From positions 39,489 through 103,488 of the forward strand of contig JAHFJA010000002.1 in NCBI GenBank assembly GCA_023246095.1: a stretch of DNA of 64,000 nucleotides, in the 5' to 3' direction. Under the pieces are notes generated by a model. That model did no database searches, had not been told where the DNA came from, and saw only the letters and a program-made list of their open reading frames with translations. The position numbers and the translations under genes were made by a program. This document shows, one piece after another, positions 1 to 64,000 of the stretch. Source of the DNA: a bacterium. Its GTDB lineage: Bacteria; Patescibacteriota; Patescibacteriia; JACQRZ01. Positions within the stretch are counted from its first letter, which is position 1, and each line of letters begins with the position of its first letter.

Positions 1-33
1 ACCAGAGGGGTGAATTTTTTTAGGAAAAATTTA

Positions 34-426
34 TTACATCGCCACCCGATCTTCTATCCCTTTATCTGCCGCCATATCCATCAATACCTCTTGCTGTTCC
101 GCACTTAGGTTCCTAAAAAAACCGGCCTCTTTAAACGCTTCCTTTGTACTAAACCCCGAAGTACTCGCATCATAACTCCTTTTAACACTGTCAATCACCT
201 TCAAAGCGATGTCTCGCTGTGTTTCGGTGGTAAACAATTTTTGAAACTTCTCGTCGTGTTCCGATTCTGCATCACTTATTTCTATAGTAATATCAGGCTC
301 AACTTCAATATTGAGAGGTGGTTCCTCGTCATCAACAGTAATATCGATGTGCTCTGGTTTCTTTGGCTCTTCCGGCTCGTCATCCAGGGTGATCTCAATG
401 TGTGGTAATCGTTCAAAGCCAGCCAT
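34..426 (-). CDS. Hypothetical highly acidic protein with three internal I(E/D)IT(L/V)DDEPEEP-like repeats; immediately downstream of the 1358-aa gene on the same strand
   Basis: ORF track; repeat motifs IEITLDDEPEEP / IDITVDDEEPP / IEVEPDITIEISD read from the translation; 25-nt gap to the upstream gene suggests co-transcription. Confidence 0.45.
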   Translation of the reverse strand: MAGFERLPHIEITLDDEPEEPKKPEHIDITVDDEEPPLNIEVEPDITIEISDAESEHDEKFQKLFTTETQRDIALKVIDSVKRSYDASTSGFSTKEAFKEAGFFRNLSAEQQEVLMDMAADKGIEDRVAM

Positions 427-451
427 AACTCTGTTGGTTAATTATTATCTC

Positions 452-3400
452 CTACTTCGATACTGCTTGCGTCTCAGCTAAAATCTTTTGTGCCCACTCC
501 TCGGATAATAACTCTCGGCTGTGGTTTTCCATGAATGCCTTAAAGAAGACGACACCAGGGTTGGACATATCGTTTGGATTCTTAGCGTGACGTAATGCGG
601 CGATATAATCATCAAGACGCTTTTCCATATTACCCGACAAGTACCCTACTTTATTTCCATAGTACTCATGAAATAGCGTTTCAGATCCTTTTTGTCGAAG
701 AAGCCCATATAACCCATCTTTATCAGACGTACCCCAATGATGAGAAATCACGTTCTCATAAATAGGTGCATAGAGCGTGTCAGGTTGAACATCTACCTGA
801 TACCCCAAAGCATGGCCTGAGTCGCCCGCAAAATACATATTTGTTGGGGCTCCATGATCGACATTAAAATACAACACATCACCACCATGGATCTTTAATT
901 CCCCCGCGCCCGTACCAAAAAAGGTCTCAGCCTTACTTATTAGGTCTTTATTATCATCAACTAGTTTCGGAGCGTACTTGTGAATATACTCCCCAAGAGA
1001 AAGCTCTCCAAGATCATGTGGCACTCTCAATTCATGAATCCCTGAATTTTCTAAAATAGAAGGGTTTCTATCAATTAATTTCAAAACATTTTCAGCATCC
1101 GTACCCAATTCAGTTCCTTTCCATGAAGCTATGTTGCGCAATTCTGATAATTCTTTCGCTGAAGCAAGAGTGTGTTTCGTATTTATTTCACCCCTTATAT
1201 TCTCAAGCCGTTCCTGCCAATTGACTGCGTATTTTGCATACTCTGCTTGTGTGTGACCTATTTTTTCAAGCACTGCAGTAGGCTGGTCTGTAACCCATGC
1301 TTCCCTTGCAACATCAGCAATCTTACCGACACCATAATGCGCTGCCGCACCGGCACCGAGCGCAAAAGCCGTACCCCATCCAGCCGCTTTCAATCGATCC
1401 CATTTAAATTCTTTAAGCTTTTTATCTGCACTCTCTTCCAAAGTCTTTTTATAATCAAGAATTGCTTGAGTTCTAGGGTCCAGTTCTGCGCTTTCCCCTT
1501 CACTCTCTTCTTCATTGAGTACAATCTGAGGAGTAGTCTCAACAGGTGCCTGTATCACCTCGTCGCCAGCTTTAGGTGCCTCAGCTTGAGGTACAAATGA
1601 TTCTTTTTTTAACTCCAACAACCTAAGAAAGATTTCTTCGTACGCGGGTGGCATATCGAGAGCCATCGTCTCTTTTGTTTTAAATCCTTGCGTTATCATC
1701 GCTGCCTGCATATCTGAAAGACACCGCTCTGCCTGACCGACATCGGTAATCCCTTGAATTGTGTCGCGCATTTCCTTTGTTAATTGTGTTTCTTTAAATG
1801 GATCAACACCGAGAAGGCGAACAACACTACTCGATTCAAATTTCTTTCCTCCCGCACGCTCACCCGCCAATGTAGCTGTTGACCAGCTTGCTAAACCTCT
1901 ATAGGCAGCAAACGAACCCCATCCACCGGCGGCGGCACCCGCCGCAGCACCAGCGATACCACCTACACCGGCCATCAGAAGTGCTCTCACACTTGCTTGG
2001 CGTGCAAGGAAACGAAGCGCCCATTCTTTCTTATTTTTTGGTTCTCCCTGAAAACTCCCTTTGCCCTTAAAGTAATTCTCAAGGTTCATATCACCCAACG
2101 CTTTCCAGCCGGCCGCTAGTCTTCCCCATTTTCCTTCCTTGTCCGCACGAACGTCGATTTCTTGGCTCTGTTCATTCATCATGTTTACTAATTCAACACT
2201 CAAATAGGCTGCTCGTTGAGTCTCAAAGTCTGTCTTCGCTTTCTCAAATATTCCCTGTGCTTTCAACAATTCCTCCTCTATCTCTGCTCGCTTTGTTTGT
2301 TTGGCCGCATTGTCAAAAAGCCCAAGAAAACGTTTCGCTTTTTGCAACTCGTCAGATTGTTCTTTAACTTTAGAAAAGTTTGCCTGTGCATCACGATATT
2401 TATTCTTTGCAAGAAAATAGGCATCTTTAAGAGCAGATTCTGGCGTTCTTTCTCCTACAACCTCACCTGTACCCTCTGGTTGTCCCCCGGGTGTTTCTGG
2501 ATTTGTACTTGGTGGCGTCCCTTCGTTATTATTGGTGTTCGCTAGCTCTTGCGTTGCATCTTGTTTTACGACAGATCCATCTACCGGAGTAACGTCAGCG
2601 CTTTTCACCACAGGTTCACCTGTTTTCACTGGCTCTGCCGTCACGACACTGGTCGTTTTTTCAACCTTTGCCGGCTCGACAAGTTGAGGTCTCCGAGCAT
2701 CTGTTGCCATTTTACTCTTACTTAATGGCTGCGGTGATGTTCCTCTCCTACCACTTTTACTGATGGAATACACAATAACATTACCGTTCTCATCAATGCT
2801 GTCGATAACGAAACTCGCATAAATCATCTTAGGGGTCCTAGATGTCGGAAACTCAATTATGTCTCCTTTTTTCCAAACAGGCTCACCTTTTTCTGGTTCT
2901 GGGGTATTCACCTGCTCTGGTTTTGGTATATCAATAACCTTATTGGGATCACCTGTCACGTCTAAGATCGCATTATTTTGATTCCCTACGCCGTCTCTTG
3001 CTTCTGTAAGCGCCTGACTAAAAACTGTTTTCTCCTTATTACTCAATTTTTGAAATGAATCAAATGAATCGAGATATTTATCTACGTCAAAAGCAACCGC
3101 CTCTGGATGTCTTTTCGACTGTTCATATAGAAGTCTCAAAGAAGGAAGAACCTCTGCTAATACCGCTTGTACATTTCCACCCACCAAGTCTTTAATACCT
3201 TCTTGTTTCAATTGTTGAGTTAATTCATTCTTAAAATCCTCTGTAGCAATATCACTATTGTAGGATGCATTGGCCACGAGAAAATCATTTACATTAAAAA
3301 ATTTATTTTCCGCGACGGCTTCCTGATAGGCCTTCTTTGAGAGAGTAAGAAGATTCTTCATTAATTCTCCTTGCCCGGGGATAAAGTCTTTTCCTTGATC

Positions 3401-4528
3401 TAAAATAGGTTCTTTGGGGACATTTTTGGCGTCAGTATCCCGTGTTTGTAGTTTTTCCTTTTCTAGTATTTCCGATACAGCCTTTTTTATACCCATAACC
3501 TCTGGAATTTGATCCAGTGCCGAAACATTATTTCGAGCGGCCTCAATCGCGCTTTTGAGATCTGAAGAACTTACATTATCGACATTTTTAATGTCTGTCC
3601 TTTCCATTTCGTCGATAATGTTCAAAAGGTCGCCAGTCGTTCTTGCACCATTAAACGCTTCTTCGAATAGTATCTTTTTCTCATCTTCCGTACCGTATTT
3701 TTTTATCAACTCACGATGAACAATGTAATCCTGAAACACACCTTTCTCTTTCCCCAACCATTTTTTAGTTCCTTCGCTTATTTGTACATTGTTGCGAATC
3801 CCTTTTTCGTTTCCTGTTGCAATAAAATCAAGATTCTCAACGATATTGGCTCGAAGATCTTTAGTTAGATCCTTAGTGTCAAGATAGTTGGGGATGTCAT
3901 ATTCATAACCCCCGACTTTTGCCTTCACACGGCACCTTATAACCACATCCTTTTTAATCTCACCTGCTTCGGCAGCTTGTTTAAGATTATCTACCACCTC
4001 CTGGTCAATCGCAAGCGAAAAACCGCCCCTTTTATTGAGCTCTTGGGTAAATTGATTAGATATATTTTCCGCTTCCCCTATTTCATTTTTAGAGTTCTTT
4101 TTGAGCGCTTCCGGTAGATTAAGTCCAAGACTGTCTGCATTTACGTCTACATCTTTCAATATCACGTTGCCGTCTTTTTCTATTTTTTTCTTTTTTGTCT
4201 TATGAAGATAGTAGTCACCACTTTTTTCATCTTGGTCAAACTTATACTTGAAGAAAGTGTTTTGTTCCTCTTGCTGTTCATTTTTTGGTGTGGCCTCCTT
4301 ATCTACCTTTTTAGACCGCTCAATACCAAGCTTTTCTGCAATACGATTCTTCATATCGTCATCCAATTCATCGCTATCTTCTACACTCATATCAAAAATA
4401 TACTTGTGCGGGTTCGCTTCTCCTGTAGGGGCTAAAGAAAGAGCGTCATTTACCTCTTGAACGCGCGTTTCAATCTCCGCTTCTCTCTCACGGGAAATTT
4501 GTTCTGGGGTTTTTGGTGCTTCTGACAT
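452..4528 (-). CDS. Giant (1358 aa) hypothetical protein: K/E-rich N-terminal ~700 aa that looks coiled-coil, two Gly/Ala-rich hydrophobic segments that look like transmembrane helices, and a ~300-aa C-terminal globular region; no P-loop found
   Basis: Uninterrupted ORF of 4.1 kb. Hydrophobic segments AGVGGIAGAAAGAAAGGWGSFAAY and GWGTAFALGAGAAAHYGVG. No GxxxxGK[ST] motif seen. Confidence 0.6.
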   Translation of the reverse strand: MSEAPKTPEQISREREAEIETRVQEVNDALSLAPTGEANPHKYIFDMSVEDSDELDDDMKNRIAEKLGIERSKKVDKEATPKNEQQEEQNTFFKYKFDQDEKSGDYYLHKTKKKKIEKDGNVILKDVDVNADSLGLNLPEALKKNSKNEIGEAENISNQFTQELNKRGGFSLAIDQEVVDNLKQAAEAGEIKKDVVIRCRVKAKVGGYEYDIPNYLDTKDLTKDLRANIVENLDFIATGNEKGIRNNVQISEGTKKWLGKEKGVFQDYIVHRELIKKYGTEDEKKILFEEAFNGARTTGDLLNIIDEMERTDIKNVDNVSSSDLKSAIEAARNNVSALDQIPEVMGIKKAVSEILEKEKLQTRDTDAKNVPKEPILDQGKDFIPGQGELMKNLLTLSKKAYQEAVAENKFFNVNDFLVANASYNSDIATEDFKNELTQQLKQEGIKDLVGGNVQAVLAEVLPSLRLLYEQSKRHPEAVAFDVDKYLDSFDSFQKLSNKEKTVFSQALTEARDGVGNQNNAILDVTGDPNKVIDIPKPEQVNTPEPEKGEPVWKKGDIIEFPTSRTPKMIYASFVIDSIDENGNVIVYSISKSGRRGTSPQPLSKSKMATDARRPQLVEPAKVEKTTSVVTAEPVKTGEPVVKSADVTPVDGSVVKQDATQELANTNNNEGTPPSTNPETPGGQPEGTGEVVGERTPESALKDAYFLAKNKYRDAQANFSKVKEQSDELQKAKRFLGLFDNAAKQTKRAEIEEELLKAQGIFEKAKTDFETQRAAYLSVELVNMMNEQSQEIDVRADKEGKWGRLAAGWKALGDMNLENYFKGKGSFQGEPKNKKEWALRFLARQASVRALLMAGVGGIAGAAAGAAAGGWGSFAAYRGLASWSTATLAGERAGGKKFESSSVVRLLGVDPFKETQLTKEMRDTIQGITDVGQAERCLSDMQAAMITQGFKTKETMALDMPPAYEEIFLRLLELKKESFVPQAEAPKAGDEVIQAPVETTPQIVLNEEESEGESAELDPRTQAILDYKKTLEESADKKLKEFKWDRLKAAGWGTAFALGAGAAAHYGVGKIADVAREAWVTDQPTAVLEKIGHTQAEYAKYAVNWQERLENIRGEINTKHTLASAKELSELRNIASWKGTELGTDAENVLKLIDRNPSILENSGIHELRVPHDLGELSLGEYIHKYAPKLVDDNKDLISKAETFFGTGAGELKIHGGDVLYFNVDHGAPTNMYFAGDSGHALGYQVDVQPDTLYAPIYENVISHHWGTSDKDGLYGLLRQKGSETLFHEYYGNKVGYLSGNMEKRLDDYIAALRHAKNPNDMSNPGVVFFKAFMENHSRELLSEEWAQKILAETQAVSK

Positions 4529-4633
4529 ACCGATGTTGATAAAGTCATTATAATTGATAATTATACCTTATTTTATAAAGTTTCCTAAATTTCCTTATAA
4601 TTATAGGCCATCCAAATTTAGTCCAGTAAACAC

Positions 4634-4662
4634 TTGACAAAATATGACAAATGTGCTATACT
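4634..4662 (+). promoter_or_regulatory. Sigma70-like promoter TTGACA-17nt-TATACT upstream of the 4708 gene
   Basis: TTGACA at 4634-4639 and TATACT at 4657-4662 with a 17-nt spacer; AAGGAGG ribosome-binding site at ~4694 before the ATG at 4708. Confidence 0.45.
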
Positions 4663-4707
4663 TTTATATAGAAAATCAGATTATTATAAAGAAAAGGAGG
4701 CCTAACC

Positions 4708-5826
4708 ATGGCTAAAGTTACAAAAAAAATCATTGAAACCTTTACAATTGAAGATTTACTTTTTGGGAATCCCTTTCCAAAACGTAAAGATTACAGAGAA
4801 GGATTCCAAAAAGAATCCGGAGAATACAAAATCCATCCAGTGGAGAGGTTCTTGCCAAATATCGGTGTCCCCTATCAATGTATCGTTAAGGTGGTCGAAT
4901 ATCCTAACGGTAAAAAGATTGGTCATGCTGAATTAGGGCCTGACGCAATTGTTAACAAGGATAACATTCGTGACAGTATTCCACCTGTAACCGTTACATT
5001 TGAGCAAGGAAAACACACACTGTTTGCGTATCACCCTGAAACAGGAAAGGCAATTACACCATTCCCTCGCTGGAAGTACTTTTTCAACTCCGAACCTAAA
5101 ATCGGTCAAACCTACACATTAGACTTGATAGATGAAGGGAACAAGTACTACGGAATTCCTACCATGGCAGGCATCCAGGTAAGTGCGACCGGAACAGCAC
5201 TTGCGATTAAGGCTGAGCTTAGTAGAAATTTAATGTTATATGACCTTGAACATGTTATAGATGCCGACGGAACATACCAACATTTTAAAAACATCCTACA
5301 TTTAGAGGATGACTTTACAGCCGAGATCGTTAAACAATCGTTCAATAAACTGTCGAAAAATTGTAACCCCAACAATTTGAAGACATCAGCCACCATGAGA
5401 GCTTTTATGGAAAGAAAAGCTCCCGTACTGCAACTGGCCAGAGCAATGGCTTACACACGTTTAGGTATTGAAAATGATGGCATAAACGTTCTTGTTTCCC
5501 ATTTTGGCAGCACAACTGAAATCATTCAGACGATTCTTAATGGCGAAATCCATAAAGAACCTGACAATACCGAAACAGAACAAACAACACCAGTCTTAAA
5601 AAAAAAGACCACCTTAAATGATAGGCAAGTCAAAGTCCAACAGATCGCTGATGAAATCCGCAAAAATGCAGCATCATTAAAGAACGTAGAAAATCCTTTA
5701 AAAACTGCTTTTGACACATGGATAGCTCAGTCTTCTGAAGATCATGACGCTTTTCTTTATAGACAAGTCGCTAAAGAATTAGGTGACGTCAAGTATTACG
5801 AACACAAAATACCCGTCATCGCCTAA
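4708..5826 (+). CDS. Hypothetical protein (372 aa), no recognisable motif
   Basis: ORF with strong Shine-Dalgarno (AAAGGAGG) and upstream consensus promoter. Confidence 0.6.
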   Translation: MAKVTKKIIETFTIEDLLFGNPFPKRKDYREGFQKESGEYKIHPVERFLPNIGVPYQCIVKVVEYPNGKKIGHAELGPDAIVNKDNIRDSIPPVTVTFEQGKHTLFAYHPETGKAITPFPRWKYFFNSEPKIGQTYTLDLIDEGNKYYGIPTMAGIQVSATGTALAIKAELSRNLMLYDLEHVIDADGTYQHFKNILHLEDDFTAEIVKQSFNKLSKNCNPNNLKTSATMRAFMERKAPVLQLARAMAYTRLGIENDGINVLVSHFGSTTEIIQTILNGEIHKEPDNTETEQTTPVLKKKTTLNDRQVKVQQIADEIRKNAASLKNVENPLKTAFDTWIAQSSEDHDAFLYRQVAKELGDVKYYEHKIPVIA

Positions 5827-5917
5827 ACGTCCCTATGGACGCTAATGTACATAATCTTACATTAACGTCCTGGGGATTGTTTTTTTACCAAAAAAATAGG
5901 GGTGTCCTTTGGATCCC

Positions 5918-8593
5918 CTATTCCTTCGCCTTCTCTATCGCATCCTTATGATGTCTATGATAAAAGTCTCGGAAAAACACCTCCGCCTCTTCACGAGAAT
6001 CATGATCTTTGGCAACCAATCCTTCCAGTCGGTGGCGTAATGCTACGCGCCCCGCCTCAGGAAGCAAATCGATCTTCTTTTCATAATAATTCAAAAATAT
6101 ATCAGTGAAATCTTTGATGTAATCCATGAACATTTCCTCGCCTCCATCATGGACCATTTTCCAGAGAACATACTCCGGAGTTCCTTCGACAAAGCCTTCA
6201 AACTCGTCAATTTCCAAAAATCCCGCTTCCTTTCCCGATGTATTGGCATACCATATCTGCCCGTTTGCATCCACATATACCCTATCGCCCGCATTGCCCA
6301 ACCGTAACCACTGACGGGGATTTTCAGGTACGACCGTAAAGCCCATCTGCTCATACACCTGACGGAGCGTCATATATACTTTCTGTTCCCCTTCTCCTTG
6401 ATCAGGGAACAGATCACCATGTGCCCAGACAATACGGCGCAATGCACCAAGCAACGTCTCTGCACGTTGAAGCTCAATATATACCATGCCCGCTTTTTCT
6501 ATTCCTCCCTTATCATGCCAGTAATTCCACATATGAAGCGCGCGTTCCCCCATTGCCGTTCCTTGCCAACGACTCAAGGCAAAGACGCGTGATAATTCAT
6601 GCAAGTTCTCGGGAGAAGGTTGATGACTTATATCCTCCAAAAACTTCATGCCGTCAAGTTTGACTGAGGCATATTCTTTCAATGTCTTTCCTTGGCGGAG
6701 CAAACTTTCCACCAGTGCAATGGACGCTTTCTCTCTTCCGAGGCCGTGTGCCACACTAATAGTTCCTTCAGGATTGGTTACCACGCTCACATATTTTTCA
6801 TACAGTTGGGTATACAAATCGCAATATGTCGTGTGATGGCGTTCCATCGAAAGTACCTCCCCTCTTAATCGGGCGTGAAACTCAAGCATGGTCACCATAT
6901 CGCGCATATGAGAAAGATCCACCATCTCATCAAGAGTACGGCGTTGAGAAAACGACATTTCCGGCACTCGACACGCTTCTATACCAAAACTTCCTCTCAA
7001 TCCCTCCCGCAACACACTCAAGTCAGCACTGGCAGCAGCAGCGATACGCACCGCCTGATTAGGATCCCTATCAGTCGCGACACCCAACGGCGCACCCAAC
7101 AATCCGGCAATCGTGGATCCTTCCAATGTAACCATATTCAACAACGTCCGAAATTCGAGTTGCATATCGAGGTTATCCGTCCCATGTCGCAACCATTCTT
7201 CGTATTTCTCATATCGTTCTTCCGAAATCAAATGCCCAATGCGTGTTTGTGAAAACATTGCCTGGCCTTGAAATACCCAAAATGAAAGCGACAAAAATTT
7301 CCGTTGAATCACCACATCGAGATGGATCGCTCCCAACATCGTAGCGATCTGACGTGTCACGACAAATACCGCGTACTCAAGACGTGCCTTATCGTATCGT
7401 TCTTTTGTTTCACGATATAGTTTTACCTGTTTGACGAAATCATCATGTTGGAACTCTTTACGAAATGATCCAAAAATACCTTCAAATGGTTTTAATACCT
7501 TGGCTGCGGCAACAAACGCTTTTTTTGCTTCAATATATTCCGAAGGAGTAGCGGAACGAGTAGCATCATCGATCACCATTGGCAACGCAGGGCGAGAAAC
7601 AACCGATATTCGTGGCCGTGTACGGGGTACTTTCACTACCTCCTGAGGTTTGACTTCGGCAACAGGAGGAAGGATAACAGGGGCAGGTGTCGCTTTTTCA
7701 ACTACTTCCAGTGTCACCGCCTCTAATACCGTTGGTTCGGGTTCTTTGACTGGCACTAATCCTTGTCCGCCTTCTATAGTCAATACGGGTGTATGAGGAA
7801 CTTCCAAAAGCAGTGGTTTCTCTTCCTCTTTGGGTGTTTCGACGGGGGCGGCAACAACAACAAGGGCAATCTCTGTTTCTGGTTCTGACGAGACAAGTAC
7901 CTCTTCGATGACCTTCTTCGCACCATTATGCCCATGCATCGCAACCTTTTGCGCCCTCGCTTCTTCTTTCTGTTCTTCATCACTGCCGAATTTCTTCACT
8001 AACTCATGGGATATGACATCATCAAGAAATTGATCTCTCACCACCTCTCTCCATTTTTTATATGCCTTATTGCTAAAATTCTGATGCGCTACGGCCATTT
8101 GGAAACTCTCTTTCTCCTCTGGACTTTCAAAGGCTTGAACCGACACGTCCACCCGGGAAGGATGAATATACAACTCAGTGGTAGGTGCTCCGTCAATCGA
8201 GTACGAAAAATACACATGATCGGGTGCTTCTTTTTGTAGGTGAAGCTTATAATTATCTCTCTGTCCCAAATCATGTCGAATGCGCTCTGCATATCCTAAT
8301 ACCTCGTCACGAAAATCAGCATCAGAAAATTTTTCCTCCAACGAAGCGGGGATTTTTATATGTGTCTCTGTCGTCTGAGCGGTATGTTCCAAACCACGCT
8401 GTTCTTCGAAATCTTGAAATATACAAAACGCGTTGGCGTCTTTATTCAAGGAATAGCCTAGAAAATGTTTTGTCGTTATAACACTGCCGGAAGCCATTTG
8501 TGGAGCAACGCCTGTCTTTGAAGGGCGGCCACGGCGGCGTTTGAGAGCAATGTCACTTCCGATAGGGGCGGAAAGTGTTGATGTTGATGGCAT
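5918..8593 (-). CDS. Hypothetical 891-aa protein with N-terminal AT-hook-like RRRGRPSK motif, a central Pro/Glu/Val-rich linker and a large C-terminal region
   Basis: Long ORF; AT-hook GRP core read from the translation; no catalytic motif recognised. Confidence 0.55.
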   Translation of the reverse strand: MPSTSTLSAPIGSDIALKRRRGRPSKTGVAPQMASGSVITTKHFLGYSLNKDANAFCIFQDFEEQRGLEHTAQTTETHIKIPASLEEKFSDADFRDEVLGYAERIRHDLGQRDNYKLHLQKEAPDHVYFSYSIDGAPTTELYIHPSRVDVSVQAFESPEEKESFQMAVAHQNFSNKAYKKWREVVRDQFLDDVISHELVKKFGSDEEQKEEARAQKVAMHGHNGAKKVIEEVLVSSEPETEIALVVVAAPVETPKEEEKPLLLEVPHTPVLTIEGGQGLVPVKEPEPTVLEAVTLEVVEKATPAPVILPPVAEVKPQEVVKVPRTRPRISVVSRPALPMVIDDATRSATPSEYIEAKKAFVAAAKVLKPFEGIFGSFRKEFQHDDFVKQVKLYRETKERYDKARLEYAVFVVTRQIATMLGAIHLDVVIQRKFLSLSFWVFQGQAMFSQTRIGHLISEERYEKYEEWLRHGTDNLDMQLEFRTLLNMVTLEGSTIAGLLGAPLGVATDRDPNQAVRIAAAASADLSVLREGLRGSFGIEACRVPEMSFSQRRTLDEMVDLSHMRDMVTMLEFHARLRGEVLSMERHHTTYCDLYTQLYEKYVSVVTNPEGTISVAHGLGREKASIALVESLLRQGKTLKEYASVKLDGMKFLEDISHQPSPENLHELSRVFALSRWQGTAMGERALHMWNYWHDKGGIEKAGMVYIELQRAETLLGALRRIVWAHGDLFPDQGEGEQKVYMTLRQVYEQMGFTVVPENPRQWLRLGNAGDRVYVDANGQIWYANTSGKEAGFLEIDEFEGFVEGTPEYVLWKMVHDGGEEMFMDYIKDFTDIFLNYYEKKIDLLPEAGRVALRHRLEGLVAKDHDSREEAEVFFRDFYHRHHKDAIEKAKE

Positions 8594-8613
8594 GGGACAA
8601 GCAAATCAAAAAA

Positions 8614-8958
8614 CTATGGGGCGATCTCTTGGGCTTTTTCTATAAGATCTCTTTTTACTGCGATAAGTTCCTGTTTATATATATCATCCAACGAAGAAAC
8701 AGCATTTCGTAAATACGTTCCTACTTCTTCACCTTGTACACCGTCTTTCTCAATCAACGTATTGAGTTCATCGCGCTGTCCGTCATTGAGCATTTCGATA
8801 ATTCGCGCCATCGCCCGCTTTTGTACCAGTGTCGCCGCATCGTTGAGTAGTTGTAATTTTTGATCATCTGACAACGACTCTAAACCAAGTGCGACAACGA
8901 GGTTTACGTTAAGAATTTCTTGGTCAGTCATACGTAGAAGAAGAATGAATATATCCAA
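8614..8958 (-). CDS. Small hypothetical protein (start may be at internal Met, MTDQEIL, at 8931)
   Basis: ORF track only. Confidence 0.4.
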   Translation of the reverse strand: MDIFILLLRMTDQEILNVNLVVALGLESLSDDQKLQLLNDAATLVQKRAMARIIEMLNDGQRDELNTLIEKDGVQGEEVGTYLRNAVSSLDDIYKQELIAVKRDLIEKAQEIAP

Positions 8959-9049
8959 AGTATATCAGTACCTAAAAAAAATACCAACATTCTTTTGGAT
9001 AAAAGAATTGGACCACCCGATGACATCTCTCGTTCACGTCTCCAAACTG

Positions 9050-9078
9050 TTGACGCCGAGAACTTTTTGATGTATAGT
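9050..9078 (+). promoter_or_regulatory. Sigma70-like promoter TTGACG-17nt-TATAGT upstream of infB
   Basis: -35 at 9050-9055, -10 at 9073-9078. Confidence 0.4.
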
Positions 9079-9101
9079 TCCCGCATATCGCATCATCGAA
9101 A

Positions 9102-11114
9102 ATGATGCCCACTCACCCTATGAATATCACTGAACTCGCGCGAAAATTAAGAACGACCACCAATGAACTGAGGGAAGCTCTCCCCCAGATGGGTTTTGAC
9201 ATTGGACTTCGCGCTATCAAAGTCGACGATGTCATTGCTCGCAAAATCATGCACACATGGCCAGCGTTCAACATGGCTCGTCTCAAGAAAAAAGAAAAAG
9301 AGTCTGACGAGGCAGCGATTATTGAAAACATCGCCACAAAAAAAGAGATCACCATAGCCACCACCGTCACGGTTCGTGATTTTGCCCAATTACTTGATAT
9401 CCCCGTCACCAAGCTTCTTGTCGTGCTCATGAACAATGGTATCCTCACCGCCCTCAATGAGAAAATCGATTACGAGACAGCCTCCATCATTGCCGAAGAT
9501 CTTGGGTATACTCCCCTTCGACTTAACGAGGAAGAGTCAGTGATGTCGGCCGGTATGACCGACCTTGTGCGTGATACGCTCGTTACTGAAAAAGAACACT
9601 TGCTCCCCCGTCCCCCTATCGTAGTGGTCATGGGTCACGTTGATCATGGAAAAACAAAACTTCTTGATGCGATCCGCTCGACAGACGTCATGAGTGGTGA
9701 ATCAGGAGGAATCACGCAGCACATCGGTGCCTATCAAATTTACAAAAAGTTCAAAGGTGGCAAAGAGAAACGCGCCATAACTTTTATCGACACCCCTGGA
9801 CACGAAGCCTTCACCACTATGCGTTCCCGTGGTGCAAAAATTGCCGATATCGCCATTCTCGTTGTCGCGGCTGATGACGGAGTAAAACTCCAAACCATCG
9901 AAGCGATCAAAATCATTAAAGCAGCAGGACTCCCTTTCGTTGTCGCCATTAACAAAATTGACAAACCCGATGCTAACTTGGACAAGGCAAAGCGTGAATT
10001 ATCTGATAATGGACTTATCCCTGAAGACTGGGGCGGCAACACTATGTGCGTTGGTGTCTCGGCAATAACAAAAGAAGGAATTGATGATCTTCTTGAACAC
10101 GTCCTCCTTATCGCAGAACTTGAAAAAGACAATATTGTTGCCAATCCTTCCGGTGACGCCCTTGCGGTAGTCATTGAATCCAACGTCGACCGACATACGG
10201 GGCCCGTCGCAACTCTTCTTATACAAAACGGCACCCTGCATACCCAGGACTATTTAGTCATTGACGATGCTTTTTATGGCAGAGTCCGCGCTATGAAGTC
10301 CTATTCAGGCAAAGAAATTACTTCAGCTCTCCCGTCCGATCCCGTCCAAATCATCGGCATGAAAGCAGCACCGATCATCGGATACGTCGTGCAGAGCTAC
10401 AAAGAACTTCCTAAGCATATTGATAAAAAACTCAAACTAACGTCCTCAGCAGCGGTAGTTGTCACCCCAAAGAAGTCAAAGGCAAAAGACGACATGCCGA
10501 GTGTCAATATCATTCTCAAGGCAGACACGTTGGGATCTTTGGAAGCAATCGCCAACTCGTTGCTCAAAATTGATCACCCTGAGGTCAGAATCAATATAAC
10601 CGTCAAAGATATCGGTAATATAACGTCGTCTGATGTTCTCAATGCTGAGGCAACCGGTAGCTATATCGCGGGATTTCATGTGAGTGCCCACCCTTCAGCC
10701 CACGCGATAGCCACAGAAAAAAATGTTGAAATCAAATACTACAAGGTTATTTATGAGCTATTAGACGAAGTAAAAGCTCGCATTGAGAAGCTCCTTGCCC
10801 CGTTGGTCACACGTGTCGATGTCGGCGATATCAAAATACTGGCAGTATTTCGTACCGATCCCCGCTCTATGATTGTGGGAGGTGCTATCACGGAAGGTAC
10901 CTTTACCCCTGGAGTTAAGGTGATTGTATTACGTGACGGCCAGGAAGTCGGCACCGGCAGCATCACTGGCTTGCAACTCGGGAAACAGGATGCAACCAAA
11001 GCTATTTCCGGACAAGAGTGCGGTATCAAATATCAAGGAGACCCGGTTATCCAAATCGATGATATCCTCCATGGTTACAAAGAAGAACGCTCGGTACGAA
11101 AACTGGAAGATTAA
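9102..11114 (+). CDS. infB: Translation initiation factor IF-2
   Basis: G1 motif GHVDHGKTKLLD, DTPGHEAF and NKID GTPase motifs; 670 aa; followed by rbfA as in canonical operons. Confidence 0.95.
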   Translation: MMPTHPMNITELARKLRTTTNELREALPQMGFDIGLRAIKVDDVIARKIMHTWPAFNMARLKKKEKESDEAAIIENIATKKEITIATTVTVRDFAQLLDIPVTKLLVVLMNNGILTALNEKIDYETASIIAEDLGYTPLRLNEEESVMSAGMTDLVRDTLVTEKEHLLPRPPIVVVMGHVDHGKTKLLDAIRSTDVMSGESGGITQHIGAYQIYKKFKGGKEKRAITFIDTPGHEAFTTMRSRGAKIADIAILVVAADDGVKLQTIEAIKIIKAAGLPFVVAINKIDKPDANLDKAKRELSDNGLIPEDWGGNTMCVGVSAITKEGIDDLLEHVLLIAELEKDNIVANPSGDALAVVIESNVDRHTGPVATLLIQNGTLHTQDYLVIDDAFYGRVRAMKSYSGKEITSALPSDPVQIIGMKAAPIIGYVVQSYKELPKHIDKKLKLTSSAAVVVTPKKSKAKDDMPSVNIILKADTLGSLEAIANSLLKIDHPEVRINITVKDIGNITSSDVLNAEATGSYIAGFHVSAHPSAHAIATEKNVEIKYYKVIYELLDEVKARIEKLLAPLVTRVDVGDIKILAVFRTDPRSMIVGGAITEGTFTPGVKVIVLRDGQEVGTGSITGLQLGKQDATKAISGQECGIKYQGDPVIQIDDILHGYKEERSVRKLED

Positions 11115-11117
11115 CGT

Positions 11118-11456
11118 ATGGAAAAACGCATTTCCAAAATCAATGAACTCATTCGATCAGAACTTTCTGGGATTATCGCTCGTACGGTCGAATTTCGTCT
11201 GGGTACACTAGTGACTATCACCTCCGTTGAATGCGATCCCGAAGCAAAAGAAGCAATGGTGCACATCACTGTATTTCCGTCTGATCGCGAACAAGAAGTC
11301 ATCACCCTTCTCAAAAAACTCTCCGGCCCCCTCCAGCATACCCTCAACCGCAAACTTTCCATGCGCTATGTCCCCCAACTTTCCTACCGCATCGACCAAG
11401 AACAAGTCGAAGGCTATGCAGTTGAAGCGCTTTTAGATAGTATTAAAGAGAATTAA
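11118..11456 (+). CDS. rbfA: Ribosome-binding factor A
   Basis: 112 aa, typical RbfA size and position immediately after infB; KH-like core sequence. Confidence 0.85.
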   Translation: MEKRISKINELIRSELSGIIARTVEFRLGTLVTITSVECDPEAKEAMVHITVFPSDREQEVITLLKKLSGPLQHTLNRKLSMRYVPQLSYRIDQEQVEGYAVEALLDSIKEN

Positions 11457-11468
11457 TACCATTACCCT

Positions 11469-12053
11469 ATGAAGAACTATCACATGATCCCCACCGTGAT
11501 TGAAAAATCATCAATGGGCGAACGCGCGTATGATATCTATTCCCGCCTTTTGAAAGAGCGCATCATCTTTCTTGGCGATGCGATCGATGACGATGTTGCC
11601 AATACCGTCATTGCTCAGCTGATTTTCCTCGAGAGCGAAGATAAAGAAAAAGACATCAAACTCTATATCAACTCTCCCGGAGGTTCCGTGAGTGCCGGTT
11701 TGGCAATCTACGACACCATGCAATTCATCAAACCGGATGTTTCAACGATCTGTATTGGTATGGCCGCATCTATGGGTGCCGTACTTCTTGCAGCCGGCGC
11801 GAAGAAAAAACGCTATGTTCTCCCTAACGCCGAAGTTATGATCCACCAAGTTATGGGCGGTGCCGAAGGACAAGCAACGGATATCAAAATCAAAGCAGAA
11901 CACATCCTTCGCATTAAAGACAAATTAAACGGCATCCTTTCAAAACACACCGGGCAACCCGTCAAAAAAATCGACACCGACACCGACCGCGACAACTTCA
12001 TGAGCGCCGAAGAGGCAGTGAAATATGGATTGGTGGATAAGATTATACAGTAA
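11469..12053 (+). CDS. clpP: ATP-dependent Clp protease proteolytic subunit
   Basis: Catalytic-Ser motif GMAASMG and catalytic-His context MIHQ; the YINSPGGSV motif. Confidence 0.95.
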
Positions 12054-12074
12054 ACGCTGTTTCATTTTCTACTC

Positions 12075-12106
12075 AAAAAACTGCTCTCAAAAGCAGTTTT
12101 TTGTTT
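12075..12106 (+). terminator. Rho-independent terminator after clpP
   Basis: aaaactgct / agcagtttt stem followed by a T-tract. Confidence 0.6.
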
Positions 12107-12135
12107 ATGTACAAACGTTTTTCAACCATGTATGC

Positions 12136-12164
12136 TTGACAAAAAGAGTAAAATATGCTATTTT
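12136..12164 (+). promoter_or_regulatory. Sigma70-like promoter (TTGACA ... TATTTT) for the 12223 gene
   Basis: TTGACA at 12136-12141; A/T-rich -10 candidates 15-17 nt downstream. Confidence 0.35.
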
Positions 12165-12222
12165 CTTGATTAGAGAGTGACTAAACGTTACTTGAAATTA
12201 TAAAAAACAAAGGAGAATTGGA

Positions 12223-12990
12223 ATGGAACTGAGAATAGTTGACATCACTTTTGAAAGCATGGTGAAAGCGGTTCAAAAGCACATAGGTAATAAAATCATT
12301 GGCACTGATTTACACCCTAGGGCCCTTGAATACTTAGAGGTGTTCAAAAACAACCCCAATGGGGACCTTAGTATTGAATTAGAAGATTGGCTTTTTGGAA
12401 CAGAAGAAGGCGCAAGCTTTAGATCGGCTATAATCTACAAACCAGAGACAATTTTTGAAATAGCTGCGCCTGAACGTTTCCCCACACCCGAGGACGTTAT
12501 TGCTTTCATCGGAACAATAACCAAAGGAAAGGAGTGTAAAGAAAACAAAGACCGGAGAGGAAAAGATGACAAAGGTGTTATTTATTTCATGGAATTCCAA
12601 GTCTCCGGCGAAAGTAAAGGAGAAATGGATGAATATGAATACGTGAAAAAAGGGACCACTCCAAATGGTAAGATATACTCTAAAACAGAAATTTCGGTAG
12701 CTTACTACATTGATGGTGAACCTAGGGGTGGTCAAAACGTAGCAAAGTATGTTGATGGTTCATGGGAGATATATCCAGATGCCGACATAGCGTACTGGAA
12801 AAACTACGCTTTAAACGACCTTCGGAAGTCATTCCCTGTTGAAAAATTCGATACCATACGAAAATTAGATCCTGCCAGCAAAGACTTTAGTGACATTACC
12901 GCACAGGCCAAGCTATTCGGTATTCCTACTATAACCTCGGAAGAAGACCTTATGGCGTTGAAAACAATCATGTATCCAAACGAAGTATAA
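12223..12990 (+). CDS. Hypothetical protein (255 aa), stand-alone cassette with its own promoter and terminator
   Basis: ORF with AAAGGAGAA Shine-Dalgarno; flanked by terminators. Confidence 0.55.
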   Translation: MELRIVDITFESMVKAVQKHIGNKIIGTDLHPRALEYLEVFKNNPNGDLSIELEDWLFGTEEGASFRSAIIYKPETIFEIAAPERFPTPEDVIAFIGTITKGKECKENKDRRGKDDKGVIYFMEFQVSGESKGEMDEYEYVKKGTTPNGKIYSKTEISVAYYIDGEPRGGQNVAKYVDGSWEIYPDADIAYWKNYALNDLRKSFPVEKFDTIRKLDPASKDFSDITAQAKLFGIPTITSEEDLMALKTIMYPNEV

Positions 12991-13009
12991 CTACTCCAAA
13001 AAAAATAAA

Positions 13010-13040
13010 TAGGGCATTAAAACAATGCTCTATTTTATTT
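13010..13040 (+). terminator. Probable terminator (tagggcatt/aatgctcta stem with one mismatch, then a T-tract)
   Basis: Inverted repeat read from the sequence. Confidence 0.4.
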
Positions 13041-13350
13041 ACACAATATAAAGATCAAAAAACACCAATGATACACATCAAACAACCTCACCTTGCGTAA
13101 AACCCACTACTATGCTAGGCTGAGAGGAGTAAAAATATTAAATTTTGTGTGTCAAAACGAGCGTAAATAGGTGCAAATGATGCGTTCATGTAACGATTTT
13201 CTCAACTATGACTCTTTATTCATCTCATGTAATTAATAGTTTTGAACAGGTCCCCCCACGATAATTCTCGTCTGCGGGGTCGTTTCGTGTACCCACATAT
13301 CTCTAGAATAGCACTTTACATACGCTCCTTTGTACCACGTACAGGAGTAT

Positions 13351-14871
13351 ATGATCACCACAATTATTATAGGCCTTGTGGCATTGGCAGCAGGCATTGG
13401 CATCGGGTATATATACCGTCACCAAATGGCCCTCAACCGTGTTAACAGTGCCGAGACCAAAGCGGAGCAAATCATTAGTGAAACAAAAGTACAACAGAGA
13501 GATCTCTTGATCCAGGCAAAAGATAAAGCCATGGCGATCATCGAGGAAGCAAAGAAAGAAGAAGTTGAGCGCCGAAAAGAACTTGGAGCTAGTCAATCAC
13601 GAATCGAACGTCGTGAGGCTCTTTTTGATCAAAAATTAATTGAGCTCCAAGACCGACACCAGAAGATCCAGGAAAAAGCTGCCGCCGTTGAAGCCCTCAG
13701 AGGTGAAATTGAGCAAGTAAAACAAAGCCACATCACAACGCTTGAAAAGATTGCCCAGATGGACCGCAACAGTGCAAAGACCATGCTCCTTGATCAAGTC
13801 GAGAAAGAAGCGCAAGAAGACATGATTGCACGTGTCAAAAAGGTTGAAAGACTAGGCATAGAGGAGATGGGTCAAAAAGCAAAGAGTATCCTCGGTGATG
13901 CCATCCAGCGATATGCCCAAAGCGTCGTCTCAGAAACCACCACCTCGGTTGTTCATATCCCCAACGATGAAATGAAGGGACGTATTATTGGCAAAGAGGG
14001 ACGCAACATCAAAGCGATAGAAAATCTTACCGGCGTCGAAATCCTTATCGATGATACCCCTAATGCAATCACCGTATCGGGTTTTTCCCCTATCCGCCGA
14101 AACATCGCACGTATTGCCATTGAAAAGTTAATCAAAGACGGGCGTATCCATCCCGGACGTATTGAAGAAACCGTTGAAGAAGCAAAACAGGAATTAGCCT
14201 TGGATATTAAGAAAGCGGGCGAAGACGCTATATTTGAATTGGGGGTAACCGGTGTCGATCCTCGTCTTGTTCAAATTCTCGGCCGTCTCAAATACCGCAC
14301 CAGTTTTGGACAGAATGCATTAGTACACTCAATCGAGGTAGGCCATCTATCAGGATTTTTAGCAGAAAGTATCGGTGCTGACCCTATCATCGCCCGAAAA
14401 GGTGGACTCCTTCATGATATTGGAAAGTCGGTAGACCATGAAGTCCAAGGTACCCATCCTCAAATCGGCTATGACATTATGAAGAAATTTGGCCTTCCTG
14501 AAGAAGTTGCCTACATGTCGATTGCCCATCATGAAGATAATCCTCATTCACTTGAAGGAATTGTCGTCAAAGTTGCTGACGCACTTTCTGCAAGCCGACC
14601 TGGTGCCCGCAAGGACACCGCCGAACGTTATGTACAGCGTGTGACAGAACTTGAAAACGTTGCCAATAGTTTTGAAGGTATTGATCGCGCTTACGCTATT
14701 TCTGCCGGACGCGAAATCCGTGTATTTGCCCACCCCGACCATATCGATGATATCGGTGCCCTTAAACTCGCTAAAAACATTGCTAAGCGCATCGAGGATG
14801 ACTTGCAATACCCTGGTGAAATCAAAGTCACCTTGATTCGAGAAAAACGATTCGTTGAGTACGCACGCTAA
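13351..14871 (+). CDS. rny: Ribonuclease Y (N-terminal TM helix, KH domain, HD domain)
   Basis: HD motif LLHDIGK; KH-type GKEGRNIKAIE motif; N-terminal hydrophobic helix; ATG at 13351 preceded by GGAG (the ORF-track start at 13330 is a TTG). Confidence 0.9.
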   Translation: MITTIIIGLVALAAGIGIGYIYRHQMALNRVNSAETKAEQIISETKVQQRDLLIQAKDKAMAIIEEAKKEEVERRKELGASQSRIERREALFDQKLIELQDRHQKIQEKAAAVEALRGEIEQVKQSHITTLEKIAQMDRNSAKTMLLDQVEKEAQEDMIARVKKVERLGIEEMGQKAKSILGDAIQRYAQSVVSETTTSVVHIPNDEMKGRIIGKEGRNIKAIENLTGVEILIDDTPNAITVSGFSPIRRNIARIAIEKLIKDGRIHPGRIEETVEEAKQELALDIKKAGEDAIFELGVTGVDPRLVQILGRLKYRTSFGQNALVHSIEVGHLSGFLAESIGADPIIARKGGLLHDIGKSVDHEVQGTHPQIGYDIMKKFGLPEEVAYMSIAHHEDNPHSLEGIVVKVADALSASRPGARKDTAERYVQRVTELENVANSFEGIDRAYAISAGREIRVFAHPDHIDDIGALKLAKNIAKRIEDDLQYPGEIKVTLIREKRFVEYAR

Positions 14872-14877
14872 ACTATT

Positions 14878-15672
14878 ATGAACATTCTTTTTATTGGTGA
14901 TATTGTCGGAAAGATCGGACGGAAAGCAGTGGTCAATCTGCTTCCAGAGCTGCGTAAAGAACACAGTGTTGACTTTGTAATCGCAAATGTAGAAAACCTT
15001 GCTCACGGCAAAGGAGTCACTCATTCAACCCTTGCGGAAATCATGTCAGCTGGCGTCGATTTTGGCACATCAGGCAATCACATCTGGAACAAAAGTGAGG
15101 GACTCGAAATTTTAGCAAAGCCCGACTCCCCTATCATCCGTCCGGGAAATTACCCCCCAGGTTGGCCTGGTGTTGGAGAAAAAGTCCTTACTATTGGCAC
15201 AAAATCGATACTTGTGATAAACTTGTTAGGAAGGATGTTCATGAAGGTCAGCACAGACTGCCCCTTCAGAGCATTAGACTCGATCCTTACAAGGCATCAC
15301 GAGAAACAATTTGCAGCCATAATCGTGGATTTCCATGCGGAAACCACATCAGAAAAACAGGCGTTCGGTCTATATAGCGACGGACGCGTAAGCGCGGTAT
15401 TGGGTACTCATACTCACGTCCCTACTGCCGACGAGCGCATCCTTCCAAAAGGTACTGCATATATAACCGACGTTGGATTTGTTGGTGCAACACATTCGGT
15501 GTTAGGATTTAGCCCCGAAACCGGGATCCAAACTCACCTTTTGCAAACACCCCCCAAGCCTGTCATTCCTGAATCAGGTACAGCAAATTTCTGTGCTGTT
15601 TTGATCACGGTAGATGAAAATACCGGGAACGCAACACATTTTTCTCGTATTTATAAGGAAGTTGAGATTTAA
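14878..15672 (+). CDS. ymdB: YmdB-like metallophosphoesterase (TIGR00282 family 2',3'-cyclic-nucleotide phosphodiesterase)
   Basis: N-terminal GDIVG(K)xGR and NVENxAHGKG metal-binding motifs; conserved position directly downstream of rny. Confidence 0.8.
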   Translation: MNILFIGDIVGKIGRKAVVNLLPELRKEHSVDFVIANVENLAHGKGVTHSTLAEIMSAGVDFGTSGNHIWNKSEGLEILAKPDSPIIRPGNYPPGWPGVGEKVLTIGTKSILVINLLGRMFMKVSTDCPFRALDSILTRHHEKQFAAIIVDFHAETTSEKQAFGLYSDGRVSAVLGTHTHVPTADERILPKGTAYITDVGFVGATHSVLGFSPETGIQTHLLQTPPKPVIPESGTANFCAVLITVDENTGNATHFSRIYKEVEI

Positions 15673-15701
15673 TTTGTTATTAATTTTTTAAGGAAACGTG
15701 T

Positions 15702-15998
15702 ATGGCAAAACTCAAAAAGTCAGAACTGGTAGACATGCTCGCCACTAAGGTAGACGCATCAAAGAAGCAAGCAGAGGATATGATCGAAGCTTTGCTTGAG
15801 ATCATCACCAGCTCATTGCAGAATGGTGATGAAGTTACCTTCACTGGCTTTGGTTCATTCATGGCCAAGATGCGAAAAGGACGCGTCGGCATCAACCCAA
15901 AGAACCCCACCGAAAAGATCAATATCCCTGCAAGCATCGTTCCTCGTTTCAAAGCAGGAAAAGGCCTCAAAGATGCACTTCAGGAAAAGAAGAAATAA
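15702..15998 (+). CDS. hup: HU-family DNA-binding protein
   Basis: 98 aa; the FTGFGSF arm motif and the RKGRVGINPKNPTEKINIPAS DNA-binding arm motif. Confidence 0.9.
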   Translation: MAKLKKSELVDMLATKVDASKKQAEDMIEALLEIITSSLQNGDEVTFTGFGSFMAKMRKGRVGINPKNPTEKINIPASIVPRFKAGKGLKDALQEKKK

Positions 15999-16015
15999 TT
16001 GTTTCCCAGCCACTA

Positions 16016-16045
16016 AAAATACCCCTTTCGGGGTATTTTTGTTTT
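16016..16045. terminator. Bidirectional rho-independent terminator between hup (+) and the FKBP gene (-)
   Basis: Perfect hairpin aaaatacccc-tttc-ggggtatttt with T/A tracts on both sides. Confidence 0.6.
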
Positions 16046-16067
16046 CCACAGGTTATCTTTATTTTCT

Positions 16068-16601
16068 CTACTTTCCTTTGATACTTAACAACTCAACCTC
16101 AAAGAAGAGATCGGAACCAGCGGGAATACTGCCTCTCTCGACCATGCCGTATGCCATTCGTGCAGGAATAGACAATGAACGCTTTCCGCCCACCTTCATA
16201 CCTTCAAACCCTTTGTCCCACCCTTCGATCACCATACCGGCACCAAGCTGGAATTCAAACGGTTGTTTACGCACATATGAACTATCAAATACAACACCGT
16301 TAGCAAGTTTTCCACTGTAGTGGACTGTCAATATATCTCCCTTTACCGCTGTAGCTCCCGTACCCACGACCGTATCATTGATCTCAAGATCCGTAAGTGG
16401 TTTTTTAACTGTTGCCTCAGAAGAAACTACTGATTCAGGAGTTGTGTTCATATTTTCATTAGGGTTTTGAGAATTAGGATTGGGGGTAGTAATGATATTT
16501 GATTGAGTGTCTGGTTTCTTTGGAGAAGACGTATACACAAACACGATTGCACCCACCACAACAACAATCGCAAGAACGGGAATTAAGATTTTTTTATTCA
16601 T
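16068..16601 (-). CDS. FKBP-type peptidyl-prolyl cis-trans isomerase with N-terminal membrane anchor or signal
   Basis: FKBP domain signature VHYSGKLANGVVFDSS...GWDKGFEGMKVGGKR...LFFEVELL. Confidence 0.85.
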   Translation of the reverse strand: MNKKILIPVLAIVVVVGAIVFVYTSSPKKPDTQSNIITTPNPNSQNPNENMNTTPESVVSSEATVKKPLTDLEINDTVVGTGATAVKGDILTVHYSGKLANGVVFDSSYVRKQPFEFQLGAGMVIEGWDKGFEGMKVGGKRSLSIPARMAYGMVERGSIPAGSDLFFEVELLSIKGK

Positions 16602-16647
16602 AAAAATATGTATTAATTACAGTATGAAACTAGTATATCAGATTCTT

Positions 16648-17706
16648 CTAACATCCCCAACTATTTGCTTTCAACTTATTATAATTCCCTTCAACCCGAG
16701 GGGCATAAACCCGAGTTTCCTTATACCCGGTGTTAACCTCGCATTCCCACAACGTCGTCCCAGAACAAGACGAACTGAGTCTATTTGCACCTGGCCCGCC
16801 ATTATATGCTGCTGCTAAATACTTAATCTGTGTCATATCACATCCAGATTGTGAATTAGTCGACCCACCATTGCAACCACCCGTTTTCAAGTCGCTCAAG
16901 TAAGCAGCAGCAGTGCGTGCATTGGTAAGTGGGTCAAAACTACTGCCCCCCGTAATATTATGACGGGACCTCACATCCGCCGCAGTGGCGGGCATAAGTT
17001 GAATAAGCCCCTGTGCCCCAACGGAACTTTGCGCGTTGGGGTTACCGCTTGACTCTGCAAACATAAATGCCTTTAAGAGTGTGCAATCAACACCCGGAAA
17101 TTCCGTGCTTGCACTTTTTAAGGCCGTATCGTATGTTGTGAGATTTTGAGATATACTCGCACTACCAACACCTTTCTCACCCCCACCACTACTTTGTTGC
17201 TGACGAATTTCCGCCACAGTAATGTCCATCTTTTGTATTGCCCCCAAACGTATCACTGGCCATTGAACCAGAACCGGATTGATAAGGTACAAGATAGAAT
17301 AAGCACCGAGAGTAAGAACGAGACCAATCAATGCATTCGATATAATTTTTATTGCTTTTTGTGTTTGCCCCGAAGAGCCTCTTGAAGTCATCCACTGCAT
17401 CCCTCCTACCATTAGCATTACCACGGCGATTATAGCCACCGCAGTAATTAACCACGCGTACAATTGTCCAAAATAGGTGGCCATACCTGTTGCCACAATA
17501 GTATTACCATCAGCAGTGATAAGTTTAACCTTTTCATCATACCCGTGAAAAGGAACTTGAAGTTTAAAATCGGGAAACAAACTCGAAGATTTTATAGCAT
17601 CATCAACAGCAAATACGCGATGAGGTGTAGCAATCCCCACAAAAAACAATATAACGATAGCCAACACCCCCACAAGGAAATATCTTACAAAAGACGAATG
17701 ACGCAT
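16648..17706 (-). CDS. Fusion protein: N-terminal TrbC/VirB2-like pilin module joined to a C-terminal SLT-family lytic transglycosylase domain
   Basis: Pilin-type motif MLMVGGMQWMTSRGSSGQTQKAIKIISNALIGLVLTLGAYSIL; SLT motif AESSGNPNAQSSVGAQGLIQLMPATA. Confidence 0.7.
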   Translation of the reverse strand: MRHSSFVRYFLVGVLAIVILFFVGIATPHRVFAVDDAIKSSSLFPDFKLQVPFHGYDEKVKLITADGNTIVATGMATYFGQLYAWLITAVAIIAVVMLMVGGMQWMTSRGSSGQTQKAIKIISNALIGLVLTLGAYSILYLINPVLVQWPVIRLGAIQKMDITVAEIRQQQSSGGGEKGVGSASISQNLTTYDTALKSASTEFPGVDCTLLKAFMFAESSGNPNAQSSVGAQGLIQLMPATAADVRSRHNITGGSSFDPLTNARTAAAYLSDLKTGGCNGGSTNSQSGCDMTQIKYLAAAYNGGPGANRLSSSCSGTTLWECEVNTGYKETRVYAPRVEGNYNKLKANSWGC

Positions 17707-17749
17707 AATATATAAAGTTATCTATAATCAGTATACCATCTTAACAAAA

Positions 17750-17780
17750 CAAAAAAGTAGCACGTGGCTACTTTTTTGTA
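17750..17780. terminator. Palindromic hairpin aaaaaagtagc-acgtg-gctactttttt, probable terminator of the minus-strand tRNA pair
   Basis: 11-bp perfect stem with flanking A/T tracts. Confidence 0.4.
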
Positions 17781-17815
17781 GAATATAATATAAAATTTTG
17801 ATAATACAACATTTT

Positions 17816-17891
17816 TGGTGCGCCCAGAGGGATTTGAACCCCCGACCGTTTGCTTAAGAGGCAACTGCTCTACCAACTGAGCTATGAGCGC
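17816..17891 (-). tRNA. tRNA-Lys (anticodon CTT), CCA encoded
   Basis: Manual cloverleaf fold of the reverse complement: GCGCTCA acceptor, GCTC/GAGC D-stem, anticodon loop CTCTTAA, T-loop TTCAAAT, 76 nt. Confidence 0.8.
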
Positions 17892-17951
17892 ATAACAGGG
17901 ACATCCTATCGTCCGACGTGTGAAGTGTCAATTGTCATACAATAACACTTT

Positions 17952-18028
17952 TGGTGCGCCCGGAGGGATTCGAACCCCCGACCCTCTGGTCCGAAGCCAG
18001 ATGCTCTAATCCACTGAGCTACGAGCGC
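17952..18028 (-). tRNA. tRNA-Arg (anticodon TCG), CCA encoded
   Basis: Manual cloverleaf fold: acceptor GCGCTCG/CGGGCGC, anticodon stem TCTGG/CCAGA with loop CTTCGGA, T-loop TTCGAAT, 77 nt. Confidence 0.75.
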
Positions 18029-18086
18029 ATGTACCCAACCACTATACACGGCCATCCAAATAAAACAACCTGTTTATCCATTTATA

Positions 18087-19154
18087 CTATTCTTGAACCT
18101 CGTCTTGTTCTACATGCTTCAATGTTTCTGGGTGCACCATATATGATAAAGCTTCATCATGGCTAATCAATCCTTTTTTATATAAATCTTTCACACTGGT
18201 ATCCATAGTACACATCCCTTTTCCTGCATTTGTTTGTAACACTGTTTCAATCTGCTGCAACTTATTTTCCCGGATTAATGTCGCAACAGCAGGTGTATTA
18301 AGAAGCACTTCACGCACCGCAATACGCTGTTCGTTTTGCGTAACTACTAATCTTTGAGAAACAACTCCTTTAAGTGTCGTTGCAAGCTGCAAGCGAATCT
18401 GTGTTTGTTGGGAAGGAGGAAAAACATCAACAATACGGCTGATAGTTTCGGCGGCACTAAACGTGTGCAAGGTTGCAAACACCAAATGACCCGTTTCTGC
18501 CAATGTGATCGTTGCTGCAATAGTTTCTAAGTCTCGCATTTCCCCGACCATAATAACATTAGGATCTTGGCGTAAAACATACTTCAAACTTTCACTGAAC
18601 GATCGCATATCTTGTCCCAACTGTCGCTGCCGGATAATAGACTTATTGGGAGTAAAAAGAAACTCAATCGGATCTTCAAGAGTTATGATGTTTTCTCCGC
18701 GATTATTATTGATCGCATCAATCATGGAGGCAAGAGTAGTTGATTTACCACACCCTGCCGGACCCGTAATCAAGACAAGACCATTTTTCATGTTGATGAA
18801 ATTTTGTGCCGCCTCAGGAATATGCAAATCATCCATCGTGGGAATATCTACAGGTATAAGACGCGCCACAAGACCAACACTATTTTTTTCCCACATGAGG
18901 TTAATACGAAAACGCCCTACCCCTTCAATCTCGTGTGAAACGTCCAGCTCTTTTCCGTCATCAAAAAACTCTCTCTGCATTGGTGTCAGAACACTATACG
19001 CAAGATCTTGTACCGAACCTGGGGTCAGCACGTCTTGTTCTTCGATTTCTCGCAGACGCCCACCTGCACGAATAATAGGCCGCTTCCCCACATAGAGATG
19101 CAGATCAGAAGCGGCATGTTGTTGTGCGTAGGTAAGTAATTGATTGAGCGTCAT
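18087..19154 (-). CDS. pilT: PilT-family type IV pilus retraction ATPase (likely start at MTLNQLL; ORF extends to 19208)
   Basis: Walker A LITGPAGCGKSTTLASMIDAIN and the N-terminal AASDLHL motif; ~355 aa. Confidence 0.8.
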   Translation of the reverse strand: MTLNQLLTYAQQHAASDLHLYVGKRPIIRAGGRLREIEEQDVLTPGSVQDLAYSVLTPMQREFFDDGKELDVSHEIEGVGRFRINLMWEKNSVGLVARLIPVDIPTMDDLHIPEAAQNFINMKNGLVLITGPAGCGKSTTLASMIDAINNNRGENIITLEDPIEFLFTPNKSIIRQRQLGQDMRSFSESLKYVLRQDPNVIMVGEMRDLETIAATITLAETGHLVFATLHTFSAAETISRIVDVFPPSQQTQIRLQLATTLKGVVSQRLVVTQNEQRIAVREVLLNTPAVATLIRENKLQQIETVLQTNAGKGMCTMDTSVKDLYKKGLISHDEALSYMVHPETLKHVEQDEVQE

Positions 19155-19223
19155 AGACTTGAGTATAATTGGTAGTGATAGCCTGACACGAGGGAAAACG
19201 GTTGTCAATCCGACTACTCGTAC

Positions 19224-21518
19224 TTAATATATGCGGGTAAGTTGGATACCAGTATAGTAATGAGTCAAGATTTGACCAAACGTACTGCCTGCTGCTGCCA
19301 TCGCTACGGCACCGCGCGCTGACATTCCAACCCCGTGACCCCACAACTTCAATCCTGCACAAAATGGATCGTCTACGCTCTTTAACCACGGCTTTGCACT
19401 TCCTGCCCACACTTCTTCCCATGAACGAGTCCGTCCGTCACTATTTGAGAAATACGGAGTAATAACGATCGAACCGTTATACATAACAACAATTCCTTTT
19501 GTTTCATCCACTGCCCTTGAAAACTGGGGCATACGAACTTCTGCGCCATACCCACGGTACACCTGGTCTGCATCAGTGTTACGAACATTGAAGTTTTCGC
19601 CGGGATATTTGTTGGTACGCATCACAATCTTTGCATAGGTACGAGCAGCAATGACAAGGGATTTCTGGAATTCGTACGGTGAACTATTTGAAGTTTCCCC
19701 TGAACCCTTGAGATATTTCTCTAATGACAAGTCGTTAATCAACCACACTCGATCTTTAGATTCTGAATATCGCACTTCTACCACCGCACGAAATCGATTA
19801 TCGTTTAAAGTTGAACTCCATCCGGGATGATCAGTATAGGATACGATTTCAAAGATAGTATCTTGATCTGGTAAACCAACAAGTGGTGATCCAGTCCCTA
19901 CAAACCGAAGATACGTGGGTGATGTTGTAGTCAAAGAATCTGTCGTCAAAGTATAGATCTTTTGTGCGAAGTCAAAGCTCACTGTTGCAATACTTCCGGC
20001 CTGCAATGCTGCGATAATTTGTCCTTGTCCATTTCGCACGTCAAACGGCTTATTTGCAGTGACCTTTATTGGTTCACGGGAGTTAAAGATTCCAACGCGG
20101 ATATTTGATTCGCTCTCAGTAATAGCATCGACAACTGATGAACCTACCGTTGGGGTAATCACTGGGGCGTTAACAATCGGAGTATCTATAATAGGGGTAG
20201 GGATACCCTCTTGAGCGATTTGGACTTTTGGCGCCCCTTTGACCACCTGCACAGAGAGTACTGCAGTAGCTGAACTCAACGGGACAGAACCTCGATACAA
20301 CGTAAACGTTTCATTATAATTTCCTAAACTTGTCGGTGCTTCAACTTTAAAGGGTGTATAGATTACCTCTCCCGGCTTAACGTCTGTTTTCAGCGTAGCA
20401 ACCCACACCCCGTCATCCCAGGTAGAATGATGGAGATAACTTTCGACACGGGCCGAAGAACGAATACGAATAGGTGTTTCTCCTGCCTTCCACGTAGCGG
20501 TACCGGTATTTTTCCACCCAATCTGAAAATCAGCAGCTTGCAGCTGCCCAATAGTAAGATTTGTTGCCGACTGAATAAGTTTGGTCGCACTAAATGTCCC
20601 ACTTCCACTATCTGATATGACAGTAGGGGCGGTGGGTACAACATTAGAAACGGTTGAAACAACAGGCACCGACTTTGAACTAATTTGTGTATCAGGCACC
20701 CCGCTTCCCACCACCACCGTCAGTGTTGTGTCAGTGCCACTCACCTTCTGTCCAGCGTAACTCAAATAAAAGGTATCAGTATACACTCCATTCGCATCAG
20801 GGGCTTCAATAGTAACCGCAATGTAAATAAGTTCCCCTGGTTTTGCATTTGAAATCCAATCTTTCACCACTGTCGTTGACGCCCATGAACTATGTGCAAG
20901 ATAACTGCTTGTAGCTGATGAAGATCGCAAGCTCAAACCTTGAGAAGGCCACACTGTTGAACCTGTATTTTTTAAACCAATCATGAGATTAGCAGTACCT
21001 TTTTTCCCAAGGCTCATTGTTGATGCGCTCTGAATAAGACGAGTAGCGCTGACGGACTTACTTGCAGTCGTTGATGCGATAACAACCTTTGGGGTGGCCG
21101 CCTTAACTGTTGTCACTTTTTTAGTTGCGACAACAGAACTACTTTTAGTAGTGCTTGTCTTAGTATTTCCTTTTACAATAGAGAAATATGTACGCCCTTT
21201 CCCTGTGTAGGCATCCTTGTTGCTATTGTAATATGCGCTCCTATCGAGAGTACTATATTGAGTTACTGCGTTAACCTCCTGAATTGACGCTGATCTTGCG
21301 AGCCATGAATATACCAAACTATCTGAGTCCGGGATACGTGCTTTGGTTATTTTTTGAGTAACAACGTGTAATGTGAACGAGAGTCCTGCTACAATAAAAA
21401 GAGAAATTGCCATAGCGACAAGCACGCCTGACCATGACACCATCCCCTTTTTCGAATTGAGATTGATCATCCCGTTCGAGTTGTAGTTGTTTGGATTGTA
21501 ATTAAAAACGCCGTTCAT
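19224..21518 (-). CDS. Membrane-anchored protein with two Ig-like repeats and a C-terminal SpoIID/LytB domain
   Basis: C-terminal motifs LVIAARTYA, QVYRGYG, PYFSNSDGRTRSWEEVWG and WGHGVGMSARGAVAMAAAG; N-terminal TM helix. Confidence 0.75.
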   Translation of the reverse strand: MNGVFNYNPNNYNSNGMINLNSKKGMVSWSGVLVAMAISLFIVAGLSFTLHVVTQKITKARIPDSDSLVYSWLARSASIQEVNAVTQYSTLDRSAYYNSNKDAYTGKGRTYFSIVKGNTKTSTTKSSSVVATKKVTTVKAATPKVVIASTTASKSVSATRLIQSASTMSLGKKGTANLMIGLKNTGSTVWPSQGLSLRSSSATSSYLAHSSWASTTVVKDWISNAKPGELIYIAVTIEAPDANGVYTDTFYLSYAGQKVSGTDTTLTVVVGSGVPDTQISSKSVPVVSTVSNVVPTAPTVISDSGSGTFSATKLIQSATNLTIGQLQAADFQIGWKNTGTATWKAGETPIRIRSSARVESYLHHSTWDDGVWVATLKTDVKPGEVIYTPFKVEAPTSLGNYNETFTLYRGSVPLSSATAVLSVQVVKGAPKVQIAQEGIPTPIIDTPIVNAPVITPTVGSSVVDAITESESNIRVGIFNSREPIKVTANKPFDVRNGQGQIIAALQAGSIATVSFDFAQKIYTLTTDSLTTTSPTYLRFVGTGSPLVGLPDQDTIFEIVSYTDHPGWSSTLNDNRFRAVVEVRYSESKDRVWLINDLSLEKYLKGSGETSNSSPYEFQKSLVIAARTYAKIVMRTNKYPGENFNVRNTDADQVYRGYGAEVRMPQFSRAVDETKGIVVMYNGSIVITPYFSNSDGRTRSWEEVWAGSAKPWLKSVDDPFCAGLKLWGHGVGMSARGAVAMAAAGSTFGQILTHYYTGIQLTRIY

Positions 21519-21719
21519 ACAAAAATGCGGCGCCGACCGTTCGAGTTCATTGGTATAAGTACCTTATTGTGTCATAGATACTTAGTAAACTCACGCATTA
21601 AATATACCATTTTCCTCCCCTTTCGTCAATCATCACTATGTGTATAAATATGGTATCCAGCGAAAAAATGCTATAATGAAAAGAACGAATAGCTGTATCA
21701 CATTATTGTTCACTATCTT

Positions 21720-23150
21720 ATGTCGAAGGCACAGGCGATTCTAACCCACACGGTTATACAAATCATCTCCAAAGGACTCAATATTGCACTGGGATTGGCA
21801 GCCTTTTCACTGTTAACCCAATATTTAGGACAGGAAGGCTTTGGGCAGTACACCATCATAACCACATTTTTGGGTATATTTGGCGTTATGGCTGATATGG
21901 GCCTTTCCATCATTGCCATTCAGATGATGAGTGAACAACCCGAAAAAGAAGGAGATATTTTTAACACAGTACTTTCTATCCGGATTGTCACCGCACTTAT
22001 CGCTCTGGGAATTGCTCCTTTTATCGCTCTTCTCTTCCCTTACACAGGCATAGTAAAAGTCGGTATTGCCCTCACCTTTCTTTCTTTTTTCTTTTCATCG
22101 CTCATTCAGCTTTTTACCGCCCTCTTTCAACAACGAGTGGCTATGGTATTCCCCTCTTATGCGGATGCTGTCGGCCGGCTTATTCTTTTAGGTGGAGTCA
22201 TCGCCGCGATGGTGTTTCATCGAGGATTGTATGAGATTCTTATAATAACAGTACTAGCAAATGCCACCCAGTGTCTTCTTCTTTATATCAAAGCACGAAA
22301 AATTTTCCCTATTACTATCGCCATCGACCGCGCGATTGCCCGTGATGTATTTACCCGCAGTTGGCCTATCGCCCTATCGGTAACCTTTAATCTTATTTAT
22401 CTAAAAGCAGACATCCTCATCCTTTCCCTCTTTCGTCCCGAAGGAGATGTAGGTCTGTATGGTGCTTCATATCGCATACTTGAGGTGTTAGTTACCATTC
22501 CTATGATGTTTATGGGTATCACTCTTTCGAGTTTTGCAAATGCTTGGGCCCAAAAAGATTACGCACGATTTAGTCGTTATTTGCAAAAAAGTTTTGACGC
22601 CATGATTATCATTGCAGTCCCCCTCGTCGTGGGTACCATCATCGTTGCTCCTGATCTTATGACTTTTATCTCTGGTAAAGAATTTGCAGTGTCGGGACAA
22701 ATCTTACGCATACTGATCGTCGCATCGGGGATGGTGTTTGTCGGTACTCTCTTTGGGCACCTCATAAATATCATAAACGCACAAAAAACAATGCTGTGGG
22801 GTTACGCAGCGGGAGCAATCGGTGGTCTAGTTGGATATCTCATATTCATTCCTCTCTTTTCATTTTGGGGAGCGGCATGGATGACCGTCGTGACCGAAGG
22901 AGCCATTATGGTTATTGGTTTTATAGTTTTTTATCGACGAACCCACTTGCGGCCAAAACTTAAGCGACTACCCGCGATCATTGCTGCTAGTGGTATAATG
23001 GGACTGCTTGTTTGGTTTAGTTCGACCCATCTTCCTTTGCTCATAGTCTTGCTTATTGGCATTATCTCCTACCCTCTTGTTCTTTTGCTACTAAAAGGCA
23101 TATCTATTCATGAGGTCCGACTCCTCCTTCCTTCCAAAAAAAGCTTATAA
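21720..23150 (+). CDS. MOP-superfamily polysaccharide or lipid-linked oligosaccharide flippase (Wzx/MurJ-like), ~14 predicted TM helices
   Basis: 476 aa, highly hydrophobic throughout; N-terminal region resembles the polysaccharide biosynthesis protein family. Confidence 0.65.
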   Translation: MSKAQAILTHTVIQIISKGLNIALGLAAFSLLTQYLGQEGFGQYTIITTFLGIFGVMADMGLSIIAIQMMSEQPEKEGDIFNTVLSIRIVTALIALGIAPFIALLFPYTGIVKVGIALTFLSFFFSSLIQLFTALFQQRVAMVFPSYADAVGRLILLGGVIAAMVFHRGLYEILIITVLANATQCLLLYIKARKIFPITIAIDRAIARDVFTRSWPIALSVTFNLIYLKADILILSLFRPEGDVGLYGASYRILEVLVTIPMMFMGITLSSFANAWAQKDYARFSRYLQKSFDAMIIIAVPLVVGTIIVAPDLMTFISGKEFAVSGQILRILIVASGMVFVGTLFGHLINIINAQKTMLWGYAAGAIGGLVGYLIFIPLFSFWGAAWMTVVTEGAIMVIGFIVFYRRTHLRPKLKRLPAIIAASGIMGLLVWFSSTHLPLLIVLLIGIISYPLVLLLLKGISIHEVRLLLPSKKSL

Positions 23151-23179
23151 TATAGAGGTTTAGCTGTTTAAGGCAGTCT

Positions 23180-23205
23180 ATTGCCTTTTTACGGAGTGCG
23201 TGGTA
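23180..23205 (+). terminator. Probable terminator (aaggca-gtctat-tgcctt then a T-tract)
   Basis: Hairpin read from the sequence. Confidence 0.35.
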
Positions 23206-23248
23206 TTATTGCCGTACTAATTCACCCAATTACCAAACCATATCACGT

Positions 23249-23809
23249 ATGAAACACTATGAGCTTCTTACGTTGGTGAGTGGGAAGTACGCCGAACACG
23301 AACTGGAACCGGTCACTACGTTGATCGATGATACTCTTCGCAAGCACGGCGCACTCATTCAATTCACCAACTCTTGGGGACGAAGGAAACTTGCGTACCC
23401 AGTAGACCATAATTTTTATGGCTACTACATCTTCTCGGAGTTTGATTGCGATCCAAGTACGGTCAACTTGATCAACAGAGACTTGGAGCTTTCCAATGAA
23501 ATCCTCCGGCACCACATCGAAATTAAAGTTCCTGGCCTTGCCCCTCTCATCCCATTTGGCGGTGCAAAAGAAACTCTCTCGCTTTCGCCTCGCGAACGGG
23601 AGCATCGTGGATCATCGAGCGATCGCCCTTCTGAATCCCCTAAACAAATCAGGGCAGTTGTCGATCAAGCAGTCACTGATGTTACCGGAGACCTTGACCA
23701 AAAAACATCAGAATCAGTCGGAACACCTCCATCACTCGAGCCTGTTTCGGTAGACACCGATGAGCTCAATAAAAAACTTGATGAAATCCTTAACAATGAA
23801 ATCGTCTAA
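23249..23809 (+). CDS. rpsF: 30S ribosomal protein S6 with long acidic C-terminal extension
   Basis: WGRRKLAYPV motif and overall S6 core; first gene of the rpsF-ssb-rpsR cluster. Confidence 0.85.
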   Translation: MKHYELLTLVSGKYAEHELEPVTTLIDDTLRKHGALIQFTNSWGRRKLAYPVDHNFYGYYIFSEFDCDPSTVNLINRDLELSNEILRHHIEIKVPGLAPLIPFGGAKETLSLSPREREHRGSSSDRPSESPKQIRAVVDQAVTDVTGDLDQKTSESVGTPPSLEPVSVDTDELNKKLDEILNNEIV

Positions 23810-23838
23810 ATTGAGATAACCTCTAACCATACCCATCT

Positions 23839-24288
23839 ATGGACCTCAACAAAGTGATGCTTATCGGACGCCTTACAAAAGATCCTGAAATGCGTACTAC
23901 GCCTTCAGGCCAGCAGGTAGCCAGTTTTTCAATGGCTACGAATCGCTATTTCAACGACCAAGCTGGTGCACGCCAAGAAAAGGTTGAGTTCCATAACGTT
24001 ACCGCATGGGGCAAGCTGGCAGAAATCTGCTCACAATATCTTGGCAAAGGACGACGTGCATATATTGAAGGTCGTCTTCAGACTCGTGACTGGGTCGGAC
24101 AGGACGGTGTCAAACGTTACAGCACTGATATCGTTGCCGAGAACTTGATTATGCTTGATGCGCCAACCGGTACTGGCGGAGGAAATGGTGGCACTCGCCC
24201 TATGAACTCACAGCCAACTGCGACACGGATGGATAACCAAGGAGAAGTGGTAGAGGAAGAGCACACGCTCGAAACAATCCCATTTTAG
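23839..24288 (+). CDS. ssb: Single-stranded DNA-binding protein
   Basis: OB-fold core (LIGRLTKDPE ... NVTAWGKLAE ... YIEGRLQTRDW), Gly-rich tail ending in IPF. Confidence 0.9.
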   Translation: MDLNKVMLIGRLTKDPEMRTTPSGQQVASFSMATNRYFNDQAGARQEKVEFHNVTAWGKLAEICSQYLGKGRRAYIEGRLQTRDWVGQDGVKRYSTDIVAENLIMLDAPTGTGGGNGGTRPMNSQPTATRMDNQGEVVEEEHTLETIPF

Positions 24289-24309
24289 TTCGATTCCCTC
24301 TTTATATTT

Positions 24310-24531
24310 ATGATGAAACAATCACCAATCAAAAAACATTGCCGACTCTGCGCTCATAACGTCCTTCATGTAGACTATAAGGACGTGCAAACATTGCGAC
24401 GCTTTATTTCCTCATACGGTAAAATTACTCCACGTCGTCGTAATGGTCTTTGCGCTTCACATCAACGAAAGACAGGAAATGCCATCAAGAATGCTCGTAT
24501 CATGGCTCTTCTTCCGTTTGTAGTACGATAA
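24310..24531 (+). CDS. rpsR: 30S ribosomal protein S18
   Basis: 73 aa; the [13 protein letters not shown] and [10 protein letters not shown] motifs. Confidence 0.9.
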
Positions 24532-24558
24532 AACGTCTTACCTGTAACGTACAACCCC

Positions 24559-25128
24559 ATGGCAGTCCTCCCAAACCTTAACTCGATTCGAGTAGGTCTT
24601 AATGTCTTGGTCAATAATGAGCCGTATCAAGTGTTAACGGCTAACTTCGTGCGCATGCAACAAAGAAAGCCGGTTATGCAAACCAAGCTTCGTAACCTTA
24701 TCAATGGCAAGGTCTTAGAAATCAGTTTCAAACCAGGCGATCGTATTGAAGAAGCAGACATGATGAAAAAACCCGCTGACTTTTTGTATCAAGATCCCAG
24801 TGGTGTGTATTTCATGGACAAAGAAAGCTACGAACAATTCAATGTTGAAGCACAGACCCTTGGTGATCGAACAAAACTTCTGAAAGAAGGAAGCTCTGTC
24901 AGTGTTCTCTACTTCAATGACAAACCTATCACGATTGAACTACCTCCTAAAGTAGAGCTCAAAGTGGTTTCTGCTCCTCCAGGACTCAAAGGTGACACCG
25001 CAAGTGGTGGGTCAAAGCAAGTAACTCTTGATGGTGGATTTGTTACCAACGCTCCTTTGTTTATCAAAGAAGGTGATGTACTGAGGATCAATACCGAGAC
25101 GGGTGAATACGTAGAGCGCGTAACATAA
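24559..25128 (+). CDS. efp: Elongation factor P
   Basis: 189 aa; the conserved FMDKESYEQF motif and overall EF-P architecture. Confidence 0.85.
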   Translation: MAVLPNLNSIRVGLNVLVNNEPYQVLTANFVRMQQRKPVMQTKLRNLINGKVLEISFKPGDRIEEADMMKKPADFLYQDPSGVYFMDKESYEQFNVEAQTLGDRTKLLKEGSSVSVLYFNDKPITIELPPKVELKVVSAPPGLKGDTASGGSKQVTLDGGFVTNAPLFIKEGDVLRINTETGEYVERVT

Positions 25129-25148
25129 TAATTATTTTTCCTACATGT

Positions 25149-25176
25149 AAAAAGGAACCGTTTCGGTTCCTTTTTT
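25149..25176. terminator. Bidirectional terminator between efp (+) and the SDR gene (-)
   Basis: Perfect hairpin aaaaaggaaccg-tttc-ggttcctttttt. Confidence 0.6.
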
Positions 25177-25181
25177 GATAA

Positions 25182-25934
25182 TTATTTTGAATATTTTACC
25201 TTTAGGTCTTCCAACTCGTGGATTCCAATATAAGGAATAACTTCCCCCGTAACATGAGCCGCATCTGGTGATAACAACCACATAATTAACTGTGCGACCT
25301 CTTCTGGCTTAGCAATATAAGGAGCTGGATCCTTACTTCGTGTTTTCTCACTCACCATGGGCGTATCTACATATCCTGGAGAGACCGCATTAACTCGAAC
25401 TTGAGGATATTCCTTTGCTATACAACGGGTCATGATATCCAAGGCGGCCTTTGACATCGCATAATCTATTGAACGTCCTCTTGGCATGTGTCCAGACAAC
25501 GAAGAGATATTTACAATCGCTCCTTTATTGACTGAAAGATCGGGAATAAAGCGCTGACATAAAAAGAATGGTATTCTTGCATTAACGTTCATGCACCATA
25601 TCCAATTGGTCTGCGTTACAAGCGGGAATTCTTTTTGAAAAGACTTCACCCCTGCATTGTTTATCAACACATCTATTGCACCGATCGTATATTGTTTACT
25701 TACCACCGCCTGATGGAGCGTATCTATCGAATCAGACTGCAAGAGGTCAACTCCGACGATTTTTACTTCCCCACCATACTCCTTGAGCTGCCTCGCAAAC
25801 GCCAGAATATCTTTATCTCTTTCACGACAATGCAAGAATAGATTGGCACCATTTTCGGCACACGCACGCGCAATTGCCCTGCCAAGTCCACCGCCTGCTC
25901 CTGTTATCAATACTGTTTTATTTTTTAAGAACAT
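25182..25934 (-). CDS. Short-chain dehydrogenase/reductase (SDR) family oxidoreductase (ORF extends to 25979; Rossmann motif begins after the internal Met)
   Basis: TGAGGGLG nucleotide-binding motif, NNAG motif, YAMSKAAL catalytic YxxxK. Confidence 0.8.
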   Translation of the reverse strand: MFLKNKTVLITGAGGGLGRAIARACAENGANLFLHCRERDKDILAFARQLKEYGGEVKIVGVDLLQSDSIDTLHQAVVSKQYTIGAIDVLINNAGVKSFQKEFPLVTQTNWIWCMNVNARIPFFLCQRFIPDLSVNKGAIVNISSLSGHMPRGRSIDYAMSKAALDIMTRCIAKEYPQVRVNAVSPGYVDTPMVSEKTRSKDPAPYIAKPEEVAQLIMWLLSPDAAHVTGEVIPYIGIHELEDLKVKYSK

Positions 25935-26032
25935 ATTGTTCCCCTCCTCAGCTAGAATACCGTGAGTGATAGTATACAACAGAATATGAGGAGGTCAACA
26001 GTACGTTTCCTTGATGTGCCAATTCTGCACAA

Positions 26033-26881
26033 TTAAAATAATTTGAATTTCTGAACCACTTCTTGTGGTACAAAAAAATTCTTAGACATTTTTTTACGTA
26101 ACCGTCGTGCTTTCACTCGATTACGTTCAACGATAAGACGCACTTTTTTCTTTTCAATGCCAATCTCGTGCAAGCGCTCCTCGAGTATGGCCATGGTGGT
26201 ACTTTTTTGATAACAGTCTTCTATTTTTTTTACGAGGAGCTTGGATAAACGCGTCGTTACGATATAGTCGTTAAAAATGGCAGGATAATCTGTTTTTGAA
26301 AAATATTCGACACTTGTCGCTACTTGCATATACTCATTCTGCAATTCTTTTTTCATTGCACGATCATGAATCGTGTCGCCACCCAGTTGGCAAAAAGCAT
26401 ATACTTTTTTCTCTGCAAATGAAGAGAAATAAGCATACTCGCTTACCTTGCGGGTTTCGTTGAGATGAATCCATATCTCATGAGGTTCATAAAGAAATAT
26501 CGGCTCCTCTGGATGAGCTTGGTGAAGAGGGAATACTATATTTTTCCAATACTGATCCAAATGAACAAGCGAAGAGAGCTCAAAACTAATTTTTTCACCA
26601 TCTGACAAACTCAAACCAAAGGCTGTTTTACTTAATCTTTCGACCACCCTATTCCTCCACTCTTCGTTTAAGGAATATATAGTTGCTCGCTTTATTATTA
26701 TCTCTTGAGATAAAAGAATACCCAGACTTTTATAAAGACCTTGGATCGTTACATGCATAGATTCATCGTGAAGAAGTTTCTGCAGGTCTTTTACGGCGTG
26801 GGCATTGTTGAGAAGAAGTCTAATTACCCTGTCTTCAAGTGACTCTTTTGTTGAAAAAATCATATATTTAAAGTATAGCAT
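26033..26881 (-). CDS. Hypothetical protein (282 aa)
   Basis: ORF track; no motif recognised. Confidence 0.5.
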   Translation of the reverse strand: MLYFKYMIFSTKESLEDRVIRLLLNNAHAVKDLQKLLHDESMHVTIQGLYKSLGILLSQEIIIKRATIYSLNEEWRNRVVERLSKTAFGLSLSDGEKISFELSSLVHLDQYWKNIVFPLHQAHPEEPIFLYEPHEIWIHLNETRKVSEYAYFSSFAEKKVYAFCQLGGDTIHDRAMKKELQNEYMQVATSVEYFSKTDYPAIFNDYIVTTRLSKLLVKKIEDCYQKSTTMAILEERLHEIGIEKKKVRLIVERNRVKARRLRKKMSKNFFVPQEVVQKFKLF

Positions 26882-26983
26882 ACTTTAAACTTTTTGTTTA
26901 ATTTCTTGCCATTTTAGCCTCTATTTTTCTAATATTGACCATTTACGTCATAATTACTTTATAAGTAAAAGTTAAATAAAAAT

Positions 26984-27658
26984 ATGACAAATTTATCAAA
27001 ACAATATAACAATTTTAGTGAATCATTTTCTCATTATGTCTCTAGTACAGATGACGTAATTAGAAAACCATTTTATCAATCTCTTTCCTTTGACTTTAAA
27101 GGTAAGAAGTTGCTCGATATGGCGTGTGGGGACGGACAAGATATTTCGGAGTACGAAAAGCGCGGGGCCCAATGTTTTGGAGTTGATGCTTCTGAAAACC
27201 TTATAGCAGAAGCGAAAAGAAATCGCCCTAATATTGATTTCAAGGTTGGTGATATGCGCACTCTCCCCTATCAAGATAACTCTTTTGATGTCGTGCTTTC
27301 AAAGTATGCCTTGGGGACTGTTGAGGATATAGGTGCGGTATTTTCTGAGGCATCACGTGTCTTAAAGAGTGGGGGCATGTTTGCCTACCTCACCACTCAC
27401 CCAATGCGTCTTTTTATGGAACAACCAGGTGATGTTAAAAAGGATTACTTCACCCAAAAAGATGTTGACATGGTGTTATTTGGTGGGGCATTTACCATCA
27501 CAGAGCCGAGTCATACGTTCAATGAATTTTTGAGTCCAAAGTACTTTAACCATTTCGACATGGTTTACTTTTCGGAGCATCACGACCCTCAATCTGCCGA
27601 TCTTCCTGGTCGCGACATCTATCCCGACTTCTTTATCGTCGTGGGGAAAAAGAAATAA
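26984..27658 (+). CDS. Class I SAM-dependent methyltransferase
   Basis: Motif I LLDMACGDGQD; the PYQDNSFDVV motif II/post-I region. Confidence 0.8.
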   Translation: MTNLSKQYNNFSESFSHYVSSTDDVIRKPFYQSLSFDFKGKKLLDMACGDGQDISEYEKRGAQCFGVDASENLIAEAKRNRPNIDFKVGDMRTLPYQDNSFDVVLSKYALGTVEDIGAVFSEASRVLKSGGMFAYLTTHPMRLFMEQPGDVKKDYFTQKDVDMVLFGGAFTITEPSHTFNEFLSPKYFNHFDMVYFSEHHDPQSADLPGRDIYPDFFIVVGKKK

Positions 27659-27661
27659 TAT

Positions 27662-28189
27662 ATGAACATCGCTATTATTTCTTCAGCACATCCTGATGTG
27701 CCAGATTTCATTGTGCCTACACTCAATAAATTAATTGAACAATTGAAAACAATGCCAAACATGAAACTTCTCACTGGAGGATCCCTTGGTGTACCTGGCC
27801 AAATCGTACAAAAAGCCAATAAAGCAGGTATTCATACCATCGCCTACTCTCCTGATGAAAATATTGAGAACCATCATCGTCGTCACGACAATCTTGCGTT
27901 GCATCACTTCAATGAAGTCAAACATTTTTGTGGCTTCACTATGCGAAGCCTTGCGATGTTGCAGGATGCTGATGGAGTACTGGCACTCAATGGTCGTATG
28001 GGAACTTTGTCCGAATTTACCATCGCACTTGAAGAGGGAAAACGAGTAGCTGTCCTCACGAACACGGGCGGTGTCGCTGACCATCTTCAAAACATCACCG
28101 GCGTGATACAGAAAGATTTTTCAAAGAATCTGTTCTTCTCGGACGATCCTAAAATGGTAATACAATGGCTTGCAGAAAACCACGATTAA
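27662..28189 (+). CDS. LOG/SLOG-like Rossmann-fold protein (TIGR00725-like)
   Basis: The LLTGGSLGVPG motif and the DADGVLALNGRMGTLSEF motif characteristic of the LOG/DprA-like fold. Confidence 0.5.
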   Translation: MNIAIISSAHPDVPDFIVPTLNKLIEQLKTMPNMKLLTGGSLGVPGQIVQKANKAGIHTIAYSPDENIENHHRRHDNLALHHFNEVKHFCGFTMRSLAMLQDADGVLALNGRMGTLSEFTIALEEGKRVAVLTNTGGVADHLQNITGVIQKDFSKNLFFSDDPKMVIQWLAENHD

Positions 28190-28198
28190 AATTCAGTT

Positions 28199-28237
28199 TA
28201 AACAAAACGAGCCCATCAGGTGCTCGTTTTGTTTTTA
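28199..28237 (+). terminator. Rho-independent terminator (aaacaaaacgagc ... gctcgttttgttt)
   Basis: 13-bp perfect stem plus a T-tract. Confidence 0.6.
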
Positions 28238-28311
28238 TGATCCCTTGTTTTTGTGCTCGTTATCTAGTAGTGTGTCTATAGTAAAAAGATTAATAGTAGC
28301 AGCAACTCAAT

Positions 28312-30129
28312 ATGCCAAACACCATTCCACTCCCTCGCCACGCAGGAAAAGAGATGAAAGATTTTCTTGAAACGCGTTCATCTCATGGATATTCATTAAA
28401 CTACGATGATACCATGATGTCATTTCTTAATAATGACACGGGGGTAAGCCAGCTTTATATATATTCATTCGGTGCTAGTACCAAAAAACAGCTGACATCC
28501 TACGATGATGCTATCTCATTTGGTGAATTCTCTCCCACAGAAAACAAACTCATATTTGGCATGGCGCAGGGCGGGAATGAGAATACACAACTCTATCTTT
28601 TTGACCTGATCACACATGCAGTGAGCCCGATTACTGCCAATAAAGAAGTACAATATAAATTCAGCGGATGGTCATACGATGGTACCTCTATTATGTATGC
28701 CCACAATGAACGAAACGGTACTGATTTTGACGTGGTTGTTATGAATGTCGAGACTCGAGAAGTACGTACTATTTTTGATCAAGGTGGTTTTTGTAATCCT
28801 GCGGGGTTTTCTCCTAACGGCAGATACGCCGTGATTATAAAAAGTTACGCGTCATATAATCGCGACCTATACCTAGTAGATATTAGTGAGGGTATTACGA
28901 CCTTACTGACACCACACGATGGAAACGCAAAATATAGCATGCCGCACTGGCTTCCTGATTCCAGCGGATTCTTTGTGCGTACTGACGAAAACCAAGATAT
29001 CGTCGGCGTTGCATTTCATGATATCAAAACAAGCGAGCGAACATACAGACTTAACAGTAAGTGGGAATGTGAGGAACTTTCGCTTTCGTATGATGGTAAA
29101 AAAATAGCATTAGTTATGAATGAAGATGGCTATGGCACTATCGAAATCCGTAATGCGACTGACTTCCAAACACTCCCTCATCTCGAATTTCCCAAAGGTA
29201 TCATCCATGGCGCGCAATGGTCGCATGATGGAAAAAAATTAATGTTTGAATTTAACAATGCGAAACACAACAATGATATTTATTCGTGGTCAATGGAAAC
29301 TAATGAAATCACCCGTATCACCCATAGTCTCTGTGCATTGAATCCTGATGACCTTATTGAACCTGAGCTTATTCATTTTTCCTCATTTGATGGTTTGGAA
29401 ATTCCCGCATTTCTGTATCTCCCCGTGGCAACTGATGATAAAAAAATTCCTGTCATTGTTAACATCCATGGTGGACCTGAAGGACAAGATAGACCGAGCT
29501 TTAATTCGTTGACCCAATTTTTCCTCCATCGAGGATATGCTGTTGTCCGTCCCAATGTACGAGGGAGCTCCGGATATGGCGAAAAATATATGGCGCTTGA
29601 CGATAGAGAAAAACGAATGGACTCTGTCAAAGACCTTGAGTATTTACACAAGTACCTTTCAAGCAGACCTGAAGTCGACGATAAAAAAATTGCACTCATG
29701 GGCGCAAGTTATGGTGGATATATGGTACTTGCTGGACTTGCATTCCAGCCTGACTTATGGGCGGCGGGGATAGATATCGTTGGTATTTCTCATTTAGGAA
29801 ATTTCCTTAGAAACACCTCTTCCTACCGGCGTGCTATGCGCGAAGCTGAATACGGATATCTGGCAACTGACGAAACATTCCTTGAAGCGTTTTCTCCGCT
29901 CAATTCTGTAAATAAAATTAAAGCACCGCTCATTGTCATCCATGGCGCCAATGATCCTCGTGTACCATTATCCGAGGCAGAGCAGATCGTAGCTAGCCTG
30001 AAGGCGAGGGACATCGATGTACAATTTCTCGTCTACGAGGATGAAGGACACGGTCTCGCAAAATTAAAAAACAGGCTCGATGCCTATCCAAAAGTTGCTG
30101 AGTTTCTCGATGAGCATTTGAAGGGGTAG
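28312..30129 (+). CDS. S9-family serine peptidase (prolyl oligopeptidase / acylaminoacyl peptidase type) with N-terminal beta-propeller
   Basis: Nucleophile elbow GASYGGYM; Asp in IHGANDPRVP and His in DEGHG form the catalytic triad order Ser-Asp-His. Confidence 0.85.
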   Translation: MPNTIPLPRHAGKEMKDFLETRSSHGYSLNYDDTMMSFLNNDTGVSQLYIYSFGASTKKQLTSYDDAISFGEFSPTENKLIFGMAQGGNENTQLYLFDLITHAVSPITANKEVQYKFSGWSYDGTSIMYAHNERNGTDFDVVVMNVETREVRTIFDQGGFCNPAGFSPNGRYAVIIKSYASYNRDLYLVDISEGITTLLTPHDGNAKYSMPHWLPDSSGFFVRTDENQDIVGVAFHDIKTSERTYRLNSKWECEELSLSYDGKKIALVMNEDGYGTIEIRNATDFQTLPHLEFPKGIIHGAQWSHDGKKLMFEFNNAKHNNDIYSWSMETNEITRITHSLCALNPDDLIEPELIHFSSFDGLEIPAFLYLPVATDDKKIPVIVNIHGGPEGQDRPSFNSLTQFFLHRGYAVVRPNVRGSSGYGEKYMALDDREKRMDSVKDLEYLHKYLSSRPEVDDKKIALMGASYGGYMVLAGLAFQPDLWAAGIDIVGISHLGNFLRNTSSYRRAMREAEYGYLATDETFLEAFSPLNSVNKIKAPLIVIHGANDPRVPLSEAEQIVASLKARDIDVQFLVYEDEGHGLAKLKNRLDAYPKVAEFLDEHLKG

Positions 30130-30137
30130 TATTGAAT

Positions 30138-30398
30138 TTACCCCAACAATACTTCTTCTTCTTTCAAAATTTCTTCAAGCCCACTAAGATCATTGTTTTT
30201 GAGACATTCAATTTTCCTGATGGTGTTTTTTATGATAACCGGTATAACTTCGGGTTGTTCTTTGAATATCTTAATTATGTTTTCCTGTTCGCTGGGTGAT
30301 ATATAATGAACAACGGAGTTCCATGCCGACAACTCTTCTTTTGAAAGATTAGCCTGGTCACCATATTCGCTGGCCACGGTAGTTAATTCTGATATCAT
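30138..30398 (-). CDS. Small hypothetical protein
   Basis: ORF track only. Confidence 0.35.
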   Translation of the reverse strand: MISELTTVASEYGDQANLSKEELSAWNSVVHYISPSEQENIIKIFKEQPEVIPVIIKNTIRKIECLKNNDLSGLEEILKEEEVLLG

Positions 30399-30399
30399 A

Positions 30400-31176
30400 T
30401 CATTTATTGTCGAGATATTTTCTACTCTTAAAATGTTTATTTTCTATCAACTTCCCCTCTAAAATATGTATCCTCGTCAATGACCCATCTGTATCTTCAC
30501 TTATGATTTCAATCATCAGATCATTTGGGGTAGGTCCGATCCGCACAACGTTAAATACAACATTACTTGTCCAGTCCCGCAAATTTTCACCTTCATGAGG
30601 TAACCCTTCATCGAACGCACCTGTAGTGTCAAAAATAGCTTCTTTATTATCTGCTAGTGTTTTAACGCTATAGGCACCCAACTCAACCTTTTGTCGTTTT
30701 AACTCAGCAAAAAGAGTGGAACGATTTTCAAAAACAATCACCGGTTGTGTATAAGAATGCTTCTCTATCGCCTCTTTGCTTGCTTCCATTTTTGTTCTTG
30801 AATCAAATTCGCTTTCTATAGACTCCAACTCTTTTTTTTCACTTTCATTTAACAATTTTGTCTTTTGTTTTTCAAGCACATCATACCCTTGCGAAGAAAT
30901 TTGTGGGGAATCCAACAATTTCCCTTTAGCAAAGGCTTCTTTTTCACCCATTGCACCGATCAAAGTGATCACTCCCGTAGCGATAGTGATCATAAGCCTT
31001 TTATTGGCAAACGAGGCAGTAGACTTAGCGGTCTTTTCTAACCAACTATTGCCAGTCTCCTTAGTTGAAAGATTCTCTACTAGTTTTGGTACCGAAATAT
31101 CTGGTGTAGCTCCTTTTTGTGCGGCAACTACTTCTGTTTGTATCTCCTGTGGATTCTGTGGTGTTTCTATCCCCAT
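30400..31176 (-). CDS. Hypothetical protein with one TM helix
   Basis: ORF track; hydrophobic segment LMITIATGVITLIGAMG. Confidence 0.45.
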   Translation of the reverse strand: MGIETPQNPQEIQTEVVAAQKGATPDISVPKLVENLSTKETGNSWLEKTAKSTASFANKRLMITIATGVITLIGAMGEKEAFAKGKLLDSPQISSQGYDVLEKQKTKLLNESEKKELESIESEFDSRTKMEASKEAIEKHSYTQPVIVFENRSTLFAELKRQKVELGAYSVKTLADNKEAIFDTTGAFDEGLPHEGENLRDWTSNVVFNVVRIGPTPNDLMIEIISEDTDGSLTRIHILEGKLIENKHFKSRKYLDNK

Positions 31177-31206
31177 ACAATCATTAGATAAAAGATTATG
31201 CGAGAA

Positions 31207-32313
<1,107 letters not shown>

Positions 32314-32333
32314 ATCCGTTTACGTACTATGAA

Positions 32334-33011
32334 TTATTGAATAATGGAACCCCGAAGAAAGGACACGTTGTTATCCTGATCGTACCGAATTGTTCGATAA
32401 ATTGTCTGCTCTTTACTATGTTTTTTTACTGCAGATATTTTTAATGTATTCACGCCTTGTGCTAATTGGATCTCTTGCTTAAATGACCCATCTTCTTGCT
32501 TCATAACCGGCTGATCGTTGATAGTGAGCTGCGCGTCTATTGTTGTGTGGCCTTGAACAACCACATTTCGGTCATTACTGGTCAGGTTATCAGATGGACT
32601 CACTACGTCTAAAACAGGAGGAGTAATCGTTGCCACACCCAGCCACACAATGTATCCAAAGCAACTCAGCGCCAATACCCCCAATCCTACAAATTTTAAT
32701 ATACGAGGACCTACCCAAAAATTTGCCCGACTGACACGATACTGAGGAACAGTATGTCCCTTTTCAGCGGTCAAAGCACGGGTTTTTCTCACCAGAGGAC
32801 CTGTTTCTAAGCCGAGAAAGTGAGCATAGGCCTTCACATATCGCGTCGCGTATATACTACCAGGCAAAATATCAAACCGATTCTGTTCAATACAGGTCAA
32901 ATACTGTGCTCTGATGCCAAGTTCATTAGCGATATGGTGTATGCTCAGTTTTTGTTGTTCTCGTACTTTTTTCAAAATATCCCCAACGGTTTTTGTCTGT
33001 TTGTTCAGCAT
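32334..33011 (-). CDS. RodZ-like protein: N-terminal XRE-type HTH, single TM helix, C-terminal extracytoplasmic domain
   Basis: HTH region SIHHIANELGIRAQYLTCIEQNRF; central hydrophobic helix. Confidence 0.55.
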   Translation of the reverse strand: MLNKQTKTVGDILKKVREQQKLSIHHIANELGIRAQYLTCIEQNRFDILPGSIYATRYVKAYAHFLGLETGPLVRKTRALTAEKGHTVPQYRVSRANFWVGPRILKFVGLGVLALSCFGYIVWLGVATITPPVLDVVSPSDNLTSNDRNVVVQGHTTIDAQLTINDQPVMKQEDGSFKQEIQLAQGVNTLKISAVKKHSKEQTIYRTIRYDQDNNVSFLRGSIIQ

Positions 33012-33078
33012 GGAGTAACAATAATTATCCCTAGTATACGCCCGTTATTCAGAGGGCGTCAAGGGGAAAAATACACGA

Positions 33079-35367
33079 TCAACGATATGGTTCATCTTCT
33101 CTATACTCAGCCTCTTCGCCGGTATCAGTAGATGTGTCAAGCATGTCCAATTCATCCAAATTCCCTACCAAAATCTCACGAGGCCGAGCCCCATCACCCG
33201 GACCAATAATCCCCTGTGCTTCCAATAAATCAAGGAGTCGGGCAGCTCGTGCATAGCCAACACGCAGACGACGCTGTAACAATGACGCCGATGCTTTTTT
33301 TGCTTGCATGACCACTTCCTTCGCTTGAGGTAATAACTCGTCATCGTCATCATCTCCGTCACCCATGTTTCCTCCGACTTTGGCGATCTTCTCGGTTACA
33401 TCTTCCTCGTATTGCGCTTCTCCCTGCTCGCGCAAATAATCAGTCACGCGACGAATTTCTTCGTCCGCTGCATACACACCCTGAATACGTTGAGGCCGTG
33501 AGCTCTCGGATGATACATACAACATATCCCCCCTTCCCACCAAACGTTCTGCACCTGGGGTGTCTAAAATAGTTCGAGAATCAATTTGCGATGGGACGGA
33601 AAATGCAATACGGGCAGGGATATTGGCCTTAATCAAACCAGTAATAACATCGGTCGATGGGCGCTGTGTCGCAAGAATTAAGTGGATGCCTACCGCGCGC
33701 GCCATTTGCGCAAGGCGTACAATCAGATTCTCTACTTCTGGTCCGCACGTCACCATAATATCGGCAAGCTCATCGATGATAATAACGATATACGGCAATT
33801 TCTCTTTCATGTCGCGATTATATGTCGCGATATCGCGCTTTTTCTGGGATGATAAAATCTCAAAGCGACGATCCATCTCCCCGATCGCCCACTTGAGTGC
33901 ATTGACCGCCTTTTTCACGTTCGTAACTACCGGCGTTAGAAGGTGAGGTATATCATTATAGATCGGCAACTCGACACGCTTTGGGTCAACCATGATAAAT
34001 CGCAATTCATCAGGACCATTTTGATATAAAAGACTAATGATGATTGAATTCATACAAACCGTCTTTCCTGAACCAGTTGAACCCGCGATCAACAAGTGAG
34101 GCATCCGTAAAATATCGGCGAATCGTGGCGTACCTGATACATCTTTCCCTAGTGCAATATTTAGGTTGCTTGATCGGCGTTTAAATTCTTCAGAAGTCAA
34201 CAACTCATTCATGGTGACCATCGCTGTTTTTTTGTTCGGTACTTCAATCCCCACCAACGATTTTCCAGGGATGGGTGCTTCAATACGAATAGGGTGTGCA
34301 GCAAGAGAAAGAGCAAGATCATTGTGCAGCGAAAGGATGGATGCAACCTTCACTCCGTCCGCGGGCTTGAACGTAAACTGAGTCACCGTCGGTCCCACGT
34401 TCACTTCGGCCATTTCAACAGCAATACCAAAGGTCTCAAAAGTCCGCTGAATAATTAACTTGCTCTTCCCTATATCCGTGCTTTGAGGTTGATATTTTTG
34501 CGTATTAAGAAGATCCATGGGGACCTGAATTTTTTTATGAATGATTTTTGGCTTGACGATCGGTAGTTCTTCTTCGCGCGCCGTTCCCGAATCAGGCGTT
34601 TTTGCTACCGCAATCGTGGAAAAAACTGGCACAGGCTCCTCTTGGGCTGCCTCTCCCTCACGTTCCACCGCTTGATCTTGTGTGTCATCCTGCCCCTCAC
34701 CCTTTTCTCGCTTGAACCGGGCGAACATCGAGGTAAAACGATTGCCAATATCTTTCAGTGCACTTACGTGTCCGCTCAGCGAGGATAGTGACGTATTAAA
34801 AATAACCAAAAGCGCGCTGACAAATATTGCGACTAAAATAATGAGTCCTCCCCAAAATCCTAATGTTACATGGAGGGGGTATGCAAATGCAAAACCGAAA
34901 ATACCTCCCCCACCACCCTGGAGTGCAGTACTCCATGCGACTTCCGGATCAATGCCTATATGCCAAAACGCTGCGAAACTCACTGCGACAATAATAAGAC
35001 CAACGGTATTCATCCCTTTCACACTATATCGATCAGGCCGCAAAAATACATAGGCAAGCAAAAGCAATAACAAAGGAAATATTATCTTTATGCGGCCAAA
35101 CAATATCCCCATCATGGAGCTCATCCAAACACCAATACTGCCGGCCATCTCGAATACGCTCAACAAACCTAATAGGCCTAGGGCAAATAAAAAAACGATA
35201 CCGACCGCCTTCTTGGTGTCGGGACTGATGCTTGCCCACCATACAGAAATGGAAGACGAGCCCTGCGGTTCTTCGCGCCTGCTTCGAGGGCGGTGCGGTT
35301 GAGTAATCTGTGCCATGGGAACACGGTATAATGCTTGTATTATAGCGTGTTCGGGATCCTGAGGCAA
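33079..35367 (-). CDS. ftsK: DNA translocase FtsK/SpoIIIE
   Basis: N-terminal TM helices; Walker A GSTGSGKTVCMNS; C-terminal gamma winged-helix LLQRRLRVGYARAARLLDLLE. Confidence 0.9.
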   Translation of the reverse strand: MPQDPEHAIIQALYRVPMAQITQPHRPRSRREEPQGSSSISVWWASISPDTKKAVGIVFLFALGLLGLLSVFEMAGSIGVWMSSMMGILFGRIKIIFPLLLLLLAYVFLRPDRYSVKGMNTVGLIIVAVSFAAFWHIGIDPEVAWSTALQGGGGGIFGFAFAYPLHVTLGFWGGLIILVAIFVSALLVIFNTSLSSLSGHVSALKDIGNRFTSMFARFKREKGEGQDDTQDQAVEREGEAAQEEPVPVFSTIAVAKTPDSGTAREEELPIVKPKIIHKKIQVPMDLLNTQKYQPQSTDIGKSKLIIQRTFETFGIAVEMAEVNVGPTVTQFTFKPADGVKVASILSLHNDLALSLAAHPIRIEAPIPGKSLVGIEVPNKKTAMVTMNELLTSEEFKRRSSNLNIALGKDVSGTPRFADILRMPHLLIAGSTGSGKTVCMNSIIISLLYQNGPDELRFIMVDPKRVELPIYNDIPHLLTPVVTNVKKAVNALKWAIGEMDRRFEILSSQKKRDIATYNRDMKEKLPYIVIIIDELADIMVTCGPEVENLIVRLAQMARAVGIHLILATQRPSTDVITGLIKANIPARIAFSVPSQIDSRTILDTPGAERLVGRGDMLYVSSESSRPQRIQGVYAADEEIRRVTDYLREQGEAQYEEDVTEKIAKVGGNMGDGDDDDDELLPQAKEVVMQAKKASASLLQRRLRVGYARAARLLDLLEAQGIIGPGDGARPREILVGNLDELDMLDTSTDTGEEAEYREDEPYR

Positions 35368-35387
35368 GAACCTCTTTCTGTAAAATG

Positions 35388-35819
35388 TTACTTTTGTAAA
35401 TCTATCTTTCCTTTACTTACGAGGGTCCACCTATCTCCATCTTTTGCATAAATAGCAGGTCTGACCATTTCCCATTTATCAGTGGTATACATCTCTTCTC
35501 CTTTGATATCTATACCATCAAATGCAGACTGAAAGCGTTCCTCAGCTTTTGTAATATTAAGAGATCGAGGAATCATGACCATAAACTGGTTATCCTTATC
35601 GGGGATAGGGACTGCCATATATTCCTTTAGTGCAGAGTTTGGATCCAATGAAATCGTTTCTACAGACTGTTTACTATCTGTTATCTTCTCCTGGAAATCG
35701 TGCGAATTCTTACTGTCATTATAAAGATCCCGGTCTGCTCTCACTTCAGGAAGCTTATAGTCCTTTACTTCTACTTTTTTCTCTTCCGAATTAACCATGC
35801 TTGGTGATTCAAAATTCAT
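35388..35819 (-). CDS. Hypothetical protein (143 aa)
   Basis: ORF track only. Confidence 0.45.
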   Translation of the reverse strand: MNFESPSMVNSEEKKVEVKDYKLPEVRADRDLYNDSKNSHDFQEKITDSKQSVETISLDPNSALKEYMAVPIPDKDNQFMVMIPRSLNITKAEERFQSAFDGIDIKGEEMYTTDKWEMVRPAIYAKDGDRWTLVSKGKIDLQK

Positions 35820-36039
35820 ATATATACGGCTTCAGTTAATTATGACTAGTAGACATATAAAAGTGTATCACAAAGCAAACAAAAAATCCCCTTACCTCGA
35901 CAAGACGTAAGTCTGTATTGAAACAGACCGGAGGAGAGAGAATTGTTCTTGTCGAGGTAAGGAGACATTTGTGGAACGAACGTGCGATCACTATAGCACA
36001 AAAAAGCCACTTTGTCAAGAGTGTTTGTATTCGAGAAAC

Positions 36040-36072
36040 ACAAGAAAACCCCTCTTTTCTGAGGGGTTTTCT
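36040..36072 (-). terminator. Rho-independent terminator of rpoC
   Basis: Perfect hairpin gaaaacccctc-ttttctg-aggggttttc 19 nt past the rpoC stop. Confidence 0.6.
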
Positions 36073-36090
36073 ATACGATCCTAAACTGTC

Positions 36091-39000
36091 TTACTTCTTC
36101 TTATTACGTCGCTGTTCGTACCCTGTTCCCACAGGAATCAGGCGACCGATAATGACGTTTTCTTTCAACCCTTCGAGATGGTCAACTTTTCCCGTCACTG
36201 CAGCGTTGATCAATACACGTGCGGTTTCTTGGAAAGATGCAGCTGACAACCAGCTTCGCGTCGCAAGAGATGCTTTGGTAATACCCATCAATAATTCTAA
36301 TGCTTGAGCAGGTTTACCCTTTGCTTTTCTTGCTTCCTCATTCACTTCCATCCATTCTGAGTACTCGATGATTTCACCAGGAAGAAGGTCGGTATCTCCT
36401 GAATCAGTAATTTGTACACGGGAGAACATCTGGCGTGCAATGATTTCTAAGTGCTTATCATTAAGGCGTCCTGCCTGAGAGGCATAGATATTTTGGATAC
36501 CGTTGATGATATACTTCTGAGTTGCCAACTTGCCTTTGTATCCATACAAATCTTGCAAATCGACACTTCCTTCAGTCAATGCGTCCCCTGCTGCAACAAG
36601 GTCACCATCTTGTACCCACAAGGTAAGAGTTGTCGGAATGATATACTCGCGTGTTCCTCGCACAGTGGCGGTAAGTTTAACGCCATCTTTTTCAATTTTT
36701 ACCGTACCGGGATGCAACGCTTTTACATCAATACCATATTCAGTAATAAACAATGTGTCGCCTTCCATTACTGCGTCATCTTCCTGTACTTTCATGACCA
36801 AATCACCCTTCTTACCTTTCTTTGGTGCTGGCTCTTCTCCTTCCACCTTTGCTTTACGGACAATCTTGAATCGATATAAATCGGATCGCACTTCGTCGTA
36901 TTCAATACTTACTACTTTCTGGCCCTGAGTTGTCTGTGCTACTTCTTTTCCTTTTTCATCGACGATGGACTTCCTCTTTTCCAAAATCGAAACTTTTCCT
37001 GAGACTTCAGTGACGATTGCTTTTACTTTTGGAATACGCGCTTCAAAAAGTTCTTCTACACGAGGAAGACCCTGGGTAATATCGACACCCGCCACACCAC
37101 CAGTATGGAAAGTTCTCATAGTAAGCTGTGTACATGGTTCACCAAGCGACTGCGCTGCAAGAATACCCACGGCCATACCAGAAAGTGCGGGAGCGTTGGT
37201 AGCCAAGTCAAGTCCGTAACATTGAACACATACACCTCTTACCGATGCACAAGTAAGTAATGATCGGAGTTTAAGTTCTTCAATACCTGCTGCTTTAACG
37301 AGATCTGCGGCTGCGCGATCAAATATTTGATCTTTTTGAACGATCACTGTCCCTTTCGAATCTTTGATATCTTCAAAACAAGCACGTGCCAAGAGTCGAT
37401 CGTAGAAATCAACATCAATCTGATCACTTTCTTTTTTCGTCACGGTGAGTCCTTCTGTTGTACCACAGTCGCCAATCGCAGTTACTACATCTTGTGCAAC
37501 GTCAACCAAACGACGGGTAAGATATCCTGCGTTGGAGGTACGAAGTGCAGTATCGGCAAGTCCTTTACGCGCACCGTGAGTGGAGATGAAGAATTCCAAA
37601 ATTCCCAAACCTTCTTTGAAACTGCTCGTAACGGCCAACTCAATAATGTCTCCCGATGGGTTTGCCATGAGACCTTTCATACCAATGATCTGGTTGAGCT
37701 GTGACCAACTTCCGCGAGCACCCGATTCAATGATGGAATAAAGAGCATTGTCTTTGTGAAGTGAGCGCTCACTCTTTGCATACACTTTATCTTTTGCTTC
37801 AGTCCATACACTAATAATACGCGCGCGGCGTTCTGCGAAAGTCAGTAACCCCATTTCATATTGCTGTTCTACTTCGGTAATCTTTAATTCTGCCTCTTTG
37901 ATAAATCCCTCTTTCTCTACCACCGGAGGAACGTCGAACATACCAAAGGAAAGTCCTGCTTTCGTGAGATATGAGTAGCAGAGATTTTTCATAGCATCCA
38001 AAAGTTCAGCGGTTCTGTCTTGTCCGCAACGATTGAGACACAACGATACCATTTCACTCAATACCTTCTTTCTTAATTCTTTGTTGTAAAACCCTACTTC
38101 TGGAGGAAGAATGTCATTGAACAAAATACGGCCGATTGTGGTCTCAAGACGAGTCGATGTTTTTTCTTCAGGTGAAAGTCGTACAGCTAATTCTGGGGAG
38201 ATACGAATACTAATCTTTTCGCGCAAACCAATAACATCAGTGGCATAAGCGAGCTTTGCTTCTTGTTCACTGCTGAAACGTTTAATACTTTCTGGTGCGC
38301 GGTCATCTTGATCTGAACCAGTGGAGCTCATATAGAATGCACCCCATACGATGTCTTTATCTGCCTGGGCAATAGGAGCACCGGTCGCTGGCTTGAGAAG
38401 GTTGTGGCTCGCAAGCATGAAACTTCCTGCTTCCTGGCGTGCTTCTTCTGAAAGCGGTACGTGGACTGCCATCTGGTCACCATCAAAGTCAGCGTTAAAT
38501 GCCGCACATACCATTGGGTGTACCTGGATAGCTTTTCCTTCAATGAGGATTGGGCGAAACGCTTGAATACCGAGACGGTGGAGAGTCGGTGCGCGGTTGA
38601 GAAGAACATACGCACCATCTACCACTTCTTCAAGAATATCCCACACTTCATCGCGTCCGCTTTCAATAAAACGAGAGGCACTGCGAACATTGTAGACATA
38701 TTCACGTTCAATAAGTTTGCTGATCACGAATGGTTTGAACAATTCAAGCGCCATACGTTTTGGCAAACCACACTGATCAAGGCGAAGAGTCGGACCAACA
38801 ACGATTACACTGCGTCCGGAATAGTCGATACGCTTACCCAAAAGGTTTTGTCGGAATCGACCACGCTTCCCTTTCAACATGTCTGCAAGTGACTTCAATG
38901 TGCGTTTTTGTCCTGTTGAAGCTACAACAGTCTTTCCGTGACGAGCAGAGTTATCAATGAGAGCGTCTACCGCTTCCTGCAACATACGTCGTTCGTTACG

Positions 39001-40110
39001 ACAAATCACTTCTGGCGCACGGAGGTCAACCAATTGTTTGAGACGATTGTTTCGATTGATAACACGACGATAGAGATCATTAAGATCGGACGTCGCGAAT
39101 CGTCCCCCATCCAATGCAACCATAGGACGCAAGTCAGGAGGAATGATTGGCACCGTCGTCATGATCATCCATTCAGGACGAATGTTGTTTTTGCGCAAGT
39201 TCTTTACCAAAATTGCACGGCGGATCAATTTTTCCTTTTTGAGTCCTTGTGCGCTGAGCATCTGCTCCTTCATTTCCGCTTCCATCGCTTCCAGATCCAT
39301 ACGGACAAGCAAATCTTTGATTGCTTGAGCACCAATGCCTGCCTCAAAAATATGCCCATATTTCATGGAAAGTTCACGATAACTTTCTTCACTCATGATA
39401 CGCAACGGCTTGAGGTTCTTCAATTCTTCTTCTTCCATTTTAAAACTCTGCTCGAGCTCAACTAATTCTTTTTCTTTTGCTGCTTCGTAGCCTGCCACTG
39501 CAGTACTAATTGCTGCCGGTTTCGCTTTTTCAGCTATCTCCGCATTATTTTCTACAACCGAACGTGCTTCGTTTATTTTTCGATTGTATTCTGTCTCAAT
39601 CTGATTTTTCTTGTTTTTAAATTCTTGTTTCACCTGTTCAACGGTCTGCACCTTAAGATCTTCGTTCACGTCAGACACGATGAAGCTGGCAAAATAAATG
39701 ACCTTCTCCAGATTTTGAACTGAGATGTCAAGAAGCGTTCCAATCTTGGAAGGAACTCCGCGTAAAAACCAAATATGAGATACCGGTGCTGCCAAATCGA
39801 TGTGACCCATTCGTTCACGGCGCACAATCGAACGGGTGACTTCTACTCCGCACTTGTCACACACGATTCCTTTGTATCGAACTTTTTTATATTTTCCACA
39901 ATAACATTCCCAGTCTTTTGTTGGACCGAAAATACGTTCAGAAAATAATCCATCCTTTTCCGGCTTTTGAGTACGATAATTAATCGTTTCAGGTCGTGTT
40001 ACTTCTCCGAATGACCAACGATGGATATCAGCAGGAGATGCGAGACGCAAACGTATTGCCTCAAAATCGAGCACTTGTTGGAAATCCTTTTTTTCGAGAT
40101 TGTTGTTCAT
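36091..40110 (-). CDS. rpoC: DNA-directed RNA polymerase subunit beta'
   Basis: NADFDGDQM catalytic motif; Zn-binding CxxC near N-terminus; 1339 aa. Confidence 0.97.
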
Positions 40111-40131
40111 AATAATTTCAATAAGGATGGA

Positions 40132-43100
40132 TTATTCCTGCTCTAGTGATGGCGGTTGCGCTACCTGGCCATCCTTCAAGAGTTCGACATCTAACGCAAG
40201 ACCTTTGAGCTCGCGAACGAGCACGTTAAATGCTTCAGGGACGTTTTGTTTGATAATTTTTTCACCCTTGATAATTGCTTCGTATGCTTTCGAGCGACCC
40301 TGGACGTCGTCGGATTTGATCGTCAAAATTTCTTGCAGCGTGTGTGCTGCACCGTATGCTTCCAACGCCCATACTTCCATTTCTCCAAAACGCTGACCAC
40401 CTTGCTGAGCTTTACCTCCCAAAGGCTGCTGAGTAATCAACGAGTACGGACCAATTGAACGCTGGTGAATCTTATCTTCAACCATGTGATTAAGTTTAAC
40501 CATATACATAACCCCCACCACTGTTGGCTGATCAAATGATTCGCCGGTACGGCCATCATACAGTTGTACTTTCCCGTTGGTCGGATGATTCGCTTTAGCA
40601 AGTTCTGCACTAATGATGTCTTCCGGAATACCATCGAGAACCGGTGTTGCAACTTTATACCCCAGCGTGTTGGCAGCCAGACCAAGGTGGATTTCGAGAA
40701 TCTGTCCAAGGTTCATACGTGAAACAACACCCAGTGGACTCAACATGATATCAATCGGCGTTCCATCCGCCATGAACGGCATATCTTCCTGAGCTACCAC
40801 ACGAGAGATAACACCTTTGTTTCCGTGACGTCCCGCCATCTTATCACCAACCTGAATCTTACGAAGGTTTGCAACCGTAACTTGGACTGTCTTAAGTACT
40901 CCCGCGGTAAGCTTATCCCCTTGTTCACGTGAAAATATTTTTACATCAATAACTTTTCCGCGTTCTCCGTGTTCAAGATAAAGAGAAGAGTCGCGAACAT
41001 CTTTTGCTTTTTCTCCAAAAATTGCGCGCAATAATTTTTCTTCCGGCGATAATTCAGTTTCACCCTTCGGTGTAATTTTTCCTACAAGAATGTCGCCCGC
41101 TGATACTTCTGCACCGACGCGGACGATACCATCTTCATCAAGGTCTTTGAGTTTTTCTTCAGACACGTTTGGAATATCGCGAGTGATGATTTCAGGACCA
41201 AGTTTTGTGTCGCGCACTGCCAATGTGTAGTCTTCGATGTGAATAGAAGTGAATCGATCACGCTGAACAAGCCGTTCTGAAACAAGAATAGCGTCTTCAT
41301 AGTTACCACCCTCCCATGACATGAATCCAACCACGACATTTTGTCCCAGAGCAAGCTCTCCCCCTTCAGTGGCGGGACCATCTGCCAACACCTGTCCTTT
41401 TGTCACGCGGTCATTGAGACTAATGATTGGTTTTTGGTTTATACATGTGGAGTTGTTTGATCGTTGAAATTTTACCAAGTCATAGTTGTACACTTCATTG
41501 TCGTCTCCCTGAATACTGATCCGATCCGCTTCAACTCCTACAATCGTTCCATCAGCATCCGCAATAGCCAAGTGCCCTGAGTCATATGCAGCACGAGCTT
41601 CAACACCTGTTCCAATAATCGGTGACTGTGGACGCACCAAAGAAACGGCCTGACGTTGCATGTTTGTTCCCATCAATGCACGAGTTGCATCGTCATGTTC
41701 CAAAAATGGAATCAATGAAGTCGCCACACTCACAATCTGGTTCGGTGCAACGTCCATGAAGTCTATATTATGAGTGTTATCAATGGACGGATAACCACGA
41801 CGACGTACTTCAGCACGATCGGTGAGGAAATAACCTTTTTCATCAATAGGAGTCGTTGCGGCAGTAGTCGTATACTTTTCTTCCATGAATGCATCAAGAT
41901 GCACGATCTCCGCTGTTGCGCGAGGGTTAACCCAGATATGAGAAATCGCGTCTTTATGAGTTGCAAGTTTTTTTGCAAGACTGTCAGTCACCTGTTCGCC
42001 TGCCTTTGCAAGAACTTCACCGGTTGAAGGATGTTTGACTTCTACTCGAATAATTTCCCCAAGGGTCTGTTCCTCGTTGTTTTCAATCTTTGATTTCACG
42101 CGACGATAGGGTGTTTCAATAAACCCAAACTCGTTCAAACGAGCGTATGATGCCAAGTGGCCTACCAAACCAATGTTTGGACCTTCAGGAGTAGCAATAG
42201 GACAGATACGACCGTAGTGAGTTGCGTGCACGTCACGAACTTCAAAACCTGCTCGTTCACGAGAAAGTCCTCCTGGCCCCAATGCCGACAAACGACGTTT
42301 GTGCTCAAGCTCTGCAAGCGGATTCGTCTGATCCATGAACTGGGAAAGCTGAGATGACATGAAAAATTCTTTCACCGCACCAATGACCGGTCGTGCGTTG
42401 ATAAGTTTTGTTGGACTTAGATGATCAATATCTAATGTGCTCATACGATCCTTAACGATGCGCTCCATACGCACCAGACCGATACGAAAACGGTTTTGAA
42501 CCTGCTCACCAATAGCGCGAATACGACGATTGCCAAGGTGGTCAATATCATCGGGTTCTTTTTGTGAATTGTTGTATGAAATGATTTCGCTAATGACATG
42601 AGCGACATCTTCAGGACGCATAATACGTCCATCTTTTTTACGTGCAGGAATATCTTCATCAAAACGCTGGTTCATTTTATGGCGTCCTACTGCACCCAAA
42701 TCATATCGGTCAAAACGGAAGAACATATCGTGCACAAGCTGACGTGCATTTTCTGGTGTTGCCATGTCTCCAGGACGCACGCGACGGTAAATTTCAACCA
42801 GTCCGCTGGCTTCGTCGGTAGCCGTATCTTTCAAAAGAGTGGCTTCTATGTGTTGGTTGTCAGGGTGTGTATCGACAGCCTTGAACAAATCAATGATCTG
42901 TTCACTCGATCCATAGCCCATAGCACGGAGAAGTGAGGTTGCGGCAACTTTTCTCTTGCGATCAATCTTTACCCAGATGACATTGTTTTCATCGGTTTCA
43001 AATTCAAGCCACGCACCACGGTTTGGAATGATTTTTGCACCATAATAACTCCGTTCTGAACCACGGAGATGCTCTGAAGTAAAAAATACTCCCGCTGAAC

Positions 43101-43503
43101 GGATAAGCTGTGAGACGATAACGCGTTCCACTCCGTTAATCACAAACGTTCCCCTATCCGTCATGATAGGAAAATCACCCAAATATATGTCTTGTTCCTT
43201 AACTTCCTCAGTACGTTTGTTTATCAAACGTGTCTTTACCCACAGTGCACTTTCAAATGTAAGATTCTTTGCACGACTTGTTTTTTCGTCAAACTTCGGT
43301 TCGTCGAGGTAATAGTCTAAAAAATATAATTCGATGTCTCGTCCAATGAAATCCTTGATAGGAGAAATTTCATCGAGAAGCTCGCGTAACCCTGTGTCTA
43401 AAAACCAATGATACGAATCGCGCTGCACTTCGATGAGATTAGGGAGCTGCTGGATGTTATGCTCCTTAGTAAAGTACTTCCGACGGGAAGGAGTCGTCGC
43501 CAT
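40132..43503 (-). CDS. rpoB: DNA-directed RNA polymerase subunit beta (start at MATTPSRR; ORF extends to 43530)
   Basis: Conserved beta-subunit blocks (GEMEVWALEAYGAA and others); directly upstream of rpoC. Confidence 0.97.
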   Translation of the reverse strand: MATTPSRRKYFTKEHNIQQLPNLIEVQRDSYHWFLDTGLRELLDEISPIKDFIGRDIELYFLDYYLDEPKFDEKTSRAKNLTFESALWVKTRLINKRTEEVKEQDIYLGDFPIMTDRGTFVINGVERVIVSQLIRSAGVFFTSEHLRGSERSYYGAKIIPNRGAWLEFETDENNVIWVKIDRKRKVAATSLLRAMGYGSSEQIIDLFKAVDTHPDNQHIEATLLKDTATDEASGLVEIYRRVRPGDMATPENARQLVHDMFFRFDRYDLGAVGRHKMNQRFDEDIPARKKDGRIMRPEDVAHVISEIISYNNSQKEPDDIDHLGNRRIRAIGEQVQNRFRIGLVRMERIVKDRMSTLDIDHLSPTKLINARPVIGAVKEFFMSSQLSQFMDQTNPLAELEHKRRLSALGPGGLSRERAGFEVRDVHATHYGRICPIATPEGPNIGLVGHLASYARLNEFGFIETPYRRVKSKIENNEEQTLGEIIRVEVKHPSTGEVLAKAGEQVTDSLAKKLATHKDAISHIWVNPRATAEIVHLDAFMEEKYTTTAATTPIDEKGYFLTDRAEVRRRGYPSIDNTHNIDFMDVAPNQIVSVATSLIPFLEHDDATRALMGTNMQRQAVSLVRPQSPIIGTGVEARAAYDSGHLAIADADGTIVGVEADRISIQGDDNEVYNYDLVKFQRSNNSTCINQKPIISLNDRVTKGQVLADGPATEGGELALGQNVVVGFMSWEGGNYEDAILVSERLVQRDRFTSIHIEDYTLAVRDTKLGPEIITRDIPNVSEEKLKDLDEDGIVRVGAEVSAGDILVGKITPKGETELSPEEKLLRAIFGEKAKDVRDSSLYLEHGERGKVIDVKIFSREQGDKLTAGVLKTVQVTVANLRKIQVGDKMAGRHGNKGVISRVVAQEDMPFMADGTPIDIMLSPLGVVSRMNLGQILEIHLGLAANTLGYKVATPVLDGIPEDIISAELAKANHPTNGKVQLYDGRTGESFDQPTVVGVMYMVKLNHMVEDKIHQRSIGPYSLITQQPLGGKAQQGGQRFGEMEVWALEAYGAAHTLQEILTIKSDDVQGRSKAYEAIIKGEKIIKQNVPEAFNVLVRELKGLALDVELLKDGQVAQPPSLEQE

Positions 43504-44012
43504 ATAGTGGTGATAAAACTTAGCCTGCACCGGTCGTGCTCCTATATATAGAGGTCACGGCTAAAAGCGCGAGCATGGAGAGTTAAAAAGGGTGCGCCCA
43601 TACCAGACAATAGGGCAAAAGGAAATCACTCCTCTCTTTTGCTTACTACTATCATACGGCTGCCACGATAAAAGCTATGTAAGAACAAAAAATGCCCACC
43701 CAACAGGGGTGAGGAATTAAACCCGACTAAAATGATTGTGCCAAACGTGAAAATCCCATGGTATGCTTCCTTCCTTTATTACAACAAGAAGCGGTGTGTA
43801 TAAGCCATACTACCAGAATTTCGGAGAAAGTCAAGGAGAATAGGAGCAAGTAGGGCTGTCAACAAGGACAAGAAGCACTATTCATTATATTTTAGGCCCT
43901 TAATCATAAGGTTTTCGTCCGAAAATACCTTGACATCGAGTCACTGCACACGAAAATGTATCAACAGTTGGACCCCCTTAGTGCACATGTTATCCACAGC
44001 CACGAATCCTTA

Positions 44013-45365
44013 TTATACTGAGGATTTGGTGTTTTGCTTGATTGCCAAACGTGCCTCTCTCCTCTCATCCCATGCCTCTTTAGAACCACCGTGCCCCATG
44101 ATTGCTTGTTCAGCACCCTTGCCTGTCAAAAGAACAAAATCGCCTGTTTTGGCCAAACTACAGGCCGTATTTATGGCCTGCCGTCGATCCTGTATCACGA
44201 AAAGATTCTGCCCTTCTATTTTACCACCCTCAATGGCACCTTCCGCAACCTGTCTCACAATAACCTCCGGGTCCTCATCATAGGGATCTTCATTGGTCAC
44301 AATGACAATATCTGCGAAACGAGCTGCCATACCTCCCAAGACAGGCCTGCGCGCTAAATCACGCCCACCACCCGCCGAACCCAAGACATGGATAAAACGT
44401 CCTGTAGACCCCTTATAGACCTTCTCGAGATAATCATAGAGCGCCTGCAACGATGCCGGCTCAGGTGCATAGTCCACTAGGACTCGATACTCTTGTCCTT
44501 CTTCGATCCACTCCATTCGCCCCGGCAGTCCATGAGTAGACTGAAGTGAATCACGAAGAGTATCAATGGAAATTCCCAACTCCTGGACTGTCACATAGGC
44601 CGCTGCACTATTATATACGTTAAATAATCCTTCTAAACCCGTCTGTATACGATATTGATCCAACTGGAATGATGATCCTTTCTCACTGAACTCAATATTT
44701 TTTATTTCATATTGATGACCAAGAGAGTGATTCACTAATGTGTTCACCCCAAATCCAACCTTCTTGTCTGCACCAAAACTAAGAAAATAGCCGGCGTGCT
44801 CATCGTCGGTATTGGCGATAATGACTTTAGGCACTGGATGACCATCAAGAGTCTTTCTATAGGACGATAAGAGCGTAGAAAATAATTTTGCCTTAGCCGC
44901 TTTGTACTTCTCAAAACCTCCATGCGACTCTATGTGCTCAGGGGTCAAATTGGTAAAAAGTGCAACGTCAACATCAATACCGGCAAGCCTCCCTTGCACC
45001 AAACCCTCCGACGAAACTTCTATAACAGCGTGGGTGCATCCGTCTTTCACCATATCGGCAAGAAGAGACTGTAATTGGCTGCGTCCCAACATTGTCATTT
45101 TTGATGTATTTACCCATTCTCGCTCCCCCACCCGAAACATCACACTACTGGCAAGACCAACCTTCTTACCCGCCGCTTTCAAGAGATCGGCAATAAGAAT
45201 ACATGTGGTACTTTTTCCATTCGTGCCCGTAACGCCAACCACGATCAATTTCCGTGAAGGAAAACCATATCTCCATGCAGCAAAAAAAGTAAGGACCGTA
45301 TGATAGAGACGGAATAGTCCTTTTGGCGCAACCGCACGAATAATGTTTTTTATAGTATGAATCAT
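44013..45365 (-). CDS. MurE-family Mur ligase homolog lacking the N-terminal domain 1 and with DNPR replaced by EDPY
   Basis: P-loop GVTGTNGKSTT at residue ~45; blocks VIEVSSEGL, FTNLTPEHIESHG, GRMEW, VDYAPEP align to the B. subtilis MurE blocks recalled from memory. Confidence 0.65.
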   Translation of the reverse strand: MIHTIKNIIRAVAPKGLFRLYHTVLTFFAAWRYGFPSRKLIVVGVTGTNGKSTTCILIADLLKAAGKKVGLASSVMFRVGEREWVNTSKMTMLGRSQLQSLLADMVKDGCTHAVIEVSSEGLVQGRLAGIDVDVALFTNLTPEHIESHGGFEKYKAAKAKLFSTLLSSYRKTLDGHPVPKVIIANTDDEHAGYFLSFGADKKVGFGVNTLVNHSLGHQYEIKNIEFSEKGSSFQLDQYRIQTGLEGLFNVYNSAAAYVTVQELGISIDTLRDSLQSTHGLPGRMEWIEEGQEYRVLVDYAPEPASLQALYDYLEKVYKGSTGRFIHVLGSAGGGRDLARRPVLGGMAARFADIVIVTNEDPYDEDPEVIVRQVAEGAIEGGKIEGQNLFVIQDRRQAINTACSLAKTGDFVLLTGKGAEQAIMGHGGSKEAWDERREARLAIKQNTKSSV

Positions 45366-45913
45366 ACACCAATAAGTTTACGAAAAACTTGCACCGTCGC
45401 TTTCACATCATCAAGCGCACGATGAGTGGGACGATGAGAAATATTAAAATACGACGACATGGATGCGAGACTGTAACTTGGTAAATACAGCACTTTCTTT
45501 GCAATAAGTCGCGTATCCAAAATATGCCTATATTCAAGTGGCATACTATGCCGTATAGCTTGAAAATGCAATATCGGCAAGTCAAACGCTTTAACATTCT
45601 GACCTCCTACGATCCCCTCACCCAAGAATGAATTAAACTCATTCAAAACCTCTCTCATGGGAACACCTTGCGAGCGTAACGTATCGGGGTCAAGATTGTT
45701 TACTCCAAACGCTCCCCTGTCAGGGATGCCATCAAAATACACATACCGATGAAACGGTATTCCCACCGGTTCTTCTTTGGACAAAAGTTCGCCAGGTGAA
45801 AATTTTAATGCTCCAATTTCCAAAACGTCGGTGCTTACCGCAAGACCGTTTGTTTCAAGGTCAAAAAAAATAACCGAGTAATCAGAGATAAGTTCATGGA
45901 TTTCTTGCATCAT
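45362..45913 (-). CDS. DnaQ-like 3'-5' exonuclease (DEDDh)
   Basis: Exo I VIFFDLETNGL and Exo III HRALDDV motifs; 4-nt overlaps with both neighbours. Confidence 0.8.
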   Translation of the reverse strand: MMQEIHELISDYSVIFFDLETNGLAVSTDVLEIGALKFSPGELLSKEEPVGIPFHRYVYFDGIPDRGAFGVNNLDPDTLRSQGVPMREVLNEFNSFLGEGIVGGQNVKAFDLPILHFQAIRHSMPLEYRHILDTRLIAKKVLYLPSYSLASMSSYFNISHRPTHRALDDVKATVQVFRKLIGV

Positions 45914-46869
45914 AATGATCGCTTTACATGGCGCAATAACGTATAGAGAATATATGGAAGTTTCTTAAATGGTATATCAAATGTTCCTGGATAGGTTATC
46001 ACTTCTCCCCCAAACCCTTTCTTGAATCGCGTTACCCCCGCAAGCGGATGAGTGGAACTATCATCAGGAGCTACGCCCCAGAAATCATAATATCTATATC
46101 CTACATTTTTCGCATCGACCATGGCCTGCCACTGTAACAGATACGGTGCCATAACTTCTTTGTGCTCTTGCGTACTCGCACCGTAAAGGTAATACATAGT
46201 ATCACCGAAACCCACCATCACTGCCATTGCCACAACGCTCCCTTGCCATTTTGCCTGATAGAGCGTGATATACGGAAAACTGGTCAGAAGTTTCTGGTAA
46301 TACTCGCGTGAATGCACTGATATCTTATTGCGCTTTGCCGTCTCACTGCTTAACGCCCACCACATGGCAAGTTCATCCGAGGTTATTTCATTATATTTTT
46401 TTGCCGCCACTATAACTCCTTTCTTTTGAGAAAGATGAATATTGTATCGCGTTTTTGGATGCATTACCGACAACAGTTCATTTTCTGTTTTTGAAAGATC
46501 AACAATGCGTGTGTGTGAAGGTTCCACGTCGCGAACATGCGTCGCTTTCATTGGTACAGACTCAATTGGTTCTATGCGCGCAAATTGTGCACCTTGTTCA
46601 TGTGACCATTTGATAAATTCTTTTGACCAGACATCGCTTGGTACACCAACAGGACCACGAGGACACATCAAATAAAACATGGTTCCCTTAAGAGGATACG
46701 CGATAGCCAGACAACGAACCGATTCTTTTTGTTCACCCCCTCCTAGATACCACACACGCCTCCCTAGTGATTTTTGAAATACTCCCCATTCATAGGATTG
46801 CAAAAACTGAGCATGGGGCTGTCCTGCTATATATGCATTCCATTCTTGTGGAGTACCGGAAAATTCCAT
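45910..46869 (-). CDS. FemAB-family peptidoglycan peptide-bridge aminoacyltransferase (FemX/MurM-sized, no coiled-coil insert)
   Basis: Blocks CPRGPV, YYLYGASTQEHKEVMAPYLLQWQAM and VTRFKKGFGGEV match FemA blocks recalled from memory. Confidence 0.75.
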   Translation of the reverse strand: MEFSGTPQEWNAYIAGQPHAQFLQSYEWGVFQKSLGRRVWYLGGGEQKESVRCLAIAYPLKGTMFYLMCPRGPVGVPSDVWSKEFIKWSHEQGAQFARIEPIESVPMKATHVRDVEPSHTRIVDLSKTENELLSVMHPKTRYNIHLSQKKGVIVAAKKYNEITSDELAMWWALSSETAKRNKISVHSREYYQKLLTSFPYITLYQAKWQGSVVAMAVMVGFGDTMYYLYGASTQEHKEVMAPYLLQWQAMVDAKNVGYRYYDFWGVAPDDSSTHPLAGVTRFKKGFGGEVITYPGTFDIPFKKLPYILYTLLRHVKRSL

Positions 46870-46873
46870 GAGA

Positions 46874-47455
46874 TTATCCTTTACTTAATAGCTGCAATGC
46901 CGCCTTGAGTCTGTTTTGCATACCAATAATGTCGGGAGACATTTCATTGATTACTATTTGGACATTATGGACGGAATATCCAAGACCTACCAACGCATCA
47001 ATCACATCGGCATCATCACGATACGATTGATCGCCATCCGTATCTACTCCATATTCTTTTGCCAAACGTTCTTTGAGTTCAAGAACGACACGCTGTGCTG
47101 TTTTTTGTCCAATCCCGGGAACTCGCTGCAATAAACTTGCATCGCCGTTGATGATGGCACTACGGAGATGACTCGAAGAAGCAACATTGAGTGCAGCCAC
47201 TCCTGTCTTTGGCCCCACCCCACTTACCGAGATAAGGTGCGTAAATAACTCAAGGTCTTGCTGATTTGAAAAACCATAAAGCTCACGCGCATCCTCACGA
47301 ATATGTTCGTGAATATATAACTGAAGTTGTTCACCCACCGATACCTCATGAGTAACAGAAAAAGAAGTATACACAATATACCCCACTCCATATACTTCTA
47401 ACAAAAGTGTGGGGGGCGTTATTGTGTGTACTGTACCGTTGAGATATCCAATCAT
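46874..47455 (-). CDS. ruvA: Holliday junction branch-migration complex subunit RuvA
   Basis: N-terminal OB domain MIGYLNG; HhH motifs SVSGVGPKTG and VPGIGQKTAQRVV. Confidence 0.9.
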   Translation of the reverse strand: MIGYLNGTVHTITPPTLLLEVYGVGYIVYTSFSVTHEVSVGEQLQLYIHEHIREDARELYGFSNQQDLELFTHLISVSGVGPKTGVAALNVASSSHLRSAIINGDASLLQRVPGIGQKTAQRVVLELKERLAKEYGVDTDGDQSYRDDADVIDALVGLGYSVHNVQIVINEMSPDIIGMQNRLKAALQLLSKG

Positions 47456-47460
47456 AATAA

Positions 47461-50376
47461 TTATTCCAAAGATACCTGTACGTTATAACTCTCAAGTTTT
47501 ATAGGAGTCATACTTTCTTTCGCTTCCCCTACAACTACTGATGATGCTGATACCTGACGAACAAGATCCTCGCTGTTTCGAAGTACGAGTTCTTCAATTT
47601 CCGCATCCGCATGAATAGTTACAACAACGCGATCTTGAATCGTCAGCCCTTTATCTTTACGTAACGCATTTATCTGTCGCACTATATCGCGAAGCAAACC
47701 CTCTTCTCTCAACTCTTCAGTTATCAGCGTATCCAACACAACAGAATAATGAGAGTCATCACTACTTTCTATTGTGGAACCAGCGGGAAGTTGTTCCACC
47801 AACTCTATGCGTTTCACGTTTACCTCTTCAGAAAGAAGATAGTATAGATCAGAATCAATTGAGGTCTTGGTGATGTACAGCGTGTTTAGTGGTTGTCGAA
47901 CCTTGATACCCGCTTTGGAACGAACTGAGAGGGCACGCTCGATCAATATGCGAACTGTTTCCATTTGTTCGATGTTTTCTCTATGCACGAGTTCGGGAGA
48001 AAATGCCGGCCATGTTTCCAAATGAACCGATGGTTTTTTTGCACTCCACGGGCCAAGACCTCGATATACTTCATCGGCCATGAATGGACATAGTGGTGCC
48101 AACAATTTTGCCGTCTCGCGCAAAATGAAAAATAACGTTGCCCCCGCGTCAATCCGGCTATCCGCCGATTCATCTTTGATGCGATCACGAATACGTCGAA
48201 CATACCATTGGGAAAGTTCGGTGATGAATTCAGACACTATTCGCGTAGCAGCAGACAGATCATAACTTTCCAACCTTTCGGTCATTTCTTGTACAGTAAG
48301 TTCAAGCCTTGATAGAGCCCAGCGATCAAGCGGGTCGCGAACCGTACTCATGTCATACCCTTCAAACTGTTCCGGTGTAGGAAAATACATCGAGTAAAAC
48401 GTAAATACATTCCAAAAAGTATTTACCACTTTGCTATATACTTCACGCACTTCCTTTTCGGAAAAATTTAAATCTTCAGATTTTACAATGGGCGATGACA
48501 TAAGATAAAACCGTAGTGCATCAGCACCATACTCATTCATCACCGCCATGGGGTCAGGATAGTTTTGCAATCGCTTGCTCATTTTTTGTCCGTCTTCGGC
48601 GAGCACAATGCCGTTTACCAAAACATTTTTAAACGCCTGCTTTCCTACAAACGCACTTGAGATGACGTTAAGATAATAAAACCAACAACGAGTCTGATCG
48701 ACACCTTCTGCGATAAAATCGGCCGGAAAATTAACTCCCCCTTCCGGATCAAAATCTTCCAGTGGTTTCCCCAGATAATGATTCTGCGCAAATGGCATTG
48801 ATCCGGAATCAAACCATGTATCCAACACTTCCGGAATACGATTCATCTGCCCCCCACAAGAACACGGAAAAACAATGAGATCAACAATGTGTTTATGAAG
48901 ATCGTTAACTTCTTGTCCTGAACGTTCTTTGAGCTCAGCCAATGACCCAATCACCTCCACTGTGTCACAGTGATCACACTTCCAAACAGGCATGACCGAT
49001 GCCCAGAACCGTTCTCTTGAAATCGCCCAATCGCGCGCACCTTCAAGCCACTGTCCCGCGCGACCCTCTTTTAGGTGTGTAGGAAACCAGTACGTCTTAC
49101 TATTGTTATCAAGCAATGTATCCTTTACTTGGGTCACTTTCACAAACCATGAAGACTTTGCGTAATTTAATAACGGAGTATCACAACGCCAACAGTGCGG
49201 ATATGAGTGCTCATATTTTTCTTTGGAAAACAGTAGTTGTTTGCTCGCTAAGTATTTGATGATTTCTACATCAGCCGCTTGATGATCATCTTTTGATTTG
49301 ACGAGCTGTCCTGCCCAATCCGTCACATCTGCAGTAAAGCGGCCATCCATACCAACGTGTTGAATAAACGGTAAGTCCTTTTCTAGTCCAAGACGATAAT
49401 CATCTTCACCAAACGCCGGAGCAATATGGACAACACCAGTCCCATCAGTGTCCGTCACAAATGAAGCAGCCTGTATCGTGTACAGCTGTTCACTATTTTT
49501 CAAATTCTTATCTTGAAAAAAAGGAAACAGTGGTAGATATGTTTTACCGATATATGATTGGATATCAATACTGTGTTGCAGTACTGTATATGGTTTGTCT
49601 GAAAAAACTTTTTCAACGAGAACTGATGCAACAATATACTTGCCTCCCTCCCACTGGACAAGGTCATAATTAATTTCAGGATTTATTGCCAGCGCAACAT
49701 TTCCCGGCAACGTCCATGGTGTCGTTGTCCATGCAAGAAAATGCGTATCAGGTGAATCAGTGAGAGTAAACTTGGCGATAACAGAAAGATCCTTAATTGT
49801 CTTGTACCCTTCCGCAACTTCTGAATGTGATAATGTCGTCTCACATCGCGGGCAAATATGCATCGACTTGTACCCTTCATACACTAACCCTTTATTCCAC
49901 AACTCTTTAAACACCCACCACACAGATTCCATAAACCCCAGATCCATGGTCTTGTAGTCGTTATCCATATCAACCCAGCGACCAAGCCGTCTGATATATG
50001 ATTTCCAGTCTTGAGCATACTCCAATACTTTCGAACGGCATTGTTCGTTAAACTTGTCGACGCCATAGGCGACGATGTCCTTCTTTGATTGGAACCCCAA
50101 TTCTTTTTCTACAAGATTCTCAATAGGCAAACCATGACAATCCCACCCCCACCGGCGAGGAACATTAAATCCTTGCATTGTCTTGAATCGAGGGATAACA
50201 TCTTTCAAACAGCTCGCCACGATATGACCATAGTGAGGTAACCCCGTTGCAAAAGGAGGACCATCATAAAATACAAACGTCGGCGATTCTTTTCGCTGAT
50301 CAAGACTTTTTTGAAATATCTGCTCCTCTTCCCAGAAGGCCAAGATACGTTCTTCCATTGATGGTATTTCTTTCAT
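47461..50376 (-). CDS. ileS: Isoleucyl-tRNA synthetase, type 2 (eukaryote/archaeal-like HYGH variant)
   Basis: HIGH-region PPFATGLPHYGH, KMSKRLQN (KMSKS) motif, 971 aa. Confidence 0.85.
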   Translation of the reverse strand: MKEIPSMEERILAFWEEEQIFQKSLDQRKESPTFVFYDGPPFATGLPHYGHIVASCLKDVIPRFKTMQGFNVPRRWGWDCHGLPIENLVEKELGFQSKKDIVAYGVDKFNEQCRSKVLEYAQDWKSYIRRLGRWVDMDNDYKTMDLGFMESVWWVFKELWNKGLVYEGYKSMHICPRCETTLSHSEVAEGYKTIKDLSVIAKFTLTDSPDTHFLAWTTTPWTLPGNVALAINPEINYDLVQWEGGKYIVASVLVEKVFSDKPYTVLQHSIDIQSYIGKTYLPLFPFFQDKNLKNSEQLYTIQAASFVTDTDGTGVVHIAPAFGEDDYRLGLEKDLPFIQHVGMDGRFTADVTDWAGQLVKSKDDHQAADVEIIKYLASKQLLFSKEKYEHSYPHCWRCDTPLLNYAKSSWFVKVTQVKDTLLDNNSKTYWFPTHLKEGRAGQWLEGARDWAISRERFWASVMPVWKCDHCDTVEVIGSLAELKERSGQEVNDLHKHIVDLIVFPCSCGGQMNRIPEVLDTWFDSGSMPFAQNHYLGKPLEDFDPEGGVNFPADFIAEGVDQTRCWFYYLNVISSAFVGKQAFKNVLVNGIVLAEDGQKMSKRLQNYPDPMAVMNEYGADALRFYLMSSPIVKSEDLNFSEKEVREVYSKVVNTFWNVFTFYSMYFPTPEQFEGYDMSTVRDPLDRWALSRLELTVQEMTERLESYDLSAATRIVSEFITELSQWYVRRIRDRIKDESADSRIDAGATLFFILRETAKLLAPLCPFMADEVYRGLGPWSAKKPSVHLETWPAFSPELVHRENIEQMETVRILIERALSVRSKAGIKVRQPLNTLYITKTSIDSDLYYLLSEEVNVKRIELVEQLPAGSTIESSDDSHYSVVLDTLITEELREEGLLRDIVRQINALRKDKGLTIQDRVVVTIHADAEIEELVLRNSEDLVRQVSASSVVVGEAKESMTPIKLESYNVQVSLE

Positions 50377-50508
50377 AAAAAAATAGACGATGATTACATA
50401 TCGTTATCCTACGACGAGAAGGCCGAAAAATCAAGTTATGCCCATGAAAATGACTCATTACTACTTCAAATATGCTATACTACAATATTGTCATAATATT
50501 ATTACCCT

Positions 50509-51132
50509 ATGCCAAAAGCAACGATGCCCCCTACCAAGAAAAAGAGTACGAAGAGCGCACCTGCCCGTGTTCGTAAGACAGCTCCAGAACAAGCGGAAGT
50601 TCCTGAGATCACTATTCCTCGCAGTAACCAGGAATATCTCCATTGGACAATTTTTGTCGTCGTGTCGGTGTTAGTAGCATTTACTGTTATCTATGCTGGT
50701 CGATCTGATTCTTCCAGTAATGCCGCAATGATTCCTTCACCAACTACTCAGAGTAAATCGACTACAAAAGAAGCTCCCCCTTATGTCCCTGAACCAACCA
50801 GCAAAACAGCTCAGAGCGAACAAGGAGTGATTGGTAAAGTTTTAAGCGTTACCGCTGACACACTGACATTAGAAAGCATCGCTCCTACCAAAGAAGGAGC
50901 AGCTATCGGCACGGTCTATACCACAAAAATCACGAGCGCAACAAAATTTGTCTACCACCCTGTCACCAGCAAAAAGGATAGCACAACAAAAACATTTGGT
51001 GCAGAAGCGGGTAATCTAGCGAATATCAAAAAAGGTATGTACGCATCAGCGACGACTCTTTCTGATGTAAACAAGCAGACAACGTTTGATGCGATCGAGG
51101 TGAACTATTCCGAAGCAAGTCCGTTGGAGTAG
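50509..51132 (+). CDS. Hypothetical membrane protein with basic N-terminus and one TM helix
   Basis: ORF track; hydrophobic WTIFVVVSVLVAFTVIYAG. Confidence 0.45.
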   Translation: MPKATMPPTKKKSTKSAPARVRKTAPEQAEVPEITIPRSNQEYLHWTIFVVVSVLVAFTVIYAGRSDSSSNAAMIPSPTTQSKSTTKEAPPYVPEPTSKTAQSEQGVIGKVLSVTADTLTLESIAPTKEGAAIGTVYTTKITSATKFVYHPVTSKKDSTTKTFGAEAGNLANIKKGMYASATTLSDVNKQTTFDAIEVNYSEASPLE

Positions 51133-51154
51133 AGATACTGCCCCGCCGACAACG

Positions 51155-51188
51155 CAAAAAATCCCGCAACTTGAGTGCGGGATTTTTG
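51155..51188. terminator. Bidirectional terminator aaaaaatcccgca-acttgag-tgcgggattttt
   Basis: Perfect 12-bp stem between convergent genes. Confidence 0.6.
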
Positions 51189-51207
51189 ACACACTTTTTG
51201 CAATACC

Positions 51208-51564
51208 TTACTCCTTTATTGGGCTAAGAAGTTTCTTCAATGTCGGTATATCCTCCTTCAATGTGTCCCACAGTATTGGTAACTCAATGTCGTCGTAGTG
51301 ATGAATCAATTTATCTCGCATTCCTGCCATTTCTCTCCAAGGAATATCCGGATATTGTTTTTTCATCGACAATGAAATACGTTTTGCCGCTTCACCGATT
51401 ATTTCAATACGCCGAATAATAGCATCTTGTGTTTTAGTATCACCAGCGAAAGAAGTTTTCTTTACACCCTTAATATAACTTTCTATCGCATAGATAGAAT
51501 CGGCAATATGCTTAACGTATAACTGATCCCTCTTAGAAGAGTCGTTTTTTTTCTTTGTTGACAT
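51208..51564 (-). CDS. hepT: HepT-family (DUF86) toxin RNase
   Basis: Rx4HxY motif RDKLIHHY; 118 aa; overlaps the upstream MntA-like gene. Confidence 0.75.
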   Translation of the reverse strand: MSTKKKNDSSKRDQLYVKHIADSIYAIESYIKGVKKTSFAGDTKTQDAIIRRIEIIGEAAKRISLSMKKQYPDIPWREMAGMRDKLIHHYDDIELPILWDTLKEDIPTLKKLLSPIKE

Positions 51565-51823
51565 TTGAGCGCATGTGTTTACAAAGACTCTCTTCGGTTA
51601 TGAGATCCACTCTCTTACCAATGAGGTCCTCTATTTGAAATTGCAAACCGAGAAGTCCTAAAAGGGTAACTTTCTTATTCTTTTTGAATGTGACAAGAAG
51701 ATCAAGATCACTCGTTTTTTTTGCATCTCCTCGCGCGTACGAGCCAAATATATGAGCGCGAGAAACTCCCGATTTCTTTAAAATCGGTATTGTATTTGAA
51801 AATTGTTGTATAGCTTGTTCCAT
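51533..51823 (-). CDS. mntA: MntA-family minimal nucleotidyltransferase antitoxin
   Basis: The GS-hG motif block FGSYARGDAKKTSDLDLLV with acidic residues; 96 aa; upstream of and overlapping hepT. Confidence 0.75.
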   Translation of the reverse strand: MEQAIQQFSNTIPILKKSGVSRAHIFGSYARGDAKKTSDLDLLVTFKKNKKVTLLGLLGLQFQIEDLIGKRVDLITEESLCKHMRSNVNKEKKRLF

Positions 51824-52307
51824 ATACCCATACTACCTAAAATTGGATAAAAATACAATCGCCCCCCCCTGTTTACGTCTCGACTGAGCTGTTTTCTTAT
51901 CCACAAGTACAGCATTATTGCCAAAAATTTCTTCATGATATAGTGGCAATATTAAATATAACGTCACACTTTTATGACGGTTTATAAATGCGATTTGTGC
52001 TTGCAAGAGATATCTCACGCAGAAGACAATATTTACATTGGCCGAAAAATCTTGCGATGGGTGACTTTATGCACTGAGTGCGGTAAGCCGGCATTGGATT
52101 TTTTGGAATCAGTAGAACTAAAACTTGAAAAGAAGTCTTCCTTGTAACAGATGCACGGGAGTCATAGACTCGTATCCTTGAGGCATCATAATCGTATCAA
52201 AATGATACGATTCTATGACCAGGAATGTGTTTAGGCTGACGTGATAATTCACCCAAGAAGTCAGATGGCCTCTTGGATTTTCCATAAAAAAATATAACCG
52301 ATATTTT

Positions 52308-52340
52308 GAAATCCCACAAACCATAGTGCGGGATTTTTAA
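52308..52340 (-). terminator. Terminator-like hairpin of the same AAATCCC(G/A)CA...TGCGGGATTT family
   Basis: aaatcccaca-aaccatag-tgcgggattttt. Confidence 0.4.
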
Positions 52341-52364
52341 ATATAGAAAGGGGCACATTCGTAA

Positions 52365-52730
52365 CTACACATCATTCTTTATATATTGTACTGCCTCGCT
52401 TTTGGTGATTATTTCTTTATTACGAAGAAGTGTTGCAGTGTTAATTTTTATCTCGTTCTTTGTGTCTTCAATCTTATCCATCAAACGGTGCTCCATCTTT
52501 CCCATGTCTGCTCTCAGCAAACCTAAATCCTCTTTTGTAGCAAAATGCTCAATATCTTTCTTTGTGGCAAAATCACGAAGATCATCTTTTGTAGCAAAGT
52601 TTTCAAGGTCTTTCTTTGTCGCCATATTAGCAAATCCCTTTCCCACCATCAGAGCAAAATCGTCAAAACGAGCTTCGAGGGTTGTATTAAGAATCTGTGT
52701 AAATTCTTCTTTTGAAAGTGGGGTGTCCAT
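52365..52730 (-). CDS. Hypothetical protein with four tandem 9-aa repeats (ATKKDLENF / ATKDDLRDF / ATKKDIEHF / ATKEDLGLL)
   Basis: 27-nt periodic DNA repeat visible at ~52530-52640; ORF track. Confidence 0.5.
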   Translation of the reverse strand: MDTPLSKEEFTQILNTTLEARFDDFALMVGKGFANMATKKDLENFATKDDLRDFATKKDIEHFATKEDLGLLRADMGKMEHRLMDKIEDTKNEIKINTATLLRNKEIITKSEAVQYIKNDV

Positions 52731-52925
52731 ATAATGTTATTAATGGCACTAAGATATAAGAAACTATATCAAACCTTCAAAAAAACAACAACCGTTATAT
52801 TCGACGTACATTGTGCTATAATACATACATCTGACCCTTAACAAATTATTCTTAATTCATGAATTTATAACTATTATGTCAAAGATGCCCTTTAGGGTGC
52901 CAGGACCTATGCAGATACCTACTTA

Positions 52926-52952
52926 AAAATCCCGCATTCATGTGGGATTTTT
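52926..52952 (-). terminator. Terminator-like hairpin aaaaatcccgca-ttca-tgtgggattttt (same family)
   Basis: Read from the sequence; downstream of the 52983 gene. Confidence 0.4.
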
Positions 52953-52982
52953 AATTTATAATGTTTTTTGAAAGGACTATAC

Positions 52983-53588
52983 TTATTTCTTAGTATAAGG
53001 ATTATTTTTTGAATATATGACTTGCTCAGGAGTTTGATTTAACAAAGTAGGATCTGTCGTATTGACTTGAATATAATCTCCTTTTTTGACATCCTCACGT
53101 TTTCCAATTGTCATAGTTATTTTTTTGTTTACATCAGAAACTGGTGTAACAAAGCTTGTTTGCTCATTTAAAGAAAAAGTATAAATTTTTCCACTAAGTG
53201 TCCCTGGGGTTGTTTGTATCTTCATATTGTTCTCGTACGCCCTCATTACCAAAGTTTTATCATTAACACTATCAACCTCTCCGACAACAGGCAATCCAGC
53301 AACGACAGATACTCTAGTTGCTGGTTGGGCTACTCTTGTTTTTTCCCCCAAGCCTAATAACTGTTTCATTGTAGTTGGGGTAGTGTTTTGTTCGTTCTTA
53401 GTTATCGGTTTACTAAGCTTTTCCAGATTGGAAATCTCTGCCATATTTGTCGGTTCGCTATCGATGCTCGTTTTATTGATTTGCAGTGTCAATCGAACTG
53501 TTAAAAACAATGATACCAGCGAAATGACACCGAATAAGCCAACGATTAGAAAAAATAAAGTCTGAGGTTTTTTTGAACTTATCATCAT
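52983..53588 (-). CDS. Hypothetical single-pass membrane protein (likely start MMISSKKPQ; ORF extends to 53639)
   Basis: ORF track; TM helix TLFFLIVGLFGVISLVSLFLTV. Confidence 0.45.
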   Translation of the reverse strand: MMISSKKPQTLFFLIVGLFGVISLVSLFLTVRLTLQINKTSIDSEPTNMAEISNLEKLSKPITKNEQNTTPTTMKQLLGLGEKTRVAQPATRVSVVAGLPVVGEVDSVNDKTLVMRAYENNMKIQTTPGTLSGKIYTFSLNEQTSFVTPVSDVNKKITMTIGKREDVKKGDYIQVNTTDPTLLNQTPEQVIYSKNNPYTKK

Positions 53589-53617
53589 ATATAATTTGTG
53601 GTAGTTATATATCTCAA

Positions 53618-56215
53618 TTAAAAATCTGAACCAATACAATCCTTGTCAAAATATATTCCACCAGGACTAAACAAATTACCATTTTCGTACCTAGCACTAC
53701 ACGTCATATATCGATACATCGATGGAAGACCCGAACCTACTGTTGCTGGGTGCATATCTATTTTTAATATACCGAGATCCATTTCAAGAGCTACTCCAAC
53801 AAATAAGTTTCGACCTACATATGTCTCATTAGCTGAAGACAAATCTCCACCAGAAACAATATCGCCATCAGCAACAATATTACGCCCAACAGTAAGATCT
53901 CGCCCCACATCGGTATCTCTACCTGAATGTAAGCGATCTCCACCTATTTCTCCTGTTACACCAATATTCCCTCCGTGAGTAAGGTCAGTTAAACTACCTA
54001 TTAAAGCTATATCTTTCCCGTTTGCTACATATCCAGCATCAAGAACTGCTTGAAGATCACCAGATCCCCCTGTCCCTGTACCCCCCGGCCAATCTGTTCT
54101 ACAAACACCACCGATACAGACATTTCCCTTGAAATTTGCAAGCCCCTCAAACGTGGCTTGCTCTCTAAACCAAGAAAAATCGTCAACTTGTAGTGCATTT
54201 TGATGCAGCCCTCCAATCATAGGTAGTGCCTCAATTTGTAATCCACCTTGAAGGTTAATTTTATTGTTCGTAACAGCCCCCAGGTCTGTAACTTGTTGCA
54301 ACGTGCCCACTGAACCGCTTCCTGACGGATATGTGATAACGTTTGTAATTGACGTACTATCATTGGTATCTCCAAGATTATCTTTGCCACACCCCCAACC
54401 AGTGCCATTATACTTGAGTACTTGCTGGCTGGAACAGGAAGGCAACTGCATAGGTGATGGCCAACCAATTCTGCAATCTGTTCCTATACAAACCGTTGGT
54501 GCCTTTAATTGCATATTTGACGTAATAGCACCCGTAGCCGTGATTATACCGCCTGATACAATCTGGCCAGTAGTAGTAACGGAACCGGCACTTAGTGTAC
54601 GGATCTGCATATCTTGAGTTGGTGCCTGATTGTTAATAGCAAGAACATCACCAAGACCTTGATTTCCTACCTTAAGAACAAGCCGGTCCGGTGACCAAGT
54701 ACTGATACATGTTGCTCCATTAAGACATATCGAGGGTGTAGTCACCGAGGTTGTTGCAGTAATCGCTCCTGCGGTTAACGCCCCACTACCCGCATTAATA
54801 CCAGCTCCGTTGGTGACAATACCCCCATTGGCCGACAAAAGTCCCGTAAACGTCCCCGTACCTCCGCTAATAGGACCAGTTCCAGCATTAATACCAGCTC
54901 CGTTGGTGACTACACCCCCATTAGCAGTTAAGAGTCCTGTGATAGTGGTGGCGCCTGTAACACCAAGTTTACCTTTTAGTGTCGTATCATTCGATACATC
55001 TAACGTTCCATTGATGGCGGTATTGCCCCCGATAGTCAAACGATTCCCTGCTACAGGCGGTGTTCCGATACCGACCAATCCATTTATTTGAAGATTCCCA
55101 TAACTACCGGAAGGACTCGTCCCGTTTACACTCAATAAATCCCCCGTTGATGCGCCCTCCAGAACACTCACTGCATTAACTCCCGTCCCCACTCCGATCT
55201 GGTACTTTCCTGTTTTGGAAGCAGTACCCGACTGTATCGTCCCATTCACATCAAGTGGTACTGCGGGGTTTGCTCTCCCAATACCCACAAGTCCGTTTAT
55301 CGCAACATTAGTATAAGCATTAGAACCCCCAATTGGCCCGTTGATGTTCAGTAAGCTTCCATCAGCCACGGAAGATTCTATTGCCGACTTACCTCCAATT
55401 TGAAATTTTCCTAGATTATTAGCCGTACTTGATTGCACTGTCCCGTTTACATCAAGCGCTGTCGCGGGACTAACATTCCCGATCCCCATCCTATTATTCA
55501 AAAGCGTAACAAACTTGTTTATAATCCCCCCATTTTTTATGTCCAAATTCCCTGCGGCTTCCATATTTCCGTCAGTGTCGACGCGAAACTTTTTAACAAA
55601 CCCTTTTTCAAACAACAGAAAATTCGGCGTAGTAAGCGGGTTACCTGTAGAGAACGTATTATTATGCACATTTCCAAACAAAAGATTTGTCCCTGCAGCC
55701 AAGATAGGACCCGGGCTAATAGGGCCCAGAGCAACATCAAACACGGTACCCAAAGTTGTCATACCCCCGATAGCGGTTGTCTCATCCCCATCTTGGTCCA
55801 GCACGACCCCGTGTGTCGTAAAGCGTCCCTTGTTCGTCACGTCTTGAAGTGAAGGACTGATGTTCAGCCAATCACTTCGACAATCAGGACTCGAGGCAGG
55901 TCCAAAACAAAGAGTGGAAACAACAAGCCTGCCCCCTGCACTACTTCCCAACACCATATCACCCAAAAATTTGGAAGCATCGGCGCTAATATCAAGAACA
56001 CTTTTTAACCCCCCAGGACCAGCACCCGTATCTGGTTGTCCGTAGGGAGGAAGCTGTACCGGCTCTTTAAACGCTGCCTGTGCAACCTGGTGACCCATGA
56101 ACACGAACAAGGCAACCGCGACCACCAAAAAAGGAAGCAGTACTTTTTTTGTAGTGGCTATCCCCTTCTTCGACTTTAGTTCTGATGATGTTGATATGTT
56201 CTTTATCTCTTTCAT
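53618..56215 (-). CDS. Giant (865 aa) secreted Gly/Thr/Asn-rich repeat protein, beta-helix / fibre-like
   Basis: N-terminal signal/TM LLPFLVVAVALFVFMGHQVAQA; repeated GIGxxxPxxxLDVNGT(V/I)QS units; two ~31-aa tandem repeats NGG(V/I)VTNGAGINAG(T/S)G. Confidence 0.6.
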   Translation of the reverse strand: MKEIKNISTSSELKSKKGIATTKKVLLPFLVVAVALFVFMGHQVAQAAFKEPVQLPPYGQPDTGAGPGGLKSVLDISADASKFLGDMVLGSSAGGRLVVSTLCFGPASSPDCRSDWLNISPSLQDVTNKGRFTTHGVVLDQDGDETTAIGGMTTLGTVFDVALGPISPGPILAAGTNLLFGNVHNNTFSTGNPLTTPNFLLFEKGFVKKFRVDTDGNMEAAGNLDIKNGGIINKFVTLLNNRMGIGNVSPATALDVNGTVQSSTANNLGKFQIGGKSAIESSVADGSLLNINGPIGGSNAYTNVAINGLVGIGRANPAVPLDVNGTIQSGTASKTGKYQIGVGTGVNAVSVLEGASTGDLLSVNGTSPSGSYGNLQINGLVGIGTPPVAGNRLTIGGNTAINGTLDVSNDTTLKGKLGVTGATTITGLLTANGGVVTNGAGINAGTGPISGGTGTFTGLLSANGGIVTNGAGINAGSGALTAGAITATTSVTTPSICLNGATCISTWSPDRLVLKVGNQGLGDVLAINNQAPTQDMQIRTLSAGSVTTTGQIVSGGIITATGAITSNMQLKAPTVCIGTDCRIGWPSPMQLPSCSSQQVLKYNGTGWGCGKDNLGDTNDSTSITNVITYPSGSGSVGTLQQVTDLGAVTNNKINLQGGLQIEALPMIGGLHQNALQVDDFSWFREQATFEGLANFKGNVCIGGVCRTDWPGGTGTGGSGDLQAVLDAGYVANGKDIALIGSLTDLTHGGNIGVTGEIGGDRLHSGRDTDVGRDLTVGRNIVADGDIVSGGDLSSANETYVGRNLFVGVALEMDLGILKIDMHPATVGSGLPSMYRYMTCSARYENGNLFSPGGIYFDKDCIGSDF

Positions 56216-56327
56216 ATTGCAGATCGTAGATGCCCTTGTGGATAGGGTCTCAGATTATTATAGAGAAAGTATACCATGAAATATATAAATGGATAATATT
56301 TTTCGACGAAGATACCAAAATCACTTC

Positions 56328-57038
56328 TCATCTCAAAACCGATTGATAGTTCTTAAGCAAAAATACTGTTTCGGTTTTGAGATGCGTCTTGACCCACGCT
56401 TTATTTTTTTCATTCAAAAGCTCACCTAATCCTTGCAATATCTGTGCATCTTTCACTTGTTCGACAAGAGAAATACAGTCATCGATGTACTCTTTCAGGC
56501 TTTTTGTCGTCCACTTCGCCAACACCTCTCTGTCAATATCCCAGTTATTTTTTGCAAAGTACCACACATCGTAGATATCACGCATTGCGGTTTCGCTTCG
56601 CAAGGTCAACGCAGCAAGCTTGCTTGCGAATAGATATGGCCTTTTGGCAACGAACATTGAAATCCCCAAATACTCTTTTAGTTCATATTCCTCCTTGAGG
56701 TCAGGCACCACCCTTCTTGTACTTATCTCAATTTTAATATTGTGGTCAGTATCCCCGTAAGAAAGAAGACAAAAGATAGTATTCATTTTTATGTAACTGT
56801 CTTTGATAATGCCATATCGCTCTAAAATCGTTTTAATCCTCTCGAAGATTAATGTATAAGTATCTTGATCGCCACCAATCACATCAAAATCCAAATCAAC
56901 TGAAAATCGTGGCAACTCGTAAAAAAAATATGCACACGTACCCCCTTTAAAACCCAAAAATGGCGCAATTGACACATCAGCATATATGTCTCGCAAAATC
57001 CGTCCCATTATGAGTTGGTGTTTTTCTCTATTCAGCAT
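56328..57038 (-). CDS. abiEii: AbiEii/AbiGii-family nucleotidyltransferase toxin (DUF1814)
   Basis: GFKGGTCAYFFY...RFSVDLDFD motif (GG...S.DLDF of the AbiEii NTase). Confidence 0.75.
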   Translation of the reverse strand: MLNREKHQLIMGRILRDIYADVSIAPFLGFKGGTCAYFFYELPRFSVDLDFDVIGGDQDTYTLIFERIKTILERYGIIKDSYIKMNTIFCLLSYGDTDHNIKIEISTRRVVPDLKEEYELKEYLGISMFVAKRPYLFASKLAALTLRSETAMRDIYDVWYFAKNNWDIDREVLAKWTTKSLKEYIDDCISLVEQVKDAQILQGLGELLNEKNKAWVKTHLKTETVFLLKNYQSVLR

Positions 57039-57642
57039 ATTTTTTTTGATATCTCCTCAATCGTCTGACGAGCTGTTCGTTCCCATATAGCGAGACCAAA
57101 TCAAAACACTTATCCCAATTAACAGGACGAAGATTATCAAAATGGTAGTCGGGAAAAAGATATATCATATCCAAAAATGCTCGCTCTGCCGAGGCAATAC
57201 CATACGTGCCTTTGTTCTCTATCCCCATTCCATTAAACAACACAGTGTCTTTTAATGTTCTAAATATGATAGTTGTCGAATCGATAACCATTGTTTTCGA
57301 CCAGGGGCCGGCAACAAAAATTGCGTCATAATACTGAAACACCATACCTTCTTCTCGAAGCACGGATTCAAAACTGATATATGAAGGAGTATAGATACTC
57401 GTCGCGAGTTCTTTTGAATTATAATTCTTATCTTTTGCAAACACACCACGAGTAAGGCGGATTAAGTCTCCTTGTTTAACATAATATGATATCTTTGATT
57501 TCAGGTTATTTCGATTCGTTTCTCCCCATAATAAAGCTAAATCCTTGCTCGTAAGGATTGTTTTGGGGGACTGGTACAATATAGCAATCAAGTTATCCAT
57601 GACGATATGTTTGATGGAAGTACTATACACTCTTACTTCCAT
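57028..57642 (-). CDS. abiEi: AbiEi-family antitoxin / transcriptional regulator (possible start at 57600)
   Basis: LIRLTRGVF (RG.F/Y) and PSYISFESVL motifs shared with the paralog at 60993; overlaps the toxin start by 11 nt. Confidence 0.65.
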   Translation of the reverse strand: MEVRVYSTSIKHIVMDNLIAILYQSPKTILTSKDLALLWGETNRNNLKSKISYYVKQGDLIRLTRGVFAKDKNYNSKELATSIYTPSYISFESVLREEGMVFQYYDAIFVAGPWSKTMVIDSTTIIFRTLKDTVLFNGMGIENKGTYGIASAERAFLDMIYLFPDYHFDNLRPVNWDKCFDLVSLYGNEQLVRRLRRYQKKYAE

Positions 57643-57811
57643 TATACATTATTAGTTGCTCCCTGTCAACTACACGGATCAAAATTATTTTTAAGTCTAT
57701 AACTTAGAGTAAGTCAGTGTGAATAAGGTTAGTTCACTAGACTAGTTATGTACTAATTAAGGTAGTTCTCCAAAAAAATATACCTGTACTACCGTTCAAT
57801 CCGTAACAAAA

Positions 57812-58294
57812 CTATACGTTAAAATGATCCAGATATCCTTTTATGTTTAGGGTCGTTTCGTCAAGTATTATGTTTTCAACAAGGACTTTGAAGACCCACT
57901 GAGTAATCCCCCACGCCGAGAGGATGACGGCCAAACCGAGAAGTGCGTATTTAAGGATGTGTTGTGCTTTTTCTACATTGTCTTTTTCTCCATGCGCGGT
58001 CATCCAAAGAAAGCCTGCATAGAGGATAAGGGAGACGGAGAGAATAGCAAGAAAACCAAGAATGTATTTAAGTACATTTGCTATCAGTGTAATTGGTTCA
58101 AGCTTATTCTGTGGTAAGGTGGTACCTTTAGTGCCCGTAGTATTCTTGAACTCACCTCCTGTGAGTATATCGGACAGAGACACCGCATACGAGGAAATAG
58201 GCATTACGGTCACGACCATACTACCCAAAGTAAAGGTCAGCATACCAATGGCAATAAACGTGCGTGCTTTTTGTATTGATGAAAATATATTCAT
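57812..58294 (-). CDS. TrbC/VirB2-like (T4SS-type) pilin paralog 1
   Basis: N-terminal signal/TM; C-terminal motif LYAGFLWMTAHGEKDNVEKAQHILKYALLGLAVILSAWGI. Confidence 0.7.
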   Translation of the reverse strand: MNIFSSIQKARTFIAIGMLTFTLGSMVVTVMPISSYAVSLSDILTGGEFKNTTGTKGTTLPQNKLEPITLIANVLKYILGFLAILSVSLILYAGFLWMTAHGEKDNVEKAQHILKYALLGLAVILSAWGITQWVFKVLVENIILDETTLNIKGYLDHFNV

Positions 58295-58296
58295 AT

Positions 58297-58779
58297 CTAG
58301 GTACCCGTAACGGCTTTAGCGATTGTTAAAAGAACCCAGTAGGTCAGTCCCTGTGCCGCAATGATAATTACTAAACCAACGACTGCCGTCTGGAGGAGAT
58401 CTTGTGCTTTTTTTACCTTCTCTTTTTCACCCTGTGCCGTCATCCAGAGATATCCTGCATAAAGAGTGAGAATGAGAAATATTATGCCAAGAAACCCAAG
58501 AAATATTTGAATAACACTCCCAATAATCATACCTATTGAGTTGGTAGGTGCACCCGACGTAGCTCCACAGGTCTTCCCCCATGCACCACCCGCCGTTTGG
58601 AGATAATCTAATATTCCTTTGTCAGCACAATCAGAGGTGGTAACAGCAAATCCATTAATACCCGCAAGAGCGAGGGTGAATACCATCGCACTCATGCCAA
58701 TATATCGAACCGCATGACTCATGCGCTCCGCGACGGACTTGGCTAAAATAGTATTTTCTTTTGTTACCTTCTTTTTCAT
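58297..58779 (-). CDS. TrbC/VirB2-like pilin paralog 2
   Basis: Motif LYAGYLWMTAQGEKEKVKKAQDLLQTAVVGLVIIIAAQGL. Confidence 0.7.
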   Translation of the reverse strand: MKKKVTKENTILAKSVAERMSHAVRYIGMSAMVFTLALAGINGFAVTTSDCADKGILDYLQTAGGAWGKTCGATSGAPTNSIGMIIGSVIQIFLGFLGIIFLILTLYAGYLWMTAQGEKEKVKKAQDLLQTAVVGLVIIIAAQGLTYWVLLTIAKAVTGT

Positions 58780-58812
58780 ATCGAAGATATCGCAGATGCC
58801 TTTCGGGTATTA

Positions 58813-59232
58813 TTACTTCACTCCCGTGATGGGTTTAAGGCTTTCCACCACGAAATAGGCAATGGCGTAGGAGGACAAAACGATGATAAGCCCAATCACT
58901 GCCGTCGTGATCATTCCGCGCGCTTTTTCTACCTTTGTCTTATCCCCTTCTGCGGTCATCCACTTGGTGCCGGCATAGAGTAAGATAATCAACAGCACGA
59001 TACCCATTATACCGAGAATCACTTTTATCACTGCGCCAATAATAAGCGGGACTGAGTCGGCGGTTGCCGTCACTTTTGCTGCTGTTTTAGCTTGGTCAAA
59101 TACAGAATTAATGTCATTCTTTGCTGCTATCTGAGTACGGGGAATATTGGTTGTCAGTGTTGTCGTCGCAAACGCACCACTTCCTGCCAACATACTTACC
59201 GAAACAATAATTGCAAAAAAAATCTTTTTCAT
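58813..59232 (-). CDS. TrbC/VirB2-like pilin paralog 3 (start at MKKIFFAII; ORF extends to 59388)
   Basis: Motif LYAGTKWMTAEGDKTKVEKARGMITTAVIGLIIVLSSYAI. Confidence 0.7.
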   Translation of the reverse strand: MKKIFFAIIVSVSMLAGSGAFATTTLTTNIPRTQIAAKNDINSVFDQAKTAAKVTATADSVPLIIGAVIKVILGIMGIVLLIILLYAGTKWMTAEGDKTKVEKARGMITTAVIGLIIVLSSYAIAYFVVESLKPITGVK

Positions 59233-59234
59233 AC

Positions 59235-59672
59235 CTAGTGAGCAGCGGTTATTGGCCCTACTAGTCGAGATAAGACGAAAGCAGTGATCGCGTAAGCAGA
59301 CAGCACAATGATAAGACCCAGTACCGCATGAAATATAAGACCGCGTGCTTTTCCTACCTTTGTCGTATCCCCTTCCGCCACCATCCATAGGATACCGCCA
59401 TACACGACAAGGATCAGAAATACCAAACCAAGAACAGATAAAATGATCTGGATGGAAACACCGATTATTGCGGGAAGTGTTTGTTCATCAAGATTATTAA
59501 AGCCAAAAAAACCTTTGAACCCTTCCGCGCTTTTATTCAAACTATCTAGCGGTGGGGTTGAAAGAGGAACAGCAAATACAGGGATTGGAATCCCTGGCGC
59601 AAAAACAAGAACGCCTGCTATCAGAGTTGATAGCAGGGCGCCGATGCCGACTTTGAAGAAAGTCTTGTTCAT
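59235..59672 (-). CDS. TrbC/VirB2-like pilin paralog 4
   Basis: Motif VYGGILWMVAEGDTTKVGKARGLIFHAVLGLIIVLSAYAI. Confidence 0.7.
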   Translation of the reverse strand: MNKTFFKVGIGALLSTLIAGVLVFAPGIPIPVFAVPLSTPPLDSLNKSAEGFKGFFGFNNLDEQTLPAIIGVSIQIILSVLGLVFLILVVYGGILWMVAEGDTTKVGKARGLIFHAVLGLIIVLSAYAITAFVLSRLVGPITAAH

Positions 59673-59696
59673 GGGAGTAAAATCTATGTGCGCAGC

Positions 59697-60113
59697 TTAT
59701 TTAATGATAGTCGCAGGAACACTAAACGCGTATTGTGCAATGCCCCATGCAGAGAGAATAATAACAAGCCCAATAACTCCCTGTATCAACATTTTTTGTG
59801 CGGATTCAACTTGTTCATCTTTACCTCCTGCGGTCATCCATTTGAAACCTGCAATCAAAATGATAATCACGGCGATAATACCGAGAAACCCAAGAACAAA
59901 ATTAATAACCGATACCACTGTCTCGTAGGGGGCAATAGCTGTCGAATCATGACCTGGCAATGGTGCATTTTTTGAATCGTTTAATCCATATCCAGTCGTT
60001 GGGACAACCGGCGCCGCCGCATTCACCATCGACACAGGCAAAAGTCCAAAACCTACCGTCAATACACTCGCGACAAGGAACGTTCGTACTACGTTTTTGA
60101 GAGTTGTTTTCAT
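59697..60113 (-). CDS. TrbC/VirB2-like pilin paralog 5
   Basis: Motif LIAGFKWMTAGGKDEQVESAQKMLIQGVIGLVIILSAWGI. Confidence 0.7.
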   Translation of the reverse strand: MKTTLKNVVRTFLVASVLTVGFGLLPVSMVNAAAPVVPTTGYGLNDSKNAPLPGHDSTAIAPYETVVSVINFVLGFLGIIAVIIILIAGFKWMTAGGKDEQVESAQKMLIQGVIGLVIILSAWGIAQYAFSVPATIIK

Positions 60114-60214
60114 ACAACGTACAAGGAAATTAAAAATAAATTCTTATTAAGTACTTATAGTATAGCAGACTGTTTTAAGAGCGGAAGTGAATTACTTTTT
60201 ACTACTTCATCTAA

Positions 60215-60991
60215 TCATAGTGGTGCCTGCGTAATGAACTCACGAAATAGTTCAACTTTCCGAACATCACTCGCATCGAACAAAAAAGGTTGTATGTCTC
60301 GTCCTAGTTCTTTAAAATCCAGTCCAGCCGTTGATTCCAACATTCTCGCGCGGAGCCCTTCCGGATCCCCTACCCCAATCTTTGCCTGAAGATACTCATA
60401 GTTCGGTTTGGTAAACGAGGAAAGGAAGACAATGTCATAAAAATCACGACCTTTCGCGCGCTTGCGATTTATCGCCGCAAACATCTTCTGAGAAAGTAAT
60501 ATGTCAGGAGGGGTAACGAAAATCTCCGAAAATACGTCAAACTTGTTAAGAATTTTCTTGTCTGGTTGATAAGAGACGCCATGAGCCAGACTGTCAACTT
60601 GTATGAGAATCTTTTCTTCCTGATATGGTGACAGTTCATTCACAAATAGTATATCAGGCAACCGCACTCGACACCGATAGGCGTCTTTACCAACAGTATC
60701 GATTTCAACGCGCAAACCTTGCCGCTCCAGTTCAACTTGGATGATGTGCGCAAGCTCTTCAAACTCGCCGTCTTCCAGATTGAAATTATCAAAGTCTAAA
60801 TCTTCCGAAAATCGGGTATTCCCATATATAATTCGTAACGCAGTACCACCCAAGAACGCCAGTTTAGCGGCATGCGGGGAAGCAAAAATAATTTCAAGGA
60901 TCTTATACTGAAGGTACTCTCGAAGAATACCCCGTTTGAATGGACGTAACGACTCCGGATATTGTTGTTCGATTTGCTGCAAGGTCAACAT
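60215..60991 (-). CDS. abiEii: AbiEii/AbiGii-family nucleotidyltransferase toxin (DUF1814)
   Basis: Canonical FLGGTALRIIYGNTRFSEDLDFD motif. Confidence 0.85.
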   Translation of the reverse strand: MLTLQQIEQQYPESLRPFKRGILREYLQYKILEIIFASPHAAKLAFLGGTALRIIYGNTRFSEDLDFDNFNLEDGEFEELAHIIQVELERQGLRVEIDTVGKDAYRCRVRLPDILFVNELSPYQEEKILIQVDSLAHGVSYQPDKKILNKFDVFSEIFVTPPDILLSQKMFAAINRKRAKGRDFYDIVFLSSFTKPNYEYLQAKIGVGDPEGLRARMLESTAGLDFKELGRDIQPFLFDASDVRKVELFREFITQAPL

Positions 60992-60992
60992 A

Positions 60993-61613
60993 TCATTTTG
61001 ATTGTTTAATCAACGAGATAAGATCTTCTGTTCTCCTTAGAAACCCCCTACTTGTATACACCATGGCATATTTCCGAAATTTTTTTATGTCGGCTTTTTC
61101 TAAAAACTCTTCACTATTGAACCTCCATTCGTAAAAATCTTCAGGCTTAATAATATTTGGGTGGAGATATACATAATCGAGCACTGCTTTTTCAATCTCC
61201 GCAATTTTGTACGTATATCCATTCTTTGTTTCCAGTCGATACCCAAAAAAATACTCCGCTTTAATTTGTTGGTATGAAAATTCCGTAACCGGTGACTTAA
61301 AACTGGCCGTCTTCTTACTGGACGCCGAGGTAATCGAATATACCCCCTCCGGAATCAAACCATAATACGACAACGCCATTTCAAAAGATACGTACGATGG
61401 CGGGTATAACCGATTTGCAATCAAAAACAATACCTCTTCGCTCAAAGGAAGATCGGCAAACATGTAATAACCACGACGCAGCTTCTTGATATATCCCTTA
61501 TTTTGCCACTCATTAAGCTGATGACGATAAAAAGTTGGATCGATCTTGCGAATATCCACCAAGGAAAAAACAGCAAAGTCTTTCAACTCTCCTTGTAATT
61601 GTTGGTACTTCAT
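60993..61613 (-). CDS. abiEi: AbiEi-family antitoxin (start at MKYQQLQ; ORF extends to 61679)
   Basis: KKLRRGYYMF and PSYVSFEMALSYYGLIP motifs; 1-nt gap to the downstream toxin. Confidence 0.7.
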   Translation of the reverse strand: MKYQQLQGELKDFAVFSLVDIRKIDPTFYRHQLNEWQNKGYIKKLRRGYYMFADLPLSEEVLFLIANRLYPPSYVSFEMALSYYGLIPEGVYSITSASSKKTASFKSPVTEFSYQQIKAEYFFGYRLETKNGYTYKIAEIEKAVLDYVYLHPNIIKPEDFYEWRFNSEEFLEKADIKKFRKYAMVYTSRGFLRRTEDLISLIKQSK

Positions 61614-61711
61614 AGATTTCCGAAACGTACTATATTTAGTACTCTTTGGAATTATAACAACAGAGAAAGAATCGCGCAAACGATATCATGTCTACACATC
61701 GGTGTGTTACT

Positions 61712-62068
61712 TTATTTCCCCAACAAAGCAGTGAGGAGGAATCTGACGATTGCGGCGCTGGCGAAGATGACCGCCATACCGATTGCGGCCCATATCATGG
61801 TATCCATGCCTTTTGTTACTTTTCCTTTATCCCCTGCCGAGGTCATCCAGAGAATACCGCCATAAACAAAGACCACCAGTGCGATTGAGCCGGACAGGCC
61901 GAGAAATGCATTGATAACCAAGCCAATAAATTCCGCGGGGCTATTCACTGCGAGAGGGTTTTCAAGAGTCACGTTACCAGCAGCGGCGTATGCGAAGTGA
62001 GTGGTAAGGAGGGTGATGCCGGCTATCGCTGTTGATAGGGTGACGGTACTATTTTTGGGGAGGGGCAT
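61712..62068 (-). CDS. TrbC/VirB2-like pilin paralog 6 (short, 118 aa)
   Basis: Motif VYGGILWMTSAGDKGKVTKGMDTMIWAAIGMAVIFASAAI. Confidence 0.7.
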   Translation of the reverse strand: MPLPKNSTVTLSTAIAGITLLTTHFAYAAAGNVTLENPLAVNSPAEFIGLVINAFLGLSGSIALVVFVYGGILWMTSAGDKGKVTKGMDTMIWAAIGMAVIFASAAIVRFLLTALLGK

Positions 62069-62086
62069 ATTTCTTGCTAATTCGAT

Positions 62087-63418
62087 TTAATAGATTATTG
62101 CGTTGGGACAGTCTACTTTCCATCTTTCATCCATGCCAATAAATTCTGTGGTTCCACAGGATGTCGCATTAGGACAGTAGAACTTATTATGAATTGTTAC
62201 GTCCAAAAACGCCTTATTTTGACAGTCAGTAGATGAGATAGACTCGCTGGTATGAAATGCAGTCCCTGATCCATTGGTATTATACGATACACAGCATACC
62301 CCATTTGAAATAACTACAGGAGCGCCACATTTCCCTGCGGTACACTGTCCTGTCTTACATTGTGCAGGGTCTGTACATGCTTCATTATCGTTCTTTTTTA
62401 ACTCACAAGTACCATTCGCAGGGTCGTTTGGGTTAGTACAGTACTGAGTCCCCGCACATTGCGCTTGCATTGGTGGAACCTCACATTTTTGACCCGTTAA
62501 TTTTATCGGCAACACACAGCAACACTTGTTTCCTGTAATAAGATATGACGATACAAACACTCGATTCTTGTTTGTCTGATTACTCGCGACCGCGTCACAA
62601 ACAGCGCTTCCAAAACCACAATCACTGTTAGCTATAAAATGATCCGTACTAGTACAAGACTCATCTTTACAATGATAGCAATACGGTGCTGCGCCCACCC
62701 CTGTACTAAACTCAAATTTTCCCGCACCACACATTTGCAATGCTTTGGCCGAGGCCTCGGCGTACGTTACATAACAGCCACCCTGACTTTGCGCTTGAGT
62801 TTGAGCTAGTTGTATCTCCGGCACCACCCCAATCGTTCCAAAGTGTATCGGCGTACAAATATCTGCTTGATATGACCATTTGCTAGTACCATTAAAAATT
62901 CCTCCCAGACGACCTGCAAGTGTCTTGTCGCCCGTTTCTTTTTTAATCAAACTAGTCATAACAAAGTTTACCGCCATCCAGCTGGTAAACACAATCACGA
63001 GCCCAATCGCGGCGTTGACCATCGTCTCTGTCCCTTTTGTCACTTTCCCTTTATCCCCCGCCGAAGTTAAATACTGAAAGCCCCCCAACACCACCATCAA
63101 AAGCGCGACACTGCCGCTTATGCCCAGAATAAACGTTGCGATATTGATAGCAAGCTGAATAAACGCATCCAAGGTATAATTACAACACAACATATCGCAC
63201 ATCGGGATGATCTTGCTTATAAGCTCACCTGATTGCGGTGCACACATTGCCGGTCCCCCTGCACATCCCCCAGGAACAAACGACGCTGTTGATTTACCCG
63301 CCAATGTCGAATCTGCCCACACCAGCGTAGCAGTAGCGCCGATGCTGGCGATAACCATAACGCCAAAAAGAAATGACAGTATGGCGAGGCGGTATTTTTT
63401 TGGATGACGAAGTTTCAT
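62087..63418 (-). CDS. TrbC/VirB2-like pilin module fused to a ~300-aa Cys-rich C-terminal ectodomain
   Basis: Motif LGGFQYLTSAGDKGKVTKGTETMVNAAIGLVIVFTSWMAV, followed by a domain with >35 Cys (CCCVLP, CTAGKCG, CCVSY and others). Confidence 0.65.
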   Translation of the reverse strand: MKLRHPKKYRLAILSFLFGVMVIASIGATATLVWADSTLAGKSTASFVPGGCAGGPAMCAPQSGELISKIIPMCDMLCCNYTLDAFIQLAINIATFILGISGSVALLMVVLGGFQYLTSAGDKGKVTKGTETMVNAAIGLVIVFTSWMAVNFVMTSLIKKETGDKTLAGRLGGIFNGTSKWSYQADICTPIHFGTIGVVPEIQLAQTQAQSQGGCYVTYAEASAKALQMCGAGKFEFSTGVGAAPYCYHCKDESCTSTDHFIANSDCGFGSAVCDAVASNQTNKNRVFVSSYLITGNKCCCVLPIKLTGQKCEVPPMQAQCAGTQYCTNPNDPANGTCELKKNDNEACTDPAQCKTGQCTAGKCGAPVVISNGVCCVSYNTNGSGTAFHTSESISSTDCQNKAFLDVTIHNKFYCPNATSCGTTEFIGMDERWKVDCPNAIIY

Positions 63419-64000
63419 TGCGAGTAGCTTTGAGAGATAGTCTGCTGGGCTCTATAGATGAGACCTGACATAACACTACGCTCGTCTGAGATATCTCCCC
63501 CTTTACTAGTCAACGCCGTGTCGATCATATCCAAAAACGCTTTTTCTGCTGACGACGCATCGAGGCCATGATACCAGTTATCCGCGATGAGAAGTTGCGA
63601 TGCAAACGGCCGTGTCACGTCATTTTTTAACTGTTCATCAATCATCGCGCGGAGCGCAGTCGGTGCTTGAGTTTTTTCCAAATAGGATTTTACATTCTCC
63701 TGTGCTGTGGCAAACATGATAAAATCCCATGCCATGTCTTGATATTTTGATTTATTGGATACTCCCTCTGCCCAGTAATTGGCGTATGTTTTCTTAAGTT
63801 CTGGTTGTTTTTGCGGTAACGGAGCGACTTCAAACTGCAAACCCGGTGCTTTGGTCTTGATTTGGGCTATGTGATACGAATACCCGAACATCATCGCAGC
63901 ACGTTCTTGGGAAAAACTCTCTACACTGTTTGGTTGGTCTTGATTCCATGTATACACATCTGCTTTGGTTACCCACGCAAAATCAGTATAGAAACGCAGT
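63415..64000 (-). CDS. 3' portion of a gene running off the window end; C-terminal region resembles an ABC-transporter extracellular solute-binding protein
   Basis: Reading frame open to the window edge; an AMMFGYSYHIAQIKT-type segment; identification weak. Confidence 0.3.
   Translation of the reverse strand, partial: LRFYTDFAWVTKADVYTWNQDQPNSVESFSQERAAMMFGYSYHIAQIKTKAPGLQFEVAPLPQKQPELKKTYANYWAEGVSNKSKYQDMAWDFIMFATAQENVKSYLEKTQAPTALRAMIDEQLKNDVTRPFASQLLIADNWYHGLDASSAEKAFLDMIDTALTSKGGDISDERSVMSGLIYRAQQTISQSYSQ

Follow-up and report, generated by a model that had tools for sequence, protein, structure and literature searches.

Results

A pilin-like hairpin and a lytic transglycosylase domain in one reading frame

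The window, that is, the whole 64-kb stretch of DNA that was analysed, comes from an ultra-small (Patescibacteria/CPR) bacterium. Its reverse strand carries at positions 16648-17706 an uninterrupted open reading frame (ORF) of 352 aa, for which the ENA gene call gives an identical product; proteins identical to it are recorded from NCBI, ENA and Logan assemblies. The first-pass annotation had read this region as a single ORF joining an N-terminal transmembrane (TM) segment, a pilin module and an SLT catalytic motif, and this reading holds. From its N-terminus onwards the protein consists of a signal peptide, a VirB2-like hairpin of two helices, a flexible linker and a family-1 lytic transglycosylase domain (Table 1), and the covalent fusion of pilin-like hairpin and SLT domain in one ORF is genuine. 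Residues 1-33 include Arg2 and Arg8 and a hydrophobic core at residues 9-27 in the hydropathy profile, where AF2 predicts a helix (4-26); the likely cleavage site, as read from the sequence, lies between VFA and VDD. The following segment, residues 34-73, has a net charge of -2 by charge count and contains the motif D-F-K-L-Q-V-P-F, whose consensus in relatives is LQIPIPG. This motif is kept among proteins that share the N-terminal part, hereafter the carrier, and differ in their catalytic domains (alignments A3 and A4). A small beta-hairpin is predicted here, in a segment where AF2 confidence is low.

In this lineage the genes are ordered SpoIID - PilT - tRNAs - carrier - FKBP - HU - YmdB - RNase Y, a housekeeping neighbourhood that is conserved in three related genomes and also comprises ClpP and IF-2. 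The FKBP gene starts 46 bp downstream of the pilin-SLT gene on the same strand. Since this adjacency is conserved in three genomes (including L086 and L088), the two genes may be co-transcribed, and the FKBP protein could be an extracytoplasmic foldase. The tRNA genes and pilT, to which the first-pass annotation had drawn attention, are all present as described, but their adjacency carries no demonstrable meaning. We rejected it as a functional clue: a terminator-like hairpin, located between tRNA-Lys and the start of the pilin-SLT gene, separates this gene from both, none of the 17 homologue loci in other lineages has PilT, SpoIID or FKBP, and the upstream gene in L088 is HIT. The tRNAs are neighbours of the gene, outside its functional unit. 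No gene for VirB4, VirB6, VirB3/PrgI or a coupling protein was found within the 64-kb window.

Table 1. Positions of the pilin-SLT gene segments and of associated features in the window
Feature	Position	Strand	Basis
Signal peptide or N-terminal TM helix, residues 1-33	17608..17706	(-)	Hydropathy, AF2 helix 4-26, direct reading
Extracytoplasmic N-terminal segment of the carrier, residues 34-73	17488..17607	(-)	Alignments A3 and A4
VirB2-like helix-loop-helix hairpin (PF18895), residues 74-147	17266..17487	(-)	Pfam, array HMM, AF2
Flexible Gln/Gly/Ser-rich linker, residues 148-184	17155..17265	(-)	AF2 pLDDT <50 for 150-180
SLT domain (family-1 lytic transglycosylase, goose-lysozyme-like), residues 185-352	16651..17154	(-)	Pfam, PDB sequence matches, AF2/Foldseek
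GAG codon of Glu218, predicted catalytic acid/base (E-S motif)	17053..17055	(-)	Invariance and alignment with MltC/MltE
Replaced cassette: 3' part of the gene (from about codon 166) and 46-bp spacer	16603..17212	(-)	blastn against L086
Membrane-anchored FKBP-type PPIase	16068..16601	(-)	Pfam FKBP_C on record
Intrinsic-terminator-like hairpin, 13-bp stem then T-run	17749..17779	(-)	Consensus match only
tRNA-Lys(CTT)	17816-17891	(-)	ARAGORN; position syntenic with L086
tRNA-Arg(TCG)	17952-18028	(-)	ARAGORN; position syntenic with L086
PilT-like T2SSE ATPase	18087-19208		Gene call
Pilin-like array, seven PF18895 genes (putative partner pilins)	57812..63418	(-)	Pfam

Relationship of the hairpin to the pilin array

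The hairpin passed the Pfam domain search marginally, with 27.5 bits against a cut-off of 26.6 for PF18895 (T4SS_pilin) over residues 77-140. The array of pilin genes announced about 40 kb away is indeed there, with seven PF18895 ORFs; one of them, at 62087-63418, encodes a 443-aa pilin that is extended by a Cys-rich part, and an AbiEi/AbiEii pair splits the array. An HMM built from these seven ORFs, at 57.8-63.4 kb of the window, matched residues 64-148 of the pilin-SLT protein with 43.6 bits (E=1.7e-15). The hairpin is therefore a homologue of the array pilins, but calling it "the same" module, as had been done, goes too far, pairwise identities by BLASTP being 25-39%. After the N-terminal core, hydropathy picks out two further hydrophobic segments at 82-100 and 121-139, and AF2 predicts helices at 74-107 and 112-142 with pLDDT values of 72-86. 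We place TM1 at about 82-105 and TM2 at about 118-142, followed by a conserved INPxLV motif. The loop between them (TSRGSSGQTQKAIK) contains three K/R and no D/E residues and the segment preceding TM1 is net acidic; G102 and G128 are invariant among homologues.

The protein thus has the layout of a pilin, in which the signal peptide precedes two hydrophobic helices with a short basic loop between them, and it shares with the free PF18895 pilins the signal peptide, a variable segment and a hairpin bearing the GG...W.T..G...K...GL signature. It is not, however, a small pilin of about 100-190 aa that ends shortly after the second helix: 205 of its 352 residues lie past TM2, whereas the free pilins measure 118-190 aa and stop 10-20 residues beyond TM2, where this protein runs on for 200 aa. 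Its extra motifs (LQIPIPG-like and INPxLV..P.LRLG) were not evident by eye in the array pilins, and the proteins most closely related to it are not free pilins but further long fusions. The "pilin" label of PF18895 is itself a prediction, and no pilus has been observed for a Patescibacteria T4SS (PMC12857230).

The C-terminal domain is an SLT domain with intact catalytic motifs

The SLT motif proposed at the C-terminus was confirmed by profile search: PF01464 matched residues 204-309 with 68.8 bits against a cut-off of 21.3 (E=3.8e-19), and the catalytic glutamate is present as Glu218, which in the alignment corresponds to the "ES" of the active site of MltC and MltE. The motifs E218-S219, G233-L234-I-Q236 and Y301-N302-G303-G304 were invariant in 20 out of 20 homologues, and six conserved cysteines (208, 278, 289, 314, 322 and 352) mark the domain. 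AF2 modelled residues 185-352 with pLDDT above 90 in a goose-lysozyme-like α-helical fold, to which Foldseek assigned a probability of 1.0 for Slt70 (1qte), P. aeruginosa Slt (5ohu), MltC (4c5f) and MltE (4hjy); sequence matches in the PDB were MltC, MltE and Slt70. None of the NCBIfam equivalogs BB0259, MltC, EmtA, MltF and Slt70 could be retained as its identity, since all scored far below their family cut-offs. The best of them, BB0259, reached 51 bits against a cut-off of 234, over the catalytic region only. The fold and the intact motifs of family 1 suggest that the enzyme, through Glu218, would cut between MurNAc and GlcNAc and form 1,6-anhydroMurNAc.

Predicted topology

The first-pass annotation had also proposed topology prediction as a check, and this predicts that the SLT domain lies outside the cell (C-out). 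The six conserved cysteines, together with the DsbA genes found directly upstream of the pilin-SLT gene in L004, L017 and L018, point to the same extracytoplasmic placement. The protein would be exported by Sec and its signal peptide is probably cleaved. The two hydrophobic helices would then be embedded in the membrane so that the short basic loop faces the cytoplasm and the two ends lie outside the cell, an arrangement suggested by the charge distribution and by the known topology of VirB2. The disordered linker of about 35 residues would allow the SLT domain, presumably stabilised by disulfides, to reach the peptidoglycan, where Glu218 would cut the glycan strands. By predicted topology and SLT match, the protein has the extracytoplasmic peptidoglycan-hydrolase domain of a VirB1-type enzyme.

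The carrier is fused to many wall hydrolases in Patescibacteria

We collected 46 homologues of the protein, among them about 25 Patescibacteria protein clusters combining PF18895 and PF01464, and found 14 full-length pilin-SLT loci in GTDB genomes. When the N-terminal 175 aa were used as a query, 13,789 cluster representatives were retrieved, 1,132 of them at E<=1e-10. The best 150 relatives of the carrier were almost all 250-890 aa long, with only four below 200 aa. Pfam recognised a peptidoglycan hydrolase domain in about 40 of the best 122: SLT (10), C39_2 (8), NlpC/P60 (6), C70 (6), VanY (5), M15_4 (4), Amidase_2 (3), M23 (2), 3D (2) and CHAP (1). The extracellular N-terminal and post-TM2 motifs were 55-67% identical across carriers with unrelated catalytic domains. 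Within the T4SS_pilin family of Patescibacteria the carrier forms a subfamily of its own, which occurs almost exclusively as the N-terminal part of longer proteins; their C-terminal domains, where recognisable, are peptidoglycan hydrolases. Such a fusion had been considered unusual; within the phylum it is not, dozens of clusters having the same architecture and the hairpin being fused to at least eight kinds of wall hydrolase. The pilin-anchored wall-hydrolase design is common in Patescibacteria.

A rough neighbour-joining tree, calculated without support values, gave the protein of the window a long branch close to a clade linked to virB4, which we take as a hint only. A metagenome scan with the family alignment gave, among the matches listed, only SLT-only proteins of unrelated bacteria, and left the count of virB4-linked loci as it was. 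No description of a pilin-hydrolase fusion was found in the papers retrieved on PF18895, on Patescibacteria VirB2 and lytic transglycosylases, or on CPR pilin fusions; domain databases do record the pilin + hydrolase architecture.

An in-situ replacement of the catalytic cassette

Comparison with close relatives revealed a feature that the first-pass annotation had missed. At the same position they encode the same carrier (P0024 and P0027) with an MltA-like 3D domain in place of SLT, so the catalytic cassette was exchanged in situ, from 3D to SLT. Between the window and L086, blastn homology covered 17576-17213 (66%), was absent from 17212 to 16603 and resumed at 16602 (80%), and tblastn with the C-terminal half of the protein gave no match in L086 or L088. 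At the protein level, homology with the syntenic 3D-domain orthologues ended at about residue 165-170 (alignment A4), for a DNA breakpoint at about 17213. The neighbouring genes are 74-95% identical to those of L086 and the carrier 62.5%. The 3D domain of the relatives was assigned from partial Pfam matches, which scored 26.5 and 24.8 bits where 23.8 are required, and from a short stretch of their C-termini that resembles an MltA motif (E=0.3); the AF2 model of P0024, built from a two-sequence alignment, had a mean pLDDT of 37, too low for use. The SLT domain of the window is most similar to those of pilin-SLT proteins from other lineages, with 50-56% identity, while the N-termini are only 30-44% identical. 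We discarded base composition as a sign of a recent transfer of the SLT cassette, the difference between the C-terminal and N-terminal parts being too small (GC 47.7% against 41.4%, GC3 39.9% against 36.5%).

Association with virB4 in other lineages

Thirteen of the homologue loci were informative for gene context. In seven of them (L004/L015, L005, L007, L009, L012, L014 and L016) virB4 precedes the pilin-SLT gene by 1-6 kb on the same strand, which puts the latter in the slot of VirB1, with PrgI and TraC-like genes also present; in L014 a pilin-VanY protein is encoded between virB4 and the pilin-SLT gene. The remaining six, including the locus of the window, have no virB4 within 10 kb. The location inside a T4SS cluster near virB4 that characterises VirB1-type genes was thus not found in the 64-kb window but was found for homologues at seven loci. 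Southlakia epibionticum has essential genes for lysozyme-like, CHAP-like and M15 hydrolases downstream of virB4 (PMC10633639, supplementary tables). Its essential SEML1_0007 protein measures 1,113 aa and ends in an M15 domain; an 819-aa protein of L014 bears a PF18895-like hairpin ahead of its peptidase. The S. epibionticum hydrolases belong to domain families other than those of the pilin-SLT protein, and the same tables contain no PF01464 protein and seven PF18895 entries, at least four of them in the SEML1_0014-0019 array (PMC10633639).

Discussion

Several known wall hydrolases resemble the pilin-SLT protein in part. MltE (EmtA), MltC and Slt70 of E. coli, its best matches among solved structures by sequence and fold, have the catalytic motifs in common with it, but they belong to diderms, where they are lipoproteins of the outer membrane or soluble in the periplasm, are only about 22-25% identical and possess neither the six-Cys pattern nor the hairpin anchor. 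VirB1 of Gram-negative bacteria, IpgF, EtgA and BB0259 of Borrelia are likewise family-1 SLT enzymes, dedicated to opening a local gap for an envelope-spanning machine (T4SS, T3SS or flagella); they are soluble in the periplasm or otherwise anchored and lack a pilin-like module. A further parallel is offered by PrgK (pCF10), TraG (pIP501), Orf14 (Tn916) and CwlT (ICEBs1), membrane-anchored extracytoplasmic wall hydrolases, some with an SLT domain, whose genes lie near virB4 in the MPF-FATA-type T4SS clusters of monoderms, the slot occupied by homologues of the pilin-SLT gene (PMC12857230; PMC12102498). These proteins are anchored by one TM helix at the N-terminus and as a rule join two or three hydrolase domains (SLT or MUR with CHAP or LytM), in contrast to the signal peptide, the two-helix hairpin with extracellular motifs and the one catalytic domain described here, and the gene of the window stands outside any T4SS cluster. 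Since the Gram-positive equivalents of VirB1 (PrgK, TraG and Orf14) are already membrane-anchored (PMC12857230), only the kind of anchor is new.

The reading that we favour, with modest confidence, is that the protein is a membrane-tethered, pilin-anchored VirB1-like wall hydrolase, the equivalent of VirB1/PrgK/TraG in this phylum. Such a role is the most likely one because the pilin-SLT gene is located just downstream of virB4 in several lineages. The pilin-like hairpin would put the hydrolase in the membrane patch that holds the VirB2-like pilins and the T4SS, and the tethered enzyme would open the wall locally at the T4SS. The suggestion of the first-pass annotation that the fusion opens the wall for a pilus is therefore reasonable, the same fusion being found directly downstream of virB4 in other Patescibacteria; in the genome of the window itself, with no T4SS machinery in 64 kb, the link to the array is presumptive.

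Three other readings were weighed. That the fusion is an artefact of a wrong assembly, of a frameshift or of an accidental hydrophobic similarity, with no real two-module protein behind it, is extremely improbable. The PF18895 score is barely above threshold and hydrophobic helices can score in HMM searches without homology (the array-HMM search had a bias term of 11), but an uninterrupted ORF encodes a protein found identically in ENA, NCBI and Logan assemblies, the architecture recurs in dozens of independent MAGs, non-hydrophobic positions are kept (G102, G128, K119 and N143-P144) and a DNA identity of 66% in the carrier is too low for a chimeric assembly. An unlikely reading, yet one to be taken seriously, is that of a general membrane-tethered lytic transglycosylase with which a small monoderm cell would enlarge or renew its wall or divide, the hairpin being a mere two-helix anchor of pilin ancestry with no functional link to a T4SS or pilus. 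The housekeeping neighbours conserved in three related genomes (SpoIID, FKBP, HU, YmdB, RNase Y, ClpP and IF-2) and the adjacent SpoIID-domain wall enzyme fit such general wall remodelling as well as they fit a VirB1-like enzyme. No T4SS gene lies within the 64-kb window and virB4 is not nearby in 6 of the 13 informative loci. The step from 3D to SLT, both glycan-strand cleavers, would suggest selection simply for that activity, and reduced genomes have few alternative wall hydrolases. A housekeeping anchor accounts poorly, however, for carrier motifs kept at 55-67% identity across unrelated catalytic domains, a conservation that implies a specific partner; for an anchor specifically of the T4SS-pilin fold and family; for the presence of the gene in the virB4 operon at seven independent loci; and for a carrier that diverges faster than its neighbours (62% identity compared to 84-95%), which is typical of surface or interaction proteins and not of core housekeeping enzymes.

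The carrier could also be extracted like a pilin and become a minor or tip subunit of a T4SS filament, on which interchangeable hydrolase "warheads" would breach the wall of a host bacterium. We regard this host-directed reading as improbable. Its design recalls polymorphic toxins and effectors, in which a conserved N-terminal trafficking module precedes a variable C-terminal enzyme, and peptidoglycan hydrolase effectors are delivered by the T4SS of Xanthomonas. The modular logic is the same, with many exchangeable wall-degrading C-termini and a sharp boundary, but the resemblance is an analogy only: the carrier proteins have no immunity gene, none of the secretion signals known from those systems and no sign of delivery to another cell. 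A closely similar N-terminus on swapped, unrelated hydrolases of at least eight families, with a sharp boundary and an in-situ exchange between close relatives, would suit such an effector, as would the fast divergence of the carrier, and both termini of the pilin are reportedly turned outward in solved conjugative pili. Moreover, the T4SS and pilin array of Patescibacteria are essential for epibiotic growth in the one member of the group that is genetically tractable, and the system lacks relaxase and coupling proteins, which suggests a non-conjugative role (PMC10633639; PMC12102498). Against this, there is no evidence that PF18895 proteins polymerise (PMC12857230), and a filament could hardly accommodate a globular domain of 200 aa on its subunits unless the stoichiometry were low. 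The adjacent gene downstream encodes an FKBP foldase and nothing resembling an immunity protein, the slot downstream of virB4 matches that of classical VirB1-type enzymes acting on the cell's own wall, and the hydrolases are of the kinds that ordinary autolysins have. The strongest form of this idea, in which the carrier is a true minor pilin of the T4SS filament displaying exchangeable enzymes that drill the wall of the host bacterium, we consider decidedly improbable. If it were true, the exchange from 3D to SLT would be one step of an arms-race-like diversification of warheads, in a polymorphic effector system built on a pilus subunit.

The VirB1-like reading bears on a gap in the description of these systems. 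In a survey of 3,035 genomes most lacked a recognisable VirB1, and its authors concluded that the putative pilus might do without it (PMC12102498). This 2025 survey may have counted the fusions as VirB1 and/or VirB2 homologues without noting that they are fused (PMC12102498). The carrier-hydrolases, which comprise more than 1,000 sequence clusters and are often encoded in the virB4 operon, provide a concrete candidate for the missing VirB1 function. The clean exchange from 3D to SLT between close relatives shows that carrier and enzyme are separable modules, and the pilin-3D and pilin-SLT relatives are natural chimeras for experiments. These observations suggest a targeting principle, by which a pilin fold places the enzyme where the pilins are.

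A pilin-like hairpin joined to a lytic transglycosylase domain

The gene encodes an uninterrupted product of 352 aa, and the identical protein was obtained from an independent gene call in the ENA assembly and from the Logan assembly. It is recorded in NCBI, ENA and Logan, and an artefact is very unlikely. Pfam profiles detected an SLT domain (PF01464) at residues 204-309 (E=3.8e-19, 68.8 bits against a cut-off of 21.3) and a T4SS_pilin module (PF18895) at residues 77-140, the latter barely passing its threshold (27.5 bits against 26.6). The window protein is a two-module fusion. Its pilin part had been described as the same module as that of the array at 58-63 kb. An HMM built from the seven array ORFs to test this claim matched residues 64-148 with 43.6 bits, and pairwise identities with these ORFs were 25-39%, which makes the module a homologue of the array pilins, though no particularly close one. 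The tRNA genes and pilT of the first-pass annotation were indeed located immediately upstream, as genes for tRNA-Lys, tRNA-Arg and a PilT-like ATPase.

The domain layout given in the table was consistent between hydropathy and an AlphaFold2 model (20 homologues, mean pLDDT 77). The hairpin loop carries three basic and no acidic residues, and the segment preceding the first helix is net acidic. From the positive-inside rule and the analogy with VirB2, the loop would be cytoplasmic and both ends of the protein outside; we infer that the signal peptide is cleaved. Six cysteines of the C-terminal domain are each kept in 16-20 of the 20 homologues, and in several other genomes a DsbA gene immediately precedes the homologue; both observations fit an extracytoplasmic enzyme. 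The motifs Glu218-Ser219, G233-L-x-Q236 and Y301-N-G-G304 were invariant in the homologue alignment. Neither outcome that would have spoken against the SLT assignment of the first-pass annotation, a profile score under threshold or a missing catalytic glutamate, was observed. The domain matched MltC, MltE and Slt70 by sequence and by fold (Foldseek probability 1.0). With all testable features of the SLT family, the enzyme module is by every sequence and fold criterion an intact family-1 lytic transglycosylase, and by profile and hairpin architecture the other module belongs to PF18895. An active, membrane-tethered lytic transglycosylase is predicted with high probability.

Positions of the features discussed (window coordinates unless a locus or residues are indicated)
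Feature	Position	Description
Pilin-SLT gene	16648-17706(-)	352 aa
N-terminal hydrophobic helix	residues 4-26	hydropathy, AlphaFold2
Plausible cleavage site	after N-terminal helix	between VFA and VDD
Extracellular segment	between cleavage site and hairpin	conserved D-F-K-L-Q-V-P-F motif; poorly modelled
Helix-loop-helix hairpin	residues 74-107 and 112-142	AlphaFold2, hydropathy
Disordered linker	residues 150-180	Gln/Gly/Ser; AlphaFold2
Globular domain	residues 185-352	AlphaFold2 pLDDT above 90
DNA homologous to L086	17576-17213	66% identity
Homology to L086 lost	17212-16603	SLT domain and 46-bp spacer
FKBP-type isomerase gene	16068-16601(-)	membrane-anchored
Insert in L086	L086 5745-6837; window 17707-17815	1.1 kb, missing from window
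Second long carrier gene	L003 9048-9986; L006 771-1703; L010 9182-9922; L004 6690-7973; L016 7203-8252	upstream of pilin-SLT gene
AbiEi-like/AbiEii pairs	56328-57642; 60215-61679	AbiEii PF08843
First array gene	62087-63418(-)	443 aa
Overlapping array ORF	58813-59388(-)	191 aa
Nucleotidyltransferase/HepT-like pair	~51.5-52.3 kb	PF01909/PF01934
Large predicted proteins	53618-56215(-); 452-4528(-); 5918-8593(-)	865, 1,358 and 891 aa

Exchange of the catalytic module at a conserved locus

The carrier half (the N-terminal part of about 175 aa bearing the hairpin) has its closest matches in P0024 and P0027, whose genes occupy the corresponding chromosomal position in the related genomes GCA_964357385.1 (locus L086) and GCA_030688365.1 (L088). 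The gene order is Polysacc_synt, SpoIID, PilT, tRNA-Arg, tRNA-Lys, insert, carrier gene, FKBP, HU, YmdB and RNase Y in L086, and HIT, carrier gene, FKBP, HU, YmdB, RNase Y, ClpP, RbfA and IF-2 in L088. Neighbouring proteins are 74-95% identical between the window and L086 and the carrier halves 62.5%, while the C-terminal half of the window protein had no match in L086. DNA homology disappears over the SLT domain and the spacer, then returns at the FKBP start codon with 80% identity. The C-termini of the relatives matched a 3D domain (26.5 and 24.8 bits against a Pfam cut-off of 23.8) and the MltA catalytic stretch DVGxAIKGxHFD(I/L)Y. The catalytic module has been exchanged at this locus. Since both relatives, the more distant one included, carry 3D, the simplest history would be that SLT replaced 3D in the window lineage. 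Compared with other pilin-SLT proteins, the SLT domain is 50-56% identical but the carrier only 30-44%, and the protein is therefore a mosaic. The 3D/MltA and SLT folds are both lytic transglycosylase folds (MltA, Slt70), and the swap seems to have replaced one enzyme by another of like activity while the carrier was conserved.

In the window, L086 and L088, the FKBP-type peptidyl-prolyl isomerase gene lies 46-78 bp 3' of the carrier gene; its product may be a dedicated extracytoplasmic foldase. The insert of L086, which the window lacks, lies between tRNA-Lys and the carrier gene and contains a Ser_hydrolase-like gene and an 85-aa ORF, so that the tRNA-adjoining stretch is, like the catalytic cassette, variable between relatives.

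Spread of the fusion and of its carrier

Among 5.8 billion proteins searched, 46 relatives were found. PF18895 and PF01464 occur together in about 25 clusters, every named one from Patescibacteria MAGs, and 14 full-length loci were located in GTDB species genomes (MAG labels Falkowbacteria, Paceibacterota, Saccharibacteria and Giovannonibacteria); the fusion is no isolated curiosity. When the N-terminal 175 residues were used in a full HMMER scan, 13,789 cluster representatives were returned, of which 1,132 reached E<=1e-10. Only four of the best 150 were shorter than 200 aa, the others measuring 250-890 aa and carrying the module towards the N-terminus. Pfam detected T4SS_pilin in 111 of the best 122, and in these 122 the fused domains were SLT (10 members), Peptidase_C39_2 (8), NlpC/P60 (6), C70 (6), VanY (5), M15_4 (4), Amidase_2 (3), M23 (2), 3D (2), CHAP (1) and SLT_3 (1), counts that are not additive as some matches overlap on one protein. 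We aligned the window protein with carriers of 3D, VanY-like, Amidase_2, NlpC/P60 and M15 domains: similarity was strong up to residue 165-170, extracellular motifs flanking the hairpin included, and absent further on. The carrier is a distinct subfamily of the pilin-like hairpin, very large, whose members are fused with many wall hydrolases. Some relatives (cluster representatives P0106, P0078, P0110 and P0168) contain 4-6 separate carrier-hairpin matches each, as tandem pilin-like hairpins.

Genomic links to T4SS

No T4SS machinery gene is encoded in the 64-kb window. Apart from the pilin array, the stretch has the usual content of a Patescibacteria chromosome, with rpoBC, recA, ftsK and genes for ribosomal proteins, IF-2 and RNase Y. 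Linkage to virB4 was searched with the VirB4, TraC-like and PrgI proteins encoded at two homologue loci. At 7 of 13 informative loci (L004/L015, L005, L007, L009, L012, L014 and L016) virB4 lay 1-6 kb upstream of the homologue in the same orientation, and it was absent within 10 kb in L003, L010, L017, L018, L019 and the window. In several lineages, orthologous fusions share an operon with virB4. At L005 the cluster is ~3 kb from rnpA-dnaA, in agreement with the origin-proximal T4SS of Quinonero-Coronel et al. (PMC12102498). At L014 an 819-aa second carrier protein with hairpin and VanY is encoded between virB4 and the pilin-SLT gene, and at many homologue loci another long carrier protein (246-427 aa), whose C-terminal domain had no Pfam match, is encoded immediately upstream. 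The two form a recurrent two-gene cassette with a partner domain unassigned to Pfam. In Southlakia epibionticum, genes for a lysozyme-like/CHAP-like protein and an M15 peptidase, both essential, lie just 3' of virB4 (PMC10633639, supplementary tables).

Within the window, two AbiEi-like/AbiEii toxin-antitoxin pairs are associated with the array, one splitting the run of pilin genes and the other flanking it; they could stabilise the region or mark recombination. The product of the first array gene has a signal peptide, a hairpin that matches PF18895 strongly (42.9 bits over residues 89-153) and a Cys-rich C-terminal extension of ~290 aa without Pfam match, making it the second pilin-plus-extension protein in the window. 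The 191-aa array ORF, called mechanically, overlaps the next pilin gene; its long N-terminal extension is probably untranslated, because the ENA call uses an internal start (139-aa pilin). Three large predicted proteins have no recorded Pfam match, and the 865-aa one, with an N-terminal hydrophobic segment, is Gly/Thr-rich, repetitive and surface-fibre-like. Between its gene and that of isoleucyl-tRNA synthetase lies the nucleotidyltransferase/HepT-like toxin-antitoxin pair.

Discussion

In function and position the protein comes closest to a group of VirB1-like hydrolases held in the membrane by an anchor, those of Gram-positive conjugation systems (PrgK, TraG, Orf14 and CwlT; PMC12857230). 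Unlike these, which are anchored by a single TM helix, the window protein has a pilin-type hairpin with conserved extracellular motifs and a single exchangeable catalytic domain. Although its hairpin belongs to PF18895, at 352 aa it is not a small free pilin. Nor is it encoded in a T4SS cluster in the 64-kb window, as VirB1-type enzymes are, and we describe it as a protein that would work like a VirB1 equivalent without filing it as one. The hairpin would serve to bring the hydrolase together with pilins or the T4SS. A role of the window protein in T4SS or pilus assembly is, taken by itself, evenly balanced; to the combined reading, an active tethered enzyme with such a role, we give slightly better than an even chance.

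In the main rival reading the protein would be a general autolysin for which the hairpin is no more than a reused anchor. The housekeeping gene context in this lineage favours it, and we regard it as possible but rather unlikely. The carrier might also be a minor pilin displaying exchangeable warheads against a host cell wall. A conserved N-terminus with swapped C-termini, reminiscent of polymorphic toxins, is compatible with that proposal, but nothing found indicates either polymerisation or delivery, and it is improbable. As a wall enzyme with a putative link to T4SS, the window protein represents a widespread modular class left undiscussed in the papers found, those on Patescibacteria T4SS, pilins and wall hydrolases making no mention of a pilin-hydrolase fusion. 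The finding is genuine and, in this context, of more interest than its first framing suggested, with a domain swap documented at the window locus itself.

Follow-up and report, generated by a model that had tools for sequence, protein, structure and literature searches.

The Mur ligase encoded at this patescibacterial locus is most likely the housekeeping MurE of Patescibacteria (CPR), in a short form made of the central and C-terminal domains only. Its short N-terminus and the EDPY motif found at the DNPR site are clade-wide traits, not peculiar to this locus. For the locus itself the result is mostly deflationary: the trio formed by a FemX-family transferase, an exonuclease and the ligase is an ordinary part of a Patescibacteria housekeeping block. 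Throughout, "the window" is the whole 64-kb stretch of DNA analysed; positions within it are collected in Table 1.

Table 1. Features of the ileS–murE block, in window coordinates
Feature	Position	Strand	Basis
ileS, isoleucyl-tRNA synthetase, 971 aa, first gene of the operon	47461..50376	-	Pfam tRNA-synt_1/Anticodon_1 on identical gene
ruvA, 193 aa	46874..47455	-	RuvA_N/HHH_5
FemABX-family transferase, aminoacyl-tRNA-dependent, peptidoglycan branch, 319 aa, without coiled-coil insert	45910..46869	-	PF02388, 157 bits
femX/exonuclease stop/start overlap ATGA	45910..45913	-	Read from sequence
DEDDh 3'-5' exonuclease, 183 aa, DnaQ/PolC-exo-like, lineage-restricted	45362..45913	-	PF00929, 66 bits
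Exonuclease/murE stop/start overlap ATGA	45362..45365	-	Read from sequence
Two-domain (short) MurE, 450 aa, central and C-terminal Mur ligase domains only	44013..45365	-	Pfam, NCBIfam, alignment, AF2, Foldseek
MurE N-terminal 36-residue helical hairpin	45258..45365	-	Alignment and predicted secondary structure
MurE ATP-binding P-loop GVTGTNGKSTT, residues 44-54	45204..45236	-	Invariant in family alignment and across 80 loci
MurE EDPY, residues 359-362, at the DNPR site	44280..44291	-	Alignment to 8g6p
Terminator-like hairpin and T-run in the murE–rpoB spacer, likely 3' limit of the operon	43695..43713	-	Consensus scan alone

A two-domain MurE across Patescibacteria

Mur ligases are three-domain enzymes and antibiotic targets, and in every MurC–F structure solved so far that we know of, the UDP of the substrate is held by the N-terminal domain. 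The 450-aa ligase matches the NCBIfam murE model TIGR01085 (COG0769) at 334.1 bits (cut-off 257.3), and other ligase models trail well behind (cyanophycin synthetase 106, MurD 70, MurF 59, MurT 45, and FolC 45 bits); the subtype-specific DAP or Lys MurE equivalogs remain below cut-off (e.g. 314 vs 373 and 215 vs 536). In Foldseek comparisons, its AF2 model (pLDDT 88.5) reached a TM of 0.81 with an rmsd of 2.9 Å to S. aureus MurE (4c13) and a TM of 0.80 to the E. coli enzyme (1e8c), and nothing but MurE and plant MurE-like proteins appears among the best 34 matches. Catalytic elements, Mg/ATP ligands among them, are invariant in the family, namely the P-loop, E116-x-S118-S119, H144, K158 (the carbamylated-Lys position), D336, and R339. 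These data bear out the MurE-like assignment made in a sequence-only reading of the locus, and, judged by model scores, fold, and genomic setting, the protein comes close to an orthodox MurE with lineage-typical motif variants. Identity as MurT, CapB, FolC, or cyanophycin synthetase was ruled out by scores and fold.

The same reading had held that the UDP-binding domain 1 is absent, and this stands. Pfam detects Mur_ligase_M and Mur_ligase_C without the N-terminal Mur_ligase domain (PF01225); the TIGR01085 alignment pairs query residue 25 with profile position 70 and runs to position 471 of 472; BLASTP places query residue 20 opposite residue 89 of canonical MurE; and the P-loop GVTGTNGKST begins at residue 44. 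Because the stop-to-stop frame extends just 4 codons 5' of the ATG and the DNA before it encodes the exonuclease in another frame, a start-codon miscall cannot conceal domain 1. A domain hidden by a miscall or a frameshift is thus excluded, the more so as the start is common to hundreds of relatives. The N-terminus instead forms a hairpin of two helices (residues 2–12 and 15–32 in the AF2 model, with a pLDDT of only 63–74 for residues 1–20), in which P14, Y21-H22, L25, and P36-S37 are conserved in the family alignment and the YH pair is present in 76/81 sequences.

All 120 homologues listed are 429–465 aa long and carry M and C domains only, many of them under the name MurE from NCBI or JGI. 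Of the 150 highest-ranking cluster representatives (50% identity), about 145 begin no more than a few residues from where the query does, with fusions to unrelated domains (riboflavin kinase, archease, and DUF192) among the exceptions; at almost every one of 80 GTDB species loci the P-loop falls at residue ∼43–60. Among long homologues considered as possible carriers of domain 1, P0354 and P0387 turned out to be riboflavin-kinase fusions, and P0389, from a different lineage, consists of two canonical MurE units in tandem. PGAP and JGI annotate the short protein in Patescibacteria as MurE. Literature searches returned nothing specific that describes a MurE without domain 1 or the composition of CPR walls, and the clade appears to be undescribed in the searchable literature.

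A phmmer search against all six-frame ORFs found no second Mur ligase in the window, and the ±10 kb flanks of 86 Patescibacteria loci (∼1.4 Mb) contained no MurC, MurF, or full-length MurE, only murD; the separate full-length murE raised as a possibility in the sequence-only reading therefore turned up in neither. We infer that the short MurE is the sole MurE of the genome. In a published Parcubacteria core-gene table, which holds one orthologue per genome by construction, murE and murF each appear once for every genome (PMC4508563).

Possible modes of substrate recognition without domain 1

The uridine site sits in domain 1 of all solved MurE (PMC3829189). The conserved N-terminal hairpin, with its Y21-H22 pair, may stand in for this domain unaided. 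A partner, most plausibly MurD, that would hold the UDP moiety and pass on the dipeptide intermediate to a short housekeeping MurE is an unlikely alternative, consistent with the loss of the uridine-binding domain and with known Mur ligase complexes and natural fusions (MurE–MurF; PMC10214165). Full-length murD (TIGR01087, 345–377 bits, aligned from profile position 1–4) lies ≤ 400 nt upstream of murE in 13/80 species, as such a partnership would favor, but the short murE lies apart from murD in the window, as it does in ∼30/80 species. No MurD–MurE fusion occurs among the best 150 representatives, where the fusions seen are those to riboflavin kinase, archease, and DUF192, and a hairpin able to substitute for domain 1 would make a partner unnecessary.

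Less probable still is the proposal of the sequence-only reading that the ligase performs a non-canonical step in stem-peptide or cross-bridge synthesis, possibly as a MurT-like enzyme working on a lipid-linked precursor, a model in which it would be an accessory beside an orthodox MurE. MurT, a subunit of the lipid II isoglutaminyl synthase, cannot do without its partner GatD and carries a Cys4 zinc ribbon and, at its C-terminus, a DUF1727 domain. It likewise lacks the UDP-binding N-terminal domain, and the Fem transferase linked to our ligase has staphylococcal relatives that act on lipid II. The MurT model, however, scores far under its cut-off of 800 bits, and the TM to MurT is 0.44, against 0.81 to MurE; the C-terminal domain is Mur_ligase_C, not DUF1727; three isolated cysteines form no CxxC zinc ribbon; and the neighbors are the exonuclease and rpoB, with no GatD-like gene.

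Gene neighborhoods of relatives argue the same way. The short murE directly follows murD in 13 species, with no orthodox MurE in the ∼1.4 Mb of flanks, and mraY-ftsW-murG lies a few kb upstream of murE at several relative loci; bPH/DivIC is found downstream of murE in 32/80 species, with ftsE-ftsX next in many of those. MurD has not lost its UDP-binding domain and relatives have mraY, so precursors made between these two steps are expected to carry UDP. With the unusual traits of the ligase being clade-wide, the MurT-like proposal finds no support.

Given the clade-wide loss of the uridine-binding domain, the order of precursor assembly may differ. We give a similarly low probability to an altered cytoplasmic order in Patescibacteria, in which the third residue, and possibly D-Ala-D-Ala, would be added to a precursor not recognized via UDP (membrane- or lipid-linked, or handed over in a MurD–MurE complex), with FemX in the same compartment.

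Operon structure and the neighboring genes

The three minus-strand ORFs lie where the sequence-only reading had placed them, and both junctions are ATGA, which bears out the 4-nt stop/start overlaps. Such 4-nt coupling is atypical for the window: it occurs in just 3 of 46 same-strand neighbor pairs, two of which are femX–exo and exo–murE. As ruvA lies 4 nt upstream of femX and ileS 5 nt upstream of ruvA, the coupled unit comprises five genes, not three. The order ileS-ruvA-femX-exo-murE forms a tightly packed operon with rpoBC downstream, and the trio is its 3' end. RuvA–FemX is the best-kept adjacency among relatives. An Rfam scan of the window returned two tRNAs only, with no match in the murE–rpoB spacer. 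Existing database names for the products of the trio are MurE, FemA/FemB family, and 3'-5' exonuclease.

The transferase matches the FemAB family (PF02388) with an E-value of 7.9e-46 (cut-off 24 bits), and its RFKKGFGGE aligns with KFKKGYNAE of FemA in the conserved C-terminal catalytic region FK(K/G)GF. Among solved structures, S. aureus FemA and FemX come closest, followed by W. viridescens FemX; most of its 1722 homologues belong to Patescibacteria and bear the name FemA/FemB family. No characterized subtype (UDP-pentapeptide FemX_Wv, lipid II FemX, or MurM/N) is reached, with the highest-scoring NCBIfam equivalog at 49 bits where 500 are required.

FemX lies upstream of murE on the same strand in 15/80 Patescibacteria species, abutting it or nearly so in 7, so that the linkage between Fem transferase and ligase remarked on earlier recurs well beyond the window. 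This recurrence makes a Lys/Orn-type branched stem peptide plausible in Patescibacteria. A "pentaglycine bridge" protein has been reported in most OD1 genomes, in which amino-acid biosynthesis is missing, and peptidoglycan synthesis is counted among the traits of OD1 genomes.

The exonuclease matches RNase_T (PF00929) with an E-value of 6.3e-18 (cut-off 24 bits) and has all DEDDh residues (D18, E20, D111, H164, and D169). The T. maritima PolC exonuclease domain is its closest solved match, and scores against the NCBIfam epsilon, PolC, and DEDD equivalogs are all far under their cut-offs. Only 9 homologues were found at E ≤ 1e-5, with five close and two moderate relatives, and the gene is missing from 78/80 MurE loci and from two additional FemX loci. 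A metagenome scan with the exonuclease alignment yielded only generic DnaQ homologues of 250–280 aa (24–34% identity), none of them beside FemX, and at other loci the interval from FemX to MurE holds unrelated genes (NTP-transferase, MgtE, CofD, DUF1003, and TPR/Wzy).

An orthologue with 38% identity directly follows FemX in Uhrbacteria, in the order FemX-exo-rpoB without MurE, and a distant DEDD exonuclease lies between FemX and MurE in one Kerfeldbacteria genome; these recurrences suggest that its placement is not entirely random. The sequence-only reading had singled it out as an unexpected partner of the wall genes, but it is not a general one, and we infer a lineage-specific passenger with no part in wall synthesis. 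A functional role beside FemX, such as an RNase T-like action on the 3' ends of FemX donor tRNAs, would suit the ATGA coupling at both ends, the RNase_T match, and the Uhrbacteria and Kerfeldbacteria arrangements, but is highly improbable given the tiny family, the lack of the gene at 13 of 15 MurE loci with FemX and at the two other FemX loci, closest solved relatives that are DNA polymerase proofreading domains, and the presence in the block of ruvA, a DNA-repair gene that explains a DNA exonuclease equally well.

Proposed pathway and comparison with known systems

In the alignment to M. thermoresistibile MurE (8g6p), TNEDPYDEDP of the ligase stands opposite TDDNPRDEDP, so the change from DNPR to EDPY first noticed in the sequence-only reading is real, and [E/D]DPY is shared by 78 of the 81 sequences compared (80 Patescibacteria species and the window). 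DAP-type MurE uses the Asn and Arg of DNPR to hold the distal carboxylate of DAP, and S. aureus MurE has a DNPA motif, with the acidic residues D406 and E460 holding the Lys amine (PMC3829189); according to Ruane et al., specificity of the S. aureus enzyme is not set by the motif alone. Because S. aureus MurE has DNPA, EDPY counts against DAP specificity, not against membership in MurE. From the motif and its setting, the short MurE probably adds a cationic residue, Lys or Orn, that is later branched by FemX.

Taken as a whole, a housekeeping short MurE, a Lys/Orn stem peptide, a FemX-made branch, and a passenger exonuclease form an account that we consider likely. It builds on observed gene structure, family assignment, fold, clade-wide conservation, and gene neighborhoods. 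The short MurE would use the MurD product UDP-MurNAc-L-Ala-D-Glu and attach to it, at the expense of ATP, the third residue of the stem peptide; in the clade the 36-residue helical hairpin takes the place of the ∼90-residue uridine-binding domain 1. Where DNPR offers an Asn and an Arg to the DAP carboxylate, EDPY would offer an Asp and a Tyr, and from this Asp and the preceding Glu, L-Lys or L-Orn, with a cationic side chain, is predicted over meso-DAP. The FemX-family enzyme would then place a branch residue from an aminoacyl-tRNA donor on the side-chain amine, leading to a Gram-positive-like cross-bridged wall. As a nucleic-acid enzyme, the DEDDh exonuclease would lie by chance inside an inherited, tightly packed set of housekeeping genes (ileS-ruvA-femX-[exo]-murE-rpoBC) and be translated together with its wall-gene neighbors without acting in wall synthesis. 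The substrate, the amino-acid specificity, the status as sole MurE of the genome, and the non-involvement of the exonuclease are the predicted parts of this account.

A large bacterial radiation with a MurE naturally devoid of domain 1 provides a ready test of how much that domain contributes to substrate recognition. EDPY across the clade, together with a frequent FemX neighbor, also gives a testable prediction for CPR wall chemistry, namely a branched stem peptide whose third residue is Lys or Orn.

Compared with known systems, the exonuclease shares the five catalytic residues and the stand-alone, epsilon-like size of DnaQ/PolC-type DEDDh domains, but is fast-evolving, confined to a narrow lineage, and without a recognizable polymerase-binding tail. 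The transferase belongs with FemX/FemA/FemB/MurM by its clear PF02388 match and conserved FKKGF motif, and resembles W. viridescens FemX in being short and lacking the coiled-coil insert, yet falls under the cut-off of each specific NCBIfam equivalog of that family.

MurT has in common with the short MurE a Mur-ligase fold without the N-terminal UDP-binding domain, whereas its DUF1727 domain, Cys4 zinc ribbon, and GatD partner are all missing here and similarity is low (45 bits, TM 0.44). Canonical MurE (S. aureus 4c12/4c13, E. coli, and M. tuberculosis) shares the central ATP-binding and C-terminal domains (TM 0.80–0.81), the P-loop, the carbamyl-Lys position, and the remaining catalytic residues. 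It differs in carrying the ∼90-residue uridine-binding domain 1 where the short MurE has its conserved 36-residue hairpin, and in motifs: canonical TTP corresponds to MTM[P/L] and DYAH(T/K)P to DYAPEP, and the DAP site reads DNPR in DAP-type MurE, DNPA in S. aureus MurE, and EDPY in the short MurE.

A coupled five-gene unit upstream of rpoB

The three genes form part of a coupled unit of five on the minus strand (ileS, ruvA, femX, exo and a short murE), followed by a ~480-nt spacer and then rpoB and rpoC. ATGA overlaps occur in the sequence at both the femX/exo and exo/ligase junctions, and gaps of 5 and 4 nt separate ileS from ruvA and ruvA from femX. Because 4-nt overlaps are rare in the window (3 of 46 same-strand neighbour pairs, two of them here), the tight coupling is real. 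The sequence-only reading described the trio, its overlaps, the absent N-terminal uridine-binding domain (domain 1) and the EDPY motif accurately in every detail. Rfam gave no match in the murE-rpoB spacer, whose elements could serve rpoBC as a leader or attenuator.

Coordinates of the five-gene unit, the adjoining spacer and other features of the window
Feature	Position	Strand	Remark
ileS	47461-50376	-	first of five-gene unit
ruvA	46874-47455	-	between ileS and femX
femX (FemAB family), 319 aa	45910-46869	-	
exo (DEDDh exonuclease), 183 aa	45362-45913	-	
short murE (Mur ligase), 450 aa	44013-45365	-	
murE-rpoB spacer	43531-44012	-	also contains 9-codon ORF
Promoter-like site TTGACT / TG-TAGTAT	43834-43807	-	in murE-rpoB spacer
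Terminator-like hairpin	43713-43695	-	~300 nt past ligase stop, in murE-rpoB spacer
HepT-like/MNT-type gene pair	51208-51823	-	118 and 96 aa, overlapping
Very large ORF	452-4528	-	1358 aa, no Pfam match
Very large ORF	5918-8593	-	891 aa, no Pfam match
Very large ORF	53618-56215	-	865 aa, no Pfam match
T4SS_pilin-domain protein	16648-17706	-	
T4SS_pilin-domain protein	62087-63418	-	
T2SSE-type ATPase	18087-19208		close to T4SS_pilin genes
SpoIID-domain protein	19224-21518		close to T4SS_pilin genes

The remaining content is typical of Patescibacteria: IF-2, RNase Y, YmdB, RecA, FtsK, T4SS-pilin-domain proteins (in one of them the pilin domain is fused with an SLT lytic transglycosylase domain) and very large ORFs that Pfam does not recognize. 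Immediately upstream of the ileS operon, a HepT-like toxin and a small MNT-type antitoxin nucleotidyltransferase make up a type VII toxin-antitoxin pair.

Identity and distribution of the two-domain ligase

In the ligase Pfam recognizes the central and the C-terminal Mur ligase domain and no other. With the NCBIfam murE model it reaches 334 bits against a cut-off of 257, aligning from profile position 70, compared with 106 to 45 bits for the cyanophycin synthetase, MurD, MurF, MurC, MurT and FolC models. Residue 20 stands opposite residue 89 of a canonical MurE unit, and the P-loop, the E-x-S-S segment, H144, the carbamylation-position lysine K158 and the GGGRD..RR segment are retained; TNEDPYDEDP aligns with TDDNPRDEDP of MurE, placing EDPY at the DNPR (DAP-recognition) site. 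An AlphaFold model built from a 27-sequence alignment (mean pLDDT 88.5, pTM 0.88) matches solved MurE structures best (S. aureus product complex, TM 0.81, rmsd 2.9 Å; E. coli MurE, TM 0.80), with residues 1-36 predicted as two helices at lower confidence (pLDDT 63-74 over the first 20 residues).

The proposed likeness to MurT is not supported, as the DUF1727 domain, zinc ribbon and GatD partner are all missing, the MurT model scores 45 bits and the TM to MurT is 0.44. A start-codon miscall concealing domain 1 is ruled out: the ligase frame is closed four codons 5' of the ATG and the DNA further upstream encodes the exonuclease, so no correction could supply the domain.

At E<=1e-10 a homology search gave 7578 proteins; the 120 listed are all two-domain proteins of 429-465 aa, and those with names are MurE from Parcubacteria, Uhr-, Falkow-, Komeili- and Buchananbacteria and other "Patescibacteria group" bacteria. 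When 50%-identity representatives were searched exhaustively, ~145 of the 150 top-ranking ones started within a few residues of the ligase start. The 27-sequence alignment shows little or no variation in N-E-D-P-Y-D, the P-loop and an N-terminal signature (P14, Y21-H22, L25, P36-S37), and among 81 sequences (the window and representatives of 80 GTDB species) [E/D]DPY is found in 78, YH in 76 and KMTM[P/L]GR in 65. The short N-terminus and EDPY mark the clade as a whole; this locus has undergone no truncation of its own.

The few longer representatives include fusions with riboflavin kinase at the N-terminus or archease/DUF192 at the C-terminus (P0354, P0387, P0362, P0269); one locus, L012, has a separate riboflavin-kinase-like ORF ahead of murE. 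An unrelated 979-aa protein from another lineage (P0389) consists of two complete canonical MurE-like units in tandem, with DNPR in the first and DNAE in the second.

FemX and the exonuclease

FemX is a clear FemABX member (Pfam, 157 bits) without a coiled-coil insert, scoring under every subtype-specific NCBIfam cut-off; among solved structures it is nearest to S. aureus FemA and FemX, followed by W. viridescens FemX. Its 1722 homologues at E<=1e-10 (~300-355 aa) are mostly from Patescibacteria and mostly named [quoted passage not shown]; a Fem-type gene in Parcubacteria (OD1) has been noted previously. In 15/80 species FemX is encoded upstream of short murE in the same orientation, abutting or nearly so in seven, which supports a functional link: the third residue would be joined by short MurE and then branched by FemX. 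The most stable adjacency is ruvA-femX, kept where murE is located elsewhere, and assorted genes (sugar nucleotidyltransferase, MgtE, CofD, DUF1003, TPR/Wzy protein) lie between femX and murE in other species, so the block behaves as inherited housekeeping synteny within which femX-murE is a frequent, non-obligatory pair. In several Patescibacteria lineages (L010, L012, L026, L061, L071) a ~245-aa sugar nucleotidyltransferase (PF00483) directly follows FemX and may be a further wall-precursor gene linked to it.

The exonuclease has all five DEDDh residues and most resembles PolC/DnaQ proofreading domains. Only nine database proteins are homologous at E<=1e-5, five at 70-100% identity and two at 38-39%; close homologues with readable context share the exo-murE arrangement (L089), and for two (P0121, P0122) the corresponding MurE is encoded on the same contig. 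An Uhrbacteria locus (L090) carries an orthologue (8001-8585, 38% identity) in the order ileS-ruvA-femX-exo-rpoB-rpoC with murE elsewhere, which suggests that murE moved to murD out of an ancestral ruvA-femX-exo-murE-rpoB block. A Kerfeldbacteria genome has a very distant DEDD gene within its femX-murE block. The exonuclease was not found at the remaining 78 MurE loci or two further FemX loci, and a metagenome scan seeded with its alignment returned generic DnaQ homologues only, none near FemX. We interpret it as an exonuclease, acting on DNA or RNA, that is restricted to this lineage and carried in the ruvA-containing block, and assign low probability to a FemX-tied role at tRNA ends.

Gene context, substrate and comparison with known MurE

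Short-murE neighbourhoods in 80 species follow two recurrent patterns. In the first, murD, short murE, a bPH protein and DivIC are followed in many loci by ftsE-ftsX (murD within 400 nt upstream in 13/80 and anywhere upstream in 20/80; bPH/DivIC downstream in 32/80), and in several loci mraY-ftsW-murG lies a few kb upstream. The second, the window's own, comprises ruvA, optional femX, short murE and rpoB-rpoC (RuvA upstream in 30/80, rpoB downstream in 12/80). In ABY1-type genomes (L002, L005, L007, L008 and ~30 more loci) murE, a membrane bPH-domain protein and a DivIC-like protein, with ftsE-ftsX next in many, make up a conserved division/cell-wall cluster ordered unlike classical dcw, mraY-ftsW-murG standing apart and neither murF nor murE adjoining mraY.

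The upstream ligase of the first pattern is MurD of full length, scoring 345-377 bits in alignments that begin at profile position 1-4, so UDP-MurNAc-L-Ala-D-Glu is made in these organisms. The ±10 kb flanks (~1.4 Mb in total) and the window contain no Mur ligase, and hence no separate full-length murE, besides murD and short murE, and a published Parcubacteria core-gene table gives each genome, a complete one included, a single entry for murE and a single one for murF (PMC4508563). The simplest interpretation makes the short protein the housekeeping MurE and, extrapolating from the flanks and window, probably the genome's sole MurE. Model scores, fold and gene context come close to an orthodox MurE with lineage-typical motif variants, the outcome that the sequence-only reading had set against its own proposal. 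Of the non-canonical wall chemistry it proposed, the departure from the DAP type and the Fem-linked branch are plausible; a special, possibly lipid-acting extra step is not supported.

In S. aureus MurE the uridine nucleoside site lies in domain 1, UDP-MurNAc-tripeptide is bound predominantly by domain 2, the motif is DNPA and the lysine amine is held by D406 and E460; DAP-type enzymes bind the distal meso-DAP carboxylate through hydrogen bonds from the DNPR Asn and Arg, and the motif was shown not to set specificity on its own (Ruane et al., PMC3829189). Relative to DNPR, the EDPY ligase has Asp for Asn, Tyr for Arg and a Glu immediately before, so that carboxylate ligands are gone and negative charge is gained, which suits a cationic side chain. 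By this motif reasoning, L-Lys or L-Orn would fit as third residue. OD1 organisms are without amino-acid biosynthesis, which would also make a proteinogenic or scavenged diamino acid the cheaper choice. The conserved Y21-H22 hairpin is located at the domain 1 junction, and murD, as immediate neighbour in one sixth of species, leaves room for substrate hand-over from MurD to short MurE.

The femX-exo-murE trio is ordinary for its lineage, and public records already annotate its members as MurE, FemA/FemB family and 3'-5' exonuclease. In the literature searched we found no description of Patescibacteria MurE as a clade-wide two-domain, uridine-domain-less enzyme with an EDPY signature. We regard this form as a new variant of MurE that is moderately interesting for those who study Mur ligases or CPR bacteria and is amenable to direct enzymology.

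What the first reader, a model, noticed from the sequence alone, without database searches (positions are those of the whole stretch)
51150..63420. A 12-kb accessory island: HepT/MntA, repeat protein, giant fibre protein, two AbiE modules and the pilin array, all on one strand between the ileS operon and a transporter gene
Every gene from 51208 to the window end is on the minus strand. There is an unusual concentration of toxin-antitoxin or abortive-infection modules (three in 12 kb), repeat-containing proteins and surface-structure genes. Housekeeping genes resume only upstream, in the ruvA-ileS operon. This looks like a defence or surface-variation island. The uncharacterised genes in it (52365, 52983, 53618) are candidates for novel defence or host-interaction functions by guilt by association.
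Basis: inference. Interest (0 to 1): 0.55.

Follow-up and report, generated by a model that had tools for sequence, protein, structure and literature searches.

The report
Pilin-adhesin locus with inserted toxin cassettes
This stretch of an ultra-small (Patescibacteria) bacterial genome is not one imported 12-kb island: it is a surface-pilus gene cluster shared with related genomes, into which three small mobile toxin-antitoxin cassettes have landed separately, so it is a clear example of known biology and not a new system.

Summary
It comprises HepT/MntA, a 9-residue-repeat protein, an 865-aa glycine-rich protein, two AbiEi/AbiEii pairs and seven VirB2-like (PF18895) pilin genes, all on the minus strand.

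The block is not a single accessory island. Three related Patescibacteria lineages keep the same backbone: SPP-SBP-pilin fusion-pil6..pil1-large surface protein-small membrane proteins-ileS-ruvA. The pilins are one-to-one orthologues in the same order. None of the three toxin-antitoxin modules is present in the relatives wherever the matching position could be seen.

GC, GC3, codon usage and tetranucleotide profiles show no island-wide deviation. No integrase or tRNA gene lies in or next to the block, and no repeats flank it as a whole.

The toxin-antitoxin modules are three separate intergenic insertions. AbiE_1 and AbiE_2 each bring a promoter of their own. The AbiE_2 slot is bounded by AGTAAYNCAC repeats and holds a different defence-candidate gene (PDC-S13, Bro-N) in a sister genome. 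The same AbiE cassette sits in unrelated places in other Patescibacteria.

The three uncharacterised genes belong to the conserved locus, not to defence:
- p865 is a surface protein with a conserved N-terminus and a swapped distal part, always directly after the pilins in relatives.
- The product of ORF 52983 (218 aa as listed, about 200 aa from the likely start; called p218 here) is a membrane-anchored beta-barrel paralogue of the 207-aa protein encoded next to ileS (p207).
- rep121 is a MATKDD-type alpha/beta coiled coil.

Verdict: new member of a known kind, modest interest.

The parts
63415..64000 (-). 3' part of a solute-binding-protein gene (484 aa in full; runs off the window). Its stop codon overlaps the start of the pilin-fusion gene by 4 nt.
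   Evidence: PF13416 2e-09 and PF01547. Full gene, with an SPP (PF06550) gene upstream, seen on L095. SPP-SBP-pilin fusion is conserved in L085, L086 and L087.
62087..63418 (-). pil443: a VirB2-like pilin (residues about 1-165) fused to a Cys-rich C-terminal extension (30 Cys), which varies between lineages.
   Evidence: PF18895 5.1e-11. Only 4 homologues were found, of 378-547 aa, conserved mainly in the pilin part. Cys count.
61712..62068 (-). pil6, a VirB2/TrbC-like pilin.
   Evidence: PF18895 4.4e-11 and PF04956 1.2e-07. Orthologues at 76-80% identity in L085 and L086.
61702..61711 (-). Left boundary repeat AGTAACACAC of the AbiE_2 cassette slot.
   Evidence: It is one of only two AGTAAYNCAC matches in the 64 kb. 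Homology with L086 ends exactly here.
61618..61657 (-). AbiE_2 promoter -10 box (TATAAT) and palindromic operator TTCCAAAGAGTAC-N8-GTACGTTTCGGAA.
   Evidence: Conserved in the same cassette at three unrelated loci, L090, L092 and L093. Coordinates.
60993..61613 (-). AbiEi_2 antitoxin/regulator (206 aa from the ATG at 61613).
   Evidence: PADLOC AbiEi 7.9e-59. Called as 206 aa on other assemblies.
60215..60991 (-). AbiEii_2 nucleotidyltransferase toxin.
   Evidence: PF08843 6.5e-20 and PADLOC 4e-96. Motifs GGT..RFSEDLD and KM.A..RD.YD are present. 6271 homologues at E<=1e-20.
60187..60196 (-). Right boundary repeat AGTAATTCAC of the AbiE_2 slot.
   Evidence: The empty site in L087 has a single copy.
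60114..60198 (-). Conserved pil5 promoter and 5' leader (TGCTATACT -10 region), retained downstream of the insertion.
   Evidence: Aligns with L086 and L087 up to the insertion boundary.
57812..60113 (-). Tandem pilins pil5 (59697-60113), pil4 (59235-59672), pil3 (58813-59232), pil2 (58297-58779) and pil1 (57812-58294).
   Evidence: PF18895 hits. Paralogues are 21-34% identical to pil1. One-to-one orthologues lie in the same order in L084/L086 and L087.
57641..57669 (-). AbiE_1 promoter, a perfect TTGACA-17-TATAAT.
   Evidence: The only 12-of-12 match in 50300-64000.
56328..57600 (-). AbiE_1 cassette: AbiEi_1 (57028-57600; the ORF is open from 57642) and AbiEii_1 (56328-57038), overlapping by 11 nt.
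   Evidence: PADLOC 7e-56 and 1.2e-71. Only 35% and 28% identical to AbiE_2, so it is a separate acquisition. Absent between pil1 and the large protein in L002/L084, L082/L083 and L087.
53618..56215 (-). p865: a large secreted or anchored surface protein. It has an N-terminal hydrophobic helix and a conserved module of about 120-230 aa (AAFxEPxxLPPxGQP; TTHG..DQDGDETTAIGG). The distal part is Gly/Thr/Asn-rich with fibre-like repeats and four C-x(4-8)-C-x3-W loops.
   Evidence: No family match. 47 hits at E<=1e-3 among 1.84 billion representatives. The N-module is shared with the large protein that follows the pilins in L002 (42%), L082 (41%) and L087 (47%), while the distal parts differ. Own TGGTATACT promoter at 56268-56278.
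52983..53585 (-). p218/p200: N-terminal transmembrane helix, disordered linker and a small all-beta domain. It is a paralogue of p207.
   Evidence: 27-28% identical to p207 and to the 2-3 such genes between the large protein and ileS in L002 (alignments; 24%). AF2 gives pLDDT 75-91 for the beta domain. Only generic OB/beta-barrel fold matches, none at E<=1e-3.
52365..52730 (-). rep121: a small protein with no hydrophobic N-terminal segment evident in its sequence (not tested with a predictor) and four nonad repeats ([MF]ATK[KDE]D[LI]..). It is a MATKDD-type beta-layer alpha/beta coiled coil.
   Evidence: PDB 5APZ (Tcar0761 construct) E=2.1e-08, 6H9L 1.3e-04. Consensus taken from PMC4786415. 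A 127-aa homologue sits at the same position in L082.
51159..52338 (-). HepT/MntA insertion segment, bounded by two copies of the hairpin terminator AAAAATCCCGCAC..GYGGGATTT (52309-52338 and 51159-51187). It contains a 485-bp spacer with the 57-aa CxxC ORF (51974-52147, + strand), MntA (51533-51823) and HepT (51208-51564).
   Evidence: In L082 the rep121-like gene and p207 are separated by about 60 bp holding a single terminator. No HepT/MntA in L002, L082 or L087.
50509..51132 (+). p207: a membrane-anchored beta-domain protein, the conserved neighbour of ileS.
   Evidence: Orthologues at 69% (L002), 64% (L082) and 32% (L087) in the same position and orientation relative to ileS.

Best explanation
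The region is a vertically inherited surface locus of a Patescibacteria (CPR) genome. It runs SPP-SBP-pilin fusion-six VirB2-like pilin paralogues-large modular surface protein-small membrane-anchored beta-domain proteins, and abuts ileS-ruvA.

The pilins and the large protein are the variable, exposed parts. Pilin orthologues are 48-80% identical, against 82-84% for IleRS and RuvA. The large protein keeps its N-terminal anchor module and swaps its distal part. This fits a host-contact structure (inferred, not shown).

Three small, self-contained toxin-antitoxin cassettes have been inserted into this backbone independently, each between transcription units:
- AbiE_1, between pil1 and the large-protein gene.
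- AbiE_2, between pil6 and pil5.
- HepT/MntA, between rep121 and p207.

AbiE_1 and AbiE_2 carry their own promoters, and AbiE_2 also carries its own operator. For HepT/MntA a promoter was seen only by eye. The host promoters for pil5 and p865 remain intact. The cassettes most likely act as ordinary selfish or abortive-infection modules and are not functionally coupled to the pilus genes (inferred).
For: Shown, backbone synteny without TA modules:
- L087 (GCA_030688365.1) has SPP-SBP-pilin fusion-pil6-pil6'-pil5-pil4-pil3-pil2-pil1-495-aa protein with the p865 N-module-152 aa-p207-like-ileS-ruvA-femAB.
- GCA_964357385.1, reconstructed from L086+L084+L002, has the same order with best-hit orthologues in register.
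- L085+L082 from SRR34141493 agree.

Shown, no island signature:
- Reference gene GC is 0.434 +/- 0.030. Only HepT, MntA, rep121 and p218 (0.34-0.37), both AbiE_1 genes (0.37-0.385) and AbiEi_2 (0.376) are low. Similar values occur elsewhere in the window.
- Tetranucleotide z-scores run from -1.7 to +2.6 inside the block, against a maximum of +3.1 outside.
- tRNA genes occur only at 17.8-18.0 kb. No repeats flank the whole block.

Shown, cassette autonomy:
- The two AbiE pairs are only 28% and 35% identical to each other.
- AbiE_1 has a perfect sigma-70-type promoter.
- AbiE_2, from its -10 box to its stop codon, recurs at about 70% nucleotide and 78-80% amino-acid identity in three other places: between adk and map in a ribosomal-protein operon (L093), beside a transposase and R-M genes (L092), and among HTH genes (L090). 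All copies share a palindromic operator.
- AbiEii_2 is 69-75% identical to proteins of Komeili-, Peregrini- and Kerfeldbacteria, whose IleRS is only 47-52% identical to this one.

Shown, hotspot:
- Homology with L086 breaks exactly at the AGTAAYNCAC repeats. The sister genome carries a Bro-N gene there, matching PADLOC PDC-S13 at 1.2e-118.

Literature:
- VirB2 arrays of 2-11 pilins, tandem or interrupted by a non-pilin gene, with mean paralogue identity of 25%, are described in 383 Patescibacteria assemblies (PMC12102498).
- A pilin series is essential in Southlakia (PMC10633639).
Against: - The syntenic relatives form a narrow clade (RuvA 70-82%, SBP 78-89%). In more distant Patescibacteria with IleRS around 50% identical, neither ruvA (in most) nor pilins lie next to ileS. 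The backbone could therefore still have been acquired once by the ancestor of this clade.
- The relatives are fragmented MAG contigs. One genome had to be stitched from three contigs.
- No relative covers the pil6-pil5 slot in the SRR34141493 lineage.
- No VirB4, VirB6 or other T4SS machinery was found in the window, so the link between these pilins and a secretion apparatus is not shown here.
- Function of the pilins and of the large protein in host contact is inferred only. The AF2 model of p865 failed (pLDDT 46.6).
- The insertion-versus-loss polarity rests on parsimony over three lineages.
Confidence: 0.8

Rival explanations
1. One reading: the whole 12-kb block is one horizontally acquired defence or surface-variation island inserted between the ileS operon and the transporter gene.
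For: Three TA/Abi modules lie within 12 kb, and none was found among 20 other ORFs tested. Several genes match no family. GC is low at 51-54 kb and 56-58 kb. Distant relatives lack the block next to ileS.
Against: The backbone is syntenic, with ordered orthologues, in three related lineages lacking the TA modules. The pilin-fusion gene overlaps the SBP gene by 4 nt in the window and in L085, and is directly adjacent in L087. There is no block-wide compositional signal. No integrase or tRNA gene lies in or next to the block, and there are no flanking repeats. The low-GC patches coincide mainly with individual cassettes and small genes.
Confidence: 0.05
2. The TA modules are ancestral to the locus and were deleted in the relatives, not inserted in this lineage.
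For: TA modules are easily lost. Only three related lineages were available. The AbiEii_2 gene has host-like GC (0.438).
Against: This needs three or more independent precise losses per module. Every relative that covers a given site lacks the module there. In the AbiE_2 slot the sister genome has a different cargo bounded by the same repeats. The identical cassette type is found at unrelated loci in other lineages. HepT/MntA, both AbiE_1 genes and AbiEi_2 have low GC.
Confidence: 0.1
3. The TA or defence cassettes are functionally tied to the pilus locus. For example, they might protect against phages that use the pilus or fibre as receptor, or they might stabilise a locus prone to recombination. 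In that case their position would be selected, not incidental.
For: Two different defence-type cargos occupy the same pil6/pil5 slot in two genomes. Three modules cluster in this one locus. [quoted passage not shown]
Against: Relatives keep the locus without any cassette in the parts that could be seen. The same AbiE cassette sits in a ribosomal-protein operon and next to a transposase elsewhere, so it shows no preference for pilin loci. AbiE_1 and AbiE_2 have promoters of their own.
Confidence: 0.12

Closest known systems
VirB2-like pilin arrays of Patescibacteria (PMC12102498, 2025; essential pilin series of Ca. Southlakia epibionticum, PMC10633639)
   Same: Seven PF18895/PF04956-type pilin genes lie in one orientation. 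Paralogues are highly diverged (21-34% to pil1). The array is interrupted by non-pilin genes. The host is a Patescibacterium.
   Different: No virB4 or other T4SS gene was recognised among the window ORFs scanned. The first pilin is fused to a 280-aa Cys-rich domain. The array is translationally coupled to an SBP gene. In all four lineages examined it is followed by a large surface protein with a conserved N-module. The interruptions are two-gene TA cassettes.
AbiE type IV toxin-antitoxin / abortive infection system (AbiEi wHTH antitoxin + AbiEii GTP-specific nucleotidyltransferase; from my own knowledge of the Dy et al. 2014 and Hampton et al. 2018 descriptions)
   Same: The arrangement is bicistronic with the antitoxin first. 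The AbiEii motifs are present. AbiE_2 has an inverted-repeat operator between the -10 box and the start codon, as in the autoregulated S. agalactiae system.
   Different: Two divergent copies lie 2.6 kb apart. Nothing here shows phage defence or toxicity.
HepT/MntA type VII toxin-antitoxin (HEPN RNase + MNT adenylyltransferase)
   Same: RX4HXY in HepT, GSX10DXD in MntA, a 32-nt overlap, and the antitoxin gene upstream.
   Different: Scores fall below NCBIfam equivalog cut-offs (46-47 bits against 60), so this is a divergent member. MntA also matches the PADLOC candidate PDC-S09.
MATKDD beta-layer alpha/beta coiled coils (Tcar0761, PDB 5APZ; PMC4786415)
   Same: Four consecutive nonads fit [aliphatic]-A-T-K-[polar]-[DE] and are followed by heptad-like sequence. 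It is a stand-alone small protein without an endonuclease domain.
   Different: Only four repeats, against 14 in Tcar0761. The first residue is F in three of the four repeats. Function is unknown in both.
Defence hotspots or islands of bacterial genomes
   Same: One conserved intergenic slot carries different defence-type cargo in related genomes.
   Different: The scale is one to two genes, not a multi-system island. No integrase or mobile-element backbone is present.
Modular phage tail-fibre-like or adhesin proteins
   Same: p865 has GIGxxxPxxxLxVxG-type repeats shared with proteins that end in an S74-like chaperone-type C-terminal sequence (by eye; P0029). It also has a conserved proximal module with swapped distal domains.
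   Different: No S74 domain, no phage genes nearby, an N-terminal membrane helix, and no usable structure model.

Membership tests
VirB2/T4SS_pilin (PF18895, PF04956) | Profile match at or above the curated cut-off | tested here: met
   Six of seven genes score 27.9-43.1 bits against a 26.6 cut-off; pil4 scores 25.0.
VirB2/T4SS_pilin (PF18895, PF04956) | Small protein with an N-terminal signal or hydrophobic segment and two hydrophobic helices joined by a short charged loop | tested here: met
   Alignment A1 shows LGFLGI..LYAGFLWMTAxGD-KxKVEKAQ-..AVIGLxIILSAWGI. Hydropathy peaks for pil443 at about residues 9-35, 89-115 and 132-158.
VirB2/T4SS_pilin (PF18895, PF04956) | Encoded with T4SS machinery (VirB4, VirB6, VirB3...) | tested here: not met
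   No such domain was found in the large ORFs of the 64-kb window or in the flanks of relatives. The rest of the genome was not available. The published survey also finds many arrays away from virB4.
VirB2/T4SS_pilin (PF18895, PF04956) | Assembly into an extracellular pilus | not testable with these tools
   Needs microscopy or proteomics.
Patescibacteria VirB2 array (as defined in PMC12102498) | [quoted passage not shown] | tested here: met
   Seven genes. The gaps are the two-gene AbiE_2 cassette (one slot) and intergenic spacers. Identity is 21-34%. Definition.
AbiE (type IV TA) | AbiEii nucleotidyltransferase profile and motifs; AbiEi profile | tested here: met
   PF08843 3.8e-20 and 6.5e-20. 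PADLOC AbiEii 1.2e-71 and 4e-96; AbiEi 7e-56 and 7.9e-59. Motifs confirmed.
AbiE (type IV TA) | Bicistronic operon, antitoxin first, with an inverted-repeat operator for autoregulation | tested here: met
   The gene pairs overlap by 11 nt or are 1 nt apart. The AbiE_2 palindrome lies at 61618-61657 and is conserved in four cassettes. For AbiE_1 only the promoter was identified.
AbiE (type IV TA) | Toxicity, neutralisation and abortive infection | not testable with these tools
   Experimental.
HepT/MntA (type VII TA) | HEPN RX4HXY and MNT GSX10DXD motifs; adjacent overlapping genes | tested here: met
   RDKLIHHY at residue 83; GSYARGDAKKTSDLD at residue 27; 32-nt overlap. NCBIfam equivalog scores are below the cut-off.
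Genomic (accessory) island | Block absent from, or differently placed in, related genomes | tested here: not met
   The backbone is present in the same place and order in three lineages.
Genomic (accessory) island | Composition or codon usage deviates over the block | tested here: not met
   Only a few small genes are 2-3 sd low in GC.
Genomic (accessory) island | Integrase or transposase, tRNA target, flanking direct repeats | tested here: not met
   None found.
Defence hotspot | Same conserved slot, different defence cargo in related genomes | tested here: met
   The pil6/pil5 slot holds AbiE_2 here, PDC-S13 (Bro-N, 1.2e-118) in L086, and nothing in L087. Only three genomes were compared.
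MATKDD alpha/beta coiled coil | Repeated [aliphatic]-A-T-K-[polar]-[DE] at nonad spacing within coiled-coil sequence | tested here: met
   MATKKDLEN / FATKDDLRD / FATKKDIEH / FATKEDLGL. PDB 5APZ E=2.1e-08.
MATKDD alpha/beta coiled coil | Trimeric fibre with beta-layers | not testable with these tools
   Needs a structure or a multimer prediction.

The most novel reading that the evidence does not exclude
The conserved unit SPP-SBP-pilin fusion-pilin paralogues-large protein may encode a Patescibacteria host-contact organelle. In this reading the large protein is the adhesin that the published surveys could not find. It has a fixed N-terminal module, always lies directly after the last pilin, and has a distal part swapped between lineages. 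The adjacent presenilin-type SPP would process the pilins. The AGTAAYNCAC-bounded slot inside the array would be a site-specific docking point for defence cassettes in genomes that lack an obvious integrase.
Probability: 0.15. Interest if true: 0.6.

Novelty: new member of a known kind. Interest (0 to 1): 0.3.

Why it matters
The result corrects a plausible but wrong island call. It shows that gene clustering and unknown genes beside toxin-antitoxin modules are not evidence of a defence function.

It gives a well-resolved example of how small TA/Abi cassettes spread in reduced Patescibacteria genomes. They arrive as one- or two-gene units, land between transcription units, and can even land inside conserved operons.

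It also yields two leads for people studying epibiotic Patescibacteria:
- A large, modular surface protein genetically linked to a VirB2-like pilin array in one clade.
- A small slot inside that array that exchanges defence genes.

None of this changes current understanding of the families involved.

Tried and rejected
- p865 homologue search by word index found only itself and one repeat match. The exhaustive HMMER search gave 47 weak, mostly repeat-driven hits.
- Pfam scans of those hits were uninformative.
- The AF2 model of p865, built on a 41-row alignment, was poor (pLDDT 46.6), so I ran no fold search on it.
- PDB sequence searches for p865 and pil443 found nothing significant.
- A metagenome scan with pil443 found nothing. 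The second scan, with the N-module alignment, found one 3-kb contig, which proved useful as the bridge L084.
- The context of the more distant N-module protein P0030 has no pilins. The pilin and large-protein linkage therefore cannot be generalised beyond the clade.
The two-sequence model gave a confident small beta domain but only generic OB/beta-barrel matches, none at E<=1e-3. The profile hit to MreC (E=0.0035) is too weak to use.
- Nucleotide breakpoints of the AbiE_1 insertion could not be defined, because pil1 and the large gene are too diverged.
- I considered and rejected a recent tandem duplication of the pilins, because orthologues are in register across lineages.
- I also rejected duplication as the origin of the second AbiE pair, because the two pairs are only 28-35% identical.

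Full report
OBSERVATION.

All of the following are on the minus strand:
- HepT (51208-51564; PF01934, 9.8e-29) and MntA (51533-51823; PF01909, 4e-17).
- A 121-aa repeat protein, rep121 (52365-52730).
- A 200-218-aa protein, p218 (52983-53585/53639).
- An 865-aa Gly/Thr/Asn-rich protein, p865 (53618-56215).
- AbiEii_1/AbiEi_1 (56328-57600; PADLOC 1.2e-71 and 7e-56).
- Five tandem PF18895 pilins (57812-60113).
- AbiEii_2/AbiEi_2 (60215-61613; PADLOC 4e-96 and 7.9e-59).
- A sixth pilin (61712-62068) and a 443-aa pilin fusion (62087-63418).
- The 3' part of a solute-binding-protein (SBP) gene.

Catalytic and signature motifs are intact: RX4HXY in HepT, GSX10DXD in MntA, and GGT..R.S.DLD plus K.xA..RD.YD in both AbiEii proteins. 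Twenty other ORFs of the window gave no TA or defence match, so the three modules really are locally concentrated.

The same arrangement appears on independent assemblies of the same strain (L001 100% identical; L095; an ENA contig). It is therefore not a mis-assembly.

Four points qualify the description:
- A 57-aa CxxC..CxxC ORF lies on the + strand at 51974-52147.
- The minus-strand run extends back to 30.4 kb, and GC skew is negative throughout. Strand uniformity is therefore not a property of the block.
- The pilin-fusion ATG overlaps the SBP stop codon by 4 nt, so 63420 is not a boundary.
- p207 (+ strand, 50509-51132) lies between HepT and ileS.

ORGANISM.

IleRS relatives at 47-53% identity are Komeili-, Falkow-, Magasanik-, Kerfeld- and Uhrbacteria and other Patescibacteria. 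One MAG has IleRS at 84%. The window therefore comes from a Patescibacteria (CPR) genome. This is an inference from best hits.

IS IT AN ISLAND?

Composition says no.
- Genes outside the block have GC 0.434 +/- 0.030 and GC3 0.402 +/- 0.045.
- Inside, only HepT, MntA, rep121 and p218 (0.34-0.37), both AbiE_1 genes (0.37-0.385) and AbiEi_2 (0.376) are low. Comparable values occur at 26.0, 30.1 and 35.4 kb.
- Tetranucleotide distance of 3-kb windows ranges from z = -1.7 to +2.6 in the block. The peak falls on the repeat-rich p865 gene. The maximum outside is +3.1.
- The only tRNA genes are at 17.8-18.0 kb. No integrase or transposase domain is present, and no long repeats flank the block.

Synteny says no for the backbone.
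- The 84%-IleRS relative (GCA_964357385.1) was reconstructed from three overlapping or adjacent contigs, L086, L084 and L002. L084 overlaps L002 at 100% identity.
- Its order is: response regulator-SPP-SBP (89%)-pilin fusion-pil6 (80%)-[Bro-N gene]-pil5 (65%)-pil4 (70-79%)-pil3 (65%)-pil2 (64-78%)-pil1 (48%)-1031-aa protein-three small membrane proteins including the p207 orthologue (69%)-ileS-ruvA-femAB-RNase T-Mur ligase.
- A second lineage (SRR34141493; L085 and L082) shows SBP-pilin fusion-pil6 on one contig. The other contig shows pil2-pil1-713-aa p865 homologue (41%)-179 aa-rep121-like-p207 (64%).
- A third, more distant genome (GCA_030688365.1, L087) carries the entire block on one contig. 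Its order is SPP-SBP (78%)-pilin fusion-pil6-pil6'-pil5-pil4-pil3-pil2-pil1-495-aa protein with the p865 N-module (47% over 165 aa)-152 aa-p207-like-ileS-ruvA (70%)-femAB.
- None of these carries HepT/MntA or an AbiE pair at the positions that could be seen.

Beyond the clade, the ileS neighbourhood is different. An older acquisition by the clade ancestor therefore cannot be excluded.

THE THREE CASSETTES.

AbiE_1 lies between pil1 and p865.
- In the three relatives the large gene follows pil1 after 20-90 bp.
- AbiE_1 brings the only perfect TTGACA-17-TATAAT promoter in the region (57669-57641).
- p865 keeps a TGGTATACT promoter that is also seen in L082.

AbiE_2 lies between pil6 and pil5.
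- Alignment with L086 shows homology ending at AGTAACACAC (61702-61711) and resuming at AGTAATTCAC (60187-60196). These are the only two AGTAAYNCAC matches in the 64 kb.
- Between the same repeats, L086 has an 841-bp segment that is essentially one ORF. It is a Bro-N protein matching the PADLOC defence candidate PDC-S13 at 1.2e-118.
- L087 has a single repeat copy and no cargo.
- The roughly 85-nt pil5 promoter and leader downstream is conserved in all three genomes.
- The repeat pattern was derived from these sites, so its statistics are circular. The independent evidence is the coincidence with the homology breakpoints and with the cargo exchange.

HepT/MntA lies between two copies of one hairpin terminator.
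- The segment also holds a 485-bp spacer that contains the small + strand ORF.
- The terminator is AAAAATCCCGCAC..GYGGGATTT, at 52309-52338 and 51159-51187. A third copy follows p218.
- In L082 the rep121-like gene and p207 are separated by about 60 bp holding a single terminator.

The two AbiE pairs are only 28% and 35% identical to each other and hit different PADLOC sub-models, so they are separate acquisitions.

AbiEii_2 has 6271 homologues at E<=1e-20.
- Proteins 69-80% identical occur in Komeili-, Peregrini-, Kerfeld- and Parcubacteria, whose IleRS is only about 47-52% identical to this one.
- The nearest cassettes (206-aa AbiEi plus 258/259-aa AbiEii, about 70% nucleotide identity from the -10 box to the stop codon) sit in three unrelated contexts. 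These are between adk and map in a ribosomal-protein operon (L093), beside a Transposase_mut gene and R-M genes (L092), and among HTH genes (L090).
- All share the palindrome TTCCAAAGAGTAC-N8-GTACnTTTnGGAA between the -10 box and the ATG.
- This matches the known autoregulated AbiE operator architecture (my own knowledge of the S. agalactiae system). It shows a compact, promiscuous two-gene unit.

THE UNCHARACTERISED GENES.

p865:
- Among 1.84 billion representatives, only 47 proteins reach E<=1e-3 and only one is a real homologue over a long stretch (P0003).
- What is conserved is the N-terminal module: a hydrophobic helix, AAFxEPxxLPPxGQP, a C..DC...W loop and TTHG..D.DGDETT.IGG.
- This module is shared by the large protein that follows the last pilin in all three related lineages, while the distal parts differ completely. 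They are fibre-like GIG..P..L.V.G repeats in the window and L082, and Big_13 or other modules in L002 and L087.
- A more distant N-module protein (P0030) is not next to pilins.
- The AF2 model was unusable.
- Best reading: a membrane-anchored or secreted surface fibre or adhesin, genetically linked to the pilin array, with exchangeable distal specificity. This is inferred.

p218:
- It is 27-28% identical to p207 and to the two or three such genes between the large gene and ileS in L002, and aligns with those in L082 and L087.
- The model shows a transmembrane helix, a disordered linker and a seven-stranded beta domain (pLDDT 75-91). Only generic OB/beta-barrel matches were found.
- It is a locus-resident paralogue family, not a defence candidate.

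rep121:
- It has four nonads fitting the beta-layer consensus [aliphatic]-A-T-K-[polar]-[DE]. It hits the crystallised Tcar0761 alpha/beta coiled coil (5APZ, 2.1e-08) and related entries, including one from a Giovannonibacterium.
- A repeat-homologous 127-aa gene sits at the same position in L082.
- The fold type is known. The function is not.

COMPARISON WITH WHAT IS KNOWN.

VirB2-like pilin arrays of 2-11 genes, in tandem or interrupted by a non-pilin gene, with about 25% paralogue identity, were catalogued in 383 Patescibacteria assemblies. They were suggested to aid adaptation to different hosts (PMC12102498). A pilin series is essential in Ca. Southlakia (PMC10633639). The array here fits that description. 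No T4SS machinery was recognised among the window ORFs scanned or in the flanks of relatives.

AbiE, HepT/MntA, defence hotspots and MATKDD coiled coils are all established.

Three things are specific to this locus:
- The clade-wide linkage SPP-SBP-pilin fusion-pilins-modular large protein.
- The use of the array's intergenic sites by TA or defence cassettes.
- The repeat-bounded exchange slot.

VERDICT.

The island interpretation is only partly supported.

The most likely account (confidence about 0.8) is a vertically inherited, fast-evolving surface locus carrying three independently inserted, self-contained TA cassettes.

Novelty: new member of a known kind. Interest: 0.3.

The most novel reading not excluded is a pilus-associated adhesin organelle with a site-specific defence-cassette slot. 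I give it a probability of about 0.15.

Noticed in passing
window 61702-61711 and 60187-60196; L086:12078-12090 and 12932-12943; L087 about 5475-5485: The imperfect 10-nt direct repeats AGTAAYNCAC bound the AbiE_2 cassette exactly. In a sister genome they bound a different cargo, a Bro-N / PDC-S13 gene. The empty site has one copy. This could be a cassette docking site or a target duplication.
   Followed up: partly
window 51159-51187, 52309-52338, 52925-52951: Three copies of one hairpin terminator (AAAAATCCCGCA..TGCGGGATTTTT) occur only in this 1.8-kb stretch of the window. They follow HepT (shared with p207), rep121 and p218, as if each small gene unit came with the same terminator.
   Followed up: partly
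window 51974-52147 (+): A 57-aa ORF with CxxC-N23-CxxC (zinc-ribbon-like) lies on the opposite strand, in the 485-bp spacer upstream of MntA. It was called as a gene on the Logan contig. It has no significant family match.
   Followed up: partly
L093:5368-6777 (GCA_030674435.1): An AbiEi/AbiEii cassette 78% identical to AbiE_2 is inserted between adk and map, inside the conserved ribosomal-protein/secY operon of another Patescibacterium.
   Followed up: partly
L087:10811-13675 versus window 47461-50376: IleRS of the syntenic relative GCA_030688365.1 is only 44% identical to the window's. The adjacent RuvA is 70% identical and SBP 78%. This suggests replacement of ileS by a xenologue in one of the lineages.
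   Followed up: no
L095:305-2657; L085, L086, L087 upstream of the pilin fusion: A presenilin-type signal-peptide peptidase gene (PF06550) and an SBP gene with no ABC permease or ATPase in the flanks seen always precede the pilin array. The SBP and pilin-fusion genes overlap by 4 nt in the window and L085. The 'transporter gene' may therefore belong to the pilin operon and not to a transporter.
   Followed up: partly
window 62087-63418: The first pilin of the array is fused to a C-terminal domain of about 280 aa with 30 cysteines. Its length and sequence differ between lineages (378-547 aa). No family or PDB match.
   Followed up: partly
window 53618-56215 (residues 103, 497, 576, 700): A short C-x(4-8)-C-x3-W loop motif recurs four times along p865. 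It also occurs in the large proteins of the relatives.
   Followed up: no
window 452-4528 and 5918-8593 (-): Two very large ORFs (1358 and 891 aa) at the other end of the window have no Pfam match. The 3-6 kb region shows the largest tetranucleotide deviation in the window (z = 3.1).
   Followed up: no
record titles of L002, L003, L006 and others: Several MAGs whose IleRS and gene content are clearly Patescibacteria are titled 'uncultured Gammaproteobacteria bacterium' in the public records. These are probably mislabelled.
   Followed up: no
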